Below, one piece after another: positions 1 to 64,000 of a DNA stretch of 64,000 bases. The position numbers were made by a program, and so were the translations under genes. The notes beneath the pieces are model-generated. The model was given only the letters and a program-made list of their open reading frames with translations. It was not told the origin of the DNA and searched no databases. Positions within the stretch are counted from its first letter, which is position 1; each line of letters starts with the position of its first letter. Source of the DNA: Obrimoposthia wandeli (Eukaryota); NCBI GenBank assembly GCA_977020255.1, contig CDROCS010000090.1, forward strand, positions 62,001 through 126,000, in the 5' to 3' direction.

Positions 1-9
1 TATATACTT

Positions 10-400
10 CTTATTTCCAGAACTCGCCGCATATAGTGGGGCTGCAATATTAACATAATCTTTAATAAATTTTCGATAATATTTTGTCATTCCTAAGAAT
101 GACCTTAGTTTTCAGTTAGTTTCGGTATAACCTACTAAATTTTAACTGTTTCTGACTAATGTAGCATTTATTAGGGTTTATTTTGAGGCCTTCAGCTGCA
201 ATTCTTTTGATAATAAATTAATGTTCTCCTTGGTTGTTACTATAAATAAAGATGTCATTCAGATATACAATTGTCCCTTTGAACAGCAAACTAACCAATA
301 TTTTATGCATCAGACTCTGGAATGTTGCAGGTGCTATTGCCTACCCAAATGGCAACTGATTGATTTAAAATTGTCCCAATTTTTTCTGAATGCAGTTTTT
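10..400 (-). mobile_element. Ty3/Gypsy reverse transcriptase/connection pseudogene fragment
   Basis: The minus-strand translation, with stops and frameshifts, reads KTAF...LPFG*AIAPATFQSLMHKIL...IVYLNDIFIYS...GLKINPNKC...LRSFLGMTKYYRKFIKDYVNIAAPLY. These are canonical Gypsy RT motifs. Confidence 0.75.
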
Positions 401-1050
401 GTCTGATACTCATATCTTGGCGTGGTCGCAAGTTATGTTTTCTATTGTATAAAGTTAGATTCCACAGCACAATTTATATTATACAGGTATAGGCAGCTAT
501 ATGTGAACAAATCCTTTCAGTAGGATATATCCAGTTTCTGATTACATAACTGAAATGAAACAACTATATTGTATTTCGTAAAATAAGTTATTGAAGCGCA
601 ATTGTTTATAAAGTTTCTTTATCAGCAAAATATAATTTATTTGATAAAACGTTTTCTTTCTTTTATATAATAATAAAAAACAAGAATCAAATAAAATTTG
701 TATTCAGGCTCCAATCGGTTAATTTTAAATTCATTGTTTAACTAGCCAATAATTAACTGGTAAACTGATGGGAACTCATAATTATTTGATACGCATTTTA
801 TTGAACGTCAATATTTTCTAAAAATGTAAAATATTAAATAAATAATTTGATAAATTTTTTTAAAAAAATTATTATTCAAGCGTAAAGAAAAAGTTATGTA
901 AGGATAATAAAGGCAAGAAGTACACCGTACTTAATAAAACATATATGTTAATATTATCTGGCTCAAGAACAACAAATCCAAAATTCAATTTATTGTAATA
1001 TAAAACAAGTTTGTTATTAAATTCAAATCAATTTGTTGAAATATACAATT

Positions 1051-1187
1051 TTGTTAGACTACTAATTGGGATTATCAAAATTCTGAAATAAATCAATCAA
1101 TTATTTCTTGAAAATATTCAATTTTTGTTGGACTTCTAATTGGGATTATCCAAATTCTGAAATAAATCAATCAATTATTTCTTGAAA
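1051..1187. repeat. Two-copy tandem duplication, ~75-bp unit
   Basis: TTGTT(A/G)GACT(A/T)CTAATTGGGATTATC(A/C)AAATTCTGAAATAAATCAATCAATTATTTCTTGAAA occurs at ~1051 and ~1126. Confidence 0.85.
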
Positions 1188-1249
1188 CACAGACATAATA
1201 ATTTTGCTACTACTGTCTAAATAATATTGTTACTTTCCTATATATAGGA

Positions 1250-1800
1250 TGTCACATATCATCAGACAGAAAAAGATTCGGCATACATGCACGCACCAAC
1301 ACAGATGCGCACACTTTTGGGAACCGTCACCAGCTGAACACACGATCGGACTGTGCACAGCAAAAAACACAGCCAATCTGGACCCGCATCTAAATTGTAT
1401 GGGTAAAAACATATTACTATGATAAACTATCACACACATACACATATGACGGTGATGATATATTTATGTATGAGAAGAGATGCGTAGTGAGGATGAAAGA
1501 GAAAGAGTGGGTGAGTAAGTGAGTGTGTGAGTGGGTGACTTTATTTGTGTATGTATGTGATTTTGATTTTATTTTTGCATGTGTGTGTGTTTTTACTTCT
1601 TCTTTGCACAAAAACACCATGTTCGTCGGCAAATGATAAAGGAAGAATCTTTCCTTCTTATCTCTGACTTCGCGGGCAATTGCCCACAGCGAAGTCAGAG
1701 ATAAGTCTGCCATCCCCCTGATGAGCCCTACAGGGCGAAACCGGTTAGGCCGGTCGGGGATTGATCAATATATAATAAAAAGCTAAAGTGCATAAAGATT
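1250..1800 (+). mobile_element. Probable 3' remnant (ORF end plus pseudo-LTR) of a Penelope-like retroelement, or a retrozyme-like unit
   Basis: It carries a type I hammerhead ribozyme, which is characteristic of PLE pLTRs and metazoan retrozymes. One upstream frame ends ...HQLNTRSDCAQQKTQPIWTRI*, loosely like the tail after a PLE GIY-YIG domain. This assignment is inference only. Confidence 0.4.
1712..1761 (+). ncRNA. Type I hammerhead ribozyme
   Basis: The layout is ATCCCC-CTGATGA-GCCC(TACA)GGGC-GAA-ACCGG(TTAGG)CCGGT-C-GGGGAT. The CUGAUGA and GAAA core is complete, and stems I (6 bp), II (4 bp) and III (5 bp) all pair. The GUC cleavage triplet predicts a cut after C1755. Confidence 0.92.
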
Positions 1801-1979
1801 TCTACTTCAAAAATTTCCCTAATTAAGGAAATTTCTTAATTAATTAATTTTATATTTTAATATGTTTTATTTTTTCCAAAAACTGCCTCAACATATATAC
1901 AATTTTAATTAGTACATATAAGTAATATATGTAAGTTATACTTAAACAGGGTTAATATATTAAACAATAAAAAAGAAAC

Positions 1980-2560
1980 TAATGGCATTTGCTTCAATCT
2001 TCAATCTTCTTATTCTTAACATCATATTTATTTCCGGAAGAATTAGCTTTTTTATTAAGAAAAGTTGATTGATTTTGTATATTTTCTTTAGAGGTTAATG
2101 GTTTTAAGTATTTCTGTTGTGTAAAGCATTGTATATCTTTATATTTTTGTTGTGTATGTTATTGTATGTTGTATATGTTTTGTGGTTGTTTCTTTCATGT
2201 TTTCATTTACTTCGATTAAAAACCAGTAACCGCAAAAATTGTGGGATGGTATAGTTTAAATGTTTCTTTTCCTAGAATTGTTATTTTTGTTAGGTTTTCA
2301 CAACTCTTAAATTTGTGTCTTCATTGTCTGTACATTAATGGTTTGTTGATGATCACATATTTCCTATTAGGTATAATTATTTTTTCTAGATATCTTAAAT
2401 ATTTTATTGTGAAATTTGTCTTTGTATAAGATTTTGCAAATTGTTTTTCGGTATCTTTTCAAAATTTAGAATCGAGTCCTCTATATCTAATTCTTGAGGC
2501 CTTTGTCCAAATCATTTTCAAAATTTAAATTTCCATTTTTTCATAATGTTATATATTGTT
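1980..2560 (-). mobile_element. Possible highly decayed Penelope-like RT-thumb/GIY-YIG fragment
   Basis: There are weak minus-strand peptide echoes (QELDIEDSILNFEKIPKNNLQNLI; LILPEINMMLRIRRLKIEANAI) among many stops. Confidence 0.25.
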
Positions 2561-2599
2561 GTACGTTTTGCTGTTATTTTTTGATATTGATGTTAATTA

Positions 2600-2803
2600 T
2601 GCATAGGTTTCTATAATTCTTATTACCATGAAATTACTTATTGAATGAAGAATCTCAGTTAAAGACTGCTTTTTGTTCGAAAACTCATTAATATTGTTTT
2701 AAGAGACTTCCTTTTGTGTTATCTTCCGCTCCTAGTACAATTCAGAGATTAATGAATGTTACGTTTAGCGATTTATTATATAAAGGAATAGTAATATATA
2801 TAG
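2600..2803 (+). mobile_element. Ty3/Gypsy RT fragment, interrupted at the YxDD motif
   Basis: It translates LLNEESQLKTAFCSKTH*YCFKRLPFVLSSAPSTIQRLMNVTFSDLLYKGIVIYI and stops abruptly at the TIR starting at 2804. Confidence 0.8.
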
Positions 2804-3125
2804 AGTATGTGGATGTGTTCGGTCTAATCCACACCCCTCCCCCTGTCCTTTAAAAGCGTACATGTATGTGGAGTGAAATTTCACTCCACACACATGCACG
2901 GTTTTAAAGGACAGGGGGGAGGGGTCCCGAACTTTATTCGCGCCTGTAGGCGCGAATGGCTTGGGATGCGGGGTCTATATAACAGTTTTCCCGCCCACCA
3001 CGCTCGCATCTTGGGATGACGACTATATCCTAGTTTTTTCGCCCCTACCAGGGCAAACCACCAACGGCCCAACCGCCCAACACCCAACCGCCCAACACCT
3101 AATCGCCCAACACCCACTGCCAACA
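2804..3125 (+). repeat. Left terminal inverted repeat with ~90-bp internal palindrome and C-rich repeats
   Basis: It matches the reverse complement of 8240-8465. It contains a palindrome at 2834-2924 centred on GTGAAA|TTTCAC, a hairpin TTCGCGCC-TGTA-GGCGCGAA at 2937-2956, and CCCAACA/CCCAACCG repeats at ~3066-3130. Confidence 0.85.
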
Positions 3126-4499
3126 CCCAATGGAGGTTTACATGCTGTTTGTATTGTTATTGCATTTTTATCTCTTTCAATGGGTGTTAGTTCAGCATGG
3201 AATCTTGTTAAAGCTAAATGCAGTATTGCAGTGCTTAATACAACTTTACTTAATCAAATACGTATTTTTAATCATTATCATACATAAATTGTATTTATCA
3301 TGTTTCTACCATTATCCAATAAGATTTTTGTTGTATATAAACAGTCAACGTTTTGACCATACTTCATTATAATGTCTACTTATAATTATTTCAAACAAGA
3401 TGTTGATTATAATTGTTCAATATGTCAAACAACTCAGGTATAATTCATAAATTTCCTCACATATATCAATAAATTCTAGATTATCCCTTTCAGATTTAGC
3501 CTCTAATTCATCCTAATGTCAATTCTTTAGCACTATTCTTCATTATTGCATCTAAATTTCAATAAAATACTTCAAACATTATATTTTAAAAAAATTGAAT
3601 ACCTAACTTTGATTTCAATTGAAGGAATGTAGAAGGAATAGATGAAATGCTTTAATATTGGCTTTGGAACGATAATATTGATGACTTCGATAAAACTCTC
3701 TTTGAAAATAACTTATTTACTATGTATTAATGAAATAGTTAATTTGAATAATTTTCTTTCTCATTCAATGTCTTAATATTAATTGATTTAAAGTATTTTT
3801 TAATGAAGATAGATCAACATTGGTTCAGGAAACCATTTATATGAACCAAAACTATTAATAGTAATCATAAAGATTTTACCCGATTTTTTATAAATAAATG
3901 ATGACTTTATCAATACTCAGAAGTTGTTTCTTTAAGTTTTCCTTAATACCTATTGACTTATAAGCAGCTATTTACAACATCATTGATTATTTTAAACTAT
4001 AAAATCAATAATTGGGAATATGCACACTAATCGTTATTACTCAATATCTAATCTAAGCCTCTAACTGCTAATACTCTAACCTCGATCTCTAATATTCTAA
4101 TTCTAATTATATCCTCTATCACTATTGTGGATTATCATTTTACCAAAATATATGCGAAACCTTTACAAGGAGATGGTAAAAGTTTGAATAATATCTCTGC
4201 TTTTGTAATAATTGTCTTCGTTATGACCGAAATATGAGTAAAATACTTATATTATGATTAATTTTTGGTATAACTCGCTTTGAAGCACTGTAAAGCTGAA
4301 ATTCGATATGATCGCTTATATCATAATCTTAAATGAAATGACCGGAATATTGATAAAATACGATGAATAATTTCACTATAGTTTTAGAACAGTAGTCTTA
4401 TTTCCCTTCTAAACCACCTAAATATCATAAGTATCTTCTAAATCACATTAAATTTCCTTTCAAAGTCAAATATATCCTATATTTTTTCTTCTGAATCCT

Positions 4500-5620
4500 A
4501 CTAACCTTATATACATCGCTTTTATTTTCATTCAATCTAGCTATCTAGGCTATATTTTCTGATACCTCCTAAACATCCCTGCTAAATCCCTTCTAAACCC
4601 TTCAAAGCTTTAATCTTTCTTCTGAACCATCTAAACATCCCCGTTAAATTTCACTCTAAATTCATCTAATTTCTTCTTCTGAAACCTCCCCATATAAATT
4701 CTCTTCTGAACCAATTTAAGTTATATTTCCTCTTCTGAAACCTCTTGAAATATCCGTTAAATCCTCCTTTAATATCTTTTAAGGTTATATTTTCTCTTCT
4801 GAAATCTCTTGAACTCCCCGGTTAAATTCTCCTTTGAACCCTCTAGGCTTTAATTCCCCCTATGAACCAATTTAGGTTTTTATTTCTTTTTCTGAAACTT
4901 CCTAAATACTCCTTTTAAATACTCCTCTAAACGCCTTTTAAGGCTATATTTTCTGATACCTCCTAAACACTCCTGCTAAATCCCTTCTAAACCCTTCAAA
5001 TCTATAATCTTTATTCTGAAACCTCTTGAACACTTTTTTAATTTGTCTTTTATAACCATTCTATGCATTAATATTTCTTCTATAACCTTCTAAATACCTC
5101 GTAAATTTCCTCTTTGAACTCTTCTATGTAATAAACTTCCTAAATACTTCGTAAATTTCTTCTTTGAACCTCTTAAACACCCCATTAAATTCCTCTTTGA
5201 ACTCTTCTATGTGATTATTTATTTTATAAACTTCCTAAATACTTCGTAAATTTCTTCTTTGAACTTCTAAACATCCCGTTAAATTCCATTCCCAAATACC
5301 TAAATCTCTTAAATAAATCACATCAATTTCACTTCATAATCCAATCTAGGCTATATATTTTTCTTTTGATACCTCGTATCGTTAATTTCTCCTCTAAACC
5401 GCTACTTATTTTATTATCTTTAATCTTCTATGTATTAATTACTCTTCTAGAGAACCTTTTAAACAAATCGCGAGTTTCTCTTCTAAAACTCTATCCATTA
5501 TTTTCTATTCTTAAACCTTATAAACACAAATGTCATATCTCATCTAAATGTAACAAATCTCATGCATCTTGTTAATTTCTCTTATAGAACCTTTTATGTA
5601 TAATTTCTTTACTAGACCGA
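4500..5620. repeat. Degenerate pyrimidine-rich minisatellite (~60-70-bp units)
   Basis: The motifs TTCTTCTGAAACCTC, TAAATTCCTCTTTGAAC and CCTAAACA recur. Near-identical ~70-bp blocks sit at ~4548 and ~4943, and ~38-bp blocks at ~5131 and ~5228. Confidence 0.75.
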
Positions 5621-6886
5621 TCATAATTTATTTGAAGTAATAAATCGACTGGTTGTTGATGTTTGAAAATAAGTTTCTAAGTTTCCATAATATTGATAAC
5701 ATTAATGAATCAATAAGCTTGTAGAGTTTTGTAAGAATTTTCTTGTTTGATATATCGATCAATGAAAAATTATTTTTTGAGAATATAGTTAACAATAGAC
5801 TCAAGTAATATGAATAAATTATGACTGAGATAAATACATACTCTAAACATTATTGAATAAATTATATCAATAAATGATACTTGAAAATAATAATTTTAGG
5901 TTTAAATGAATCGAAAGAGAGAATATAATTTAATCCATTTCTAGTCCTGATGTAATAATTTCTAAACAAAATGTTCCAATATAGTATTGATATCCGATGT
6001 TTACTAGTGATAATTTAATTAATTACTTATTTATTATATAGATTAATTTCCTTAAATAAGCTAATCTTCAAACAATATTCTTTGAAACAAAAAATAGAAA
6101 TGTAAACTAATCATTTTTTAGTAACAAAACTTTTACAGATTCTTTTACAAATAAAAACTTTTTCAAAAGAAAGTAGATAACATTTTAGATTTAATTAATG
6201 AATCATTTTGAAATTTAATAAAATTCTTAGTTAAAGATGCATAGTAAAATTAATAATATACTCTAGATCGTAAATTGACTAATTGATCATAGTAATCTCT
6301 CTAATTATCCGTATAATTGACCGTAATAAACTCTCACTTTGTGATCATTATATACTCTCTTCAAATTATATCTTTAATACACTGAGGAATACTTTAAATA
6401 TGTTGAAGAGAAATCCAATGAGTGCATCTACCATATAAGAAACCATGAAAAACTTTATTGACGCGCTGGCACATAATAATCAACCGGAAATACAACTTAT
6501 TTATTCTGAAAGTAATTCTGTCCTTAAACTAAAATCAAAGAAAATTTATAGAAATATGGATAAATTCACTGAAAAATTATCAATTATTTGCTTTATAATT
6601 TGCATTATTCTAAAAAATCCATGGTAAATTTATCTTCTAATCTATAAATTGACTGAAAATCGAACTTTCTAGTTCGAAATTTACATTATTCTGAAAGATT
6701 ATACAGTACATTTATTAATTTGTCAACTAAAATCACTATAAATGATCTAAGATTCTACTTTTGCATCTTATATTACATTATTCTGAAATATACACGAAAC
6801 AATTTATTCTATAATCCATAAATATAAACATAAAATGATTAAAAATCGAACTTTTTATATCCAAATTAGAATTTTTTCTAAAGTGT

Positions 6887-7339
6887 CATAATGTAGACGT
6901 GCAAGATGCACTGTTATCAGCAATGGTTTCAGATGGGTTATTAGACACATCGAAATTTTCTATAAACCATCCTTTAGCCAATACTGCGATAGGCAAGTGT
7001 AAGGATGAGAGTAAGCAATGTAGATATAAGTAATGGGTACTTTTACGCCCCAAATCATATAGCTTAGAAACTATAGACGGAAAGTCCCAGATGAGAGCAA
7101 ATGAAATTAGCCTTAAGCAGACTGCGCTACGCCATGCAAATTATTTAGCTGCATATGAGAGTGGGGTTAGTGAACGAGTGCAACAACAACGCATTAGTTC
7201 AATTAATCACCAGCTATATACCGTAAATATGAGTAAGATCGCATTGAGTAGCAATGACGATAAGAGAAAATGGGTAGAGAAAAATCGGTCAGTTGTCTAC
7301 GGACATCACAGATATCCAGTTGTTTTTTCACTTGAATGA
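6887..7339 (+). pseudogene. Protein-primed DNA polymerase B (Polinton-type), C-terminal fragment, copy 1
   Basis: It reads DALLSAMVSDGLLDTSKF...IGKCKDESK...*WVLLRPKSYSL...RISSINHQLYTVNMSKIALSSNDDKRKW...VYGH. The GKxKDE, LRPKxYS and DDKR motifs of pPolB are present. Confidence 0.85.
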
Positions 7340-7839
7340 TTGTTTTTGTATGTTTGAATTTATATATCACAAATTTATTGTACCTAATTTTTATCTTTGG
7401 TTTAATAAATATTTGTATCCAATTCGTCTTTGTCTTTTTCTAAGTATAAAATTTTAATTCTAAAGTATAAAAGTTCTGTGTAAAATTATATTTTTAAACT
7501 ATAAAAATTTTGTAAACAATTTTAATTTCTGTTAAAATTTTTGGAAATTTTAAGAATTTTTTAAAGCCATTTTGAAAATTTTAAATTTGGCGCAAAAAAT
7601 TGCGTCTTATTCAAATAAATAATTTTTTTGTAGTTATTTTCACGCCTGGAGATTGAGAATAAAGCCCGCCCGAAGGGGCGGGCGTTTTCTTGGGGGCTGG
7701 GGTGTGACACGTGTCGTCTACATGTGTAGTTGTCATGGTGAGAGGTAGATGGGTAAAGTGATTGAAACAAGTACTGTAGTTATTTTCGTGAGAATAGAGC
7801 TCGTCTTGAAGGGGCGGGTTGTGGGCGGCGGTGTGTTTG

Positions 7840-8215
7840 ATGAGTGTTGTGTGTGTTGTGTGGGTGTTGTGGGTGTGATGTGGGTGGTGTGGGTGTTGTG
7901 GGTGGTGTGGGTGGTGTGTGTGGTGTGGGTGTTGTGTGGTGGTGTGGGTGGTGTGGGTGGTGTGGGTGGTGTGGTTGGTGTGGGGTGGGGTGGTGTGGGG
8001 TGGTGTGGGGTGGTGTGGGGTGGTGTGGGGTGGTGTGGGGTGGTGTGGGGTGGTGTGGGGTGGTGTGGGGTGGTGTGGGGTGGTGTGGGGTGGTGTGGGG
8101 TGGTGTGGGGTGGTGTGGGGTGGTGTGGGGTGGTGTGGGGTGGTGTGGGGTGGTGTGGGGTGGTGTGGGTGTTGTGTGGGTGGAGTGGGTTGTGTGGGTG
8201 GTGTGGGTTATGGGT
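7840..8215 (+). repeat. G/T-rich tandem array, (TGGTGTGGGG)17 perfect core with 9-mer variant flanks
   Basis: There are 17 perfect 10-mers at 7991-8160, flanked by degenerate GGTGTGGGT units. The three overlapping ORFs listed here are by-products of the repeat. Confidence 0.97.
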
Positions 8216-8239
8216 TTGTGAGAATAGAGCCCACCCGAA

Positions 8240-8465
8240 GGGGCGGGCGGTGGGTGTTGGGCGGTGGGCCGTTGGTGGTTCGCTCCGAGAGGGGGGAAAA
8301 AACTAGGATTTAGTCGTCATCCCAAGGCGCGAGCGTGGTGGGCAGGAAAACTGTGATATAGTCTGCATCCCGAGCCATTGGAGTGAAATTTCACTCCACA
8401 CACATGCACGATTTTAAAGGACAGGTGGGAGGGGGTGTGGATTAGACCAGACCCATCCACCTACT
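8240..8465 (-). repeat. Right terminal inverted repeat of the Polinton-like element
   Basis: Its reverse complement aligns with 2804-3125 except for a missing ~70 bp (the inner palindrome arm plus the small hairpin). Confidence 0.85.
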
Positions 8466-8519
8466 ATATATATGATTTGCTCGTATTCCTCCGCTTCTAC
8501 CGTTGCTTCTGTAGCTCCT

Positions 8520-9870
8520 TCTGTACGAGTCGAGCTCATCCAGGATCCGGAGATGTATCGTCTCTTCCGGTCCGGGATTCGAAAGGGTATGACCTCCGTG
8601 AATGAGCACTAGGTGGATGCCATCAACGGTACAGAACATTTGTACATATATGTGAACAATTTGTACGGGTGAGCGATGTCTCAGTTTTTACCTTGTGGTA
8701 ACTTTTCCTGGGTAACTGATCGATTATAGTTGGAGAATATTATTTCTAGCTTAAAATAAGCGGATTTGTCCTGTAGTCGCTTTGCTAATTTATTGGAAAT
8801 AGATTTCTCCATTCCCTATGAGCTACATAGTAAATTCGACGATCTTCCCCTTGATCCAATTAAACAGCCTCCACCAGGGTGTAAGACTGAAAAATTATTA
8901 TTTACACACTACCCTAAGAAACATTATGTTATACATTATATATTGCTACAAATGTATGTTAGACTTGGCGCTAAGGTAGATTTTGTATACAGAGCAATAC
9001 AGTTTGAGCAAACTAATGTTTTTTCAAAATATATTGATAAAAATTCGCTTAAAGAGCTGCAGCTACAACAGATTTTGAGTGAGATTATTATAAACTGAAG
9101 GTGAATTCTTTATTTGAAAAACTCATTGAGAATCTAATGAAAAGAATGAACCTTCGGATTTGTAATACTCCACAGAAGCTGGTAACCTATTGTAGTAAAG
9201 CCCACTTTCGTAGGACAATCGAAATCGATACGGACCTTATCGCAGTTCTAATGAATAAAGAAAATATTGTTTTGGATCGTCCTAGTTATATAGGGCAGGT
9301 AGTATTAGATTTAAGCAAACTTCGTATGTATGAGCTACAATATATGCAGTTGGAGAAATATCGAGCTCAATTTAACTGTGACATTAGAATTTTAGCAGGT
9401 GACACTGATAGTTTTTTCTTGAAGTGTAATAATGTAAATGTTCAAGAATCACTGTTACCTGCTATGATTGGTGATGGACTGTTGGATACCTCAAAATTTC
9501 CAAAAACCCATCCTCCTTATACAACGCTTAATACAGCGATTGGAAATTTTAAAGACGAGAGCAAGGTATTATTGAGTTATAGGCAAGGGATCTTTCTACG
9601 TCCAAAATAATATAGCTTAGAGACTACATATGTAAATCTCAGATGAGAGCTAAAGGTCTTCAACAGACAGGTATTAGACACTCTAATTACTTAGCCGTCT
9701 ATGAGACTGGCGTTAGCGAGCGTATTCAACAAAGTCGTATAACTTCCGTTAATCATCAGCAATATACTATACATTTATCTAAAATAACATTGTGTAGTGC
9801 ATATGAAAAGCGGAAATAGGTGAAGAAGAATCGCTCAGTTGCATATGGTCATTATCTCCATCTCGATGAG
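8520..9870 (+). pseudogene. Protein-primed DNA polymerase B (Polinton-type), polymerase domain, copy 2
   Basis: The stitched frames read VELIQDPEMYRLFRSGIR...YVNNLYG*AMSQFLPCGNFSW...EKLLFT...YVIHY..LQ.YVRLG...NSLF.K.IEN...RPSYIGQVVLDLSKLRMYE...LAGDTDSFF...IGNFKDE...LRPK*YS. It includes listed ORFs 8766-9098 and 9101-9610 and has several stops and frameshifts. Confidence 0.92.
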
Positions 9871-10479
9871 TATATTATAAATGAATGATCATTTATTGTA
9901 TATTTTCATTACGTTTTTCGTTTTTGTAACATAATTTAAATTTTATACCTTTATGTAACGTAATTTTTCCTAATAACGCAAAACCATTTCGTTATTTCGT
10001 TTTTGCGTTATGTTAAGAATAACGTTTTACATCACTAGTAGTTTGATTAAAAGTGGTTTTTAAGAATATATGAGAACCCAAAATAATTTAACATTTAACT
10101 AAGCTAGTAAACTAATTGAATGACAGTATAAAAATACTAATTTAGCGAGTAAATTACTTATATGAGCGTGTTTTTATTTAAATACGGAATAATTAACTAA
10201 ATATCGAATAATTATTAAAAAATCACATACTAAATATATGGGATAATATTAATTTAAAAAATCGTATTTTTTTTCTTCATATTTTTAATATTTTATATAA
10301 GTTTAATCACTTTTTAAAATAATAATTTTGAATTAATTTCAATTTGTTTTGGATAAAAAAATTCTAATTTTTTAAAACTCTCAACTATATTAAGACGATT
10401 AGAAAGTAGCGAAAGCGAGGCAGAAACTATTAGCTATTAGTAAAGACTTTTGTAATTGCTCAAGATGTTGAAAAAAATT

Positions 10480-10900
10480 CAAGTAAGATGACTGGGTTAA
10501 AGAAACTACTTATGATACTGGGCAGGGTAAAAAACGTTTTTCAGGTGTAAGAAAGCGAAAGAGTGCTCAAAAAGGTGTAGTTTAGTTATGAATTTGCCGT
10601 ATCATATTGATAGTCAAATAGGGACATTGCTTAAGTCAGATAATGATTATTATGGAGTCGCAAAAGTAGTGCTGAAGATACAAATGAAGATATTGAAATG
10701 CTATTTAAAACGGGTTGACACAGCCGAAATTGATTTTAAAAAATTGTAGAATGGGAACCATTCAGGTGTAATTGTCAAAGATATTAAAAAATTACCTATG
10801 CAAAATGTTGTTGGAAGGGCTCAAAAATTTTAAAAATTCAAAGCTTCACCAGCCGCAAAAAAAGTCCAATAAGCCTAAAAAGAAAGTGTGATAGAATAAC
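10480..10900 (+). mobile_element. Possible MULE-type transposase N-terminal remnant
   Basis: One frame reads DWVKETTYDTGQGKKRFFRCKKAKECSKRCSL, resembling the W...T..G.K..YRC..C zinc-binding region of Mutator-like transposases. It is heavily degraded. Confidence 0.3.
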
Positions 10901-12592
10901 AAAAAATGCTTACTTTATACAATATTTTTTATCGTCAAAAGTTTTTTTTATCACAACAAAAAATTCACTCATAAATTAGATATTTATTCATTTATTTAAT
11001 TATACTGAATATAAATTGTTAACATTATAAATATTTGCATTTTTTTCTCGCTCACTTAATATTTTGCTCTAGCAAATAACTTTTACCAGTTTTGAGATAA
11101 TTGTTGTTAAAATAATGTTTTAAAATTTTGAGAGAGTGTATGTTGTGATAAATGTATTGTTTTACAGATTAATTTCAGATTATTGCGCCTGAAATAAAGA
11201 TAGTCTATGCATAAATAATTGACCCTCAACATAAGATCTAGTGATATTCAGTTTAGATTCATTATTAACATATGTCATAGTGCAAAGGTACAAGTAAAAC
11301 TATTTTGGGCATTATGGTGTGTGGTGTGGTGGTTTATTTAAAAAGAATGCTTAACCAGAAAATAGTGTGGCTTAGTCGAGATACAGTGTTGCTTCTCATT
11401 TACAAAAAATTCGGCTACAGCCTTCTGAGAACAGCACAAGATAATTCCGTACTTACAAGCTGAGCCCATGCACTAAATGGTTAACGGGTTATTTGGGAAT
11501 ATATGAATACTCAAATTTCGAATTTAAATAATTAATCCAAACTACATTGTTTTACCGTTTTTTTAATTATAATTTTTCCTGCAAAATTAAATAAAAACAA
11601 TTAGTTTGAGAGAAAAACACTTTCTTGAGAAAATAAAAAAACTTCTGAATAGGCTCAAACGCGGCTCAGCGACATTTACTAATTATATTATTTAAAAAAT
11701 TGAATATAAAATTAGACGAAGCGTTCCAAAAGAATCTTCTACACGTTATATGCAGACTAGCTACGAACAAAATAAACAATCAAAATGGTGGATTAAGCAT
11801 CATGAATAAACTAATAATACTCACTTTCTCAACTTATAAATTATTTCGGGAACCTATTTTCTTGTTTTTCATATAAATTTTCGATTTTGGTCTACCTAAG
11901 GTTCAAACCAGGGATGTCAATAATCTCTTAGATAAGGTCAAAGCATTGCGCGATGTTTTTAGAAATTGTTTCTCACAACCTCGGTACCCAGCGGTCTTCT
12001 ACATTGTTTGAATCTCACTTTGAAGGTTCTCATGATATTAGCTAAATTTTGTGTGAAAATATGAATAAATTAAATGAAATATTTATAAACATGTAATTAT
12101 CGTCTTAAAACTAAACACATTCTTATATTTCTTATTCATTGGTTCTCATACAATTATAAACAAATAATATAGTAAGCGCAAATAAAAAAGAACTGTACAG
12201 AAAATCAATAACTAATTGTAAATTCTAAAATGAAAATCTCAATATAGAGTATGGATCTCACGAAATTGCATTACACGCACTGAAATTGAAAGCTTCATTG
12301 TTTCAAAATAAAAATATTGAACTGTTATCTAACAACAAATTTATCAGTTAATTCACTTGAACACTTCCACCAAGATCGATATAGATAGTGTGCACACCAA
12401 AACTGATCACAAGCTGAAGTCAATGATACAATGACGTAGAATTGTAGGCACACACGCACATACAGAGTCGCTCAGAAAACTACAATCAATACATTTGTAA
12501 TCTTGAGCGATGAACAGTACAGTGAATGAGTCATTGATTAACTAGAAGTTCTCCGATTTCTAAAATACATTTTTAACTGGATTTATCGAAAA

Positions 12593-13856
12593 ATGAGTGT
12601 AGTAAGTATTGAGTCCAATGATTCCGAATCATATCAGTGTTCCTTGCTGAATGAAAGTATTAGTTCCTTGCAGTTCGATAAAAGAGTTCGATTTCGGAGC
12701 TATAGTTCTCAATTTACACTCAGCGAACTGGTTATGGTTTCCATTGAACGCCGCGAAGAGTGTCAGCCGATCGATAATAAAATAACCATCGAAGTTGACA
12801 TCTGTACTGCTTTAATTGATGATCAAGTATCACAGTGCAGTGAGAAACCTTTTAATGACGTTGTGCGTTTAGAAGATATGACAAAAAGCAATACATGGAT
12901 TGCGAGGCTCATCAATTATGATTCGTTTGTCGACAAAGATCTGCGTCGAACTGTTCGCGAAGATGCAATGGAGCCGAATAAGCTGTACATGGTGAAAAAC
13001 AGACATTCGTCGAGGACTACAGACAATGTTAGTGTAGAGATCAGTAACCCGGTTCCAGGGCAGCGGAAAATGAAAACGTCGGCGGTTCAATTTACACCTC
13101 GTCACAGTTGTACGACAACAGAATGCGAGGAAGAGGTCAGGAGCCACGTTTCACGGGAGTTATCCAATGACAGCATGAGGAATGAACTGCTCATTCAAAC
13201 TGCCTTTGCTGAGAAAAGCAACATAATTTCGTCGATTGATTTGGACAAAACGAAGAACATCGAATTAAGCAACTTTTCCACTGCACCGAAAGCGAAAGAA
13301 CCGGCCACTGAACATGTGACCGATAAACGTGGAAGACAAATTCCCATAATAGCAGTAGAAATGGACACTCAAAATCAAGGTCAACCTAAAATCCAAGAGA
13401 AAAAGTATGTGGAATCGGACACAATTCCGTACGCCGAAGAAACGGATTTGGAGAGTGACAATGCTGCCTCGTATGCCAAGCGGAACACGTTGTCCAAGTC
13501 TTTGCAGTACTATTTGCCTTTGGCAAGCGGAAATGAACAGGCCAACACGAATCAGCTGACGGTGGAAAAGTCAAAAAGAGAATCTGTTACCACTGACGAA
13601 TGCACCTCATTAGACGAGGACGACGATTCTTCTATAACTCCCGAGTTTCACGGAAACGTTAAATCGGAATTTGATTTCCATGAGGACTTTGATGGCTTCA
13701 GTGACAATTTCAACACAATGCAGTCGCAGGAGTCGAATGGAGAAGAATATGAAGAAGATAAAGTTCCAGAAGAAAATAATGACCAAACACCGACTGCATT
13801 TGATGAAGTGGACGCAAAATTTCCTTCAAACAAGTGGGCGACTTTCCAGTTTACAG
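12593..13856 (+). CDS. Large first coding exon (421 codons + 1 nt), acidic/Ser-rich
   Basis: This is the longest ORF in the window (426 aa to the unspliced stop) and has higher GC than its surroundings. It ends at a strong donor, CAG|GTGAGT. No folded domain was recognised. The start codon may not be the true first exon. Confidence 0.88.
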
Positions 13857-16800
13857 GTGAGTGGTTCTTTTGAAATATTTATCCACACCAATCCTCCAAT
13901 TCTAGAAGACATTTCGGGTCGTATTAAGAACTTAAAGGATCCTTAACCAAAAATGTTTTATTAGCTAAGTAGTCCTAAATGTTTTCATGAAGTACGTTTT
14001 ATTTTGACAAATCCATTACCTAATATTAAGAAAATGAAAAAGAACAATTTACAGAAAATAATATTTTGTTTCACATATTTTAAAATTGCAACAAAATTGA
14101 AGTATTATGAAAATTAATATGAAATCAAAATATAAAAAATAAGTCTGAAACCTAATTATTTTAAATATCATTCTTAAAATGCTCATTCGAATTTAATCTG
14201 CATTGACATTGATTTTATCTTATATTAAATTAATTCAATCGAAAACATAATTATTTAAAAGAGAATTAACTTTATGTTTTTAAAATACTTTTAAATCTTC
14301 TAGTAAATATTTTAATTTTATTAGAACCAACATTAGAACCGACCAAATTCAAATTGTATAATGGAAAAGATAATTATTCGATCATGAAGTAGATTACATT
14401 AACAAAATTTAATTTATGATAATTGATGTAATTTTTGTGTATTCAACTGTGATAATTTTTTTCCGGGTTTTGTGATTACATTTTGTAATTTATTACTACG
14501 ATGTTGCAGATTTTGATTATATTGAAATTTTCAAAAGTTACTTTTTCAATTAATGAAACTTATCTAATTTTCGAATTAAATATTATCATTATAACGATTA
14601 ATAAACCAATTGAAAGAAATTTCAACTTAATATCAACTATCACCAAAACAATATTTTCTTAAATTATATAAATAAATTACATAATGAACTTTATTGTTTC
14701 GATAATTTTTTCCTTAAAATATATATTTTTTAGGTAATTTATTTAAATAAGATGGTTAAAATTCCCTTTTTTATTCATAGAAGTTTTCTCGACAGTGGAT
14801 TTATTAAAGGAATGTTTACAGGCTCGAGTAATCAGCGTCCAATTGTACTTACACACCTACACATGAGGTCCAAATTAGAGACACGTGGCCGGAAAAGTAA
14901 ACCAAAACAATATACACAGAGCTCCATTAACGTATTTTCCACACTCATAATGATCCACTTAAAGGTGATTATTGAAAATAGTCGGAGTGTTTTCTAAAGT
15001 TGAAACGATGCGTGTTTTGATCTCAATTCACCGAGGGTCCAAATAGAGGATTAAATATCGGGATTTATTCTTCTTCAAACACTCAATCAATCCAGGTTAC
15101 ATGGTTCAGAGAACTGTTTCGAAAAATATTCGATAATTGCAGAGTTGACTAGATTGCAGTGGTCACAAAAATATATATAATTTTAGAAAAAGTGTTAACA
15201 AGTACATAATACGATTTAAAAGATAACTTTTTTCCGTTAACGAAATAGCATATTATTAGTCTAACTGTGTTATTCAAATAATGTTATTTAAATTAATCCA
15301 TCTTTTCACGTTTTGAAATATCGACATGGGAAAAGCCCAGTTTTATAGACAAAATAAGGATTGGATATATGTGCAACTGTATATTTAGTTATAATAATTA
15401 ATTATTAGGTACATTCTCTTACGCAAACATGAGATGTCGGTATTGTTTTCTCATAGATTACATTCTTTTGAACTAGAGCCAAGTATTTCAGCTTGCCGTT
15501 TAGAAAGATACAAATATCTTACTAATTCATTTATCTGACCCGACTTATTAATAAAGATTCTCGAGACATTAGTATTTCATAATTTGTATACGTAATATCG
15601 TTTTTGTATATTAATGTCTTCCTATCTACTTCCGATATAAATTTTTTTTACAAATTATAAATAATTTAATAAAATAATGATACAAAATTAAAAAAAAAAC
15701 TTTTTAGGCATAAAATCATAAATTATTGTTGTACATGATGTACAAATTATTATTGTCCGAAATGCAAAATTTTCCCTACAAAACTTATTTTCATCACAGG
15801 TAAAATTTCGATCTTGCACTGTATTATTTTAGGAAAGATAAACAATTAAAATATAAAATGAACGTCTATATTTCTTCCGAATTCTACAATATTAGAACAT
15901 TCTCTTGTCAATAATGGCAGGCTGCTGTTAGTTTGTACGCATATACGTCAAACATACGATATTCCAGTCTTTTGATATCTTCCTGAAAATAATTGAATAA
16001 TAATTGAACATTTATCGAAAGCCAGTGCATCTCAAGCCTATACCTTTTCAGCCCCGTTTGTCTTGTAAATAATTGAAAGATAAGCCTTTGCCGTATATTA
16101 AATTTCCTGTCACTCCAACCATCCAATACAAACATATAATAACTGCTCTTAATTTTCATAGACCTATGTCTGTCTTTAGATTATTATTTAATATAAGTTT
16201 TAATCTTTGTAAGTAGTGATGCAATGAAAGTAAATTTTGTGAAAATGATTCAAAATTGAATCTAAGAAAAACATAAACCTTATTAAAGAAACGATAAGTA
16301 AAAAAAGAACATTTGTCCTTGATGAAAATATTACAATAAACTGTCAAATTATTAAAGATTTATGTAACAAGAAAATACCTTACTACTGAGTTAACTACAA
16401 TGCTGACACATTCAATTATTACATCAAGATTGGATTTTCAAAATTAATTATTGTTTAATATTTCAGCTTTTATTTTAAATCACTTACTAAAACATTTAAA
16501 CAAATCCGTTAGAATTTTATTCAAATTATGGATAAGTTCGTAGACGTGAAAATTTAATGAAGCTCTGTTGACTGTCGATCAATGCCAGAATTGAAATTAA
16601 GATTTTTCTCATTATCAAAAAGGTATTATCTCACAAAGGCTCCAATATTTATATGATCTTCTCTAGTATGGAATATTTGAAATTTATGATCTGAATATAA
16701 ATAAAAATTTAGCGATAGATATAAAAAACAGTAACAATGCGGAAAAAATTAAGAAGCAGTTGAATACATTTTGAACATATTAAGAGAAAAAATGAAAACA

Positions 16801-19800
16801 TGAAGCGAGTTTGAGTAATAAGTCGTAGATTTATTACATGTAGGCGCTATTTAAATAAAATTTATTGTTATAGATTATCTACTTACATTTTAAAATAATG
16901 CATTCATACAATGTGATCCAAAAGTCTCCGTTTCTTAAAAAATTAACTTTATTTACATGAAATGTACAGTTCAATATCACACTAATACTAATCTTCGAAT
17001 AAAGCCCCATTTAATTTTTAATTTCTCCTTCTAATACTATACTGTCGTTCTTGGTGGTGCTTTGTTGTAGGTGTCAGCAAATAAACGATGACCCTCTTCA
17101 GAACTTTTTCTTCGATTGTGTATTCGTTATTGGCCATATTGCTATTCACACAGTGTCAAAATATTTCCAAATAATCAATAAATGCCTGCACACTGTACAT
17201 TATGTTATATCTTTTTAGTATTTATTCTATGAATACCTAATCAATCATAACAAAGATATAAAACCATAAAGTACAATATCATCATATTACATGAACATGG
17301 AATGTACTATCCATATAAATAAAGTATATTTTTCTAGATACAGAGACTTTTGGATCACAATGTCTGTTAGGTTGGCTGTAACCGTGAAGGGAATCCTTAT
17401 TTTTTCCGACCAAACAATTATTAACATAGATTTGTTATTGTGAATTGTAAGTAGATAATGTATAACAATTTCATATCATAATGTAAAATCTGCCATTGTG
17501 AATGTGGCCTGATATTTCCTATGCTCAGAAGAAGACACAGATCTCGAGGACTCTCAAATTTTCCAGGAGAATCTGGTGATGCACATTTGCAGCTATCCAC
17601 CCATGGAGTGGGCTATTTATGAGACCAAGAGGCCGGCCGACAACATCAGTAGGTGTTTTATATTTAACAAACGTAATTTCAAACAATATGCCTAATTTAC
17701 TACGTTTCTTTATGAGTATTACATTTATGTATAACTTACACTTAGGTTTAACTTTTTAATACTTTTAATATATTACAACATAAAAGTTTAACTGAATACA
17801 AATCATTTATTTATATCAAAGATTGTCGACGATTATCTTAATAATCTAATAATGATTTCTATTTCATGTATTAAAATTTTTTTTTACCAGGGACACAACA
17901 GAACCCCCATTTCTTGATAACACCATTAACAACTTGCAGAACAACTTTTATCGCCAACATTCACGAAGAGGGTTCAGCGTACCAATTCCAGAGATCTGAG
18001 TCCCGAACAATTCTGGCGTGGAGAAGAAGGTACGGGATTTTATTGTCTGATCAGCATCATACAAATCATCGACTTGTTTTTGATCGAACCCATGAAATGT
18101 TTAGGAATTGTCCAAAGAATTTCGAATCACAATTTTTATTGATTAAATAGGAAAATTAATTTCTAGCTCGGAATCTTACACTGATTTCAAATATGCTAAA
18201 CAAGACATTTCTGTAAAAAATAAAATATGGATTCTCAAATTATTAGACATGTGTATATACAATATTAGAGAAACAAAATTTGATTTTTTAAAATGACAAT
18301 AATTGTTCGATTTACGAATTTCTCTTTTGTAGGATGTTTTGGTATCTTCTTTATTTAAAAACTATCAAAATTCCCTCACATTGCCGGATTGCTAGGCAAA
18401 AAATGTGTAGATCATTTTTTTGTTTTAGTGTTGGCGCAATTTTAAAGAAAGTGTATAAATTAAAAATATCTTGTAAGTCTATATTCATTCTGATTATTAT
18501 TTTTTATTATTATATTTATAATAAATTTTATAAAATCTGCCAAACTTTTTAATTTAATCTGGCACGCGAGGGCCGCACTAAATGGCTTCGCGGGCCGGGT
18601 TGTGGCCCGCGGGCCGCCTGTTGCACACCCCTGGTTTAGATGTACCTTCGCATTTTCAGAATTGGCAGTTACATTGTGAAAGTAACACAGACATATGTGA
18701 AAAAGTGCTCTTACTGAAGGATATGTGATACTCTTTGGTTTTATTTCGTATGATGGTTTATCAAATATAACTGTTATTGAAAATAAATATGTCCACATAT
18801 TTGAGAATGATGTTTAGGAACGAAAGGGATAATATAATATGGCAACAAGATAATGCTGGACCTCATAAAGCCTGCAAAGCTTTTGATTATTTCAGATCCA
18901 ACAAGTTAATTCTTCTCCCTTGACATGTATATAGCTACAAGTTATCTATAATAGACAATGTGTGAAAGATTTAAAAAAGATTTGTCTATTACACTTGACT
19001 GTGAATAAAAACTGTTTTGATTAACATTTCAAATGAAAAAAATAAATTAAATTATTATTTTTAAAAATTAGGCTTAAACATTTTAATACAAAGTTTAAAT
19101 TCTAAAACGTTAAGTACGATTATTTGATGTTTAGAAGTGCAAAAAAACTGAATTCTCTAGCTGGAAAAAAAATTGCTTAAAAATGTTTTTTTTTTCAGAG
19201 GTTGGTTCCGATAATTCGGTTACGGTGGAGTACCGGGAACCGGCAAAAATTACGGTGGAGCCCAAATTTGGAAGAGAAATCAAACCCAAGCAAGGTAATT
19301 GATGATTCTGATTTATTATTACGATATCAGTCTTGAGATTAGAAAAACAATCTTTTCTATTTGCTTGTTATTTTTTGTTGGTTCAGCATTTTAATTGTAG
19401 CATTTTAAAATTTTCGGACCTAATATTTGATTGTGGTTTGTTTGCAGTAGTCAGAAAATCGTCTGGATCCCGACCTCAAATTGTTTCTCGATCCAAGTCC
19501 AGAGATAAGAGTCCTGAGAAACCTGGTAAGTTTTCTTCAAAATATTTTCCCCCATTTAAAAGGTTGTGGAATTTAAAAAAATGCTGTTTATCGTCTCTGG
19601 CTTTACTTAGACGGGACATTTACAAAACGTTGAGTCAGATGGCCATTTTCGAATGTACAAAATTAGGCTTCTCTATCAGTCCTTCCCATAATTCAAGACC
19701 TCAGTCCATCGGTGTACCACTGCTCTAATTTACAAAATATTGAAACCAGACATTATAAAATTAATTTTAAGCTAAGCTGTTCTATGCGAAAAGTGAGACT

Positions 19801-22800
19801 ACTTGTCATTAGACAGTAGACGAGGAACCTTAAGACAGATCTGGTTCAGCTTCAAGAAGATATTTGTGTTTCTTTGTTTTGATGCCAACCAGTCCAGGGA
19901 AATGGGGAAGGTAGAATATACCTAGGACTAATAGTCAACTAAAATGACGCCAATGTCATTTGCTCAAGAACCATCTTTCGGACGCCATCTGATGCAAGCT
20001 CCAAGAGCTGCTGTTCTTCTAAATCACAGTTCCATCCGACTCAGGGAAGTGCTTGTGAAAGTCATTTTGCAAATCTTCCAAATTCAACGCCATATATTGT
20101 AGTATATCACCACTGCTTTCTTCTGTTGACTGTCACTTGAAGTTGTGAAGGTTTGCGTAAGAGTCTAATTTTCCTGGATCAGGGTGTTTACCTGACAGAG
20201 GCAATTTTGTGATAATTTATTTTGCTTGAACATGAAATATTGAGATTCAGGTTTCATTCAGATGCTTCTCGATTTAAGAATTTCTATCCTGTACCCTGTA
20301 AACTTTCAACATACCACATGGATCAATGTAAATAAATATATTTGATCAGAAAAATGTCTTAAAATACCAAAAAAGAATTCGATTCACAACTCTCTTTCTT
20401 CATTTTTCTTCTTCTACAGTTAATTCTACAAAATTCGTCGAAAAGTTTTTTTTCATATTTTTACTTACTTCGATGCTAGTTTCTCTGAAATAGAACTGAA
20501 GAAACTGCATACTTTAAGAATTAAGACTATTCAAATTTCGTTCAACTCTATTTATTTCTTATGAAATGTTTTGAGCATGAGGTTTCTGAAAAATATTTGA
20601 TTGTAGGTATCAGTATTCTTGAATAAATGGATAAATGCAGTAGAATTAGGATATATGGATACATATTAGATGACATATTTGGAGTAGATTGGTAAATTGT
20701 AAATTTAGTGTTCACGTTTTGTGGTTTTTTCAAACATAACTGACTGAGTGAGCTAGTATTCTTGTTTAATTACATTGTGTTTTCCTTACAACAGTGAGAC
20801 TCAATAAGCTAGCAAGTAGATACATATGTCACTGATTTCGTTAAGACAAAGAAATTAAAGCTCGCATCGTTATTTTCTAACTCATCACATTTCAAACGAC
20901 TACTTCCTAACTAGAAAGATCTTGTATTTTTCTTAGTGAATTGATTTCTAAATTGTCGCGGTTAGCACTTTTTTATGCTAAATCATAAGTATATAAACTT
21001 TTATACAATATCGATAATTTTCAAATGTATATTTGAATTATAACGACATCCCTAACTCATATAATAACTGGATAAATTAACATTTTTCAAGATTTAACGT
21101 AACGTATAAATAATAACGCAAAACAACTATTATAAATATGCAAAATTTTTAAATATATTATAATATTTAAACATGACATAGATTATTTTTAACTATTTAT
21201 TTCTACATTTAGATATAATAAATTTCAGTTTTTATGTATGAAACTCGTTACATCCAAAATGTTTAGTTTCTATTTAAATATAATAATGATAACCCTCTGT
21301 ATAATTTAGAGAAAATAAAAATATTGAATAGAAATTTAGTAAAATAATTCGCAAAACTCAGAATTAAATTTCAACAGAACTAAATGTGATTGGGATAAAG
21401 CTTTATTTGGAATTCATTGAAGTGAAACTAATAACAAGTTTTATTCAACTAAATTTGAAAAGTGCTAATATCTAGAAGACTAGATATTAAAACAAAGTTC
21501 ATCACATTCTCCGTCACTAAGATTTGACTGGTCTACGTAATCGATGAATTTGGTTGGAGCTTATCGTTGACTTGATGATGTTCGTACGTCGTTGGTTTCA
21601 TTCGTGGATTCAGTCTCATCTTGAGAATCGTTAAGAGGAATGTTGCTGGGAACCTCTATGGATTCAGTTTGGTTTTTCTTTTGAAAGAGGAGCAAGATCT
21701 TGAGTTGACACCGTGTCTATTTTTCCGTTTTGGTTTTTTATTTTGGCATACTGTTGATTAGCCTCAATAAGATCGACCTCTTGTACCGAGGGCTCATATT
21801 TATTGTCTTTTACGTGTCTTCTTAGAAGTACGGTTCCTGGTTTGTTTAGCCATTTGGGCAGGCTTCTTCCGAATGCTGATTGTCTTTCGTGATTTAAAAG
21901 TCTTTCACGTGGAGTGCAATTTGTGGAGGTGCACAGTAACGATCGAATAGAATGTAGCGCTTCTTGCAAAACCACTTTCCATGAAGATGGGGTTTGGTTT
22001 CATCTGTGTAGAGTTAAAGATATAGTTTTCCAGAGTGTCCCATTTAGTCGCTCTACTTGACCATTTCCTGATGGATGATATGGTGTTGTTTGGGTTTAGG
22101 TTTGGTTGTGCTTCGTTAAGAATTCCCTGACTTCTTGACTCATACATTGGGTACCTCGATCGGTGTGAATTGACGAAGGACACCCGAACGTGGAGAAGAG
22201 ATCGAGGAGGCACGTTTTTACTGTGTGTGCTTCTATGTTTTTGCAAGGGTAGTCAAACGGGAATCTGGAATATTCGTCTATCATCACTAGAAGGTATCGG
22301 TAAGGGCCGGATTGCGGTAGCGGTCCTTTGAAGTCTATACTCAATATTTCAAAGGGTCGAGTCATTTTATTAGCTGTGACATCTCGGGTCGGTAGTATTG
22401 TGGTTTGAGTATTGCGCATGTTTTGCAATTTTCACAAACGTATCTGACTTTCTTTATAGAGAATGGGAGGTTTTTGCTTCTGATGAAATGCCAGAGCCTT
22501 GTAATTCCTGGGTGGCCCAACGTTTGATGGATTTCAAGAGCCGTTTTGGATTTGACATTTGGACATTGCGTCTGCAGCTAGATTGAGTTTGTCTGGAATG
22601 TGTGTTACGTTGTAGAAATATAAGGACAACTCAAATCTCCATCGAATAATTTTGTCATTTTTAGTTTTTCCATTTCTCTTTTAATTGAAGATAAACGAGA
22701 GCACCTTTTGGTCAGTTTTGATTGAAAAGTGGTTTGTGATCAATATTGATCCCCATTTTCGCACACTTTCGACGATCGCCATAACTTCTTTCTCGATTGA

Positions 22801-25800
22801 AGATAATCTTTCTTCGTTCAAGTTCAGGGTTCTGGAGAAGAATGCAATATGTTTATCTTCTTGCACCATGACTCCTGAAAAGGCGGTTTTTGAAGCGTCC
22901 TTTTGAATTTCATTCGGGATATTGAGTTTGATTGGAGATAGTGTGGATGATAAGATTTCCTTTTTCAATTGAGAGAGTGCTGTTTTTGCTGACAGGGGCA
23001 GAGAAAATGTTGCTTCAGAAGAGGTTGGATTTTGTCGGAAAATGATGGTATCCATTTGGCATAATAGCTCAGGAGTCCACGTAGTCTCTGCAATTCCTTT
23101 GCATTGGTTGGTAATGGGTAATCAGTAATAGGTTTTAACCTTTCTGGACCAGGGCGCATTGAATTCTCTTCGATTTGATATCCAAGAAAATTTATGGGCG
23201 TTTTTCGAAGCAAGCATTTATCCATGTTGAGCGAGATTTGGACTTTTTTAACCACTTCAAGGAATTTATTGACGTTTTTGTCATGATCTTCTAGTGATGG
23301 CCCGACGATGATTATGTCACCTAGATAACTGTAGGTGCCTTTGAGATTGTTATCGTCGATAATGTTGTTCATAGTCCGTTGGAAAGCGCTGACGGCATTA
23401 GTAACTCTAAATGGTAGTTTTCTGAACTGATATAAGTTACCGGAGGCTTGGAAAGCCGTGAATATTTTGTCGTATGGGTGCAGAGGTACCTGGTGGTAGG
23501 CTGGTCGCAGGTCCAGTTAGCTAAAGTATTTGTTTTTTGATATTTCTCATCCGAGATTTTGATATTTCCAATGTTTATACTCGGTCTCGGATTTACCTTC
23601 CAGTTTTGGAAAAGTAAAGAGTTTCTCCATCGATGAGTAAAATTTAGTTGAATAAATTGAAGGGAAACTAATAACAAGTTTTATTTAACTAAATTTGAAA
23701 AGTGCTAATATCTAGAAGACTAGATATTTAAACAAAGTTCATCACATTCATCAATAGTATTTCTAAAACTGCCTCCTGTATCCAGTTGTCGTGAGAAGAA
23801 ACAGCAAGCCGCAATCATTGGGACGATCCAGATCTAGAGATCTAAGTCCTGAACAGTTTTGGCGAAATGAACAAGGTATGTACTGGTTTTAGAATTGCAT
23901 TTAGAAAGATGAACATAGTACATCATGCATGATTAAGATAAAATAAATACGAATATGCAGAGTAGCTTTCGAGAAATAGCTCGATATAAAATCTTAATTC
24001 AAACTTTATTTATATTTCTTTCATTCAAAAATAAACAAAAATGTGGAAAAGATATAATATACATTTATAAAGCATCAGAATTTAAATATCATGCAGCATA
24101 CAAAATATCTTTGAAACTTAAACGGGAACTCTTCATAATGCTTATTTTATAAGAAAATCTTCAACATTATTTTAAAAGTATTTATATTCCTAAAATTTCT
24201 TATACAGAGCAATTCCGCTAACCTTACCGATTTAAGAAAGAATTAAAACTTCCAGATACAACATTTATTTAAATGTAGTAAACTTTATATAGGGATGGAA
24301 AAGTTATTTTGCTCTTTAAGCGTTTTGAGTTTTTGAATAAAAATTCTAACAAATTTTCTTAATTATATAAATATACAATAAAAAGTTCATTTTCATTTAA
24401 AAATAAAGAAACTAATAAGAAAAAATATCTTGAAATCTTGTATGAAAATAAACAAACTATAAACCATATTTATTTAAAATCGAAAAGTTTGATAACATTC
24501 CTTTTATTCGTATTTCTTTGCTTAACTGTTTTCTTCTAAATTTTTAATTTGATTTTTTTCCATCAACATTTATGTAATCTGATTTTAATTTACAGAAAGT
24601 CTTCATGATATTAATGTATAAAGATCTTGGTAGCCATTCTAATACACCATCATTATTTTCATTAAATCATGGACAGAGCTGTAATCTTGTACAAGGACAA
24701 TAATTCATGAAATGTAATTTTACTAGTTTCCGTGCATATGTACTGAGTATATCTCTCTGCCCGTGTCGTTCGTATTTACTGCTACCATAAGTCCATGGCA
24801 TAACCATACTCCTGAGCATTAATCTTCAACCACCACAATCACAAAATTTTTTAATTTAAAACTTCGTAGAGCTCCATCTTTTCCTAATAATATAATACAT
24901 CATACAAATACCAATTATCGGGACCGCCCAATTTAAACTTTTTTTCATTCGTATAGGTAACTTTAGACCAGTCCAAATTATTCTCCATCCGAAGTCTTAT
25001 TAACCTTATTCTTCTTACCTCTCATATGCACTCAACAAAATTCCCCGTAGATACTTTCCATACCTCATGTCATTTAGGAAAATTTTATTCAATGTTCTTC
25101 AAGTTTAAGGATTCTACGATTGATCTGCATGTGACTTAAAATCCTTCTAAATTATCTTTCTTTATAAATCGGACAATCCGACTGTTCACCCTTTTTTCTC
25201 TATAGTGTTTCGTTCCTGTTTTCATTTTAATTTGTTTACACACATGCGCATAAATATTTTGCTGTTATTTTAGAAATTTGCAATATTTGACTTTTTTCAG
25301 TATAAGTTTTGCCTTCATCGCGTTGAAATCTAAACAGCGTCAAAATATTATCTTATCTAAAAATAATCATAATTTAATTATTAGCTAAAAAATCTATTTT
25401 AAAATTTAACATTATTTAAAAATTAGAAATAAAGTTATGACAACAAATTAAAACTGATTGGTATTTTAAAATGTAGCCAAATAAAATTAAAATTACATAA
25501 AAGTTTTAAAAAATTCATCACTTTACATGATTTATTATGTATTATAACTAATAAAAGATTCTGAACATGACCATCATTATTCTCCACATAAAGTTGACGT
25601 CGCTTGTAAAAGCTTTGACCATAATTATCTTGTTCATGTCGTCTTTTTTTTAAATCCTCTAATCGTCGTTTTTCTTTTTCACAATTAGTAGATATATAAT
25701 TAGATGCCTTTTTTAAATTTATAAATCTGAGATAATTCATATTGCATTTGTAATTCAGACAAATCTTATGCGGTTTATTTATAAATATCCATAAATATCC

Positions 25801-28800
25801 ACATGCATAAACATAGTATATCTGAGATATTAAAATAGTCATTAATTATGGCTAAAAAATTAAGAACAAAAAGATAGTTTCGATTTATAAATGTTCCCAT
25901 GTTTAAATTGTAAATAGCGATCTTATTTTTTTCAAGATGCTTAAATTTTGACATAAATTTGAATAAACGGTGTTCTTAATTTGTTCCATTAAAAAACGTC
26001 GGGCAATGTCTTAAGCGGGGACTTTGCAGTTATTGAATAAACCATGATTACCAATTCATCTCTTGGGAAGATGTTTCTTTTTCAACCATTGGGGACATCC
26101 TCTTGCATCATTAGTCGATCCCCTGGGTCAGATATTTCTTGAAGATGAAGACTAAAATATGTCTCCAACATAAATGTTAATATTATTATTAAACAAATTT
26201 CAATTACTGACTATTGTAAATGCATAATCTCCGTTTATTATTATTAGTTTGGTTATATGAAGAAATCACAAAGCGCGATTGTTCAAAGGTAGAATGTACG
26301 ACCTGTGAGACTGGTGGCTTCGAAAGTCAAAATAAAACTGGGAAATTCTCGAAATAATTTATTTCCAATTGTACAAATAGTTGACATATATATATATGTG
26401 CAGTCGATTCAGATCACGAAAGAAGTACTTTGGTGCACTGTGTTCCAGAGCCCTTATTAATGTACACGGACGTCGAGAAACCGGACTTCCGTGTGCCACA
26501 GAAAGGTGGGATATGACTTTGTGTGGAGAACTGCCAGACAACATCTGGATTGGTGACCATTTAATTATTAACAAAGTGAAATCCAAACTAGAGTTATATA
26601 TTATTCTGAAGTGTGAAACTTCAGCATTTAACATGGTCAATAATGAGATGTTTGATCTCTGACTGCCAGATGACAATTACCTCATTTTACTCATGGAATA
26701 CAAAACAATACATTTATAATCATTATTACTTATTTAATAATAATTTTAATCGATTCTGTGATTTACACTTTCTAAATCTTTCCTTTTAAATTAAATTTTC
26801 TTCATTTACAAAATCCATCGAATTCGCTTCAGAATGTAACATAAATGACTCTTTTTTTCCAGCTGAACCAAAAGTCGAGTCTGGTACGGAAGACACCAGT
26901 TTGTCTTCCTCAGAAGCCGAGGAAGAAGTAAAAGAAGGTAATTATTTTCCAAATAAAATAACATAATATTTTAAAAGAATATTGGTCAAGATTCAGCTAC
27001 TTGTACCTTACTCTGGGGCATTAAATTAATTCTTTAAATTGAATGCGTTGATATTTCTGAAGGTTGATACTTGATAACAATTCACTGTACGATCTCGATT
27101 TGTTTGTTTTTGAATCGCTTAGTAACGTAGCATTAAAACAATATGATGATGTATGAATTTTACTAATTCGATCTATTTAAATCTCTACTTATGTGTTTGG
27201 GGAGCTAATAATTTAACATTGCACTGACTCCATGTGACACGATGAATTGTATTAAAGAAATATTATGAAAATTCATTTATTTTTGTTGGAGAGCTGGATT
27301 TAACGATATTGTTGCGTCTTGTCAGGAGAAGACTCTGTTAACACTGGATCCAGCAGTTTCAAATGGGAAATGTTGATGAAAGCGACAAAAGGCGCATTGG
27401 TAATCCATCACCAGAAGTTGAAGAAGAAATCAAATTGCTTTCGAGCACGAGCTGTCACATAGCAAGTCGGAATTAGCAAATGAGATGGATGAAAAATCTG
27501 CGCAAAGCTTATATAAAAACATCTTAAATGCTAATCATTAAATAAAGAGAATAGCCTTCACAAAAGAACATCAAAAAGTAAGAAAAATTGCACCAAAGAT
27601 TGGTTCAAACGCTTCTTGAATTTTAAATCAATTATTAATTCAGCTGAGGCTCAATTTTCATTAGTTGCACCTGATTATTCTCTTTCGTGGGAGCTAGACA
27701 ATGAAGGTAAATGTAGTTTTAGAATTAGTCGAGCATTTTATGGCGGTTCAGATTTGGTACGTGGATTCGCTATCTCTAATAGAAAGTTTCATGTTGAAAT
27801 AATTGATAGTACATTTAGACATTGTCATTTATTTAGAAATAATATGCTGCCCAATTTTACAGTCAGTAAATGTCAGATTTATGCAAGATAATGCAAGACG
27901 ATATACTCGCTTAAAAGCTAAAAAGATGTTTATCAAAGAAAATATTCGAGTTTTGAAGCGGCCTTCACATAACTCAGATTTATATATTATAGAGAATATG
28001 TGAAAGATTTTTAAGGTTTCTATATATATTTGTGTGTCATTTAAATATAATATTACTTTTCATTCCTTTATTCACAATATAATTCTTTAAAATTGTACTT
28101 TTTTGAAATTTCCAATTGTTTATCTAACTTATAAAATATGAAAATATAAATGTAATGAATTAACGCAATCACTTTAATATTAATCTGGATATGTTCTAAA
28201 CAACGGTTAAAATTTTAAAAAATCTTGAAAAATTCAAACATATTCCTTTTTTTATTCATTTATTCTTTATGCATGTTATCGTTCTAAAATAACTACATCT
28301 ACTACAACTTAATCCAAGTCCTGGTGTATAGGAGCTTCTATAAATATATTATTTTGACAATATCTAGGAAATTCTCTTTTATTAAATTATAAGGTCGTAT
28401 CAAACATTTCCCCAAATTTGACTGAAATCTCATAGGACTTTGATTGAATTTAATTTTTTTGTTTTAACTTTTCAATAATTTAAGAAGGATATTTCAAAAT
28501 TTTGTTAATAATTATAAAAAAATTATATTATTTTATTATTTTCAAAAATTCCGCAAAAGAAGGAAAATAGAAGAGGAGTATCGGAATAATGTTAAACACA
28601 GTATTGGTAATTCAAATGATTGTATTAGCGGAAAAGGTTGATTAAAAATACTTTAATGTAAATTGTTTTAATCTTTACAAATTATTAGAATAATAAAGTT
28701 TTTGATTCATGGTATAATCCTATTTTAGATGTATACTTTGTCCATCTTAGTGAGTATTAACAAATATCATATTCATTTCCAATTTTATGCTGATGACCCA

Positions 28801-31800
28801 CAACTTTATGTTGTTTTGATTCTAATGACTTTATAATCATATTTTCTAAAATGTAAAATCTTATTAATGAGATATCTATATCAAGACAATTGAACTTAAA
28901 TGAAAATAAAACGGTGGCTAGATTTTTTATATCGAAGAATTATAAATTCTTAATTTTTTTTCCAATTTGTTATGACTTCCACTAAACTATAATTTTTTAA
29001 TATGTAAATAAATAACTTTTTTCAAACTGCTAATGAATTTACTTATTAGATATATTTTATCAATGCAATAAATATTATTGGCTCAATAAGACCCAAGAAA
29101 TTTTTCAATAAGGGTTAAAATGACTCGAAGGTGTCACGAATAATTTTTTTTCAAGGAACCGAGGAAGGTTGATACTCAACTTATCATTTAAAATTTTAAA
29201 CATAGCCGTGGGTATTTTATTCAAATTAAAGAAAAGGGCTTGTACAGGTGAACATTTAATGAATCTCCATTGGCTATCGATCGATGCCAGAATGGAATTC
29301 AAGATTCTATTTTATTTTCAAAAAATGTATTCTCTCTTCTTCAGTCTGGTGCAGTGAGCATGTATATGCATCTTAGGAGCAACTATGATAACTGCAGATT
29401 GCTTAAGAAATTCTCAAATAACAAACAGAGTGGGGGCATATTTAACTGATGAATATAAGGAACTGTAACAATGTTGAAAAACTCAAGGAGCAGCTGAAGA
29501 CTCTGATAGTAATAAATCATAGATGCGTCGGATTAAATATATTATTGCAATTGTTATTTAATTTATGTAAATCATAACATTGATAAAAACGTCCCTATTA
29601 AGATCACAACAACAAAAACAATGTTGTGAATTAATTGGCGTTGAGAGAGTAGAAATCTTGAAATGCTTGAGTAAATCTAATTTACTTTTTTACATATAAA
29701 CTGTGCAGCTAAATCTATCAACTTTCATTTATAATTTATATTTGGGAAGAAATTGCCATTATATATCCGGATGTGGATTTCTATCATAAAATGTGTCCGA
29801 AGACTCCAAAGCCAAATTACGGAAAATATCATTGCAAATGTATAGACAGCTTGCACCATACAATTTTCATTTACATTAGTCATCCACAATCAGAGAAAAT
29901 AAGCAAACCTAACAAACTAAAGACAAAAACCGCAATGCAACATTTCCCGTACTGATTTTGGTGCTAAAAAGTAGATAAGAATTGATAAAAAAAATGTTCA
30001 ACAAGAATTGTGAAATAAAGCTGTTTAAACAATTTATTTGACTCCTATTCGTTCAGAGAGCAAACCTGAACAGAAAACTTGGACCAATGTTTATCTCATG
30101 AAAACTGGTACGTTATACAAGTGCTTTTGTAATAAATTTCAATTTGACTTCTTTACGTATTTTTATAAAATTAATTGTAACTTAAAAAATAAATCTTCTT
30201 CAAAGAAATTTTTTTTTCAATTTTTCTTTTATAGTTTTCGTTGACCCTTGTGCATGGGGTAAAAGTATGAATATTATAATACAATGCAAACGGACCTACA
30301 TAAATTAATTTATAATAATAAAATAAAATTTAAGTTGATGCCAATTTGATTTTGAATTTTTACCTTATTTATGATTCTAAAATCTATTTTTACAGTTTAA
30401 CCAACTTTTTTTTGTCTTACAAGTTAATATATGATTTAGAAAATCTAAATAATTATCAATTATAAAATTCCAAATCGTGTATTATAAATGCATTAAGTAG
30501 TTATATAAACAAATGTAAAGATTACAACAAGTGTTCAATGTTTAATGAATACACAAAATTAAATCTATATGATTTTTTAAAAAACTTTTTGTAGAAAGAG
30601 CTCATATTCGTTTTTCTTTGTTGTACTAATTATTCAATATTATTCAAAAATTATTTACAATGTTTACTACTTTATAGAATTTGATTTCTATTCATATAAT
30701 TAAATTACTCTTCAATTAAATTCTCAAAACGGATCTTAAAAACAATGTATCATATTCTCACTCAATTCCTTCTATTCATTCCAGATCTTGTCAAATCTCC
30801 CATTCATCCCGATCATGCACATTCCTTCCAGAAGTTTTTTGTGAATCGATCAAACTCTGAGCAAGAGAAACTCCAAGGTAACATAACTCTGCATTTAGTA
30901 ATGAATCTTTATTATATTATTAGAAGAAAATTTTAAAAATATATAAGAGCGAGATCATTGTTTGTGGAACGATACCGAGTGATATTTTATATTTTAATTT
31001 AGGTCACTATATATACTTTATCCCACCTAAGGCCTAATATAATTTAAAAAGTACCTAGAATATTTGTAGAAACTGTTGAAGCATAATATCGGGTAGGGTT
31101 TATTTAGTATAAGTAATTAAATTAAAAATATGTATGTTTATTATTTTACTTTATTTTTTTCAATTTTTATTTTTAATTTATTTATAGAACATTCTACTTA
31201 TTTTAATAAGTAAACGACTTTCTAAATATATTTCAGAATTTTTATTGTTAATTAGTTGAATAAAATAGAATTATAAAGATCATTTTCATATTAGCGTAGC
31301 TCTTTGTAGTTCTATATAAAAATAAGGATAACTTATGAAAATATGGACAGTTTTTCAAGTGTTCCAGTTCTTTATTTCATCAGATGGATTTCATTTCTTC
31401 TTTAAATTAACTAAATTATTAAGGTATGTTTCAAAAATATTTTAATTCAAAACTTACTTTCCATCAGAAAATAATGCATATCTAGCCGGTTTCATGTTAA
31501 AAGACTTTGGGGGACTTCATCGGGATACAAGTTTTTTTACGTTTTCAGAGCAAATGAGACTGTATAAATTGAATTTCTCAAAACAAATCAGAATCACAAA
31601 ATTGTCTATTGCAGTAACAAATACAAAATTTGGTGCAAAGAATAAAGTATTGAAAGTTTTGGTGACTTTTTGTCGATGGAAATGTATCAAGTATTAACCC
31701 TCAGCCTGCCAACGTTTGACATAACCTATTCAAGCCAACGTGTGATTTTAAGAATCACACCTTAATTTATGTATTTTTCATTGTTTTAGTCAGTTAAATT

Positions 31801-34800
31801 TATGAATCACACCTTAATTAATGTATTTTTTTATGTATGGATATACAATTTGTAGTTCAACTTATCAAGTAATTGTAAATAATATGAAGTGTGATTTTTA
31901 AAATCACACGTTGGCAGGCTGAGGGTTAAAGCAGTTCTCTAACATAAATTCTATCAATTAGTGTTTGTAATATCAGTATCTTTTTCAAGGCAGATGAAAG
32001 AATCCTACAACTCTAATAAATCGATTGTTGACTTAATTCAGTATAATAGATTTGCAATGGAATGCTGGTGCTGACTTTTACGAAGGTTAATGGAAAACAG
32101 GAAGCGTTTTTGAGTAATAAATCATAGATTCACGTGACATTAGCGCAATATTAAATATATTCTAAAATAAAAATATTAAAATTTCATCAATCAACGCTCT
32201 ATAATGATTCTATTTTCACAGATTCGAAGCTTCAATTGAGAAGTCTTTCTCTGGCTACTGAAAATGTGAAGCCATCAATAATTACCAATAGAAAAGGCGA
32301 GTAAAAAGTGAAAATTTTATAGAAAATTCTATAAATTAATGTTCAATTTCAAAATAATTTTATTTGAAAAATTAAAGGGAGAATTCAAAATATAAACAAT
32401 ATTTAATTTTTATAGAAAATTTTGAATTTATATAGCAAAAAAAAATTTGATTTAAAAAAACACACAAATTTAATTGTTTCTGCACGGCATTCTGGGAAAT
32501 GACAACAACTTTTTTATATTCTGATCTTCTTTCTACTCTTTATTTTACCTTTTTTGTCTTCGTTTACAAGCCCAGTTATTCTTATGGAAAAAGCAATTGT
32601 TGAGGTAAAATAATTTGCAAATTTCAAATACGTTGAATTCTTCTAGAATTTTCATCTTATGACCGGGTAAATTGTTTATTGGTAGAAATTACTGAATTGA
32701 TAATAAGATGTCTTTCTTTAGAAATATTTCCTAATTTCCAGAATGCCGCAGAAATTTGTTTTCTTTGTTCTGTCTGTATATTGTCATTACATTTAAGTAT
32801 CTTGTAGTCTTTCATTTCTCTACCTGGTTTCATTACAAAAGGTCTTTGATGTGAGCGATAAGATTTTCTACTGTTGCAGTTTTTTGTTTTCAGGCTATGT
32901 CATCTTCCTCTTACATTTTCGCCCACGTTAGGGTCTAACTGAAACTTTATTATTATTATTATCAGCAGCATTTATCCGTAAATATTGTTAAAACAGCTCT
33001 TGGCAAATTGTTACTCGAATTATACTCTTCACTAATTACATGCTCTATTTCTGAATCTAGTTGATCATCCGTTCATCGCTTTCTTTATCCCCATTCTTTA
33101 ATAAACCCCAAGCTTCATTGCCAGATTCCATTCCAGGCCTGGAAATTAGATTCCAAAGACAGCTATATAAATACTAAATTCTCTGTAGGTAGGCAGCTAA
33201 TATATATTCTTTAAACCATAGTCAAGATTTGAGCAGAGTTACTATTGAATATTCAGGAAAGAAGGATGTAATCCAAATGTTGTTGGTCCAATCAAAATAA
33301 CGTTTAAACAATATTTTTTTTGAGGTCTGACTATTCTCAATTTAGGTAATTCACAATTTCAAAAATATGAAAGCTGACTTATATAAAAGATATACGATTT
33401 TCCGTAAACTATCGTATGTGCATTAAAGACCTTTTCGAAAATAGTCAAATTGACAAACGACAGTTTACAGATCTTTTTTAATTAAATAAAATTCCAACTA
33501 TATTACGCTTTCTGGCATGGATATAAATGGTTTATTAATGTTAAATAGATATTACATCGAATTACGACACTTTTGTACATACAACTCTTTCCGAGATTAG
33601 TGATGATGTGCTATAGATGAGAAATAATGTAGGTATGTAATTTAAAAGATCCAAATTAAATATATTAATATTAACGTTTCGCAGCAAAAGAATACATATT
33701 TTGTGTAAATCTAAAATGAGGTCACATCAATGTAGCACTAAGTGCTTAAAACATCACAAACTTTGAAAACTGTTAAGTAAACCTTGCAAAGATAATGCTG
33801 TTCTTCATTTGTTTATGTTGGATTTTGATTATTAGTCACTTGATATTTAGTATATTGTAGAAATTAAAGAATATTAAATCTTTAGTAATTTGTAATCATT
33901 AAAGTATGAGAATGAAAGTAGAGCCACATGACACTGTTACCTTCCTCTTTGTAGAAATAAAAGCAAATTTGGAGAAAAGTGATTCCTTAAATCTGGACAA
34001 TCGGAATTCCTGGAAGTTCGACAGAAGCAATTCTCTGAGGTCCAACCAATGGAAGCTTAAGGAGTCAAGTAAAGAACGTAAGTCAAACTATATTCTTTTT
34101 CGGGTTCTCAAACAAATTCTGTTCCAGTACTTGATAAATTTATTTTAATTGCACCTTTTTCCACAACGTAGAAAAATGTCAGAATTGCTGAAGTATTTAT
34201 TACGATAATCATTCTAATATGTTTACAAGAGTGTTTGAATGAATTTAGGATATGATCGATAACTGACTTATCCCATAATATCCTCGGTCGAAGGTCAAGA
34301 ACGAAGGAAGGAACAAAACCTGTGGACATACAAACATGTTACTTCAACTCGCCAAGGTGCCAGATCAGTATCATATTGGAAGGGAAAATAGAAAATATTT
34401 TAAAGGAAATCCAACTGAAAGATGAAAAAAAAATGCAACAATTTTGGGAGCGAACTTTTTTATCTACAGAACCAATGGAAAATGTTAATCCAGTGAAACT
34501 AAAGAAAACGTACCAAGAAGCATTCTTCATGTTTTATAGGATATAACAACTTAAGAACAAGATTGAAGATACATAAGCTATGACGACCAGACTCCCAAGA
34601 TTGAAACAAATAAGAAAATAAATGGGAGAAGTAAGTGCTATCGAGTCCAGTTGTAGCGACATGGCGGAAATAAATAAAAGAAGAATGATAGATTTTAATA
34701 ATAATAATTGTGCAAAACAGTTACAAAGACAAAAAGTTTCTTTTAGTTATTTCTCATCATTTCAGTTCGGGAAAAATATTTCACTACTTGCGAGTGACGC

Positions 34801-37800
34801 ATTATATTATTGAACAATCACGGCTGGTACTCTTTCCCGGTAACCCGACTTTGAACTCAACGAAAAACTATTATTTACACTCACTTATTCATTTTATTTT
34901 TCAATATTTTTTCAAACAGTCAGTAATTTTTGATTTTTACATATACGGACGAGATGCGAAAATTAAGTCGCCGTTTTATTTGAATTTTAGGCGTTAATAT
35001 CAGTGAGAAATACACCAGGTAATCTTGAGAAGCTATCTGTAGGCCATTTTTTGTAAACAATCTAAAGTTTAGAGATACACATTGTTTTCTCTTTTTTGGT
35101 TATTGTCTAGTATTTTAATTTAATAATGTGAGCCATATGTTTAGCTTGCTTATAGTGTCTTGATAGTGGATGTAAAGAGACTTTTTTGTCCCTGAATTTC
35201 ACTATCATTCTTAATAGGATTTCTGACATTAAAAAAGATTGTATATTGACTTGTGTCATTAATGTACAACTACAGTAATTATTCACCTATAGGGGTCCCA
35301 CCTATAAGGGTGTCCGGTCACCGAAAATTTCACGCTTCACCTATAATAGTACCTTTCCAAGCTTTTAAATGATGCATCTATAAGTGATTCGGTGTCGGTC
35401 TCTCTCAAAAACATGTTTTAATGAATACCCTACAGGTGAATAATTACTGTAGTCTATGTATATGAAATTAATCATTACATTTCAATAGTTTTGATACCAG
35501 TATCTTAAAATATGAGGAATTTATAACAAAATATAATGACTTATACTATGTCTCAAGAATATATCGCTTTTGTGCGTGAATCGTTTATAGTTGCGCTTAG
35601 AGGCTACTTTTCATTACATATTGAAGCCACTTTCATTATAATTGCACGCTTATTATATATTATATAGTGAGAATAGTTTTTTTTTATATAAATGCCGCTA
35701 AGTATTTTAATTTAAAATTTTGATTTGATAAATTATTAAAAGTTAGCGAAATTTTGACTGCTCGAAACACAAAATTGCACATTTATGAAACAAGTATATA
35801 TCTGCATTTGGTGAAACATTTATCTGAATCCAATGTTTCTGTACAGACGTTCTCAAACATGGAGACTCTATCGAAGACATATTTGATCAAATTTCAAGAA
35901 GTTCAGTACGACCAAGTGAGAATTTAGGGATTATCTTATTTTTATTAGGTACAACTGACTATAAAAATGTCAAAGCACCAACTTTTATAACCCGAGAACT
36001 TCACAATTTAAAAAATATATATGTAAACTCAAGCTACAATTGAAAGAAAAATAATCTATACACAAAAATTAGAAAATCACTTTTGAAATTTCTTTAAAAA
36101 CTCGGAAATACTGGACAAAAAAGTGAAGAATGAATATGATTTAAATTACGAAAACGATCATGTGAACTCTTAAAATTCATAATTTTTAAATATTTTTATG
36201 ATTTATTTTATTCTGTATATATTTACTGCAAAATAAAATATTTCTAAAATGGATAATGATGTATAAAGAGTGGGAATAATATCATTTAAATATAAGAAAA
36301 TTCAAAGAAAATTTAAATGAAAATTTTAATATTTATATTTATTTTAATTTCTCCATACCTTACGTAGAGATCAGACTTGACCTTGCTAAAAATAGCATCA
36401 TTGTTTTCGTCTTTCGAGCGTTATTTTGAATATCACTTCAACCTAATATATCTAAGGAACAACTCAATTCCAACAATTCCAATTTTTAACAAAAATAACT
36501 ATTAAATAGGTATACTAACTTTTAAAACCACATATTTATAATTATTTCAAAAGCGAGAATTTTGTCTATTAAAATGTAAAAATATTTTGAAGATCTTTCG
36601 TTAAATAAAAATTAATTGGATTTTTAAAAATGGCAAATTTAATTTTTCAGATAAATAATTTTATACATAAATAAATAAGACAGATTTCGAAGTGCATAGT
36701 TGTGTTTTTAAATAGAACTAACTAATTTTACAGTTCAATGAATCATATCCAAGTAATTGTATCTTTGATCATTTCTTCTGAAACTGTTCGAAATGTTCAA
36801 TAAAAAGATCTACTTAAAAATGACTAGATTTTTTTTCAGTTTTCTTTAAATTTCAGTATACTCTATTAAACGTAAAAAGGCACTTATAATTTTTTAAACT
36901 ATTTTAAAATTATTTTTATTATAATTTATTTTAATTTTTTTTGTTCTTTATTTTAAAAAAATAATTTAAATATAATATTTGAACATATTTTTATTAAATG
37001 ACTCAATCTCATATTCTATTTTAATTACATTTTATATTTATTTAAAAATAAATTATTTTAACATTTTATTTAAGTTAGTATAATAATTATAAAACAGTCA
37101 GAAATTTAAAATTTATAAATGAGCGCCTCAAACGGGTTTTAAATTATTAAAAATATTTATTTTAAAACACGTAAATCTATTAAAAAAGCTTTACCATCTT
37201 TCACCGTGCTTTGAATTTAATGAATAAAATAGAAGATAAATATTAATTTTTTTTATATTTCAACCCACACTTTATTTTGTAAAAAAAATTTAATTCATAT
37301 TCAATTAATAAAAATAAATTTATTATACTTTTATCTCGATAAGAAAAATAAAATAAGCTGATAATGTATTCGATACTCGTCATTTCTTCTTTATATATCA
37401 TTATTCGTAATTTACACCAAATCTATAAATAAAACTTTGACGAATTTTTAAAATATTTTATTTATAAATAGCAAAATACATTTCACCTTCACACATACTC
37501 ATAAACAAAAACTCTGAATAGAATCACAATGTAAAACAGATAATGTTGACTTGATTAATATTGTTATGTAAAACTTTAGATTTATAATAAAATCTTGTAT
37601 CTCCTTGTATGTCTGGATATAGACTTCATAATAGTTTCATAACTTGTGAACATGCGGATCATTTTTATCACTAACAAAATAAGTTGCTACATAATTGTGA
37701 AGTACAAAAATTATCATCACCGTCGAGACGAGCATATTTAGTATGGTTTGAGAATTTGTAGGAACCAGATTAACGCTGATCTGTCTTGCAGGACGAGAAC

Positions 37801-40800
37801 AGTCAATCAATTTGCACAACAGCCGAGGCAGTGTCGCTGCCTCAACTGAGATTCTGCCTATCTTAGCGGCCAATGAGTCTACAAGTGAGTTCTGATTTGA
37901 TGACACGGTCATAGTACATTTACATTTCCCAATTAATGATGCCACTCAACTTGTTTGGGCAAAATTAGGGAAATGGCTTTACCATCTACCGAGACAATAT
38001 TTGAGCAAACTTATTATGAAACAAAGATTACAAAATACACAAAAAATTGAATACAACTTAAATGTATGAGAATAGATTACAAACGAAATGTTTGACAAGA
38101 CTTACAACTATAATATTATTTCAACAAACCATAACGATCATGAATATCGGTGTTAGAGTATCTCTGTATGGGTTGAACATTCTATGATCACATGTTTCCA
38201 CATGTTTTCTGCAGCTGCTCCACAATCTGTCTCCAAGGAAGGCGATTCTCAACACAGATCACATTCCGATGCCTCCTCAAGCGCTTCCTCTATGGTTATC
38301 AGAGAACCAGAAGCCACTCAGAATCAGACAAATCTTTTATCTGGATTTAGCAGAGACCCAGGTAGACACATAACTATGTACATCCACCCACCCCTTCATT
38401 CAACCCATCATACATCCATCAATCCATTCACCAATACGCCCATCAAATCATCAAGTCATCCAGGCATCCAACCATTCATCCATCCTTCCATACATACATA
38501 TAAAGGACCAATTATAGTGAATTCACAAACTTATTTGTTATTGTTTGTTTATGCTTTAAGTCAGTTAGTTTGAATATTTAACTGGTAAATTAGACCGACA
38601 GATTAAATTAAATAATATACTATTGATTATTATAATTCGTAGTCAGAGTATAATTACAATTAACCATTTTAAATAGCTATTTTTACTGTTAGACGTGAGG
38701 CCTGTAGATCTCTGCATAACAACAGTCCATATTTCTGTAAATTGACTTCATGTTTCGAAAGAGCCTCTTTAAGCTTGAATTGATTATTGATATTTTTGTT
38801 ATTATTTGGATTTTTAATTTATTTTTAGATCCGATTATTTTTCAGCGCAGCTGCTAATTTTTATTGATACTTGTTCAATATTTATAAATTGCATGAACAA
38901 CACATAAGTATGTTATTAGTTATGATTCCCATTGTACAATGCCATATCGGGGCACACAAATGGGGACATATTTTTTCCAATAAAAGTAATTTGCACCACA
39001 ATTTTATGTTTAACTAAATGTGAGCCACTGATTTTCAACTTTAAGATACCATAAGCCCAAACTGAAAGAGAAAAGCAAAAAATAGGGTCGTCCTACACCA
39101 CATCACACATATGGTACAATCCATACTCTTGGAGCCCTGTCCGTTTGCGGTAACTCATCTACTCTAGCGAGTGTCCCATACGAAATGCCCGGAAATTAAT
39201 GACCCCATATTCTCTTACTCCTCCTTTCCGTAGATTGTTCTTCTCCTTCCTTGTCACTGGTTTTCTTTCTAGTCGCGCTACAGCGACGTCATCCACTTAT
39301 TCTCTATCACACCGCAGTGAATCGGAGTCCGACCCAACACAACTGCACTACTCCCAATGCTTAGCTGTTCCACTGTTGTTGATATTGTCGCCTTGGTCTT
39401 AAGCTTCATAGAGTTCCATCCCTCTTGTTAATAAAAGAGTTGGAATTTTCACAGATACTGCAGGGAGTAAAGAGCATCATTTCCAAATTAGATTAGGAGA
39501 TACTTCTCAATCTTGTTATTTCTAATTTGCCCTTCAATCTATTTCTACAGTTGTTCTGGAGGTCGCAAACGACTCGGCTTCTTTCTCATCTGGAAGCTCT
39601 ATGGTGGTCAAGGAAACGGCTAGCAACGAGAATGTCATGGAGATGGCAGTTGAGCAAGCGGCAATTGAAGAAGGTGGGCGTTTACGAGCAGTATCTTCCA
39701 CATTTGCCATTTAAATGTCATCAGGAAATTCCCACTGACCAACTTTTTAATTTTGTACATTTTAACTAGAGCAGAAACAATTTGCATTTTCTAAACAGAT
39801 ATACATAAAGCAAAAAAAGCAGAATGTATAATCTCTTTTTCATTTGAACAGTGAAGTTACAAGATCACCAGCATAAACGTTTGCCTGCCACTTTACTGTT
39901 GTGGCTGTATAAAATTTTACTGATTTAAGACTAAACATTTTTCCCTTGCAGAATCGGAAGGCGAATCTCCTTCATTCTCCAGATCCACTCCTTCATTTGT
40001 TGTGGAATTGAATGCTGTGAAGGAGGCAAAACCAAGTAAGTTGAGTCATGTTGCTTCTTCTGAGCAAGGTCCTAAATTGGCGTTATTTTAGTAGACCCAC
40101 GCCAACAGTTTACACTATTAATTATTCACTATGTAGTCATTATTGAGTTGTTCAAATTCGTATAATTCATATTGAAAACATTGAAGGATTTTCTAAATAA
40201 ACCGGCCAACATTTTGTATAAATCTTTAAATTGGTATTATGTAAAATAAAATATGAAATATGTGAAGTCGAAACTTAATATCTGCTTAATTTTAAAAAAA
40301 TGGCATCATTAGTAACTGTTGTTCTCGTTAATAAATAAAATGTGTCAAAATTTTATTTTAGTGATGTATTAAAATTTTGTGTGCGTCAGCAACAACACAT
40401 TTTTGGTACAGTTAATTTTTGATCGATGAAACATTGACAATTTTACATTCATAAAACATTTGTAGAAGTAGATCAATGTAACAATTTAATAATAATCTTT
40501 CAAAAGATGCTTGTAAGAAACCATGTATTTCTCTATCTTTGCATTGCCAGATAGCATTTTATCACAATTCAACATAGAGAGTACTTTAAAACAAACATAG
40601 TTTATAATATTTTAAGTTGCAATTTCTGTTTATTTATAAAAAAAACGAATTAAAACGAGAATAAAAAATTAGCTAATTATTGCAGATATTTTTTAGTAAT
40701 TTTATGTAATTCTAAACATATTGAAAATTAGCCAAATATCAATCGTGCAAGAAATTATTAAAATTCGAGTTATAAAGTATTTTCGATTTAAAATTGGAAT

Positions 40801-43800
40801 TATTTTCTGACAATTTTCAGTACTAAATACTGAACTAATTTTTCCCAGAATCGCCATCTACGGAGCATGACGAAGAACCGTGGGAGCCTGCCCAGAATAA
40901 GCGAGTCTCCGAGGTGAAAAGCAGTAAGTGCCATTTATGATATAGTCTATGACAACTGTGATCGCCAATCTTCAAATTCAGCAAGCAGCAGCGGCAGTAG
41001 CAGTGACTCTTCCAGTAGCTCCAGTAAGGCGCCGGCCTCCAAGAAAGCAGACAGCTCAGCCTCCAGCAAAATACCAGGTTCATATTTGTTTGCATAACAC
41101 CCAATTTGTTGTGAAACAGAATTCTTAGTGAATTCTTGATTCTGGCGACTGGTTACGTATTGACTTTACGAGACAATGATTCCCCTCCCTCTTTTATCAA
41201 AACAAACACTCGTTGGGATTTTTTGTCATCATTACCTATCTCTGAGAGATACGGAGTTATATCGGGGCTTACTATAATTTTGAGCCAACTTCAAGTTGAT
41301 GTAGATTCTGTTTTCTTTCTCTTCTGATTTCGGCCCCTCTGAAAGCTATACTAAACTATAAGGTCATTAATAAAATATCAGATAACCGTGAAATTAATGC
41401 AAACCAGAAATTTAAAAAATAATGGTCTTTCTTAAACGTAAAAGAACAATATTTACCCATCAAAGTTATTGAAATTAATTTTGACCTGATTCCGATGTAA
41501 TATTTAATAAAGTATTTGATTATGTAAAAATTCAAATTGATCCATTATTGACGGTAATCGGTATTAGATTTTCATAGATATTTTACTGTAGTAGGAATTC
41601 CCTGTTGTAGTTGCCGAGCGTTTTTTCAGACTAATTCCTGAAGATATGTCGTTTATTCTATTTAACTGAATTTTGATAAATTCATTTATGTAGCTCAGTA
41701 CAAAGATTAATGTCTCGAATTCCCCTCAGAGCCTGCCAAAGGTCGACCCAAGTCGCATGACTCTACAACGGATGCCACATCAGATTCATCCTCCTCGTCA
41801 TCCTCCTCGTCTTCCTCGTCTTCAGGATCCCACAAGATACCGAGTGCGTACTTGATGTGTAGAAGTTGACAACCTCGAACGGCATTATAGTTTGATTTTC
41901 CTCATATTTTTGTGTCAATCTTTTTCAAAATTTCATTTCAATTTTATACATTTGCACTGTAAATCGAATGGTCCATTGATAAAGATTGGACTGCGTCATT
42001 TAAAGAGAAAAGTTGTTTCTGTTGTCATGAAAGATTGGTGTTACTTCACTCTGTAAAGGGATTCGATGCCAGAAAACTGAAGAATCAATGCAGTGGAAAT
42101 AAAGAACTACTTCCTCGTGTATTGGTGTGGTGTGCAATCAGATGTCATGGTATCAGTGAGTCTTTCATGCAAGAGTGGTACAGGCGATCTCGTTGTTTAC
42201 CAAATTATTCACATAGTTGTTAATCTCGCTGGGTTTACAGAGTGTCAGATGGGAAAATAGGGACAATATTGGGCACATATTTGCTCTGATAGCTGTAGTA
42301 GATTGAAAAGTATTTAATATGCTCATACATGATCACGATCAACAGCTCGCATGGAAATAGAGCAAATTAAATATTGCGTGTGCAGATGAGATGAATATTG
42401 TTCGACTGCCGAGTTCAGAGATCAGTAGGAACCTTGTACCAATAAAAATGCATTATACTGAAATGAACCTTGCTAACATCATCATGGGTCGTAGGTCTAA
42501 ATATACTGCTTATTTGTACTAAATTGTGTGCAAAAGAGACCAAAGTTACGCTGGGTCTCCAATAAACGGCGGGTCTAGAAAAGTATTAATTTATCACATA
42601 TGAGACTTAACCAAACAATATCTTCGAAAAGTGAATATTGTATCAGTTTTGAAACTCGGGGCTTGTACTGGGAAAATACTGGCTCCTAATGCTTCATGGA
42701 ATTAAAGTTTGAAGTCGAAAGTTTCTAACTGTTATGGGAACCTGATGATCAATGGTGAACAGAAATTGGCTGAGAGTGGAAATCTGAGACCTTCGTCTTT
42801 TAATAATGTTCTAAATTGAGTTCGTGGAGCATGGAGGGCTATTCCGATTCGATAAATTCAAGCATCGATGAAACCATGTCACAAACACACTGACTGGTTC
42901 GGAAGATCGTTTGTTTGAATTGAAATCTGCCTACCAAAGATCTCAGGGACAAAATGGCAATTTTATCAACAAAGCGCTTCAATTGGCAGAAACTGGAACA
43001 TTTTGAATCAGATAATGACAATTTGGTCGTGATTCATGATGATGGTGATGAAAATTGAATAAAACACATTGTGGAATATTGCCTTTCATATGACTTTTAT
43101 TTTTTGTTGTTGTAGTTATTATCAGTGTTTGCGCATACTCTGTTTAAAATGGTTATTGTTTTTTAATATTCATTTGAGGTTTGAGAATAATTCGAAAATA
43201 CAGGCTTTCACTAAAAATCCCGATTTAGGAGCAAGTGTAAGCTCAAACTGAAAGACTGTTAATGTTGCTCATTTGCAGGACCAAAGCCGACCACACCAAC
43301 AGTGGAGCGTTCAGAGAAATTTGAGGAATCTACAAATAAGTCCCATTCACTCAAGCGCAAACAGAAAAGTGACAGTTTATCTGATAATTACATTTACCAC
43401 TGATTTCTAGGTCGATCCAGCAGTTCTTCTTCTTCATCTTCAACTTCTTCTCAGCCTTCAAAGATGAGCTCGAAAATTAATTCTGGTAAAGTTGAAGATA
43501 GATGAGTTTTGAAATTTCTAATTTAGACTCGAAGGAAAATGGGAAATCTGTAGATGGAAGCGCGAAATTAGAGCCAGAAACACATAAAGTGTCACCTTTA
43601 GCCCGACATAAAAGTGAGATTAAATGTTTCACAAGTGTTACTAAAGATTTCTAGGTCGATCTAGCAGTGCTTCTTCAACGTCTTCATCATCATCGTCATC
43701 GTCTTCGCACTCTTCAAACTCAAATCGGAAAAGTAAATATAATTCGAGTTATTAAATTTAATATCCTAACATTTGCACTAAGGCTTTTGCATCATGATGA

Positions 43801-46800
43801 ATTTTGGTGAAAAACATTCGGTTATCAATTACCTCAAGATTTATATTGCCTATTTCAGTAATCTACCAAAGTAGCTCCACAATTCGGTCTTTTAAAGAAA
43901 ACTTAGTGATATACTTGGAAGCATTCTGTTTATTAGATTTCTACGTTATTACACTATTAAAGGATCTAAATTGTTAAATATTTAATAGGTAATTCTTGAC
44001 AGTTACATAACCTCTGTCATTTTTAAAGGTTTGTACATTTTCTCTGCTTTTCTAAACACCAAAGTGACTTCATTAAGCTGATTTATTTTCGTTTTAAAAC
44101 TGTTTCCAAATTCATTAATACGAATGAAACTTTAGTGACATAATATTTTAACAGAATTATTACATATACAACGTTCAATAATTTGATTTATTCACATTTA
44201 TTTTAATGTTTTAGGAGAGCTAATAGTTTAATATTATTCCTGGCAATTACTTTTGAGAATGTTTTGTAAATTTGAAGATTTCTGATTTTCACTTTGAAAA
44301 CTTCGATACTGTAAATCATGAAAGATTAACAAAAAATTTGAAATCAATGAAAAGGAGCTGAATTGGTTAACAAATTTATTTACTTTTGAATACCTTGAAT
44401 AGGGTTTGGATTCATGATCCAACCTTTTTTCGAATTATACTTCGCCAATCGTTGTGATTATATACAACGTTCAATAATTTGATTTATTCACATTTATTTT
44501 AATGTTTTAGGAGAGCTAATAGTTTAATATTATTCCTGGCAATTACTTTTGAGAATGTTTTGTAAATTTGAAGATTTCTGATTTTCACTTTGAAAACTTC
44601 GATACTGTAAATCATGAAAGATTAACAAAAAATTTGAAATCAATGAAAAGGAGCTGAATTGGTTAACAAATTTATTTACTTTTGAATACCTTGAATAGGG
44701 TTTGGATTCATGATCCAACCTTTTTTCGAATTATACTTCGCCAATCGTTGTGATTAATAAGAGATATAATATTTATTTCCACCTTTATGCTGATGACACG
44801 CAACTTTTTCAGAAATGTAAAATCGTATTAATGAAATAGTTTTATCGATGAAATCAAGACTAAAAAAGATGGATGAAAATAAAATTGAGGCTGTATTATT
44901 TAGATCTAAGAATGATATAAACAGTATAAAAATAGTTTCATACAAGTCGGTGAAAATATTATTAATTTATAAAGTAAAATAAAGAACATTGGTTGCGTCC
45001 TTGATGAAAATATTACAATCCATTGTCCAATTAATATAGGATATAACGTACAACAGTCATATCAAAAATATTTATCTAATAAGAAAATAAGTTAACTACA
45101 ATGCAACATTAAGACTTGCTTTTCAAAATTCATTACTGTTTAACATTTCAGCTTATCAATTAAATCTCTTAAAACCTTAAACAAAGCCATCAGAATTATA
45201 TTCAAATTAATGAAAACTGCAAGTACAAGGGAACATTTAATGAAGCTCCATTGGTTGCTGATCAATTCCATAATTTAATTTAAAATCCTACTTATGATGA
45301 AAAAATGTAAATAAAAAATAACAAACAGTAATGAAATATTAGAAAATTATGTTCCAAATCTTTACAACAAATTTAAAAACATAAGAAACTGTAACAATTT
45401 TGAAAAAATCAAGAAACATTTGAAGACTTTGCCGTTCAGTAAATACTACGAAGAATAATATAAATTCCGCAATCGCTTTTGAGTAAAAAATCAAAGATTC
45501 ATCAGATTTTAGCGTTATATGAATTTATTATTTTTATTAAAACTTAACTTTCCTTATGACATTGAATACTATTTTCCGATATTTTTTAAATTCTACTGTT
45601 CCATGATCTGCAAATGGATAAAAAGATTTAGCACAATTTTATGTTAATTATGTTGATAAGTAATACAATATAATTTATCATTCTTATAAATCCATTATTC
45701 TCTGAACAGCTGCTGCAGTCAAAGACAGTGTACAGTTGGATCAGACCAAAACATGCACAGATAGTGCTGCTTCTACGCCGACTCTACCCAGAAAGCACTA
45801 TACTCAACCCAAGACGCCATCTAGATCTTCATCTAGTTCTTCATCCAGTTCCTCTTCAAGTTCGTCAGGAAAGAAGACTGCCACGAAGAGTAAATTATGA
45901 TAATTAAATATCAAAACTATCTACTTATAATTGACGATAGTAAATACTTACATCCTGAGAAATTAAGACTTATTATGTTTGAATGAGTTGCCTGTAGAAC
46001 ATGTCAAATAATCCATGAACTCATCGCCGAAGTTACCAGCAATACGTTGAAAGTTATACAAAGAGTGTATTCAAGAAATTATGGGAAAAGTTAAATGCCT
46101 GCTAAGAAAGACGAAGGACTAAGTTCCAATCTCTTGTTTTCATTGAATAATTTGTTAATATATATATATTGTTTATTGCCCTTGATATTAAAATAAAAAA
46201 GTATTACTGTAAATTTTTAATGATCAATCAATAGACAGGAAATAAATCCGAATTGGGTAAATATGTCAGTATAGACGAAATATCAGATTAGACAAAATTG
46301 ACTGAAACTGTTCGATTCTTTCCAGTTGACGGAAATTAATAAATCTTTATAATGTACATATTAAGTATGACAGTATTAACAATTATTTACTTTAGCTTCT
46401 CAATATCCAAGTCTGGATCACCGGGAGAAGTTTGTGGACTCTTCCAAGAAGACGGCCTCGCTACCAAAATTATCTCGAGGTGAGATTATGCTCGAGTTTC
46501 ATTGATTGTCGTACTTAGGAGGTCGCAGTAACTCCAACTCCAGTTGGTCCGCGTCTGACTCTGATGCTGCTGCCGCCGTCAAGGAAGACAAGATGGAGAA
46601 AGGCGGTGAGTTGATTTTGTTTAGATTGTTTGCAAATAATCGCAGAAATATATATAACAGCGTTTCAATGTTTTTCTCACTACTTGCAAGTTTACATTCT
46701 ACTACTGACCTATCGCGGCAGGTAATCTCTCTCGACGATCCCAATAAGAATTATTGAATGGAAATTGTGCTTTTATAAATTGTAAATAACTAAATTTTGT

Positions 46801-49800
46801 CAAAAAAATTTCGCAACCGTAACATAACAAAAGCAGCTATAAACAACTGTTAGACTTAGAATCTACCGGCTATTATCGTTCAGTATATTGTAAAATAATC
46901 TGATATTCATAAATATTTCTAATGTATAAATTACTACTTTTATTTATAAGTAATACATATTTGTATTGCTTGTTTAACTTTTCAATACTTTAAATAAATT
47001 ACAAATCTGTTACACAAAATAAAAGGTTAATTGAATAAATTCTATTTGTTTACGTCAAACATTGTTGAAAAGCTCTTCTTGAAAATTGCTTTTTGCAACA
47101 ACAAAATTATAATAATTTCTGAAAACTATTTTTCTTTAAATTGAAATCTATTTGAATAAATTTGAAGATTTTTGTTAATTTACCGGCCAATACCCAAATT
47201 TCACCTAGTTTTATTTTTAGTATTCAGAAGGTATCAGAAATTCAAAAATGCAATTTTATTTGCCTGTTGAAACTTTGTTTATTTAAACAGCTGTGAACAA
47301 TTCTTAAATATTCAGAACAAATGCTGAAACCATTCTTTTTCTCAATTTGTTTGAATTTTTTTCCGCTTTATTAGTGTTAGGAACTACACAATTTAACATT
47401 ACTTCAAAAAAATTAAGTCCATACTAAAATTATAAAAAAAATATTTCCCAGATAAATAAAATTGGTCGAGAAGATCCAATTGTCAGAAAATTCCAGATGA
47501 GAATACATGAGTAAATATTACAGTTTTAAACATTTTAACTCATCGTTTCATTTATATTTACTCAAATATTTATACCAAATATAACGGCATCAAAATAAAA
47601 TCATTCATACTACAGTTTCTTTTTAATAAACTATGTAGGGTTTGGACTTATTATTCCAATTAATTTCTTTTATATTTTGCATAAGCCATATTCAGATCTA
47701 ATTCTGAGTAATTCTGACATGGTATATTCAAAAATAATATCCTATTGATCAATCAGGTTTAGTTTCTGCATAATATTTTTCATTGTATCATATTGTAATT
47801 AGAGCATTTTGAACATTTTGATTAAGGAAGATTTCAGGTTACCATGCTAAAGCAATGCTAGTACAAGTGCTAACACACATAAAAGTGTTAATACGAGTGA
47901 ACATTTAATGAAGCTTCATTTACTTTCGATCAATACCAAATTTAATTAACGATCTTACATAATATCAACAACAAAAATTATTTTCTCACAAAATCGAAAA
48001 CATATATATATGATCTTATTGGACCTCGTGCAGTGAGTAACGATGATAACTGCAGATTGGCTTAAAAATGATCAATAACAAACACGCTCCGAATCTTTAC
48101 AACAATCAATTGATAAATACAGAAACTGCAACTTGTTGGTTGTAAATATGTATTTGAATGAATATTTAATAATTTGATGATCCAAGTCGACTGATCGTAG
48201 TTGTGAGTCTGTCTGATTGATCTGATTCGTCTTGCTGTCCAGCTGCTGCTCCCGCAAGTTTATCAGGCTCAGAGAAGATGGAGATAACGGCCAGACCTCT
48301 GCAAGCCGAGCAGCCGTCTTCAAGGTTGTCACAAAGTATGTTTTATGTATATTGGAAACTGGACTTCATCGTCAATGCAGTCTCCCGATCTAGCCAAGTC
48401 AGTAGCACGTCTTCTGCGGCTTTGAAACCACTGAAACAAACAACAGACCCCAGTGAGAGACAGTATTTCTTGTTGTGCTGCACATCCGACCAAACTGTAT
48501 TCTGACCTTTGCTAAATCTCGGTGTTTATTGATTAAGACAGTGAAACTTGTTTGATTGAACACCTGTCTACAAAGTTCAATATTTTAGCTAGAAAAAATT
48601 TCCTGTTAATTTGAAAATTGTAATTTTTTAAATCGATTTTAACTCTAGTTCCAGTTTTCTAAACTAGCTCATATTCATACGATTTACTATACCGATTTTG
48701 TTGAGACATCTTAAAATGAAGACTGGTGGTAGATTGGCTAGCCACGTACGCGCCGAGAAACGTGGAATTATACATCGGAAAATGCATGTTTTTAGCAAAA
48801 TTCCAATTTTTTAACATTTAAAAGCAGTTCAAATTAGAGAGCAATATTTTAAAAATAGATTCAAGTTACAGAACATGTTAAGGTTAAATCTATGGAAATT
48901 TTTAAAAGTGAAATTAAAGAGCTTAAATTGTATTGTACATTATATAGGCTCACATTTAAATCTGATATTATTTAATTCAATTAATTTATAAATTTACATG
49001 ATTTAATATCGTTTCTGAAATCATTTCGTCAAATTTATGCATGAGTAAAAAAAGTCCATTTACCTTTAAAAAGATTTCCTAAAACTGCTTCATTGACTTT
49101 TGCCATTTGTTGCAGAACAAGCCAAAAATCCTCACACCGATCGCCGAGAAAAGTTCTTAAGGTCTTCCAAAAAGTGCACTTCTATGCCAAGGTTACACAA
49201 AGGTGAGATTTTTCAACCATTACTTTTCACTGACTATTCAACAGAATCCAGTAGCTCTTCGTCGTCGAGCTCTTCGTCAGACAGCAGTGATGACTCCAAA
49301 TCTAAGAAAAAACAACCAAGTTAGTGCCAAAATTTCTTTAAAAGTTCATCCTGTTGTCAATCTCAATCAATAACAAAAGTGTACATAAACAATCAAAGAA
49401 TGATTTTGTATTTTGATTACAAAAATTAATTTTAATACACAGTAAAATGTTTTTAATTTGATTTTATATCTTAAAAATATATCACAATAATCTGAAAATG
49501 TTTTATATCAGAGACGGATACTGAACATTTTACTATAACAAAATGATATTACGGATATAACAGATACAGTATATGAAATATGGATGTCGAGAGAACCTTC
49601 ATTAATAACCAATGGTCAGTTAAACGACGTAGTGAGAGAGTGGAGATTTTAAATACATGGCTTTAGTTCACAACATTGGAATCTATTAGAAACCAATACA
49701 GCATTTCATGCTTCCGTACCAGACATACTGTTTCATAAAGACCATTTTGGATTAGTCTTTTGTAATTCCAAGATCACAAAACAAGTGTTTTCAGTTTTTA

Positions 49801-52800
49801 CAAAAACTTTCATTCTTCAGCTTCTTTTTATCCGCGTCTGGATCGTCAAGAGAAGTTCATGAAATCTTCCAAGAAGTCGGCCTCTTTACCGAAATTGTCT
49901 CGAGGTGAGATTGTGTGTGGGGTGAGCCTAGATGATGTTTTGGTTTAGGGAAACATGATGAATCCACCTCCAGTTGGTCAACATCTGACACCGACTCCAA
50001 GGTGAAAAAGGGTAAGTATTAGAGTGAATTTATTCTAAAGTATTATGTAATAAATATAAAATTGTAAATGCGTTAGTAACCTAGGCCGGGAATTAAATCA
50101 CGCGATTTACTTCTTGCAATTCGTGCATTCTATCGCGGTTCGTAATTTCTCCCAACTAATAATTTTTGAATTTGGATTATGCGCTCTCAATTTATAAGTA
50201 AATAATTTTTTTCAACAAAAAAACTCAGACATTTTACAAATCACAGAGCCCTTTAAATTGATACTTTCATGTTTTCTCTATTTAAGTGATAGCAGATACT
50301 AAAAGCCTGGCAACATCTACGTCGTAGCTTTCGAACAATATAATATTGTATAAATTTAATCAATTGATCTCTAATAATGTTTTTGGAAAGGTAATATTTT
50401 AAATTTATGTAAGAAAATTATTTTGAGAGTATTTTGTAAATATGAAGAAGATTTCTGAGTTTACTTTGATAGTTTCCCTTGATAGTTTTAAAGTTAACAA
50501 ATACACGTTAAAAATGCAAAAATTAATTAGCATACACTTCCATTGATTTTTCCCACATTCAGGAGCTTTAAAGAGTCCGGAGAAAATAAAAATCATTTCA
50601 AAGCAACAAGAAGCAAAATTGCCTCAAAGTGAGTATAATATCAGATTGTGCTTTACGGTGACGTGACTCTCTTCCTGCAGTTTCTAGATCAAGTACAATA
50701 ACAAATTCAGCAAAGTCCTCAAAATCTGGCTCTCCGAAGAATCAAGGTTAGTTTAGGTTTTGAACTCAATATTTAGTCTTAATTTATACGGTCAAATTTA
50801 TCCGTGTATTAAACTCATTTCAGTCGTGAGTCGTGTTGCTGACCAGTAGCATTGACGAGGGCTGCAATATACAGGATTGCACAAAAAGTTTAAAAAAATA
50901 TATTTGAAATATATGAAAATATTATATAATCAACAAACATAACTTACAGAAATTTTACTTTAAAAGAATTGTGTTAAATCGGGGCCAACTAATTTGTAGG
51001 AAACGAAATTTAATTTAATTTTATAGTTATTTTAAATAATTTTATAGTTAGATATGGATTCACTTAATATATCATCTGCTGTTGCCTCCAAAAATGTGAA
51101 ATCAAAATATCGCTGAACTTGACAATATTTTAAGCCAATATAAAAAATTTGTAAATAAGCTATTTAAATATTTTAAAATAATTAATTCCCTGATAATGCC
51201 TGTTGTACTAAAATATGATTTCGTGAAGAAAATTATTGTAAAATAGCTTGTGATAAAGTGTATTTTTTTTAAAATTGTTATTTTAAAATCCTTAAACAAA
51301 TTTAATACGAAACCTAGAGGGACATAATTGGTATGAACTGGCGATGTGGAACAATTTATTTGCAAAATATTTTAAATTTCGGTATAAAACTGACTTTCTA
51401 AAATTTATATAATTACTACGTAACAACGTCTTCGTCACCATCGCTTGCAACGCTATTGGCGTGGGGTCTACTTCTGTCAAATATTTTGATTTTATTATAT
51501 ATTTTGTCGCATCAAATCAATATTTTTAAAACTAAACTAAAAAAAATTAAATTTAAATATAATTTCTTAATGCTCAGACGCTCCGAAAAAAGCAGCTCTT
51601 GGCGCCCATGAATCCGACTCTTCGACAACATCAGCCAGTGCTGCTGACACCAAAAAGAGAGGTAATGCTGCATAGACTTCTCCACATAATCCAACGGGTC
51701 ATTTAAACCAATCAGTTGATCCCACCTCAATTATACCCATTGACTGTTTTCACTTTTAAATAGAACACATACTAAATTAATTTAAAACCTTTATTTTTAT
51801 TCAAAATATAATCCATTGTGTTCAATACTTTTCTGCCTACGCCTAGCTAATTTTAAAATACCTTCTTTATACCACCATAATAATAATATAATATTACTCA
51901 TTTATAGAGCTAGTATTCAAATCTGAATACATTTCCACTACATCAACAGTATGTTTTAAAGAAATAAACTGTGTTACAGATGGGACAAATATTTACCGTT
52001 TCTTTAACCCAAAAAATCTGTGAATCTTTCAGTTTTTAGATACCCTTTTCTGAGAGTTTATAAGAATCTATGTTAATGAAATGAAATTTTTAAAGGTTGG
52101 CATTTTGAATTAGATATTGGAATTTATCATTATTTTATCTATTTAAGATTGTCAGTAGATACCTTTTTCGAAATATTTTATTTACTAGGTATTGTAGGTA
52201 TAAATTTAATTATTATGTGTTGATTATTATTTGATCTTCATAAAATGAAGAGTTACTTCTTAATGGATGAAAAAGCTATTTAAATTTTATTTTATTTTCT
52301 TAATTAAACCGTTTCTTTCTTATCCTATCAGGCATATCTGGAACTGAAAGAAGTGAGATGGACCTTGAAGAACAAAGTCATAAATATCTGAAGAACATTA
52401 AAAAGAGTGAAGGTAAATTTGTTATCTCATATTACTTTACCGACATGGACAATTTAACGATTGCTGACAGATTTAAGGTCACACCTAATTTTTGAAAACT
52501 TTAATCAATCTTTAGCTTTTCATTTTTAACTTATTATTTATATAATATGTAATTACTGAATTACAAGTAGTATGTCAGTAACCGATTATGTAATGAATTT
52601 AAAAAGACTTTTTTAACGAATTTATTTAAATATCATTATTGGGATGTAGAAAAACAAATGTGATTGCTGATTCCTTTTCTCTCTTTTCCTTTATCTGTAG
52701 TCAAAAGCACTCTGATGTAGGTTATACTGACAAATACCTTTAGCCAGTTGAGGATAAGTATTATTTATATATACCCTTCTAAAAAGTGAGGGGTTGCTTT

Positions 52801-55800
52801 TGAAGTGGTGATTTGCCTCTATAAAGTACATCACAAGTTCCTTTTCCGCTGGTGTTTCGTATGTTTCATTAGTTAACTTTCACGTAGGAAATTGAAAAGC
52901 GGCTTCGTTTTACAGCAATAACTCTCTGCACTTCGACTTCCTCGGACGGTAGAGCTATTTTATTCATCTCATTTGTAACAGTGTCACGGACCTTTACTTT
53001 GATATTATTTCCCAGAAATAATAGATTGGTCTACCGTGAACCTAAGAGCTTCTCGTTCATTACATTAAATTGAAATTCAATATTCCCTGAAGGTTATGTC
53101 TTAAGTTTGCAAGAGTTTGGATGAGTAACCTCCGCCATTTTGGAATTTTTATTCATTGCAAAATGATTGGATAAACCGATGAGATAGAGGCATAGTTGTT
53201 TTCTCCCCATTGGTCGGTAATTCTTACAATTTCACTGACATGAGCAGTCCGGTTTTCCAGCGCGTCTCGAATAGCCAGCTGAAGTATATGATCCATATTT
53301 CGCTCCAACGGTCTAATTTAGAGAATTGTCCATATTGGCCACGGTGTCATGAATACAGCAAAAGCAGATTCATCAATGCAGTTTCCCACAATTGATAGAA
53401 AACACATAATATGCCTGTCCGTCGACCCGTCACTCTCATAGACTTTTGATTTTGAAATATCTGAAATAGCCTGATTTTTTTATTTCGTATTCCAGCATAA
53501 GATGTATGGGCTTAGTTTGGTGACGAGGAGGCTTCGAATACCCTATCCTGTGACAGATAATGGCTGTGCATCAGATTCTACACCAAATTAAGTGTTAAAC
53601 CAGTTTAATAAAAGCAGTGAAAAGAGAACAATTTCATTCCATTTGATATTTATGTAATAAACGTTATACACATTTCTAAAATTTTCACATAACTTTTATC
53701 GGCCTTCCTGTGTAAAGTGAAAAATATAGGATGATAGAAAATGTTTAAATAAAATTAGTTAACTTTGGAAAAATGAAATATTTCATTAACTAAATTTGTT
53801 ATAAATCTCCCCTATTTGAGAATTATTGTATTATTGAATAAAAAATATTGTAAAACTTTGAAATTTAAATTAAATTAAAAAATTTCTAAAAACGCCCGAG
53901 GCTACATGTTAAATGGAAAAACATTTTATAAAACAATCTTACAAATATAATTAACTAATTATAAATTGCAAATCCATGACACGAAATAAATACCTTCTTC
54001 ATTTATATCAAAATGCTATATAAAAATCTTGATGGCTCACTAAGTCATAGGATGGTTTTGATATTTAATTATCTATGTGATAACAAATTCAAAGTTAATT
54101 TCAATTTATATTTTTTATTTGAATTTCTTTATAATTATAAAATTAGTAGTATATAAATTAGGACAAAACATAGAAATATTATGAATAGCTAATTGTATTT
54201 TAATGTATTCAGAATTTTAAAATATTACGATAAACTTTGTTAAAATAAAAAAATAAATTGGCACTTTGATAACAAAAATATTTAATTATAGATTTTATTT
54301 ATACATGTTAGATTATAGATTTTTTTTCTGAAAATTCTAAAATATCTGATTTTCAATATTAAATTATAGATTCCTAAATGTATTTAAAATGAATTTTATC
54401 CAAAGAAATTTTTAATATTTTCAATAAAATAAATATATTAATAATAAGACATTTTAAGCGTTTCGTTTGTTTACAACACAAACATATTTGGAACTCGCAC
54501 GGAAAAGCCTTGGGTGAGTATAATTTATCACCATTATGTATCTTTTTACAAAACTTCATTCAATTGTGAGCGTTCAAGTTGGAAGCCTTCGTCAGGATCG
54601 TCCGATAAAAATATTATACATATATATATAAAATTTACTATTTTAAGTGAAACAATACCTTGCTTGTTACTGAATTTTCCAATGGAATTTTAACCACATT
54701 TTCCCATTTTCAGATGACCATTCATCAGATTCGTCATCGTCTTCCTCTTCCTCGTCTGACAAAAATTCCGAAACCTCTCAAACCGAATCTATAGTGATTG
54801 AAAACAAAGCATATCAAAGTAGAAATAATATACTCTTTCTACTAATATATTTTTGTCAATATAGAGTCACTGGTTTCCGACGAAGAAATAAATATTAATG
54901 AGTATAGAAGGCTTCAGAAAGAAAACGCTGCACGAGGTTCGATAACTTAAATTTGAGAAGTTTCTAGTCACTTCATTAAACTGTTTTCATTTTGAATTTA
55001 AGATAAGCATCCTGACATTTTATAATGAAAAATAAGTGCCACTTGTTTGTTGAAATTCTCGTACTGTATTTCTCCATGGATAAGCCTACCCCTCAAAATC
55101 AAAAGACGGAATATGACTCACAGCTTCACGGTGTGTATTAATTATAAATAATTGTTCTGTTGTATTTAACTGTAGTTCCGTAAATTTTCAAATTATTAAA
55201 AACTTTATTCGGTTTGAAGTATATTCAAGTAAATTTCGGTGTACATTGTTTAAAATCGAAATATTTCAGTTTCATTTCATTATATTCTAACAAAATTAAT
55301 AGCATATTTTACATTAAAACATTTTGCTTTGATTTATTTCATTACCGTGAAGATATAAGTCGAGATAACATAACTGATAATTTATGACAAGGGAACCCTA
55401 TCAACTGAAAGACTGATTGGGAATTGAAGATACTGATTTTGAAATTGTCGACAACTTTTTGTATAATTAATATTGTCAATAATTTTGTTTGTTCATTTCA
55501 ATAAATTGGATTATAGCTTTGACACTTGAATACCTGGTACAGCTTTGAGAAACGTATACAAACCTGAATGAATGTAATATTACTTCAAAGAAAATGTTAC
55601 TAGATTGAATTGAAAAAGTTACATAAAACTAAGATAATATTTGAAATTACTAAGAGAAAGTTGAAACTTTAGTTTATTCGTTGTGTGATTTCCACATAAA
55701 GGGGTATTGGACATTTTAATTAGCTATACATGTACTTATTTAGAGTCATCAAGCAGTACAGACGATGAGTCCAGAGTGACTTCTTTGTCGAGCTGCCACA

Positions 55801-58800
55801 GTACCGATACGCATGGTAAGTTTCGACCTTCAAATTACCGTGTAAAATCCGATAAAAAATGACAAATTTTTATCAATTCTTTCTGAAAAGAAAAAACTCA
55901 ATTTATTCAAGTTATGAAAGACATGGATTTTCGTTCAAGACTACAAGATGAAAACAAAGAAAATTCGGCAATAATTAGACTTTTTCAAATAGTTTTTCAC
56001 CAATTTTCTTTTAAATTTATTTACCAAATACAGTGTAAGTTCCCATTCTGACACATATAACCTTTTTAAAAATAGCATTACGAAACTGTTTGATTCACAT
56101 GTTAGCATAAATATTAATTCGTATTTTCTAATGCAATATTTTTTATTTAGAAGTTAAGAAATATAAAATGGAAATCGAAAGAGTTGAAGAATTTGAAAAA
56201 CTCAAAGTGTCTCCTACATCGTTGCACAGAACGCCAGGTTAGCATATATACTTTTCAGATATCTTTAATATGAATGTGTAAAATATTATTTTCATTTAAA
56301 CTAATCATTTCCAACTTTTTATGCCAAATTTCAAAGCATTCTAAATTGATTTAAACGGATTTTTTTACAAACTTTTTAGAGATTAAGCATAAGAAATTTC
56401 AAGGAAAACATTTTGAATTTAAAAATAATAAAATTTTAGTCAATAATGTTAATGTTTAAAAGTTTTATTTATTTTCTCAAATAAAAAGAAAATTTGTTCG
56501 ACTTTCAATTAAAATTTTGGCAATTACATTTAAAATACTCTCAAAATGTAATGATAAAAACGAAAATAAAAATTGTGAAGTTCTTTTGGCTACTCTTTTA
56601 CTCGAATTAAGCAAACTCAATCATCGTTACATTCTAGTTTTATATTCTTATTATAAAATAAGATTTAACCAACTAATCGTCTATTATCTTCAGCACCAGC
56701 GGACTCTTCTTCTAGCTCCAGCTCAGAATCTTCACCTGCTGAAGATGGTTGTAGTAATAGTAATCATCCACTCCGAGCAAGTGAGCAGTAATTCCCAATT
56801 TCCGTATTTAGATTCTTAAATGGCACCACAAACTAAAAATCTAATAAATGAATACTCAGATTAATTGGAGAATGTAGGTCTTTTTACATTTAAGATTTTA
56901 TTGATGAAATTATTAAAAGGTGAAATTATTCTACAAATTAGATAATTAGGCCATATTTAAAAACTTAACAGAAAAGTTACAATTTTTAGTTATTGCAGAA
57001 CTTCATTTAAATATATTTCATACCTCCAGGCCTTACAAAGCAAGTGACACTCGATAACATATTCATCGGTGAACTGAGTGATGACTCAAAGAAGAGATTA
57101 AGTTAGTAAATTATAAAATAGTCTAATTTGAGACTCGTATTCAGAATCTTCGGATAGTTCATCTTCAAAAGACAATACAAAGGAAAATAGAGGTAAAATA
57201 TTTTTTTTTATATTTACAAATATTTATATTTACACTATAAAAACATGACATAAATAGGTCTTAATTATATTTGTCTTAGATTGAATAACCTTCACATGAA
57301 AAGTGAATACACATCCGATACATTTTTGGCAAAATTATACACATGTAATTTTTAAACCCTAACCAAACTTATCAATTTAAAAACTGGATTTAAGAATATT
57401 AACTTTGTGTATTAAGTTTTTGCAAAATTAATGCATGTTTCATTTAAAATTATATAAAGCACTATAAAAGCAATATTAAGAATTTATTTTATTTCGTAAT
57501 AATTTTTATAAAAAAATGTTTCTGTGTAAATAGAATATATTATAAACAAGAGATTTTTTCATATTAAAGCATGTAACTTTCAAACATGTAAGAAATCCGG
57601 AATTGTATATTAACAATTTTTTTAAAACGTTTTTAAACTATTTATTTTCGAATTTTATTAATATTTTATGCTTCTGTAAGTTATTTGTAATTTTCAAATA
57701 GATTGTCAGGCCTATCATTGAATATTCAGGAATCAGAATTAACTCAAGATTTTCATCATAAATCTATTAATTTTTTATTAGTTACAATTAAAATGTGCGT
57801 TAATGGATTGACAACTGACAGAAAGCCAGTTGACACCGATTAACCCCTAATTTAGTTTTTTGATAAATGGATCAAGACATTGCCCCATAAAATTATCAAC
57901 AAACAATTACACATAAATTTAATTTAAAAAGAATTTGTGTTAATGGATTGACAACTGACACCGATTAACATATAGTTTAATGATAAATAGTACAAGATAT
58001 GATCCATAAAAATATAAACTTAATCTTCGGTTTATTAAATAAAATTAAGAAACATAGAATATACTATATAATTTCATTACTCATCATATTTCTAGAATAA
58101 AATTTTATAAATAATTAAACAAAAAATTGCATAATTTTTACAATTTTATATATTTTTTATTAATTAACTGATATTTCGTGAAAATTGTATAAAATTAATA
58201 ACGAAAAGAAAAGTATTTATTTTTAAATATATCTAATTGTTTATTTACATTGATATTAATTAATGAATAATTGCCGTATAATTCGAAATTTGAAGATTAG
58301 ATTACTATGATATTTATTTATTCATAATTTCATATAAACACTTATTCTACTGCCAAAACATATTGAAAATGATTACAGATTTTTAATTTAAAAAATCGTA
58401 TAAATTTAATAGCCGAATTTGAAATTTTAATATTTTAATATTTTGCTATTTTAATTTAAATTGATCTAAAAATAACATTAAAAAGATTTTTCACATTTCA
58501 AAATGTTTATAAATAAATATGTATGTCGTAAAGTCAACTGTTGGGTCAAATAGAAAATTTCCATACAATGACTCGTGGTAATCAATTTAATTTTGATCAT
58601 ATCTTCATCAAATGTAGGCATGTTCTATTTACGGCATATTTTCCAGCCGGGACTTTAAAAATATTTCACTGAGTAAAAAGACTAATTGAACTGAAAATTG
58701 GAAAGAAAGTTGTGATCGATGTCGGTTCAACATTTCCAATGTTTCATTCACAAATATTAATTCCTTCCGGAGATATTTTCACACAAAGCTGGAACGACCA

Positions 58801-61800
58801 GTAAAAAATCGATCACAACTGGCTTGCAAATTTTCAATTCAATCGGAGTATTTTACTCAGTGGAGAAAAAAATTGAATCCCGGCTGGAAAATATGATGTT
58901 TCTATTTCTAACTTTCTTTTAAGAAGATTGCTGTAAAGAATATTTGTCCAGTACTATCCTTTACAACCAAATTCAATATCTTTGCTCAGAATCCCAACCC
59001 GGTGAAATTAGGCTAGATCAGGTGCAGTTTTCACACAAATGTCCGGAAACAGGTAAACATTGAAATATAGAGTGCAATTAATTGTCAATGCATATAATTA
59101 ATTATCTTATTGATGAATAAATAAAATATTTTTTCAACCATGGACCACAAATTACATCCAAAAATAGTTATTCGATCATCAAAAATATTGTATTATAAAA
59201 ATAACAGTCAAAACTTGTTACTATATAGAAAATGCATTTATTAAATATTTGTAGTAATCAATAACTTCATTAGCTTTGATGCTTATTGCACAAAAATGAA
59301 CAGTCAATATTAATAATCTGGTTTAGTCTCAACCCTTGCTATTTATCTCCATTTTGCTTCCTTAATTTGTGAATAAATCTCCTATTATAGAAAACCATGC
59401 TACTACTAGCCCAGTAGTTGGAATAGAAATGATGCTTTCTTCAACTAAATCATAATCCAATGGATTTGTTCATTTAATTTGAATATATCTAAACACGCCG
59501 TCATTTTGAACTCTTCTTGCTTCTTAACTTTAAATTTCCCTTCAAATTTTATAGTCCTGAGCAACCTCCGAGTTTATATCATCTCTGGTTCAAAATTTTA
59601 TAAATCTTCAAACCAAGAAAGATAAGGTGTATTGATAATTTCTGAAATCTCTGCTGGAAAACTTTATTAAAACCATCCAATTGTTAGATACTATCAATCA
59701 AATTTCCTTACTTAAAATAGACAATTTTAAAAATAGTACTATTTTAAAACATTCTTAGGCAAAGATAATCAAAATTTACTACATCTTAAAATTAAAAATA
59801 ATTTTCAAATCCAAAATCATATCACAAATTTCTCACAAGAATACATAAGAAATACAGATTATATTAATTATCTCAATATTGATCTGTCAACCTAATTTAT
59901 TTTTCGAACAAATATCTGTCATCTTCATCAATTCAATTTGAAATGGCTGGTTCAAATATAATTTTAAATAAAAATAAAATAATTACTAGAAAATTTGCAG
60001 ATATTTGAAAATTAGATAAACATTATGTTAATGTTTTTATATAATCGTCATTTTAATATATTATATTTTTAATTTTAATTTATTTTAAATAATTTTAAAA
60101 CAGATAAACTCAATGTTAATGGAAGATTGAAATCAAATGAGCAGTTTAATGAATAATATTGAAAATAATAACGAAATAGTCTGATTTGTAAATTGTTCCT
60201 CTTATTTTTTCCTGAGTTAAGGAAATAAAGAAAATTTGTAAATGGACTTTAGAAAAAAGTTAAAAAGCTCATTTACTAGGGGGAAAATTAGTTATAAAGG
60301 TTCTAGAATTCGACCCATAATTGCTTTTCATTTGGAGCACAGTTAGTGATCTGTAAGAGTTATCCATGGGAAATAGACTTTGTAGTAACAAAATAGAGGG
60401 GCCACTAACGTATACAAAAAGAGTTAGTCTTTAAGTAAGGTTTTGGTAAGATTTTCAATTTCGAATGAAAATAATTTTGGAATTATTCAAGTAATCCGAA
60501 AACAAAATATTTTTAATTGATGGAACTGTTGTCGAATCAAATGAATTGTTCCTGAGTAGAGCCATCTTGACTATGTCTTTGCTTTCCAGAGTCCTCCGAA
60601 CATTCGGATTCCGATTCCGGCATCAGGCCATCTCTCCAGAAACCGGTTTTGAGGGCTGTTGACAATCAGTACTCAAATCCTCCTGGCAACGGTTGGTACA
60701 GTTGGCCCCCTCTCCTTGCTTTCCGCACTCAACTTTGATGGGAATTCATTCTCCAGGTCAACTATTGATTTGGTAAAAACCCCCACAAATTGCTAATTTT
60801 CAATGTAAACTGTTTTTAGTTTTTTTAAAAAACCGTTTCATGAAGGAGAAAAAATAGAGTAGATTAGAATTGTTCTTTTTCAATACCCACATTTTATCTA
60901 AACATAACTCTAAGGATTATAGGTAGTACAGGATAATAACTCTAAAGGTAGAGATTTAAAAATGTAATGAATCAAAAAATAAAGAACGAATTTTAAAAAC
61001 AATTTTATTTATATATCAAACTTTACATATAACATTGGCTTTTCTTTATTTATAGAATTCTATATGTTTTCCATTTTCTTCAATTACACAATGAAGACAA
61101 CCGTGAAAATTCTCAAAAACATCAGAAATCAATTTTTTGGTTTACTAACTGAAAAGCTTCTTTGATATTTTCCTTGAGTTCCAGCATCCTATCTAACTTA
61201 ATATCATATACTCATATTCAAATAAAACTGTGCCTCATCTGAAAAGGGAATTGCCTTTAAATGGTTGATATCTTCAGATGTTCTTACAATTACTGTTATT
61301 GCAAATTCGATTCAATGGATGATATTTCAGGGTATTGAGACATTTCCACACAGTTTCCCGACTGACACCAGTGGCGGATCACCAATAAATTGATTTTCAA
61401 TATCATCTAATGACTCACCTGAAATATTTGGTTTTTCGTTGTTCCTTTTGACACATCTAAAACACTTCCTGTTGTCATAAGCCTATTATGCCACTTCTTA
61501 ATATTTCTTTCATAAGGACATTGCACATTTTACCATACACATATCTATGTTTTCTTTGAACTGAAACAACACTTCCAACATTTTCATACCAAGCTGCACA
61601 TTTGGCTCTTTGCTCAATTGAATAAGATATTTTCTAAAAGGTAATATTAAATAGTAATCATAATACTTACTGATATTTGATACAGAGAAACAAAATAATT
61701 TAACCTTCGATAAACATTTTATAGCTAAAATAAATCTCTATTTTTAGAATTGTCACCATGTATATTCAATTAAACGCAGTCATTGTAAGCATAAGATGAG

Positions 61801-63989
61801 CTTGTTCGAATGTTGAGTGCACACAAAGTTATTTCATGCGCTACAACCGATTCGTTTTACGGGTTTGAATTCACGGAATGTTGTAACCCAATGATCGAAA
61901 CATACACATAAAGTCGTTTGGAACATCCATTTCATTCTTCTGCTTTACTTTATTGTCAAAGATTTGATAGAAAATATTGAGCAGATGGTTATGTATAAAT
62001 ACCTTAAAAGAAGAAGTTGGTTAATCTTGTATGCCTTTCAATTTTCTGTAAAGGATACAGGAATTAATCACAGCCATTTCAACCACGTTCGTGAGAAAAT
62101 AATGTGTACCTGGAACATTTCTGACTCATCCTTTAGAGTCGAATAAGATGATTTATACTGTCTGCCCGCTTTTTGTCCAATTTCAGAATGAAACTCTCCC
62201 AGTAGACCTTTAATATTTTACTCTCTAGTTAAGTGCATGGTTGCTAGAAGTAGGATCTGACGTGTCTTTTTGTCATAAGAGGCCTGCATTTTACCATTTA
62301 AAGAGTAGTGTAACACTGATTTTCTATTACGTCCTCTTGTATTTTTGGCAACAGATGGCATGTCCCTTCGTGTAGAGCGTCACGTTACAAACAAGGTTGT
62401 CCTCTTCTCTGATAAAAGCCCACAATATTTGAGGTTGTCAACCAGGGTCACATGTGAAATTGCAGCTTTTATTCTGATAACGACCTATCAGCTTAATGTA
62501 GTTGCTTCAAGAACAATGAAAACGTACTATCATCTTTGTATACGATTTTGACTTCTCATTAAGCCATATAATCTTGATTTCATTTGATTTGACTGCAATG
62601 AATTTTAGTCGTATGTCTCTGCTAAAAATAACATTTATTCCTAAAAAAATTTACAAGAATTATAAGATAAATTTGAGAATTTAGACCAACATTTTTTGTC
62701 AGTTCCAGAACGTTGCAATTTTTGCCTCAAATGTGTTTGAAATTTTTTTTAATTTTCATGTTTTAACAAAATCCAAAATTATGAATAAATTGTTTTTTAT
62801 ATTACTGTGATTTAATTTTATTATTCAATTGAAAATTCATTTTATAATTCAAATGTATTTATGAGACATACTGTATATATTACTTGTAATAACATAAATT
62901 AATACTTTAAAATAGTAATAAACTAAAAGGGTTATCCAAGTTTTACATATGAAAATATATATTCCAGAATCGAATATATTTGCAACAGTTGTATGGTCCT
63001 ATAATGAGCACAGTTTAAAATTACATACTTTTGCAGGTTACTTTCGTATTGTGGTCTCGGTGACAGAGTTAAAACTTCGCCTACAACTTCTAACATTACT
63101 TCTTCGTAATTTACTACTTTCAATAATAAGCAATACATTGTACATATAACTTAAGTTGAACATTTCGATATTTTGTAGAAATTACCAAATCAGATACACA
63201 AAAAATAATGTTATTTGAATAAATACTATTTATTTAGGTAAAATATTTTTGACAAATGCTTTTAGCAACAAAAAAAAATATTAAAATGATTGAAAAAAAC
63301 TTTTATTAATATAATTTATTTACTGACTGAATTTATTCATTGTTGGGTCATGTCAGACTGCGATCTTTATCCAGTAAGTATAGGACACGAAAAACGATTT
63401 AAAGCACATCGAAGACCAATTTGTAACGGTAAATGCAAGAAATTCTATATTATTATTTTCTTATTAGGTCATAATTAGTTGATGAAACAATCATATAAAT
63501 ATTTCTGAGCTGATTTTTCTGGAAATGCTACCCGAAAGACGAATGTAAGGTTTGTTGATAAAATCCAATCTTAGTGTTCTTTTACATGTATATATACAGC
63601 CGAAGGTCACCAAGAGTTAGTTGAACAAAGTTGAACTAATAAAAATGAGTGAAAGAGAAATACAGTTGTGATTACGGTGTCCAAAAATCTTTCACTTGAG
63701 CCATTTGTACTGATTAGCACATCTTGAAGACAACTTTCACAAAATGATCATTAATAACACTCTAATAACACTCTCAGACAGTCTGTTCTACAAATCGATC
63801 AAATAAACGATTCGTGCAGCCACTTTTTCAGTCAATAGCTCGTCAATCTTTCTAAATGTCAGCACTAATAGAGTCAACCATATAAGACAGCGACAAATAC
63901 GTTGTTGACGTGAGTCTTCTTTGCAGAGTCTCAGAAACGGCTACCTAGACTGAAGCAGCGGCCAGCTACAGCATCGAGCGACAACAGAG
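12593..63989 (+). CDS. Giant multi-exon gene encoding a low-complexity Ser/Glu/Lys/Arg-rich, probably intrinsically disordered protein (>=1,740 aa, continues past the window)
   Basis: Exon 12593-13856 ends in phase 1 (ACA G|GTGAGT). It is followed by AG/GT-bounded, stop-free, phase 1-1 exons: 17529-17648, 17940-18029, 19199-19294, 19448-19525, 23786-23875, 26404-26505, 26863-26937, 30785-30877, 32222-32296 (GC donor), 33955-34077, 35847-35915, 37792-37884, 38215-38361, 39551-39673, 39952-40035, 40849-40923, 40982-41077, 41730-41843, 43279-43368, 43411-43485, 43527-43613, 43655-43732, 45710-45889, 46396-46479, 46519-46605, 48243-48335, 48381-48452, 49116-49202, 49245-49319, 49821-49904, 49949-50011, 50563-50628, 50681-50746, 51578-51661, 52332-52412, 54714-54818, 54865-54936, 55744-55815, 56151-56237, 56694-56780, 57030-57101, 57145-57192, 58990-59052, 60590-60691, 63927-63989. 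The exons are GC-enriched islands in very AT-rich introns. Joining them into one transcript is inferred from consistent phase and composition. Confidence 0.8.
16240..16830 (+). mobile_element. CR1/L2-group LINE ORF2 3' remnant
   Basis: The fragments ..VLDENIT.., TMLTHSIITSRLDF and RRENLMKLC*LSINARIEIKI match the HAFVTSRLDY and LHWLP..RI.FK motifs of L2/CR1-type ORF2. Confidence 0.55.
16909..17362 (-). mobile_element. Internally deleted Tc1/mariner element
   Basis: The inverted termini are TA|CAATGTGATCCAAAAGTCTCCGT and ACAGAGACTTTTGGATCACAATG. The minus strand gives MANNEYTIEEK...RLFADTYNKAPPRTTV, like the HTH N-terminus of DUF4817-type transposases. Confidence 0.6.
18558..18633. mobile_element. 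Solo terminus of a hAT-type MITE
   Basis: The GC-rich run ...GCGGGCCGGGTTGTGGCCCGCGGGCCGCCTGTTGCACACCCCTG ends like common hAT MITEs (CAGGGGTGTGCAAC on the reverse strand) and is followed by GTTTAGAT. The partner end was not found. Confidence 0.55.
18750..18985 (+). mobile_element. Tc1-like DD34E transposase fragment
   Basis: It reads NIIWQQDNAGPHKACKAFDYFRSNKLILLP*...SIIDNV*K, containing the QQDNA.PH motif. Confidence 0.6.
21418..23746 (-). mobile_element. Defective Ty3/Gypsy LTR retrotransposon, 2,329 bp, 89-bp LTRs, 5-bp TSD
   Basis: The LTRs at 21418-21506 and 23658-23746 have TG...CA ends and 3 mismatches. The TSD TTCAT sits at 21413-21417 and 23747-23751, and a PPT-like AGTGACGGAGAA lies next to the 3' LTR. 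Frameshifted domains on the minus strand are RT (LDLRPAYHQVPL...TAF...YLGD), RNase H (DASKTAFSG...FFSRTL...EKE), and integrase (PFEILSIDFKGPLP...DEYSRF...HTDRGTQ). Gag, protease and PBS are absent. Confidence 0.93.
24600..25300 (-). mobile_element. Tc1-like transposase pseudogene fragment
   Basis: The minus strand reads LDWSKVTYTNEKKFKLGGPDNW (the W..V.FSDEKKF.LDGPD motif) and later GVLEWLPRS. Confidence 0.6.
27340..28015 (+). mobile_element. Tc1-like DD34E transposase pseudogene
   Basis: It reads NFKSIINSAEAQFSL...YGGSDLVRG...RFMQDNARRYT...ENIRVLKRPSHNSDLYIIENM*K. Confidence 0.7.
28720..29520 (+). mobile_element. CR1/L2-group LINE RT/3' remnant
   Basis: QFYADDPQLY (the RT YADD motif) lies at ~28780, and GEHLMNLHWLSIDARMEFKIL at ~29250. 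Confidence 0.7.
31698..31925. mobile_element. piggyBac-derived MITE (228 bp)
   Basis: There is a TTAA TSD on both sides (31694-31697 and 31926-31929). The 18-bp TIRs CCCTCAGCCTGCCAACGT are perfect, with subterminal GTGTGATTTT..AATCACAC inverted repeats. Confidence 0.93.
32480..32900 (-). mobile_element. Possible Sola-type DNA transposase N-terminal remnant
   Basis: The minus strand reads LKCNDNIQTEQRKQISAAFWKLGN...RHLIINSV, like the C...I....R..IF..FW.L region of invertebrate Sola-like transposases. This is from memory and unverified. Confidence 0.3.
35273..35449. mobile_element. Tc1/mariner-type MITE (177 bp)
   Basis: TA|CAGTAATTATTCACCTATAGGG ... CCCTACAGGTGAATAATTACTG|TA gives 22-bp TIRs with 1 mismatch and a TA TSD. 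Confidence 0.88.
38380..38500. repeat. Degenerate (CATC/CATT)n microsatellite
   Basis: It is a run of CATCCA/CCATTC/CATACA units directly after the exon at 38215-38361. Confidence 0.6.
41940..42230 (+). mobile_element. Tc1/mariner transposase fragment
   Basis: It reads LPRVLVWCAIRCHGISESF, matching the V.VWC.I...GI.GPFF motif. Confidence 0.45.
42300..42960 (+). mobile_element. pogo-like DDE_1 transposase remnant
   Basis: It reads ..SWN*SLKSKVSNCYGNLMINGEQKLAESGNLRPSSFNNVLN*VRGAWRAIP...IQASMKPC, resembling the pogo C-terminal N.PFK...G..R.PS....WV..AW..I...SF.KC pattern. Confidence 0.5.
43279..43732 (+). CDS. Four-exon cluster of the giant gene (two spacer + poly-Ser exon pairs)
   Basis: Exons of 90, 75, 87 and 78 nt are separated by GT-AG introns of 42, 41 and 41 nt. 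The peptides include GPKPTTPTVERSEK..., SRSSSSSSSSSTSSQPSK..., DSKENGKSVDGSAK... and SRSSSASSTSSSSSSSS... Confidence 0.85.
43900..45450 (+). mobile_element. CR1/L2-group LINE RT remnant with internal tandem duplication
   Basis: Recognisable motifs are FDTVNHERL, FHLYADDTQLF at ~44780, KIKNIGCVLDENIT and STREHLMKLHWLLINS. Confidence 0.72.
44164..44756. repeat. Perfect 296-bp tandem duplication
   Basis: 44164-44460 is repeated at 44460-44756. The identical 62-aa shadow ORFs at 44234 and 44530 are 296 bp apart. Confidence 0.97.
46396..50011 (+). CDS. Paralogous exon-pair cluster of the giant gene
   Basis: Three exons give ASQYPSLDHREKFVDSSKKTASLPKLSR (46396), EQAKNPHTDRREKFLRSSKKCTSMPRLHK (49116) and ASFYPRLDRQEKFMKSSKKSASLPKLSR (49821). 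Each is followed by a 39-44-nt intron beginning GTGAGATT and a Ser-rich exon. Confidence 0.85.
47760..47990 (+). mobile_element. CR1/L2-group LINE 3' fragment
   Basis: It reads NTSEHLMKLHLLSINTKF, the same family motif seen at 16540, 29250 and 45230. Confidence 0.5.
52750..53500 (-). mobile_element. hAT-like transposase remnant
   Basis: The minus strand reads DGSTDRHIMCFLSIVG...DHILQLAIRDAL...GENNYASISSVYP, matching the hAT C..H.LQLA and GE.Y...S.V.P motifs. Confidence 0.45.
58635..58895. repeat. Foldback/MITE-like imperfect inverted repeat (~85-bp arms)
   Basis: CATATTTTCCAGCCGGGA..TCACTGAGTAAAA..AGTTGTGATCGAT pairs with ATCGATCACAACT..TTTTACTCAGTG..TCCCGGCTGGAAAATATG. Confidence 0.8.
61050..61620 (-). 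mobile_element. Tc1/mariner (DUF4817-type) transposase N-terminal remnant
   Basis: The minus strand reads AAWYENVGSVVSVQRK.RYVYGK...KKWHNRLMTTGSVLD...ISGESLDDIENQFIGDP. Confidence 0.45.
61820..62620 (-). mobile_element. piggyBac transposase pseudogene fragment
   Basis: The minus strand reads LVDN...LLSEKRTTLFVTLRSTRRDMPSVAKNTRGRNRKSVLHY...SYDKKTRQILLLATMH, followed by a C-terminal Cys-rich tail (GCSA*NNFVCTQHS...C). Confidence 0.62.
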
Positions 63990-64000
63990 GTAACAACAGC

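What the first reader, a model, noticed from the sequence alone, without database searches (positions are those of the whole stretch)
1712..1761. Intact type I hammerhead ribozyme in a sea of decayed DNA
Every conserved core nucleotide (C3 U4 G5 A6 U7 G8 A9, G12 A13 A14, A15.1-U16.1, C17) and all three stems are perfect, while the neighbouring elements are full of stops. Stem III is built from CCGG palindromes, which would allow the dimeric folding described for minimal metazoan hammerheads. Type I hammerheads mark Penelope pLTRs and retrozymes (established knowledge). Its integrity suggests a recent insertion or retained function, for example processing a local transcript before the AATAAA at ~1774.
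Basis: partly seen in the sequence, partly recalled or inferred. Interest (0 to 1): 0.8.

Follow-up and report, generated by a model that had tools for sequence, protein, structure and literature searches.

The report
Hammerhead ribozyme inside a high-copy repeat
A genuine self-cutting hammerhead RNA motif is there, but it is one solitary, slightly worn copy of a short mobile repeat present thousands of times in this animal's genome, which is common in invertebrates and not a locally special gene.

Summary
Window 1712-1761 (+) is a complete type I hammerhead: Rfam RF00163 scores 34.1 bits (gathering 34), E 1e-4 for the whole window. A descriptor of my own hits once in the window and never in 300 simulated windows. 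The three-helix fold is the minimum-energy structure in 66- to 521-nt contexts.

It is not a lone survivor. Contigs of four runs from one sample reach about 2,000-4,000 times the unique-flank depth over it, with over 100 distinct variant contigs. It is the core of a unit of about 240-275 bp (about 1622-1860): a 5' arm, a hairpin (17 bp here, 19 bp in the family majority), the hammerhead, a variable A-rich linker and an AT-rich palindromic block. Listed family variation inside the hammerhead falls only on N7, loops II and III, or keeps a wobble pair.

This copy differs from the majority at five or more sites, stands alone in 64 kb, and its AATAAA is not conserved.

Best reading (0.5): a solo unit of a ribozyme-bearing non-autonomous retroelement (retrozyme/SINE-like). 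Rival (0.3): a short LTR carrying the ribozyme antisense, as earlier notes of this scan report for other pieces filed under the same genome. The left boundary reads CA|TGG on the minus strand, towards a reverse-transcriptase relic. No RNA data exist. It is a known kind.

The parts
1622..1655 (+). 5' arm of the repeat unit, less conserved than the core
   Evidence: Several contigs begin to match at 1622/1623. Depth is about 350-480 times the unique flank. Loose ends before 1655 are diverged homologues of the window's own 1626-1655.
1657..1705 (+). Long hairpin directly upstream of the ribozyme: 17 perfect bp here, 19 bp in the family majority (C at 1688 restores G1674-C1688 next to G1675-C1687), with an 11-nt loop
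   Evidence: Sequence; self-BLAST inverted match, E 4e-12; kept in all folds; depth about 1,300-1,600 times unique, and 1688 A>C in most copies.
1712..1761 (+). Type I hammerhead ribozyme. Helix I is 1712-1717 with 1756-1761, core 1718-1724, helix II 1725-1736, G12-A14 1737-1739, helix III 1740-1754, C17 1755. The predicted scissile bond is 1755|1756.
   Evidence: Rfam RF00163, 34.1 bits; descriptor against simulations; folds; depth about 2,100-4,100 times unique.
1762..1764 (+). UGA just beyond helix I. Many copies stop resembling the window here.
   Evidence: 41 contigs of X1 (24, 9 and 5 in X2-X4) carry loose ends behind 1764.
1765..1812 (+). Variable A-rich linker. It contains the non-conserved AATAAA at 1774.
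   Evidence: Depth dips to about 660 times unique. Many joints run from 17xx to about 1813. Loose ends behind 1764 are A-rich with low agreement. Variants at 1768, 1771, 1777, 1781, 1784, 1802 and 1803.
1813..1860 (+). Conserved AT-rich block B: palindrome AAATTTCC(1811-1818)...GGAAATTT(1827-1834), followed by TTAA repeats
   Evidence: Depth is about 3,100-4,700 times unique. At least ten contigs join block A to this block. Contigs span 1666-1849, 1700-1849 and 1733-1860. Its low complexity may inflate the depth.
1609..1615 (+). CAAAAAC, repeated at 1877-1883: a weak candidate for a target-site duplication under the sense-retroposon reading
   Evidence: Longest flank match found. An A-run 7-mer in AT-rich DNA could be chance.
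1617..1621 (-). CA|TGG on the minus strand at the left edge of the high-copy unit: the junction expected for an LTR end followed by a primer-binding site under the rival reading
   Evidence: Sequence; boundary at 1622/1623. Beyond TGG the stretch is too A/U-rich for a nuclear tRNA acceptor end (inference).
119..340 (-). Decayed LTR-retrotransposon-type reverse transcriptase relic (context, not shown to belong to the unit)
   Evidence: Two collinear weak RVT_1 matches, profile 125-166 then 174-200; frames with stops.

Best explanation
The hammerhead is the conserved catalytic core of a very abundant, short, non-coding mobile repeat of about 240-275 bp. The unit consists of a 5' arm, a 17-19-bp hairpin, the ribozyme, an A-rich linker and an AT-rich palindromic block. 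The window holds one solitary, moderately diverged copy, most probably in sense orientation. The family behaves like the ribozyme-bearing non-autonomous retroelements of animals (non-LTR retrozymes, or SINE-like repeats such as those of schistosomes). In those, the + strand RNA folds into the three-helix junction and cuts itself after C17 (here C1755), leaving a 2',3'-cyclic phosphate and a 5'-OH. This trims longer transcripts to unit RNAs that can be ligated into circles and copied back into DNA by a reverse transcriptase supplied in trans, probably from a Penelope-like element. Shown here: the motif, its fold, its membership of a high-copy family, and a variation pattern that spares the core. 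Inferred: cleavage, circle formation, the mobilising enzyme and the orientation of retroposition. At this locus the copy most likely does nothing beyond cutting any RNA that happens to read through it.
For: Motif and fold. High copy number: the summed contig depth is 234,000-237,000 at 1697-1778 against 57 on the unique flank 1902-2024 in X1, and 13,100-13,500 against 6.09 in X2. More than 100 distinct contigs carry single variants, and 1,568 contigs of X1 were laid on 1.2 kb. Unit limits: depth steps from about 8 times to about 480 times unique at about 1615 and back to about 13 times after 1860. Contigs start at 1622/1623 and many join block A to block B. Constraint: the listed family variants inside the hammerhead are 1712 A>G (keeps a G-U pair with U1761), 1722 T>C (position 7, the free core position), 1729 and 1730 (loop II) and 1748 (loop III). 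Five hits all falling among roughly 13 tolerant positions of 50 has a chance of about 6e-4 (my calculation). Loose ends behind 1704/1705 show diverged subfamilies that still read CTGAAGAG. Copies are dispersed, not tandem: flanks before 1655 are heterogeneous, no head-to-tail joint is listed, and there is one copy in 64 kb. Loose ends behind 1764 are A-rich. Literature: thousands of type I hammerheads in short repeats of invertebrates, about 5,000 in a mussel (PMC7229834). Dispersed as well as tandem copies occur, and animal retrozymes are proposed to derive from Penelope pLTRs (bioRxiv 10.64898/2026.07.22.740005). [quoted passage not shown]
Against: There are no RNA data at all, because no RNA run holds the stretch, so cleavage and transcription are untested. 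No tandem arrangement, which defines retrozymes, is seen here. There is no tRNA-like head or pol III boxes and no convincing target duplication. The kind of the four runs is not recorded and summed contig depth is not a copy number. 39 variant rows were not shown, so the variation argument is incomplete. The left boundary reads CA|TGG on the minus strand, with a reverse-transcriptase relic on that strand further on, which suits the LTR rival. At least one paralogous contig runs from the low-copy left region (about 6 times unique) straight into the unit (X2 joint 1563->1636), so this unit is part of a larger duplicated piece.
Confidence: 0.5

Rival explanations
1. The unit is a short LTR (about 260-275 bp, minus strand, about 1878/1893 down to 1620) of a gypsy-type retrotransposon whose genes run leftwards off the window. 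The hammerhead then lies on the strand opposite the element's genes and could cut only antisense or read-in transcripts, near the point opposite the LTR's own transcription start.
For: On the minus strand the high-copy unit ends ...CGAACA and is followed at once by TGG, within 2 nt of the 1622/1623 boundary seen. TGTT...AACA termini are possible at 1893 and 1620. A TATA-like run lies about 25-30 nt upstream of the ribozyme's complement. A reverse-transcriptase relic of LTR-element type lies downstream on the same minus strand. The about 6-times-unique region 1000-1614 between them would be the element's leader, and it holds 74-bp tandem repeats. Earlier notes of this scan on other pieces filed under the same genome report the motif antisense in both LTRs of gypsy-type elements. 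Those notes are leads only; I tested the idea here only through the boundary and the strand of the relic.
Against: Beyond TGG the putative primer site (TGGTGTTTTTGTGC) would need a tRNA ending ...CAAAAACACCA, which is implausible for a nuclear tRNA (inference). Only about 1.2 kb separates the unit from the truncated RT, with no gag or protease signal. Depth falls to about 13 times unique after 1860, so the proposed TG start at 1878/1893 is not shared by other copies. No second copy can be seen, because the element would run off the window. There is no poly(A) signal downstream of the TATA-like run on that strand. Conservation of an antisense ribozyme across diverged families would need a function for antisense RNA, which is not described in the literature searched.
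Confidence: 0.3
2. It is the 3' terminal piece (pLTR part) of a heavily 5'-truncated Penelope-like element.
For: Penelope-like elements carry hammerheads in their pLTRs and show strong 5' truncation (PMC4209133, PMC8557442). Depth rises stepwise towards the ribozyme: about 480, then about 1,600, then about 4,100 times unique.
Against: The 5' edge is abrupt (about 8 to about 480 times unique at 1615), not a gradual truncation ramp. No RT or GIY-YIG coding relic lies upstream on the + strand. The ribozyme has canonical helix sizes with a long helix III, not the minimal form with a long helix II and almost no helix III described for metazoan elements (PMC4209133).
Confidence: 0.1
3. It is an exapted, locus-specific ribozyme that processes a host transcript ahead of the AATAAA at 1774.
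For: The motif is intact and AATAAA lies 19 nt downstream of the cut.
Against: It is one of thousands of copies. AATAAA occurs once per 385 nt here and is not conserved in the family. There is no gene or long ORF nearby and no RNA run.
Confidence: 0.03
4. It is a chance match to the hammerhead consensus.
For: The score is only just at the Rfam gathering threshold, and the folding z-score is -0.59.
Against: E 1e-4 for the window. No descriptor hits in 300 simulated windows. It has high-copy family membership, with variation confined to tolerant positions.
Confidence: 0.01

Closest known systems
Metazoan non-LTR retrozymes (Cervera and de la Pena 2020, PMC7229834; Li et al. 2026 preprint, 10.64898/2026.07.22.740005)
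   Same: Both are type I hammerheads with a 6-bp helix I and a 4-bp helix II inside a short (150-450 bp), low-G+C, non-coding repeat present in thousands of copies in an invertebrate genome. As in the mussel family, the classical loop 1-loop 2 contact nucleotides are not recognisable.
   Different: This copy is solitary, and no head-to-tail joints were seen among the contigs, whereas retrozymes are defined by tandem units. Helix III is longer (5-6 bp against 1-2 bp). A conserved 19-bp hairpin abuts the ribozyme. circRNA is untested.
Sm-alpha / Sj-alpha SINE-like repeats of schistosomes (Ferbeyre et al. 1998, as cited in PMC4209133; the rest from my own knowledge)
   Same: Both are dispersed short repeats carrying a sense type I hammerhead, in thousands of copies. 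The Rfam consensus, which resembles the schistosome form, aligns over its full length.
   Different: Different loop II. An 11-nt insertion gives a stable helix III here, against 2 bp plus a tetraloop in the consensus. There is no tRNA-like pol III head.
Minimal hammerheads in Penelope-like element pLTRs (PMC4209133; PMC8557442)
   Same: Both are type I hammerheads linked to a retroelement terminal repeat and mostly found as single dispersed motifs.
   Different: Those have a 7-8-bp helix II, a 4-5-bp helix I, almost no helix III, and need dimers. This one has canonical helix sizes and a monomer-stable helix III. No Penelope ORF lies nearby.
Plant LTR retrozymes (PMC4918200)
   Same: Both place a hammerhead inside a terminal repeat of an LTR-type element linked to gypsy machinery, if the LTR rival is right.
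   Different: The plant ribozymes are type III and lie in sense, and the elements have a clear tRNA-Met primer site, a polypurine tract and 4-bp target duplications. Here the ribozyme is type I and would be antisense, and no convincing primer site was found.

Membership tests
Hammerhead ribozyme, type I (Rfam RF00163) | Conserved core: C3 U4 G5 A6 N7 G8 A9, G12 A13 A14, A15.1-U16.1, H17 | tested here: met
   All present at 1718-1724, 1737-1740, 1754 and 1755.
Hammerhead ribozyme, type I (Rfam RF00163) | Three helices around the core, with helix I open (5' and 3' ends in helix I) | tested here: met
   Helices I, II and III have 6, 4 and 5-6 bp. They form the minimum-energy structure in five contexts.
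Hammerhead ribozyme, type I (Rfam RF00163) | Covariance-model score at or above the curated gathering score | tested here: met
   34.1 against 34.0 bits, which is marginal. It was found only with the laxer filters.
Hammerhead ribozyme, type I (Rfam RF00163) | Self-cleavage after position 17 | not testable with these tools
   Needs in vitro transcription, or RNA ends mapped at 1755|1756. No RNA run is available.
Metazoan non-LTR retrozyme | Short non-coding repeat unit (about 150-450 bp, low G+C) holding a type I hammerhead, in many copies | tested here: met
   The unit spans about 1622-1860 with G+C 0.38. Depth is about 2,000-4,000 times unique and there are over 100 variant contigs.
Metazoan non-LTR retrozyme | Head-to-tail tandem arrangement (dimers to multimers) | tested here: not met
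   There is one copy in 64 kb. No unit-end to unit-start joint is among the listed joints, though that list is truncated.
Metazoan non-LTR retrozyme | Expression as unit-length linear and circular RNA | not testable with these tools
   No RNA runs hold the stretch.
Penelope-like element pLTR | Flanks an ORF with telomerase-like RT and GIY-YIG endonuclease, in sense | tested here: not met
   No such relic lies upstream on the + strand within the 1.7 kb available. The window edge limits the test.
Penelope-like element pLTR | Minimal hammerhead (long helix II, vestigial helix III) | tested here: not met
   Helix II has 4 bp and helix III has 5-6 bp.
LTR of a gypsy-type retrotransposon (ribozyme antisense) | Two direct copies flanking gag-pol, with TG...CA ends and a target duplication | tested here: inconclusive
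   The second copy would lie off the window. TGTT...AACA ends are possible at 1893 and 1620, but depth does not support 1861-1893 as part of the family.
LTR of a gypsy-type retrotransposon (ribozyme antisense) | Primer-binding site complementary to a tRNA 3' end next to the LTR | tested here: inconclusive
   CA|TGG sits at the boundary, but the next 11 nt are too A/U-rich. The window holds no tRNA gene for comparison.
SINE | Internal pol III promoter or a tRNA/5S/7SL-derived head | tested here: not met
   ARAGORN finds nothing, and I saw no A or B box by eye.
SINE | Target-site duplication and a 3' A-rich or simple-repeat tail | tested here: inconclusive
   A 7-bp CAAAAAC occurs at 1609 and 1877, and the 3' end is AT-rich. 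Both are weak evidence in 30% G+C DNA.

The most novel reading that the evidence does not exclude
The hairpin-plus-hammerhead module is an integral, selectively kept part of the LTRs of gypsy-type (possibly envelope-bearing) retroelements. It sits on the strand opposite their genes, so these elements would carry a ribozyme that cuts antisense or read-in RNA opposite their own transcription start, for instance to limit double-stranded RNA. This would be a ribozyme-retroelement pairing not found in the literature I searched. The locus offers only indirect support: CA|TGG at the unit edge and an RT relic on the minus strand.
Probability: 0.25. Interest if true: 0.6.

Novelty: new member of a known kind. 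Interest (0 to 1): 0.3.

Why it matters
Type I hammerheads in abundant short repeats are a recognised feature of invertebrate genomes, so this copy by itself changes little. Two points have some value. First, the family joins a monomer-stable hammerhead (long helix III) to a conserved 19-bp hairpin. This layout gives a clean substrate for testing whether such units cleave as monomers and whether the hairpin helps folding, serves as a reverse-transcriptase handle, or feeds small-RNA pathways. Second, several notes of this scan place the same kind of motif antisense in gypsy-type LTRs. If a genome-wide census confirms that, it would be a new arrangement worth study. This locus cannot settle it, because the element would run off the window.

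Tried and rejected
- **Rfam gathering scan of the whole window** found nothing. The match appears only with laxer filters.
- **RAGATH-1 hammerhead**, which also has an upstream hairpin, scored 20 bits against a gathering score of 56 and was rejected.
- **miRNA-family hits on the hairpin** were far below threshold.
- **Other copies in the window:** none by exact or 3-mismatch pattern, by hammerhead pattern, by repeat finder or by sensitive BLAST.
- **Relatives in public collections.**
  - A core pattern hit 120+ metagenome and 37 viral contigs, but BLAST showed matches to the core only, with no hairpin or flanks.
  - A helix III pattern found nothing in the genome or viral collections.
  - A hairpin pattern found nothing in the genome collection.
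  - One 17-mer viral hit was chance.
- **Other copies through spurious ORFs across the unit:** no protein relatives.
- **Reaching the DNA left of the window** by exact-protein look-up of four window ORFs: none was on record.
- **Identifying the organism** through the 426-aa ORF gave no Pfam family, no homologue and only weak Atlas leads.
- **RNA evidence:** no RNA run holds the stretch.
- **tRNA-like head:** none.
- **Bacterial-type promoter and terminator scan:** nothing, and not relevant to a eukaryote.
- **An LTR spanning 1250-1767** (G+C-richer, TGTCAC...GATCA) was considered and rejected. Depth shows no step at 1250, a contig at about 6 times unique depth spans 1143-1316, and no TGG follows on the minus strand.
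- **Literature search for the exact ribozyme sequence:** no relevant paper.

Full report
**The motif.** Window 1712-1761 (+) reads AUCCCC CUGAUGA GCCC-UACA-GGGC GAA A-CCGG-UUAGG-CCGG-U C GGGGAU. Helix I has 6 bp, helix II has 4 bp with a tetraloop, and helix III has 5 bp, or 6 with a U-G pair. The predicted scissile bond lies between C1755 and G1756.

Rfam's Hammerhead_1 model matches end to end at 34.1 bits, against a gathering score of 34. The E-value is 8e-7 on 501 nt and 1e-4 on the whole window. The default gathering scan missed it, which I take to be an effect of its speed filters.

A descriptor I wrote (core plus minimum helix lengths) hits once in the window and never in 300 simulated windows of the same dinucleotide make-up. 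The hammerhead junction is the minimum-energy fold of the 66-nt stretch. It survives intact when 121, 161, 261 or 521 nt are folded. Folding energy alone is unremarkable (z -0.59).

**Not a lone survivor.** The window has no second copy of the motif or of its surroundings. I then laid the contigs of four runs of one sample on 1000-2200.
- The unique flank 1902-2024 has depth 57 in X1 and 6.09 in X2, and a 358-nt contig matches 1834-2191 without a difference.
- The ribozyme bins (1697-1778) reach 234,000-237,000 in X1 and 13,100-13,500 in X2. That is about 4,100 and 2,200 times the unique depth.
- The hairpin bin reaches about 1,300-1,600 times, 1615-1655 about 350-480 times, 1779-1819 about 660-940 times, and 1820-1860 about 3,100-4,700 times.
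- Depth is only about 8 times unique at 1574-1614 and about 13 times at 1861-1901.

Summed contig depth is not a copy number, and the kind of the runs is not on record. However, single variant letters are carried by more than 100 distinct contigs each, and 1,568 contigs of X1 were laid on 1.2 kb. The multi-copy conclusion therefore does not rest on depth alone. The perfect, evenly covered AT-rich flank argues that these are DNA runs (inference).

**Anatomy of the unit.** Several contigs begin to match at 1622/1623. Loose ends before 1655 turn out to be diverged homologues of the window's own 1626-1655. Many contigs stop resembling the window behind 1764 and continue with A-rich, poorly agreeing sequence. 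At least ten contigs join the ribozyme block to about 1813 with unaligned letters between, and others run through to 1849-1860.

The unit is therefore about 240 bp, and up to about 275 bp if the AT-rich end is counted. It has these parts:
- a 5' arm (1622-1655);
- a hairpin (1657-1705);
- a 6-nt spacer;
- the hammerhead (1712-1761) plus UGA;
- a variable A-rich linker (1765-1812);
- an AT-rich block with the palindrome AAATTTCC...GGAAATTT and TTAA repeats (1813-1860).

The hairpin has 17 perfect pairs here. Most family members have C at 1688, which adds G1674-C1688 next to G1675-C1687 and gives 19 pairs. G+C is 0.64 in the ribozyme, 0.51 in the hairpin, 0.38 over the unit and 0.30 in the window.

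**Signs of constraint.** Within the 50 nt of the ribozyme, the listed family variants are five:
- 1712 A>G, which keeps a G-U pair with U1761;
- 1722 T>C, at about half of the depth, at position 7, the one free core position;
- 1729 and 1730, in loop II;
- 1748, in loop III.

Five hits all falling among roughly 13 tolerant positions of 50 has a chance of about 6e-4, or 3e-3 if 1729 and 1730 count as one event (my calculation). Loose ends behind 1704/1705 show more distant subfamilies that still read CTGAAGAG, so position 7 is seen as U, C and A.

There are two caveats. First, 39 variant rows were not shown. Second, a few subfamily-founding changes weigh heavily. Even so, the pattern is what selection on the + strand RNA would leave.

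**This copy.** It differs from the family majority at 1652, 1688, 1729, 1730 and 1748, with 1722 split about evenly. Its linker is diverged with indels against the loose-end consensus. It is an ordinary, not especially young member.

The AATAAA at 1774 is one of 166 on the + strand of the window, and the family varies at 1777. The idea of a ribozyme feeding a poly(A) site has no support.

A dimer through the near-palindromic helix III is favourable on paper (-51.2 against -45.0 kcal/mol). The monomer already has a stable helix III. That differs from the dimer-dependent amphibian, schistosome and Penelope variants, whose helix III has 1-2 bp or none (PMC4209133, PMC7229834).

**What kind of element.** Two readings remain.

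(a) *A sense-oriented, non-autonomous retroposon of the retrozyme/SINE-like kind.* This fits the literature:
- Thousands of type I hammerheads sit in short, low-G+C repeats of invertebrates, about 5,000 in a mussel, and some families lack the classical loop-loop contacts (PMC7229834).
- Dispersed as well as tandem copies occur, and a derivation from Penelope pLTRs has been proposed (10.64898/2026.07.22.740005).
- Such repeats have been likened to SINEs (PMC7761336).

It also fits the conservation of the + strand ribozyme, the A-rich sequence after the ribozyme and the heterogeneous flanks.

Against it, there is no tandem partner, no pol III head, and only a weak 7-bp candidate duplication (CAAAAAC at 1609 and 1877).

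(b) *A short LTR on the minus strand, with the ribozyme antisense.* Points in favour:
- On that strand the unit ends ...CGAACA and is followed at once by TGG, within 2 nt of the contig-defined boundary.
- A TATA-like run precedes the ribozyme's complement.
- A decayed RT relic of LTR-element type lies downstream on the same strand at about 119-340, with two collinear weak RVT_1 matches.
- Earlier notes of this scan on other pieces filed under the same genome report the motif antisense in LTRs of gypsy-type elements, while others found only a short dispersed repeat. I treat those as leads. Here I could test only the boundary and the strand of the relic.

Points against:
- The stretch after TGG would need a tRNA ending CAAAAACACCA.
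- Only about 1.2 kb with no gag or protease signal separates the unit from the truncated RT.
- Depth does not support a shared TG start at 1878 or 1893.
- The second LTR would lie off the window.
- No paper I found describes an antisense hammerhead in animal LTRs.

The region 1000-1614 is a repeat at about 6 times unique depth, and at least one paralogue continues from it into the unit (X2 joint 1563->1636). Either reading can accommodate that.

I put (a) at 0.5, (b) at 0.3, a 5'-truncated Penelope 3' end at 0.1, a locus-specific function at 0.03 and chance at 0.01.

**What could not be done.**
- No RNA run holds the stretch.
- No relatives were found in the metagenome, viral or prokaryote-genome collections beyond matches to the ribozyme core.
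- Protein-based routes to other copies, or to the DNA left of the window, failed.
- The organism could not be identified, so I cannot say whether this particular family has already been described.

**Verdict.** This is a real hammerhead, correctly read by the first stage, but it is a routine member of an abundant ribozyme-bearing repeat family. It is a known kind of element in a somewhat unusual form: a long helix III, an adjacent conserved hairpin and dispersed copies. This scan has already noted the same kind of motif many times on other DNA filed under this genome. Interest is low to moderate. The open question is whether the family is an LTR with an antisense ribozyme, and that needs a genome-wide census, not this locus.

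Noticed in passing
window 2834-2956, and 2975-3071 with 8265-8361: A large palindrome (sub-threshold mir-188-like hits on both strands) sits next to 97-nt inverted repeats, 89% complementary and 5.2 kb apart. They enclose a G-rich (GGGTGGTGT)n-like array at 7797-8237. It looks like a foldback or TIR-type element; an earlier first-reader note (s1-232400) flags the same palindrome.
   Followed up: no
window 44164-44755: Two adjacent 296-nt copies are 100% identical. This is either a very recent tandem duplication or an assembly artefact.
   Followed up: no
window 28700-29502 and 44701-45428: Several collinear segments 76-88% identical lie about 16 kb apart. These are two diverged copies of one repeat family. 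Shorter relatives lie at 16530-16621 and 47881-47943.
   Followed up: partly
window 21402-21509 and 23643-23749; 22681-23372 (-): 108-nt direct repeats, 93.5% identical and 2.2 kb apart, flank ORF fragments on the minus strand with an RVT_1 match. This could be a truncated retroelement. It carries no hammerhead.
   Followed up: partly
window 1049-1187: Two 65-nt copies, 95% identical, spaced 74 nt start to start, lie inside the low-copy (about 6 times unique) region left of the ribozyme unit.
   Followed up: no
window 12593-13873 (+): An intact 426-aa ORF with no Pfam family, no homologue in the large protein collection and only weak Atlas leads. It may be spurious or lineage-specific.
   Followed up: partly
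L005, L025, L051, L061, L081 (metagenome contigs): Contigs carry two or three hammerhead-core matches on one strand at spacings of about 550-1,450 nt. These may be tandem ribozyme-bearing repeats or viroid-like sequences. They are unrelated to the window's family beyond the core.
   Followed up: no

What the first reader, a model, noticed from the sequence alone, without database searches (positions are those of the whole stretch)
2791..8490. Polinton-like element appears to split a Gypsy RT exactly at its catalytic YIDD motif
The left flank ends GTA ATA TAT ATA G (V-I-Y-I). After the right TIR and the 6-bp duplicate (ATATAG vs ATATAT), the sequence resumes AT GAT TTG CTC GTA TTC. Removing 2804-8471 rebuilds GTA ATA TAT ATA GAT GAT TTG CTC GTA TTC = VIYIDDLLVF, a textbook Gypsy RT active site. 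A 6-bp TSD and AG-starting TIRs are Polinton hallmarks, so this both defines the element ends and orders the events. RT similarity fades after about 6 codons, where pPolB sequence begins, so a later rearrangement or a coincidence is possible.
Basis: partly seen in the sequence, partly recalled or inferred. Interest (0 to 1): 0.7.

Follow-up and report, generated by a model that had tools for sequence, protein, structure and literature searches.

The report
Polinton relic splitting a retrotransposon gene
A decayed virus-like transposon (Polinton type) sits inside the active-site codons of a dead retrotransposon's reverse transcriptase, but the rest of that gene is missing, likely lost in a deletion, and the apparent read-through on the far side is DNA of another transposon, so this is likely ordinary nesting of mobile elements.

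Summary
Partly right. 2804-8465 is a non-autonomous Polinton/Maverick derivative: its end AGTAGGTGGATG occurs 24,652 times in the genome, 19 of 25 sister end-pairs carry a 6-bp duplication, and the element is a 9.1-kb family member lacking about 3.5 kb. It does sit in the first Asp codon of a retrotransposon RT's YxDD motif, with a 5/6 duplication that shares a base private to this copy. Only 8466-8476 (duplication plus 5 bp) fit the RT; 8473-9851 is the last DNA-polymerase exon of an older Polinton family, and LLVF is an off-frame accident of it. The RT's 3' half was likely deleted. A second, independent Polinton end lies 13 bp away in another copy of the same RT (p about 0.01, noticed after the fact), but a genome-wide pattern test gave 13 events against about 11 expected, none confirmed as RT, so targeting is not shown. 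Earlier scan notes describe other Polintons of this genome; none describes such a nested insertion. Ordinary nesting.

The parts
2642..2803 (+). 162-bp fragment of an LTR-retrotransposon RT gene (Gypsy-type by recalled motifs), ending in the first base of the first Asp codon of YxDD
   Evidence: RVT_1 E 7.8e-11 on sister copy L003; window piece itself only E 0.081; median 6.2% substitutions to 13 copies
2798..2803 (+). left copy of the 6-bp target duplication, ATATAG; third base differs from all 12 uninterrupted family copies tabulated
2804..3129 (+). left terminal inverted repeat, 326 bp, with a 90-bp palindrome at 2834-2923 and a subterminal block typical of the 9.1-kb family
3130..8244 (+). 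interior: right-hand 5 kb of a 9.1-kb non-autonomous family (89.8% to the complete copy on C1037); joined to the left TIR by a junction found once in the genome
3132..3284 (+). 3' remnant (last 51 codons) of a dual-specificity-phosphatase-like cargo gene
6872..7339 (+). C-terminal tail of a protein-primed DNA polymerase B gene (86% amino-acid identity to a PF03175-positive relative)
7797..8237 (+). GT-rich tandem array inside the extended right end
8245..8465 (-). right terminal inverted repeat (one arm of the palindrome missing); 88-90% to the left TIR, as in the complete C1037 element (89%)
8466..8471 (+). right copy of the target duplication, ATATAT (5 of 6 to the left copy, sharing its private third base)
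8472..8476 (+). 5-bp remnant of the RT continuation (rest of the two Asp codons); overlaps the start of the pPolB match by 3 of 4 bases, a likely microhomology junction
8473..9851 (+). last pPolB exon of an older, different Polinton family (about 11% substitutions to its copies); source of the LLVF codons, read out of frame

Best explanation
The stretch 2804-8465 is a non-autonomous Polinton/Maverick derivative that sits in the first Asp codon of the YxDD motif of a decayed retrotransposon RT, likely inserted at random by an integrase supplied by an autonomous relative, and a likely deletion starting 5 bp beyond the 6-bp duplication has replaced the RT's 3' half with the polymerase exon of an older Polinton. 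Shown: the ends, the family's 6-bp duplication, the position in the RT, the pPolB origin of everything from about 8473-8477 on, and the loss of about 3.5 kb of interior relative to a complete 9.1-kb sister. Inferred: that both ends come from one insertion; mobilisation in trans; the flanking deletion by microhomology; its timing (before or after the insertion is not resolved). The LLVF codons are a coincidence. The locus has no likely function.
For: Family duplication 19 of 25 pairs at 5/6 or better against 1.6% background. 8466-8476 match the RT family at 9 of 11 bases and this copy's own left side at 10 of 11, against 5 of 11 for the pPolB family; 8477-8499 match pPolB at 18 of 23 and RT at 7 of 23; rough likelihood ratio about 600 for 'duplication plus 5 bp' over '7 bp of filler' (assumed rates). 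Both ends carry a subterminal block seen in 0 of 31 unselected termini but at both ends of the complete sister. Left-right TIR identity (89.6%) equals that of the complete sister (89.4%). Substitution levels fit the order: pPolB family 11%, RT 6.2%, element 4.2-5.3%. No RT 3' half in the window or 10 kb upstream or elsewhere on this contig among 22 of 22 candidates. One short-read contig bridges the right junction, 8432-8547, without a difference (may be the source sample).
Against: The duplication is 5 of 6 and lies in an AT dinucleotide run, where slippage can make chance matches. The internal junction 3129|3130 is unique in the genome, so two deletions are needed; one deletion between two separate elements would need only one. 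ATATAG fits the family's weak target preference poorly (site at the 35th percentile). The three bases in 8477-8487 that differ from the pPolB family are all T, as in the RT family, so a slightly longer mosaic remnant cannot be excluded. No empty site exists in the assembly to confirm the reconstruction.
Confidence: 0.8

Rival explanations
1. Chimera of two insertions: one element inserted in the RT and another next to the pPolB relic, and a single deletion joined the first one's left TIR to the second one's right 5.3 kb; the 5/6 duplication is then chance in an AT run.
For: The 3129|3130 junction is unique; flanks belong to different repeat families; the element family is dense and often nested, and 2 other right ends abut the same pPolB family (L163, L171).
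Against: Leaves 8466-8472 unexplained (2 of 7 to the pPolB family), whereas they match this RT copy's own target; both ends are of the same uncommon subtype, 0 of 31 among unselected termini; likelihood ratio about 600 against filler.
Confidence: 0.12
2. One reading: removing the element restores a clean RT active site reading on through LLVF, about six codons of genuine RT.
For: The two Asp codons are indeed completed by 8472-8476; 5 of the 12 LLVF bases also match the RT family.
Against: 0 of 16 other copies read LLVF; 9 of 12 bases and the following 1.37 kb match the pPolB family; that frame has no Pfam match, while the other frame aligns to pPolB at E 1e-15.
Confidence: 0.03
3. Targeted integration: this Polinton group prefers DNA at or just after the YxDD codons of retroelement RT genes, so the position is not chance.
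For: A second, independent end of the same terminal type lies 13 bp downstream in another copy of this RT (L009; different TIR subtype, no shared private variants), chance 0.4-0.9% under uniform insertion. Of 13 genome-wide events with a YxDD-like codon run within 25 bp of a terminus, 11 lie within 8 bp against 4.8 expected (P about 0.01); 2 of the 13 flanks look RT-like by eye (L201, L212).
Against: The L009 coincidence was noticed after the fact; about 0.9 termini are expected in the 16 fetched RT loci and 1 was found. Total events 13 against 10.6 expected (P 0.27). 0 of 13 flanks hit an RT family in Pfam, and 1-5 RT hits are expected by chance if the genome has 5,000-20,000 RT copies (that copy number was not measured). 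24,652 ends with varied flanks show no strict target.
Confidence: 0.05

Closest known systems
Polinton/Maverick elements (PMC8097293, 7 passages read; PMC3014272, 9 passages read)
   Same: 6-bp target duplication, TIRs of hundreds of bases, AGT start, pPolB sequence; most copies are mutationally degraded fossils, as that paper reports for vertebrates.
   Different: Terminus is AGTAGG rather than the (AGT)2 or (AG)3 motifs in those passages; this copy and its 9.1-kb sister lack integrase, ATPase and capsid genes; the terminus has 24,652 exact copies, whereas the anole paper reports under 10 copies and no non-autonomous ones.
A younger 14-kb Polinton family in the same genome (4 copies examined)
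   Same: 85% DNA identity over 6872-7588 (pPolB tail and downstream DNA); 6-bp duplication (read directly in 2 of the 4 copies); AGTAG start.
   Different: Its terminus is AGTAGGGGGAAG with a different TIR; it encodes rve integrase, A32-like ATPase and pPolB. Whether it or another family mobilised this element was not determined.
Nested transposon insertions in LTR retrotransposons (PMC6911290, abstract only)
   Same: Nesting is common in large repeat-rich genomes, with weak sequence preferences.
   Different: That study concerns plant LTR-in-LTR nesting and finds coding regions not commonly targeted; here a Polinton derivative lies in an RT coding motif of an animal element, and the host element's 3' half is gone.
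Ty3/Gypsy-type RT (PF00078)
   Same: Left flank and its sister copies carry the RT motifs up to and beyond YxDD.
   Different: Only 162 + 5 bp survive here; the assignment to Gypsy rather than another LTR group rests on recalled motifs, not on a tree.

Membership tests
Polinton/Maverick | 6-bp target-site duplication | tested here: met
   5 of 6 at this locus; 15 perfect and 4 at 5/6 among 25 sister end-pairs
Polinton/Maverick | Long terminal inverted repeats starting 5'-AG | tested here: met
   about 220-330 bp here, about 390 bp in the complete sister
Polinton/Maverick | End motif (AGT)2 or (AG)3 as given in PMC8097293 | tested here: not met
   Terminus is AGTAGG in 78 of 93 termini, one base off (AGT)2; that paper also reports other end motifs, so this is a weak criterion
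Polinton/Maverick | Protein-primed DNA polymerase B | tested here: inconclusive
   Only the last about 160 codons are present (6872-7339), 86% identical to a PF03175-positive relative
Polinton/Maverick | Retroviral-type integrase, packaging ATPase, capsid proteins | tested here: not met
   No tblastn match in window 1-12000 or in the 9.1-kb sister with queries from a related family. Hence filed as a non-autonomous derivative, not as a complete Polinton
Polinton/Maverick | Mobilisation by a Polinton integrase | not testable with these tools
   Inferred from ends and duplication length; coding Polinton genes follow the same terminus within 1.5-5 kb on C143 and C1910, but those regions are nested
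Ty3/Gypsy RT (left flank) | RT domain with YxDD motif | tested here: met
   RVT_1 E 7.8e-11 on sister copy L003; window piece 94% identical to it
Ty3/Gypsy RT (left flank) | Domain order PR-RT-RH-INT, LTRs, or placement in the Gypsy clade | not tested
   Label rests on recalled motifs
Ty3/Gypsy RT (right flank) | Continuation of the same RT after the duplication | tested here: not met
   Only 5 bp fit; 8477-8499 match RT at 7 of 23 and pPolB at 18 of 23

The most novel reading that the evidence does not exclude
This Polinton group homes in on the YxDD codons of retroelement reverse transcriptases, knocking out competing retrotransposons at their active site; two independent hits 13 bp apart in one 17-copy RT family and the excess of YxDD-like codon runs within 8 bp of termini would be its trace.
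Probability: 0.05. Interest if true: 0.75.

Novelty: new member of a known kind. Interest (0 to 1): 0.15.

Why it matters
As found, it matters little: one of roughly 12,000 insertions of a very abundant Polinton-derived family happens to lie in an RT motif, and it orders three dead elements (older Polinton, retrotransposon, this element). It is a useful caution that a convincing read-through of a few codons can be an accident in a repeat-rich genome. If targeting of RT active-site DNA were real it would be a new kind of conflict between mobile elements, but the tests here do not support that. The genome-wide abundance of the ends (1 per 55 kb, many as 100-800-bp mini-elements) and the cargo of the 9.1-kb family are more worth a look than this junction.

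Tried and rejected
Alternative ends 2802-8467 with a perfect ATATAT duplication: rejected, other copies all start at the base equivalent to 2804. Left-right TIR divergence as a sign of two elements: rejected, the complete sister is equally diverged. Search for the RT 3' half nearby: none in the window plus 10 kb upstream, none on this contig among 22 of 22 candidates; none within 25 kb downstream of the L009 insertion either. Shared ancestry of this locus and L009: rejected, different TIR subtype and no shared private variants. A subfamily sharing the internal deletion: none, 1 match at up to 2 mismatches. Target-preference matrix from 113 termini: weak; this site scores at the 35th percentile, the L009 site at the 90th. 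Pfam on 13 YxDD-like flanks: 0 RT hits. Public runs: only 2 contig sets of one sample were found; no listed piece bridged the left junction and no empty-site join could be tested, which is no evidence either way. Rfam microRNA matches at 2831-2927 are below their gathering scores and reflect the TIR palindrome. Paper searches (listings and abstract starts only) showed no report of Polinton targeting of RT motifs; supplements were not read. A word search of earlier findings returned nothing.
Full report
Setting. The window is G000:C90:62001-126000 of a 1.35-Gb, AT-rich genome. I did not determine the organism; an earlier scan note calls it a probable planarian, untested here.

The ends. A search with 2804-2900 had 3119 candidates, 40 scored; all 29 other loci fetched start at the base equivalent to 2804, nearly all with AGTAGGTGGATG. 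That 12-mer occurs 24,652 times against 237 for its reversed control. Among 25 nearest end-pairs in fetched loci, 15 have a perfect 6-bp duplication, 4 have 5 of 6 and 6 have less; 6 is the only perfect length from 2 to 10. Unrelated flanks reach 5 of 6 in 136 of 8556 comparisons. So the ends 2804 and 8465 and the 6-bp rule are confirmed. They fit Mavericks as described in PMC8097293 (7 passages read: 6-bp duplications, TIRs of 46-1,447 bp, (AGT)2 or (AG)3 ends, most copies degraded), except that the end here is AGTAGG.

The element. 3130-8465 is colinear with many copies; in all 21 loci where the 3130 anchor was found, interior sequence rather than a TIR precedes it. One complete sister of 9,126 bp with a perfect duplication was found among 12 extended loci. 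The window's element matches its left 294 bases and its right 5 kb (89.8%) and lacks about 3.5 kb between; this junction occurs once in the genome. The sister carries a TBP-like frame (PF00352, E 2.6e-10), a phosphatase-like frame (PF00782, E 3e-13) and a pPolB tail; only the last 51 codons of the phosphatase-like gene and the pPolB tail remain in the window. Neither has integrase, ATPase or capsid matches. A younger 14-kb family with a different terminus encodes integrase, ATPase and pPolB and is 85% identical over 6872-7588. The element is therefore a non-autonomous Polinton derivative; mobilisation in trans is inferred.

One element or two. Left and right TIRs are 89.6% identical, as in the complete sister (89.4%). 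Both carry a subterminal block found in 0 of 31 unselected termini, 4 of 37 termini in loci selected with the left end and 6 of 31 in family loci. This favours one insertion, but the unique internal junction keeps a chimera possible.

The left flank. 2642-2803 is an RT fragment; the search scored 35 of 35 candidates. Sixteen other copies reach the YxDD region. Twelve continue as RT, reading YLDD then ILIYS or a decayed variant; one has a short deletion, one a short replacement, one is cut 9 bp on by unrelated DNA, and one (L009) is cut 13 bp on by a terminus of the same type. None of the 16 reads LLVF. A sister copy hits RVT_1 at E 7.8e-11; the window's piece alone reaches only E 0.081. 'Gypsy' is a recalled reading of the motifs.

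The right flank. 8466-8700 has 2475 candidates; the 19 other loci fetched align from 8473-8506 onward, most of them to about 9750-9850, at 83-89%. This is the last polymerase exon of an older Polinton family, which in 3 of 6 extended loci lies with capsid-like and integrase or other core genes; 8472-8609 aligns to pPolB at E 1e-15 and 9083-9607 at 79%. Base by base (14 pPolB copies, 12 RT copies): 8466-8476 fit the RT at 9 of 11 and pPolB at 5 of 11; one of the two RT mismatches is shared with the window's own left 6-mer, giving 10 of 11 to this copy. 8477-8499 fit pPolB at 18 of 23 and RT at 7 of 23. The LLVF codons fit pPolB at 9 of 12 and RT at 5 of 12. With assumed rates the likelihood ratio for 'duplication plus 5 bp of RT' over '7 bp of filler' is about 600. 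Against this: the match lies in an AT run, and the three pPolB mismatches in 8477-8487 are all T, as in the RT. The RT's 3' half is not in the window, the 10 kb upstream or elsewhere on the contig. One contig of a public run bridges 8432-8547 without differences, possibly from the source sample.

Order of events. Median substitutions to other copies: pPolB family 11% (19 copies), RT 6.2% (13), element 4.2% and 5.3% (20 each). Likely order: older Polinton, then the retrotransposon, then this element; a deletion between the RT and the polymerase exon, at a 3-of-4-base microhomology, removed the RT's 3' half and the older element's 5' part. Whether that deletion preceded the insertion is not resolved.

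Is the position targeted? L009 is independent (different TIR subtype, no shared private variants) and is the only other such junction for this family. Under uniform insertion a hit within 15 bp in any of 16 copies has probability 0.4-0.9%, but 0.9 termini were expected somewhere in those loci and the coincidence was seen after the fact. A genome-wide pattern for YxDD-like codons within 25 bp of a terminus gave 20 hits, 13 events after merging duplicates, against 10.6 expected from a flank matrix of 113 termini (P 0.27 for events, 0.007 for raw hits). Eleven events lie within 8 bp against 4.8 expected (P about 0.01), an unexplained excess that may reflect a target preference richer than the matrix. 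None of the 13 flanks hits an RT family; two look RT-like by eye, which chance would give for 5,000-20,000 RT copies. Targeting is not shown.

Comparison and verdict. Three paper searches (listings only) showed nothing on Polinton targeting of RT motifs. PMC3014272 (9 passages) gives the same duplication and TIR features and notes very low copy number in anole; PMC6911290 (abstract) reports nesting as common. Earlier notes of this scan describe other Polintons of this genome, with a TBP-like gene and terminal palindromes; none describes this kind of junction. The finding is a real but ordinary nested insertion whose most striking feature, the read-through, is half coincidence. Interest 0.15.

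Noticed in passing
L009 = G000:C1910:284884: Independent terminus of the same type inserted 13 bp downstream of the window's site in another copy of the same RT; no partner end or RT 3' half within 25 kb.
   Followed up: yes
L002, L007, L017 at the YxDD codons: Three more of the 16 RT copies are disturbed within about 15 bp of the motif: a break into unrelated DNA with a hAT-like start (label recalled), a short deletion and a short replacement.
   Followed up: no
L196:3519-4214 (window remnant 3132-3284): Open 232-codon dual-specificity-phosphatase-like frame in the 9.1-kb family; in the alignment to DUSP19 and DUSP22 structures the catalytic loop positions are changed (no Cys at the nucleophile position, no Arg), so likely a pseudophosphatase.
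   Followed up: partly
L196:3173-3454: TBP-like frame (PF00352) next to the phosphatase-like gene in a non-autonomous element; diverged TBP-like matches also lie beside the ATPase gene in other Polintons.
   Followed up: partly
genome-wide; L217-L246: Many of the 24,652 ends belong to mini-elements of 100-800 bp with perfect 6-bp duplications, several of 150-185 bp consisting of little more than the two ends.
   Followed up: partly
L247-L254: A younger 14-kb Polinton family has TIRs of about 1.4 kb that include a second copy of the pPolB C-terminal coding region.
   Followed up: partly
window 1712-1761: Type I hammerhead ribozyme at the gathering score (34.1 bits, E 2e-05), next to a decayed repeat at about 1975-2641; possibly a Penelope-like element (recalled association).
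   Followed up: no
window 22681-23516, minus strand: RT and RNase H frames of another retrotransposon, with no DNA match to the family studied here.
   Followed up: no
window 12542-13873: 443-codon open frame without Pfam match, likely a host exon.
   Followed up: no
L163, L171: Two other right ends abut the same older pPolB family directly, and two more lie in the 9.1-kb family itself (L160, L168), suggesting Polintons cluster or nest in each other.
   Followed up: no

What the first reader, a model, noticed from the sequence alone, without database searches (positions are those of the whole stretch)
12593..63989. Giant gene built entirely from symmetric phase-1 cassette exons
All 45 small exons I could resolve (48-180 nt, mostly 63-105 nt) have lengths divisible by 3 and are phase 1-1. 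Any subset could therefore be skipped without a frameshift, giving a combinatorially tunable disordered polypeptide of at least ~1,740 aa that alternates basic spacer modules with poly-Ser modules. This architecture recalls titin PEVK or triadin-type cassette regions, but I recognise no known protein and no folded domain. The six-frame ORF track misses almost all of it. It may be an undescribed lineage-specific scaffold, elastic or phospho-sponge protein. Caveat: I used phase consistency to choose among nearby splice sites, which biases the count.
Basis: partly seen in the sequence, partly recalled or inferred. Interest (0 to 1): 0.85.

Follow-up and report, generated by a model that had tools for sequence, protein, structure and literature searches.

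The report
Serine-rich disordered gene of in-frame exons
This animal DNA holds a real but apparently family-less gene of about 40 small exons that all keep the same reading phase and encode a floppy, serine-rich protein, a design already known from elastin and some nucleolar proteins; no RNA data could be reached to show how it is spliced.

Summary
After a 1,264-nt first coding exon (12593-13856, ending in phase 1) I model 40 small + strand exons of 48-180 nt. All have lengths divisible by 3 and all are phase 1-1. Together they give 1,616 aa without a stop, 21% Ser.

- Picking the locally best acceptor and donor blind to phase still gives 33 of 40 lengths divisible by 3.
- A chain limited to 1-1 exons scores 273 bits, against 32 (0-0), 20 (2-2) and 5 on the minus strand.

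RNA evidence was unreachable, because all the runs found are genomic DNA. Coding is instead supported by:
- exon GC 0.46 against intron GC 0.28;
- poly-Ser tracts written with all six Ser codons;
- dN/dS of about 0.26 between paralogous exons whose introns have fully diverged.

The core (40.8-56.8 kb) is about 12 tandem copies of a two-exon module: a basic exon (motif EKF..SSKK.ASLPKLSR), a 39-58-nt mini-intron, then a poly-Ser exon.

No homologue, Pfam domain or confident fold was found.

Uniform phase is best explained by tandem exon duplication, a known principle seen in tropoelastin, treacle/Nopp140 and titin PEVK. Combinatorial skipping is possible but untested. I class this as a new member of a known kind, of modest interest.

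The parts
12593..13856 (+). Exon 1: ATG start, 421 codons plus 1 base, acidic Ser/Glu/Asp-rich; ends in phase 1 at ACAG|GTGAGT
   Evidence: No Pfam hit (5, 52), no PDB hit (53), no homologue in 1.84 billion representatives (17). AF2 pLDDT 34 (28).
12680..12694 (+). KRVRF, an RVxF-type (PP1-docking-like) short motif at residues 30-34; a lead only
   Evidence: Read directly from the translation. About 7% chance expectation by my own rough estimate.
17529..17648 (+). Exon 2 (120 nt, 1-1). An alternative donor at 17652 would give phase 2.
   Evidence: 15 bits
17940..18029 (+). Exon 3 (90 nt) with the SRDLSPEQFWR motif
   Evidence: The motif is shared with exon 23786, and all differences within it are synonymous.
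19199..19294 (+). Exon 4 (96 nt)
   Evidence: 15 bits; strong splice sites
19448..19525 (+). Exon 5 (78 nt), basic RS-like; tentative
23786..23875 (+). Exon 6 (90 nt), paralogue of exon 3; lies just outside the intronic LTR element
26404..26505 (+). Exon 7 (102 nt); tentative (acceptor not top-ranked; a minus-strand ORF overlaps it)
26863..26937 (+). Exon 8 (75 nt), acidic
33955..34077 (+). Exon 9 (123 nt); tentative
37792..37884 (+). Exon 10 (93 nt); tentative
38215..38361 (+). Exon 11 (147 nt)
39551..39673 (+). Exon 12 (123 nt), acidic
   Evidence: 20 bits
39952..40035 (+). Exon 13 (84 nt)
40849..41077 (+). Module 1: exon 40849-40923, 58-nt intron, poly-Ser exon 40982-41077
41730..41843 (+). 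Module 2, fused into one exon (114 nt) with no mini-intron
43279..43485 (+). Module 3: basic exon 43279-43368, 42-nt intron, poly-Ser exon 43411-43485
43527..43732 (+). Module 4: basic exon 43527-43613, 41-nt intron, poly-Ser exon 43655-43732
45710..45889 (+). Module 5, fused into one exon (180 nt)
46396..46605 (+). Module 6: basic exon 46396-46479 (…EKFVDSSKKTASLPKLSR), 39-nt intron, Ser/acidic exon 46519-46605
   Evidence: dN/dS about 0.26 against module 9
48243..48452 (+). Module 7: exon 48243-48335, 45-nt stop-free in-frame intron, exon 48381-48452
49116..49319 (+). Module 8: basic exon 49116-49202, 42-nt stop-free in-frame intron, poly-Ser exon 49245-49319
49821..50011 (+). Module 9: basic exon 49821-49904, 44-nt intron, Ser/acidic exon 49949-50011
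50563..50746 (+). Module 10: exon 50563-50628, 52-nt intron, exon 50681-50746; tentative (low coding score)
51578..51661 (+). Module 11, short fused exon (84 nt)
52332..52412 (+). Exon (81 nt); tentative
54714..54818 (+). Poly-Ser/acidic exon (105 nt); weak donor
55744..55815 (+). Ser/acidic exon (72 nt)
56151..56237 (+). Basic exon of module 12 (87 nt; …VEEFEKLKVSPTSLHR)
56694..56780 (+). Poly-Ser exon of module 12 (87 nt); here the intron between the two exons is 456 nt
57145..57192 (+). Exon (48 nt); tentative
58990..59052 (+). Exon (63 nt); tentative
60590..60691 (+). Exon (102 nt)
   Evidence: 12.5 bits
63927..63989 (+). Last exon visible (63 nt); its donor sits at 63990, so the gene runs off the window

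Best explanation
This is a single-copy, protein-coding host gene on the + strand. It may be more than one transcription unit, which cannot be told without RNA.

The product is at least about 1,600 aa long, hydrophilic and 21% Ser. It has an acidic 421-aa N-terminal part and a basic, poly-Ser-studded tail, and is probably intrinsically disordered.

The gene grew by repeated tandem duplication of a module of about 55 aa and two exons: a basic exon carrying the motif EKF..SSKK.ASLPKLSR, a 39-58-nt mini-intron, and a Ser-run exon that often starts with SRSS. Only phase-symmetric units can be duplicated in tandem without breaking the frame. The all-1-1 pattern is therefore a legacy and a condition of that history, not in itself a sign of cassette splicing.

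Inferred mechanism (not shown): the protein is an intracellular multisite phosphoprotein. Basophilic kinases (R/K-x-x-S sites at the exon junctions) would prime the Ser runs. Kinases of the CK1 type (pS-x-x-S) and CK2 type (S-x-x-D/E) would then fill them. Each module would switch from basic to strongly acidic, giving a scaffold or condensate former like Nopp140/treacle. The conserved basic motif would act as a repeated docking or priming site.

My odds:
- real coding gene: about 0.9
- origin by tandem module duplication: about 0.85
- phospho-switch scaffold function: about 0.4
For: Phase and length statistics.

Open 1,616-codon chain, and exon GC 0.46 against intron GC 0.28.

Poly-Ser runs use all six Ser codons (TCT 21, TCA 16, TCC 14, TCG 14, AGT 7, AGC 6). 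TRF reports no tandem repeat in them. So they are not slippage microsatellites.

Purifying selection between paralogous exons:
- 46396 against 49821: dS 0.66, dN 0.17.
- The SRDLSPEQFWR core in exons 17940 and 23786 differs only at synonymous positions.
- The flanking introns are at random-level identity.

About 12 alignable modules share the intron position, and 3 of them have lost the mini-intron.

In the 45.7-51.7 kb stretch that was laid, the exons lie in single-copy depth bins and the high-copy repeats lie only in predicted introns. An independent contig is colinear with 0 differences.

Composition and charge: the tail has pI 9.1, 28 S-x-x-[DE] sites and 20 R-x-x-S sites.

Literature:
- Genes of disordered proteins tend to be built of symmetric exons by internal tandem duplication (PMC3632108).
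- In vertebrate Nopp140 and treacle, adjacent exons encode repeating basic/acidic-Ser motifs, and in Nopp140 the serines are phosphorylated by CK2 (10.1101/513978).
Against: - There is no transcript evidence of any kind. All runs found are genomic DNA.
- About 13 exons are weakly supported.
- It is not shown that exon 1 and the module array belong to one mRNA.
- Several Ser runs lack nearby acidic residues, so CK2 alone would not explain them.
- No localisation signal or partner can be named.
- The 3' end, and any folded C-terminal domain, lies outside the window.
- The disorder call rests on composition and on a single-sequence AF2 model of exon 1 only.
Confidence: 0.55

Rival explanations
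1. Cassette-exon reading: the symmetric exons are used combinatorially. Regulated skipping would produce many isoforms of tunable length and charge, as in tropoelastin or titin PEVK.
For: All 820 possible exon-exon joins keep the frame and create no stop. Two mini-introns (42 nt at 49203-49244 and 45 nt at 48336-48380) are stop-free multiples of 3, so they could also be retained in frame. In tropoelastin the same 1:1 design goes with extensive alternative splicing (10.1101/2024.12.03.626628). [quoted passage not shown]
Against: There is no RNA evidence. Frame compatibility follows automatically from a tandem-duplication origin. The absence of T at exon ends follows from the donor consensus (G or A at position -1). 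Most splice sites look strong rather than weak.
Confidence: 0.25
2. Secreted structural, adhesive or biomineral phosphoprotein. It would be a self-coacervating polyampholyte with poly-phosphoserine and basic blocks, like the marine-worm cement or shell-matrix Ser-rich proteins that I recall from memory. Its signal peptide would lie in an exon I did not find.
For: There are long Ser runs next to basic blocks. The source looks like a marine animal, judging from notes of Vibrionaceae and Moritella contigs in the same assembly. An acceptor upstream of the ATG cannot be excluded.
Against: Exon 1 starts at a good ATG (AAAATGA) 51 nt after an in-frame stop. It has no hydrophobic N-terminus or transmembrane stretch. 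Cys, Gly and Tyr are low.
Confidence: 0.1
3. Two or more genes: exon 1 with a few following exons is one gene, and the module array at 38-57 kb (and beyond) is another. The 'giant gene' would then be a chain artefact.
For: Exon density and composition change sharply. There are 13 mixed or acidic exons in 27 kb, with introns up to 7 kb that hold an LTR element. About 25 exons then follow in 17 kb. Phase agreement between the two parts has a 1-in-3 chance of arising anyway.
Against: All parts are on the same strand and in the same phase, with no stop anywhere in the chain. A codon model trained on exon 1 alone picks out the distal exons. No internal ATG-initiated first exon or terminal exon is evident.
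Confidence: 0.2
4. Not a gene: chance open stretches and Ser-coding microsatellites in repeat-rich DNA.
For: No transcripts and no homologues were found.
Against: The 1-1 chain scores 273 bits on the + strand against 5 on the - strand. Phase-blind site choice gives 33 of 40 lengths divisible by 3. Ser codons are mixed. dN/dS is well below 1 while the introns have diverged fully. The exons are single-copy.
Confidence: 0.03

Closest known systems
Tropoelastin (ELN) gene architecture
   Same: - All exon borders are in phase 1:1.
- Exons are small and multiples of 3, and two module classes alternate.
- The product is low-complexity and disordered.
- There are internally replicated regions with unusually short introns.
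- The design allows cassette-like removal of exons without a frameshift (10.1101/2024.12.03.626628; here).
   Different: - The composition differs. Elastin has hydrophobic G/V/P exons and KA/KP cross-linking exons. This gene has basic EKF..SLPKLSR exons and poly-Ser exons, with only 2.4% Gly.
- Elastin is secreted through a signal peptide and is known only from vertebrates.
- There is no sequence similarity.
- Alternative splicing is documented for elastin and untested here.
Nopp140 (NOLC1) and treacle (TCOF1)
   Same: Both have a long central region of repeated basic plus Ser-rich/acidic motifs. In vertebrates the repeats are encoded by adjacent exons, and in Nopp140 the serines are heavily phosphorylated by CK2 (10.1101/513978). 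The treacle domain is over-represented in symmetric disordered exons (PMC3632108).
   Different: - No LisH motif was found in the first coding exon.
- The basic blocks carry a different motif and are not K/A/P-rich.
- Many Ser runs here are pure poly-Ser without D/E.
- The conserved C-terminal SRP40 domain could not be looked for, because it would lie beyond the window.
Titin PEVK and triadin/junctin-type exon arrays
   Same: Arrays of short symmetric exons that encode disordered modules (PMC3632108 lists the PPAK motif and the Asp-beta-hydroxylase N-terminal region among symmetric disordered exons).
   Different: - The composition is not rich in P, E, V and K.
- No PPAK or other Pfam match was found.
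- No transmembrane anchor is visible.
- Nothing suggests an elastic role.
KNL1-type kinetochore scaffold (recalled from memory; a lead only)
   Same: An N-terminal RVxF-like motif (KRVRF, residues 30-34) is followed by a long disordered array of rapidly evolving repeated phospho-modules.
   Different: - There is no MELT-like repeat consensus; only one MEIT occurs in the model.
- No SILK motif is present.
- The C-terminal RWD domains cannot be tested.
- As far as I recall, the repeats of human KNL1 lie in one large exon.

Membership tests
Symmetric-exon genes for disordered proteins built by internal tandem duplication (Schad et al. 2013, PMC3632108) | Runs of successive exons of one symmetric phase class | tested here: met
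   All 40 small exons in the model are 1-1. 32 of 39 are 1-1 in the phase-free chain.
Symmetric-exon genes for disordered proteins built by internal tandem duplication (Schad et al. 2013, PMC3632108) | Sequence similarity between successive exons or modules | tested here: met
   About 12 alignable two-exon modules, and the exon 3 / exon 6 pair.
Symmetric-exon genes for disordered proteins built by internal tandem duplication (Schad et al. 2013, PMC3632108) | The encoded protein is mostly disordered | tested here: inconclusive
   GRAVY -1.08, 21% Ser, no Pfam hit, and AF2 pLDDT 34 for exon 1 alone in single-sequence mode. No disorder predictor was run on the spliced protein.
Nopp140 / treacle | N-terminal LisH motif encoded by exon 1 | tested here: not met
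   Pfam scan of exon 1 at E up to 10 gave no family. This assumes that 12593 is the true start.
Nopp140 / treacle | Central array of alternating basic and acidic, Ser-rich repeats | tested here: inconclusive
   Basic/poly-Ser alternation is present at 40.8-56.8 kb. However, many Ser blocks lack D/E and the basic blocks are not K/A/P-rich.
Nopp140 / treacle | Conserved C-terminal domain (SRP40_C) | not testable with these tools
   The gene runs off the window at 63989.
Tropoelastin | All exon borders in phase 1:1 | tested here: met
Tropoelastin | Alternating hydrophobic (G/V/P/A) and Lys-Ala/Lys-Pro cross-linking domains, plus a signal peptide | tested here: not met
   Gly 2.4%, Val 4.8%, Ser 21%. 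The N-terminus MSVVSIESNDSES is not hydrophobic.
Titin PEVK | PPAK / poly-E motifs and a composition dominated by P, E, V and K | tested here: not met
   No Pfam PPAK match on the 10 largest exons. P 5.4% and V 4.8%.
KNL1 | N-terminal RVxF PP1-docking motif | tested here: met
   KRVRF at residues 30-34. The motif is degenerate and its function is untested.
KNL1 | Array of MELT-type repeats | tested here: not met
   The module consensus is EKF..SSKK.ASLPKLSR plus a Ser run.
KNL1 | C-terminal coiled coil and RWD domains | not testable with these tools
   These would lie beyond the window.

The most novel reading that the evidence does not exclude
This would be a lineage-specific giant polyampholyte with three properties:
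- Its 40 or more symmetric exons, and at least two in-frame retainable mini-introns, are really used combinatorially, as in elastin.
- Its modules flip from basic to acidic on hierarchical Ser-run phosphorylation.
- A PP1 phosphatase docked at the N-terminal KRVRF motif resets them.

That would make it a new family of splice-tunable, phospho-switchable scaffold or condensate proteins.
Probability: 0.12. Interest if true: 0.55.

Novelty: new member of a known kind. Interest (0 to 1): 0.3.

Why it matters
If transcribed as modelled, this is a clean non-vertebrate example of how a long disordered protein is assembled by tandem duplication of a phase-symmetric unit. The unit here is two exons that keep a conserved 39-58-nt mini-intron, which three copies have lost.

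The locus offers a natural series for studying intron loss, the limits of mini-intron splicing, and how selection acts on short motifs (EKF..SLPKLSR, SRDLSPEQFWR) inside otherwise fast-evolving low-complexity sequence.

It is also a warning for annotation, since ORF-based tracks miss all but one exon.

It does not open a new class of system. The design principle is established for elastin, treacle/Nopp140, titin PEVK and others.

Tried and rejected
**RNA evidence.** Both run searches returned only runs of one sample. Those runs hold 96-100% of the words of a 5.9-kb stretch that includes introns. Laying them on 45700-51690 gave colinear genomic contigs, flat depth and no splice joints. They are therefore DNA runs and neither support nor refute splicing.

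**Homology and fold for exon 1 (421 aa).**
- Exhaustive HMMER search of 1.84 billion representatives: 0 hits.
- Pfam at E up to 10: nothing.
- PDB sequences: nothing.
- ESM Atlas: only sub-threshold hits of 0.79 or less, to assorted disordered eukaryotic proteins.
- AF2 single sequence: pLDDT 34, no domain.

**Pfam on the 10 longest small exons.** Only sub-threshold low-complexity hits.

**The spliced 1,616-aa protein.** It could not be submitted to any database tool. It has no reference form, and I did not type long sequences.

**Source organism.** A search with the intronic integrase found only anonymous ENA proteins at 49-62% identity. Earlier scan notes say only 'this animal', with marine bacterial contigs in the same assembly.

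**Rfam on the whole window.** Nothing at gathering score.

**Rejected readings.**
- Microsatellite origin of the Ser runs (mixed codons).
- Exons derived from transposable elements (single-copy depth).
- Candidate exons at 22460-23400 in the first chain lie antisense inside the LTR element and were dropped.
- Other GC islands (39105-39397, 53228-53443, 18561-18648) show no frame compatible with the gene.

Full report
**Setting**

The window is AT-rich eukaryotic DNA, about 25-41% GC in 2-kb bins. A six-frame ORF list shows only one long + strand ORF inside the finding, at 12593..13873. Notes from the same scan describe the source as an animal whose assembly also holds marine bacterial contigs and many Polinton elements. 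I could not name the species.

**Exon 1**

The ORF starts at an ATG in an AAAATGA context, 51 nt after an in-frame stop. A strong donor, ACAG|GTGAGT, lies 15 nt before its stop, so the exon is 12593-13856: 1,264 nt, ending in phase 1. Its 421 residues are acidic and rich in Ser, Glu and Asp.

The searches on exon 1 gave the following:
- no Pfam match, even at E up to 10;
- no PDB relative;
- no hit at E up to 0.001 among 1.84 billion representative proteins;
- only sub-threshold look-alikes in the ESM Atlas;
- a single-sequence AlphaFold model with mean pLDDT 34.

The one thing I noticed in it is KRVRF at residues 30-34, an RVxF-type PP1-docking pattern. The pattern is degenerate, so I treat it as a lead only.

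**Is the exon pattern real?**

I tested it in ways that do not use phase to choose sites.

1. All AG..GT pairs of 36-300 nt that are open in some frame and hydrophilic were counted. On the + strand 42 are phase (1,1) and no other class exceeds 28. On the - strand 3 are (1,1).
2. A codon log-odds model was trained on exon 1 alone. Of the 20 non-overlapping + strand candidates scoring 10 bits or more, 14 are (1,1). Four are (1,2), mostly variants of the same exons with a weaker donor. The 13 such candidates on the - strand are spread over eight of the nine phase classes, and none is (1,1).
3. A dynamic-programming chain starting from the exon-1 donor, with the intronic LTR element masked, gave these scores:

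| Chain | Score (bits) | Exons |
|---|---|---|
| + strand, any phase | 281 | 39 (32 are 1-1) |
| + strand, 1-1 only | 273 | 36 |
| + strand, 0-0 only | 32 | 8 |
| + strand, 2-2 only | 20 | 9 |
| - strand, any phase | 78 | 22 |
| - strand, 1-1 only | 5.4 | 3 |

4. For each of my 40 small exons I took the locally best-scoring acceptor and donor within +/-25 nt, blind to frame. 33 of 40 lengths are divisible by 3, where about 13 are expected. 31 of 40 pairs are exactly the model's sites.

**The model**

My curated model has 41 exons. It totals 4,849 nt and 1,616 codons, with no stop, including at split codons. About 27 exons are well supported and about 13 are tentative; these are listed under parts.

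No exon ends in T. None of the 820 possible exon-exon joins would therefore create a stop, so skipping any subset is arithmetically possible. This follows from the donor consensus, which has G or A at position -1, and needs no special selection.

**Is it coding?**

Transcript evidence could not be obtained. Both run searches returned runs of a single sample that hold 96-100% of a 5.9-kb stretch, introns included. Laid on 45700-51690, they give colinear genomic contigs: one of 5,213 nt has 0 differences at depth about 47. Depth is flat across exons and introns, and there are no splice joints. These are DNA runs. They do confirm the assembly. They also show that, in the stretch laid, the exons are single-copy, while the high-copy repeats (46.9-47.1, 47.7-48.1, 49.5-49.7, 50.3-50.5 and 51.1-51.3 kb) all fall in predicted introns.

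Coding is supported by other evidence:
- Exon GC is 0.46 against intron GC 0.28, and 37 of 40 small exons lie in a local GC island.
- The eight Ser runs of 6-14 residues use all six Ser codons, from both the TCN and AGY families, well mixed. Tandem Repeats Finder reports no repeat there. They are not slippage products.
- Paralogous exons show purifying selection. Exons 46396-46479 and 49821-49904 differ with dS 0.66 and dN 0.17.
- Exons 17940-18029 and 23786-23875 share the motif SRDLSPEQFWR. All five differences in its ten complete codons (RDLSPEQFWR) are synonymous.
- The introns flanking these exons are no more alike than random intronic DNA, 0.57-0.68 against a baseline of 0.61.

**Anatomy**

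Exons 2-13 (17.5-40 kb) are sparse, of mixed or acidic composition, and separated by introns up to 7 kb. One of those introns holds a truncated Gypsy-type LTR element on the minus strand.

From 40.8 to 56.8 kb the gene is an array of about 12 diverged copies of one module. Each module has three parts:
- a basic exon of about 84-90 nt, with consensus ..P.LDR.EKF..SSKK.ASLPKLSR;
- a mini-intron of 39-58 nt, usually GTGAGATT...TTAG;
- a Ser-run exon of about 63-96 nt, which begins SRSS in five copies (GRS in one more) and ends in Lys.

Three modules (41730, 45710, 51578) are single fused exons without the mini-intron. In the last module the intron is 456 nt.

The intron length distribution is bimodal: nine introns of 39-58 nt, and all the others 153-7,017 nt. 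Seven of the nine mini-introns contain in-frame stops, so they must be removed. Two are stop-free multiples of 3 (42 and 45 nt) and could be retained in frame. Unchecked first-reader notes on other pieces of this genome also mention introns of 39-40 nt. This fits the pattern, but I did not test it.

**How it most likely works**

What is shown:
- a long open chain of phase 1-1 exons;
- a tandem-duplicated module;
- selection on the encoded motifs.

What is inferred:
- The phase uniformity is the trace and the precondition of tandem exon duplication. This is the general pattern described for genes of disordered proteins (PMC3632108).
- The protein has pI 6.35 overall and 9.1 for the tail, GRAVY -1.08 and 21% Ser.
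- Its tail carries 20 R-x-x-S and 28 S-x-x-[DE] sites.
- I read it as an intracellular multisite phosphoprotein. Its basic/Ser modules would become acidic on hierarchical phosphorylation, making a charge-switch scaffold that works like Nopp140/treacle.
- I give this functional reading about 0.4.

**Comparison with known systems**

In gene design, tropoelastin is the closest. All its borders are in phase 1:1, two exon classes alternate, replicated regions have short introns, and cassette-like splicing occurs (10.1101/2024.12.03.626628). Composition, secretion and taxon all differ.

In protein logic, Nopp140 and treacle are the closest. They have repeated basic plus Ser/acidic motifs encoded by adjacent exons, and Nopp140's serines are phosphorylated by CK2 (10.1101/513978). 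However, the LisH motif that defines their exon 1 is absent here, and the C-terminus cannot be seen.

The titin PEVK and triadin comparisons hold only for the 'array of symmetric small exons'. A KNL1-like reading fails for lack of MELT-type repeats.

I therefore do not file the gene in any of these families. It is a new, apparently lineage-restricted member of the known kind 'disordered protein gene built of symmetric exons by tandem duplication'.

**Verdict**

- Combinatorial splicing is untested, and the elastic role has no support.
- Novelty of the principle is low, and the gene itself is an orphan.
- Interest 0.3.

Noticed in passing
window 2796-8473: A 5.7-kb element bounded by terminal inverted repeats of about 280 nt (arms 2796-3071 and 8265-8473, 85-89% complementary). 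It has a perfect-type sub-terminal palindrome at 2834-2923 and an internal G/T-rich satellite at 7831-8207 (20/30-nt period, about 18 copies). No long ORF with a Pfam match was seen.
   Followed up: partly
window 8766-9610: Two adjacent + strand ORFs (110 and 169 aa) contain the motif ILAGDTDSFF, which is like motif C of protein-primed B-family DNA polymerases. This is probably a Polinton/Maverick pPolB fragment lying outside the TIR element. There was no Pfam hit at E up to 0.01.
   Followed up: partly
window 21410-23749 (minus strand): A truncated Gypsy-type LTR retroelement lies inside an intron of the gene. It has RVT_1 and rve integrase matches and broken ORFs. It is flanked by 100-nt direct repeats that are 95% identical (21410-21509 and 23650-23749). 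Exon 23786-23875 begins only 37 nt beyond it.
   Followed up: partly
window 44164-44756: A perfect (100% identical) tandem duplication of a 296-nt unit inside an intron. It is either a very recent duplication or an assembly artefact.
   Followed up: no
window 18561-18648: An isolated 88-nt island of about 75% GC in 28%-GC intronic DNA, with a GGCCCGCGGGCC palindrome. It looks like the conserved core of an interspersed repeat or a small structured element. There is no Rfam match.
   Followed up: no
window 46900-47099, 47700-48099, 49500-49699, 50300-50499, 51100-51299: Intronic segments with 5- to 55-fold the single-copy contig depth in the DNA runs. They are short high-copy interspersed repeats (MITE- or SINE-like), and none overlaps a predicted exon.
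   Followed up: partly
window 48336-48380 and 49203-49244: Two of the nine mini-introns are stop-free and 45 and 42 nt long. Retaining them would insert 15 and 14 residues in frame, so they are exitron-like candidates.
   Followed up: no
window 1712-1761: A first-stage note reports a type I hammerhead ribozyme here. Rfam at gathering threshold found nothing anywhere in the window. I did not look further.
   Followed up: no
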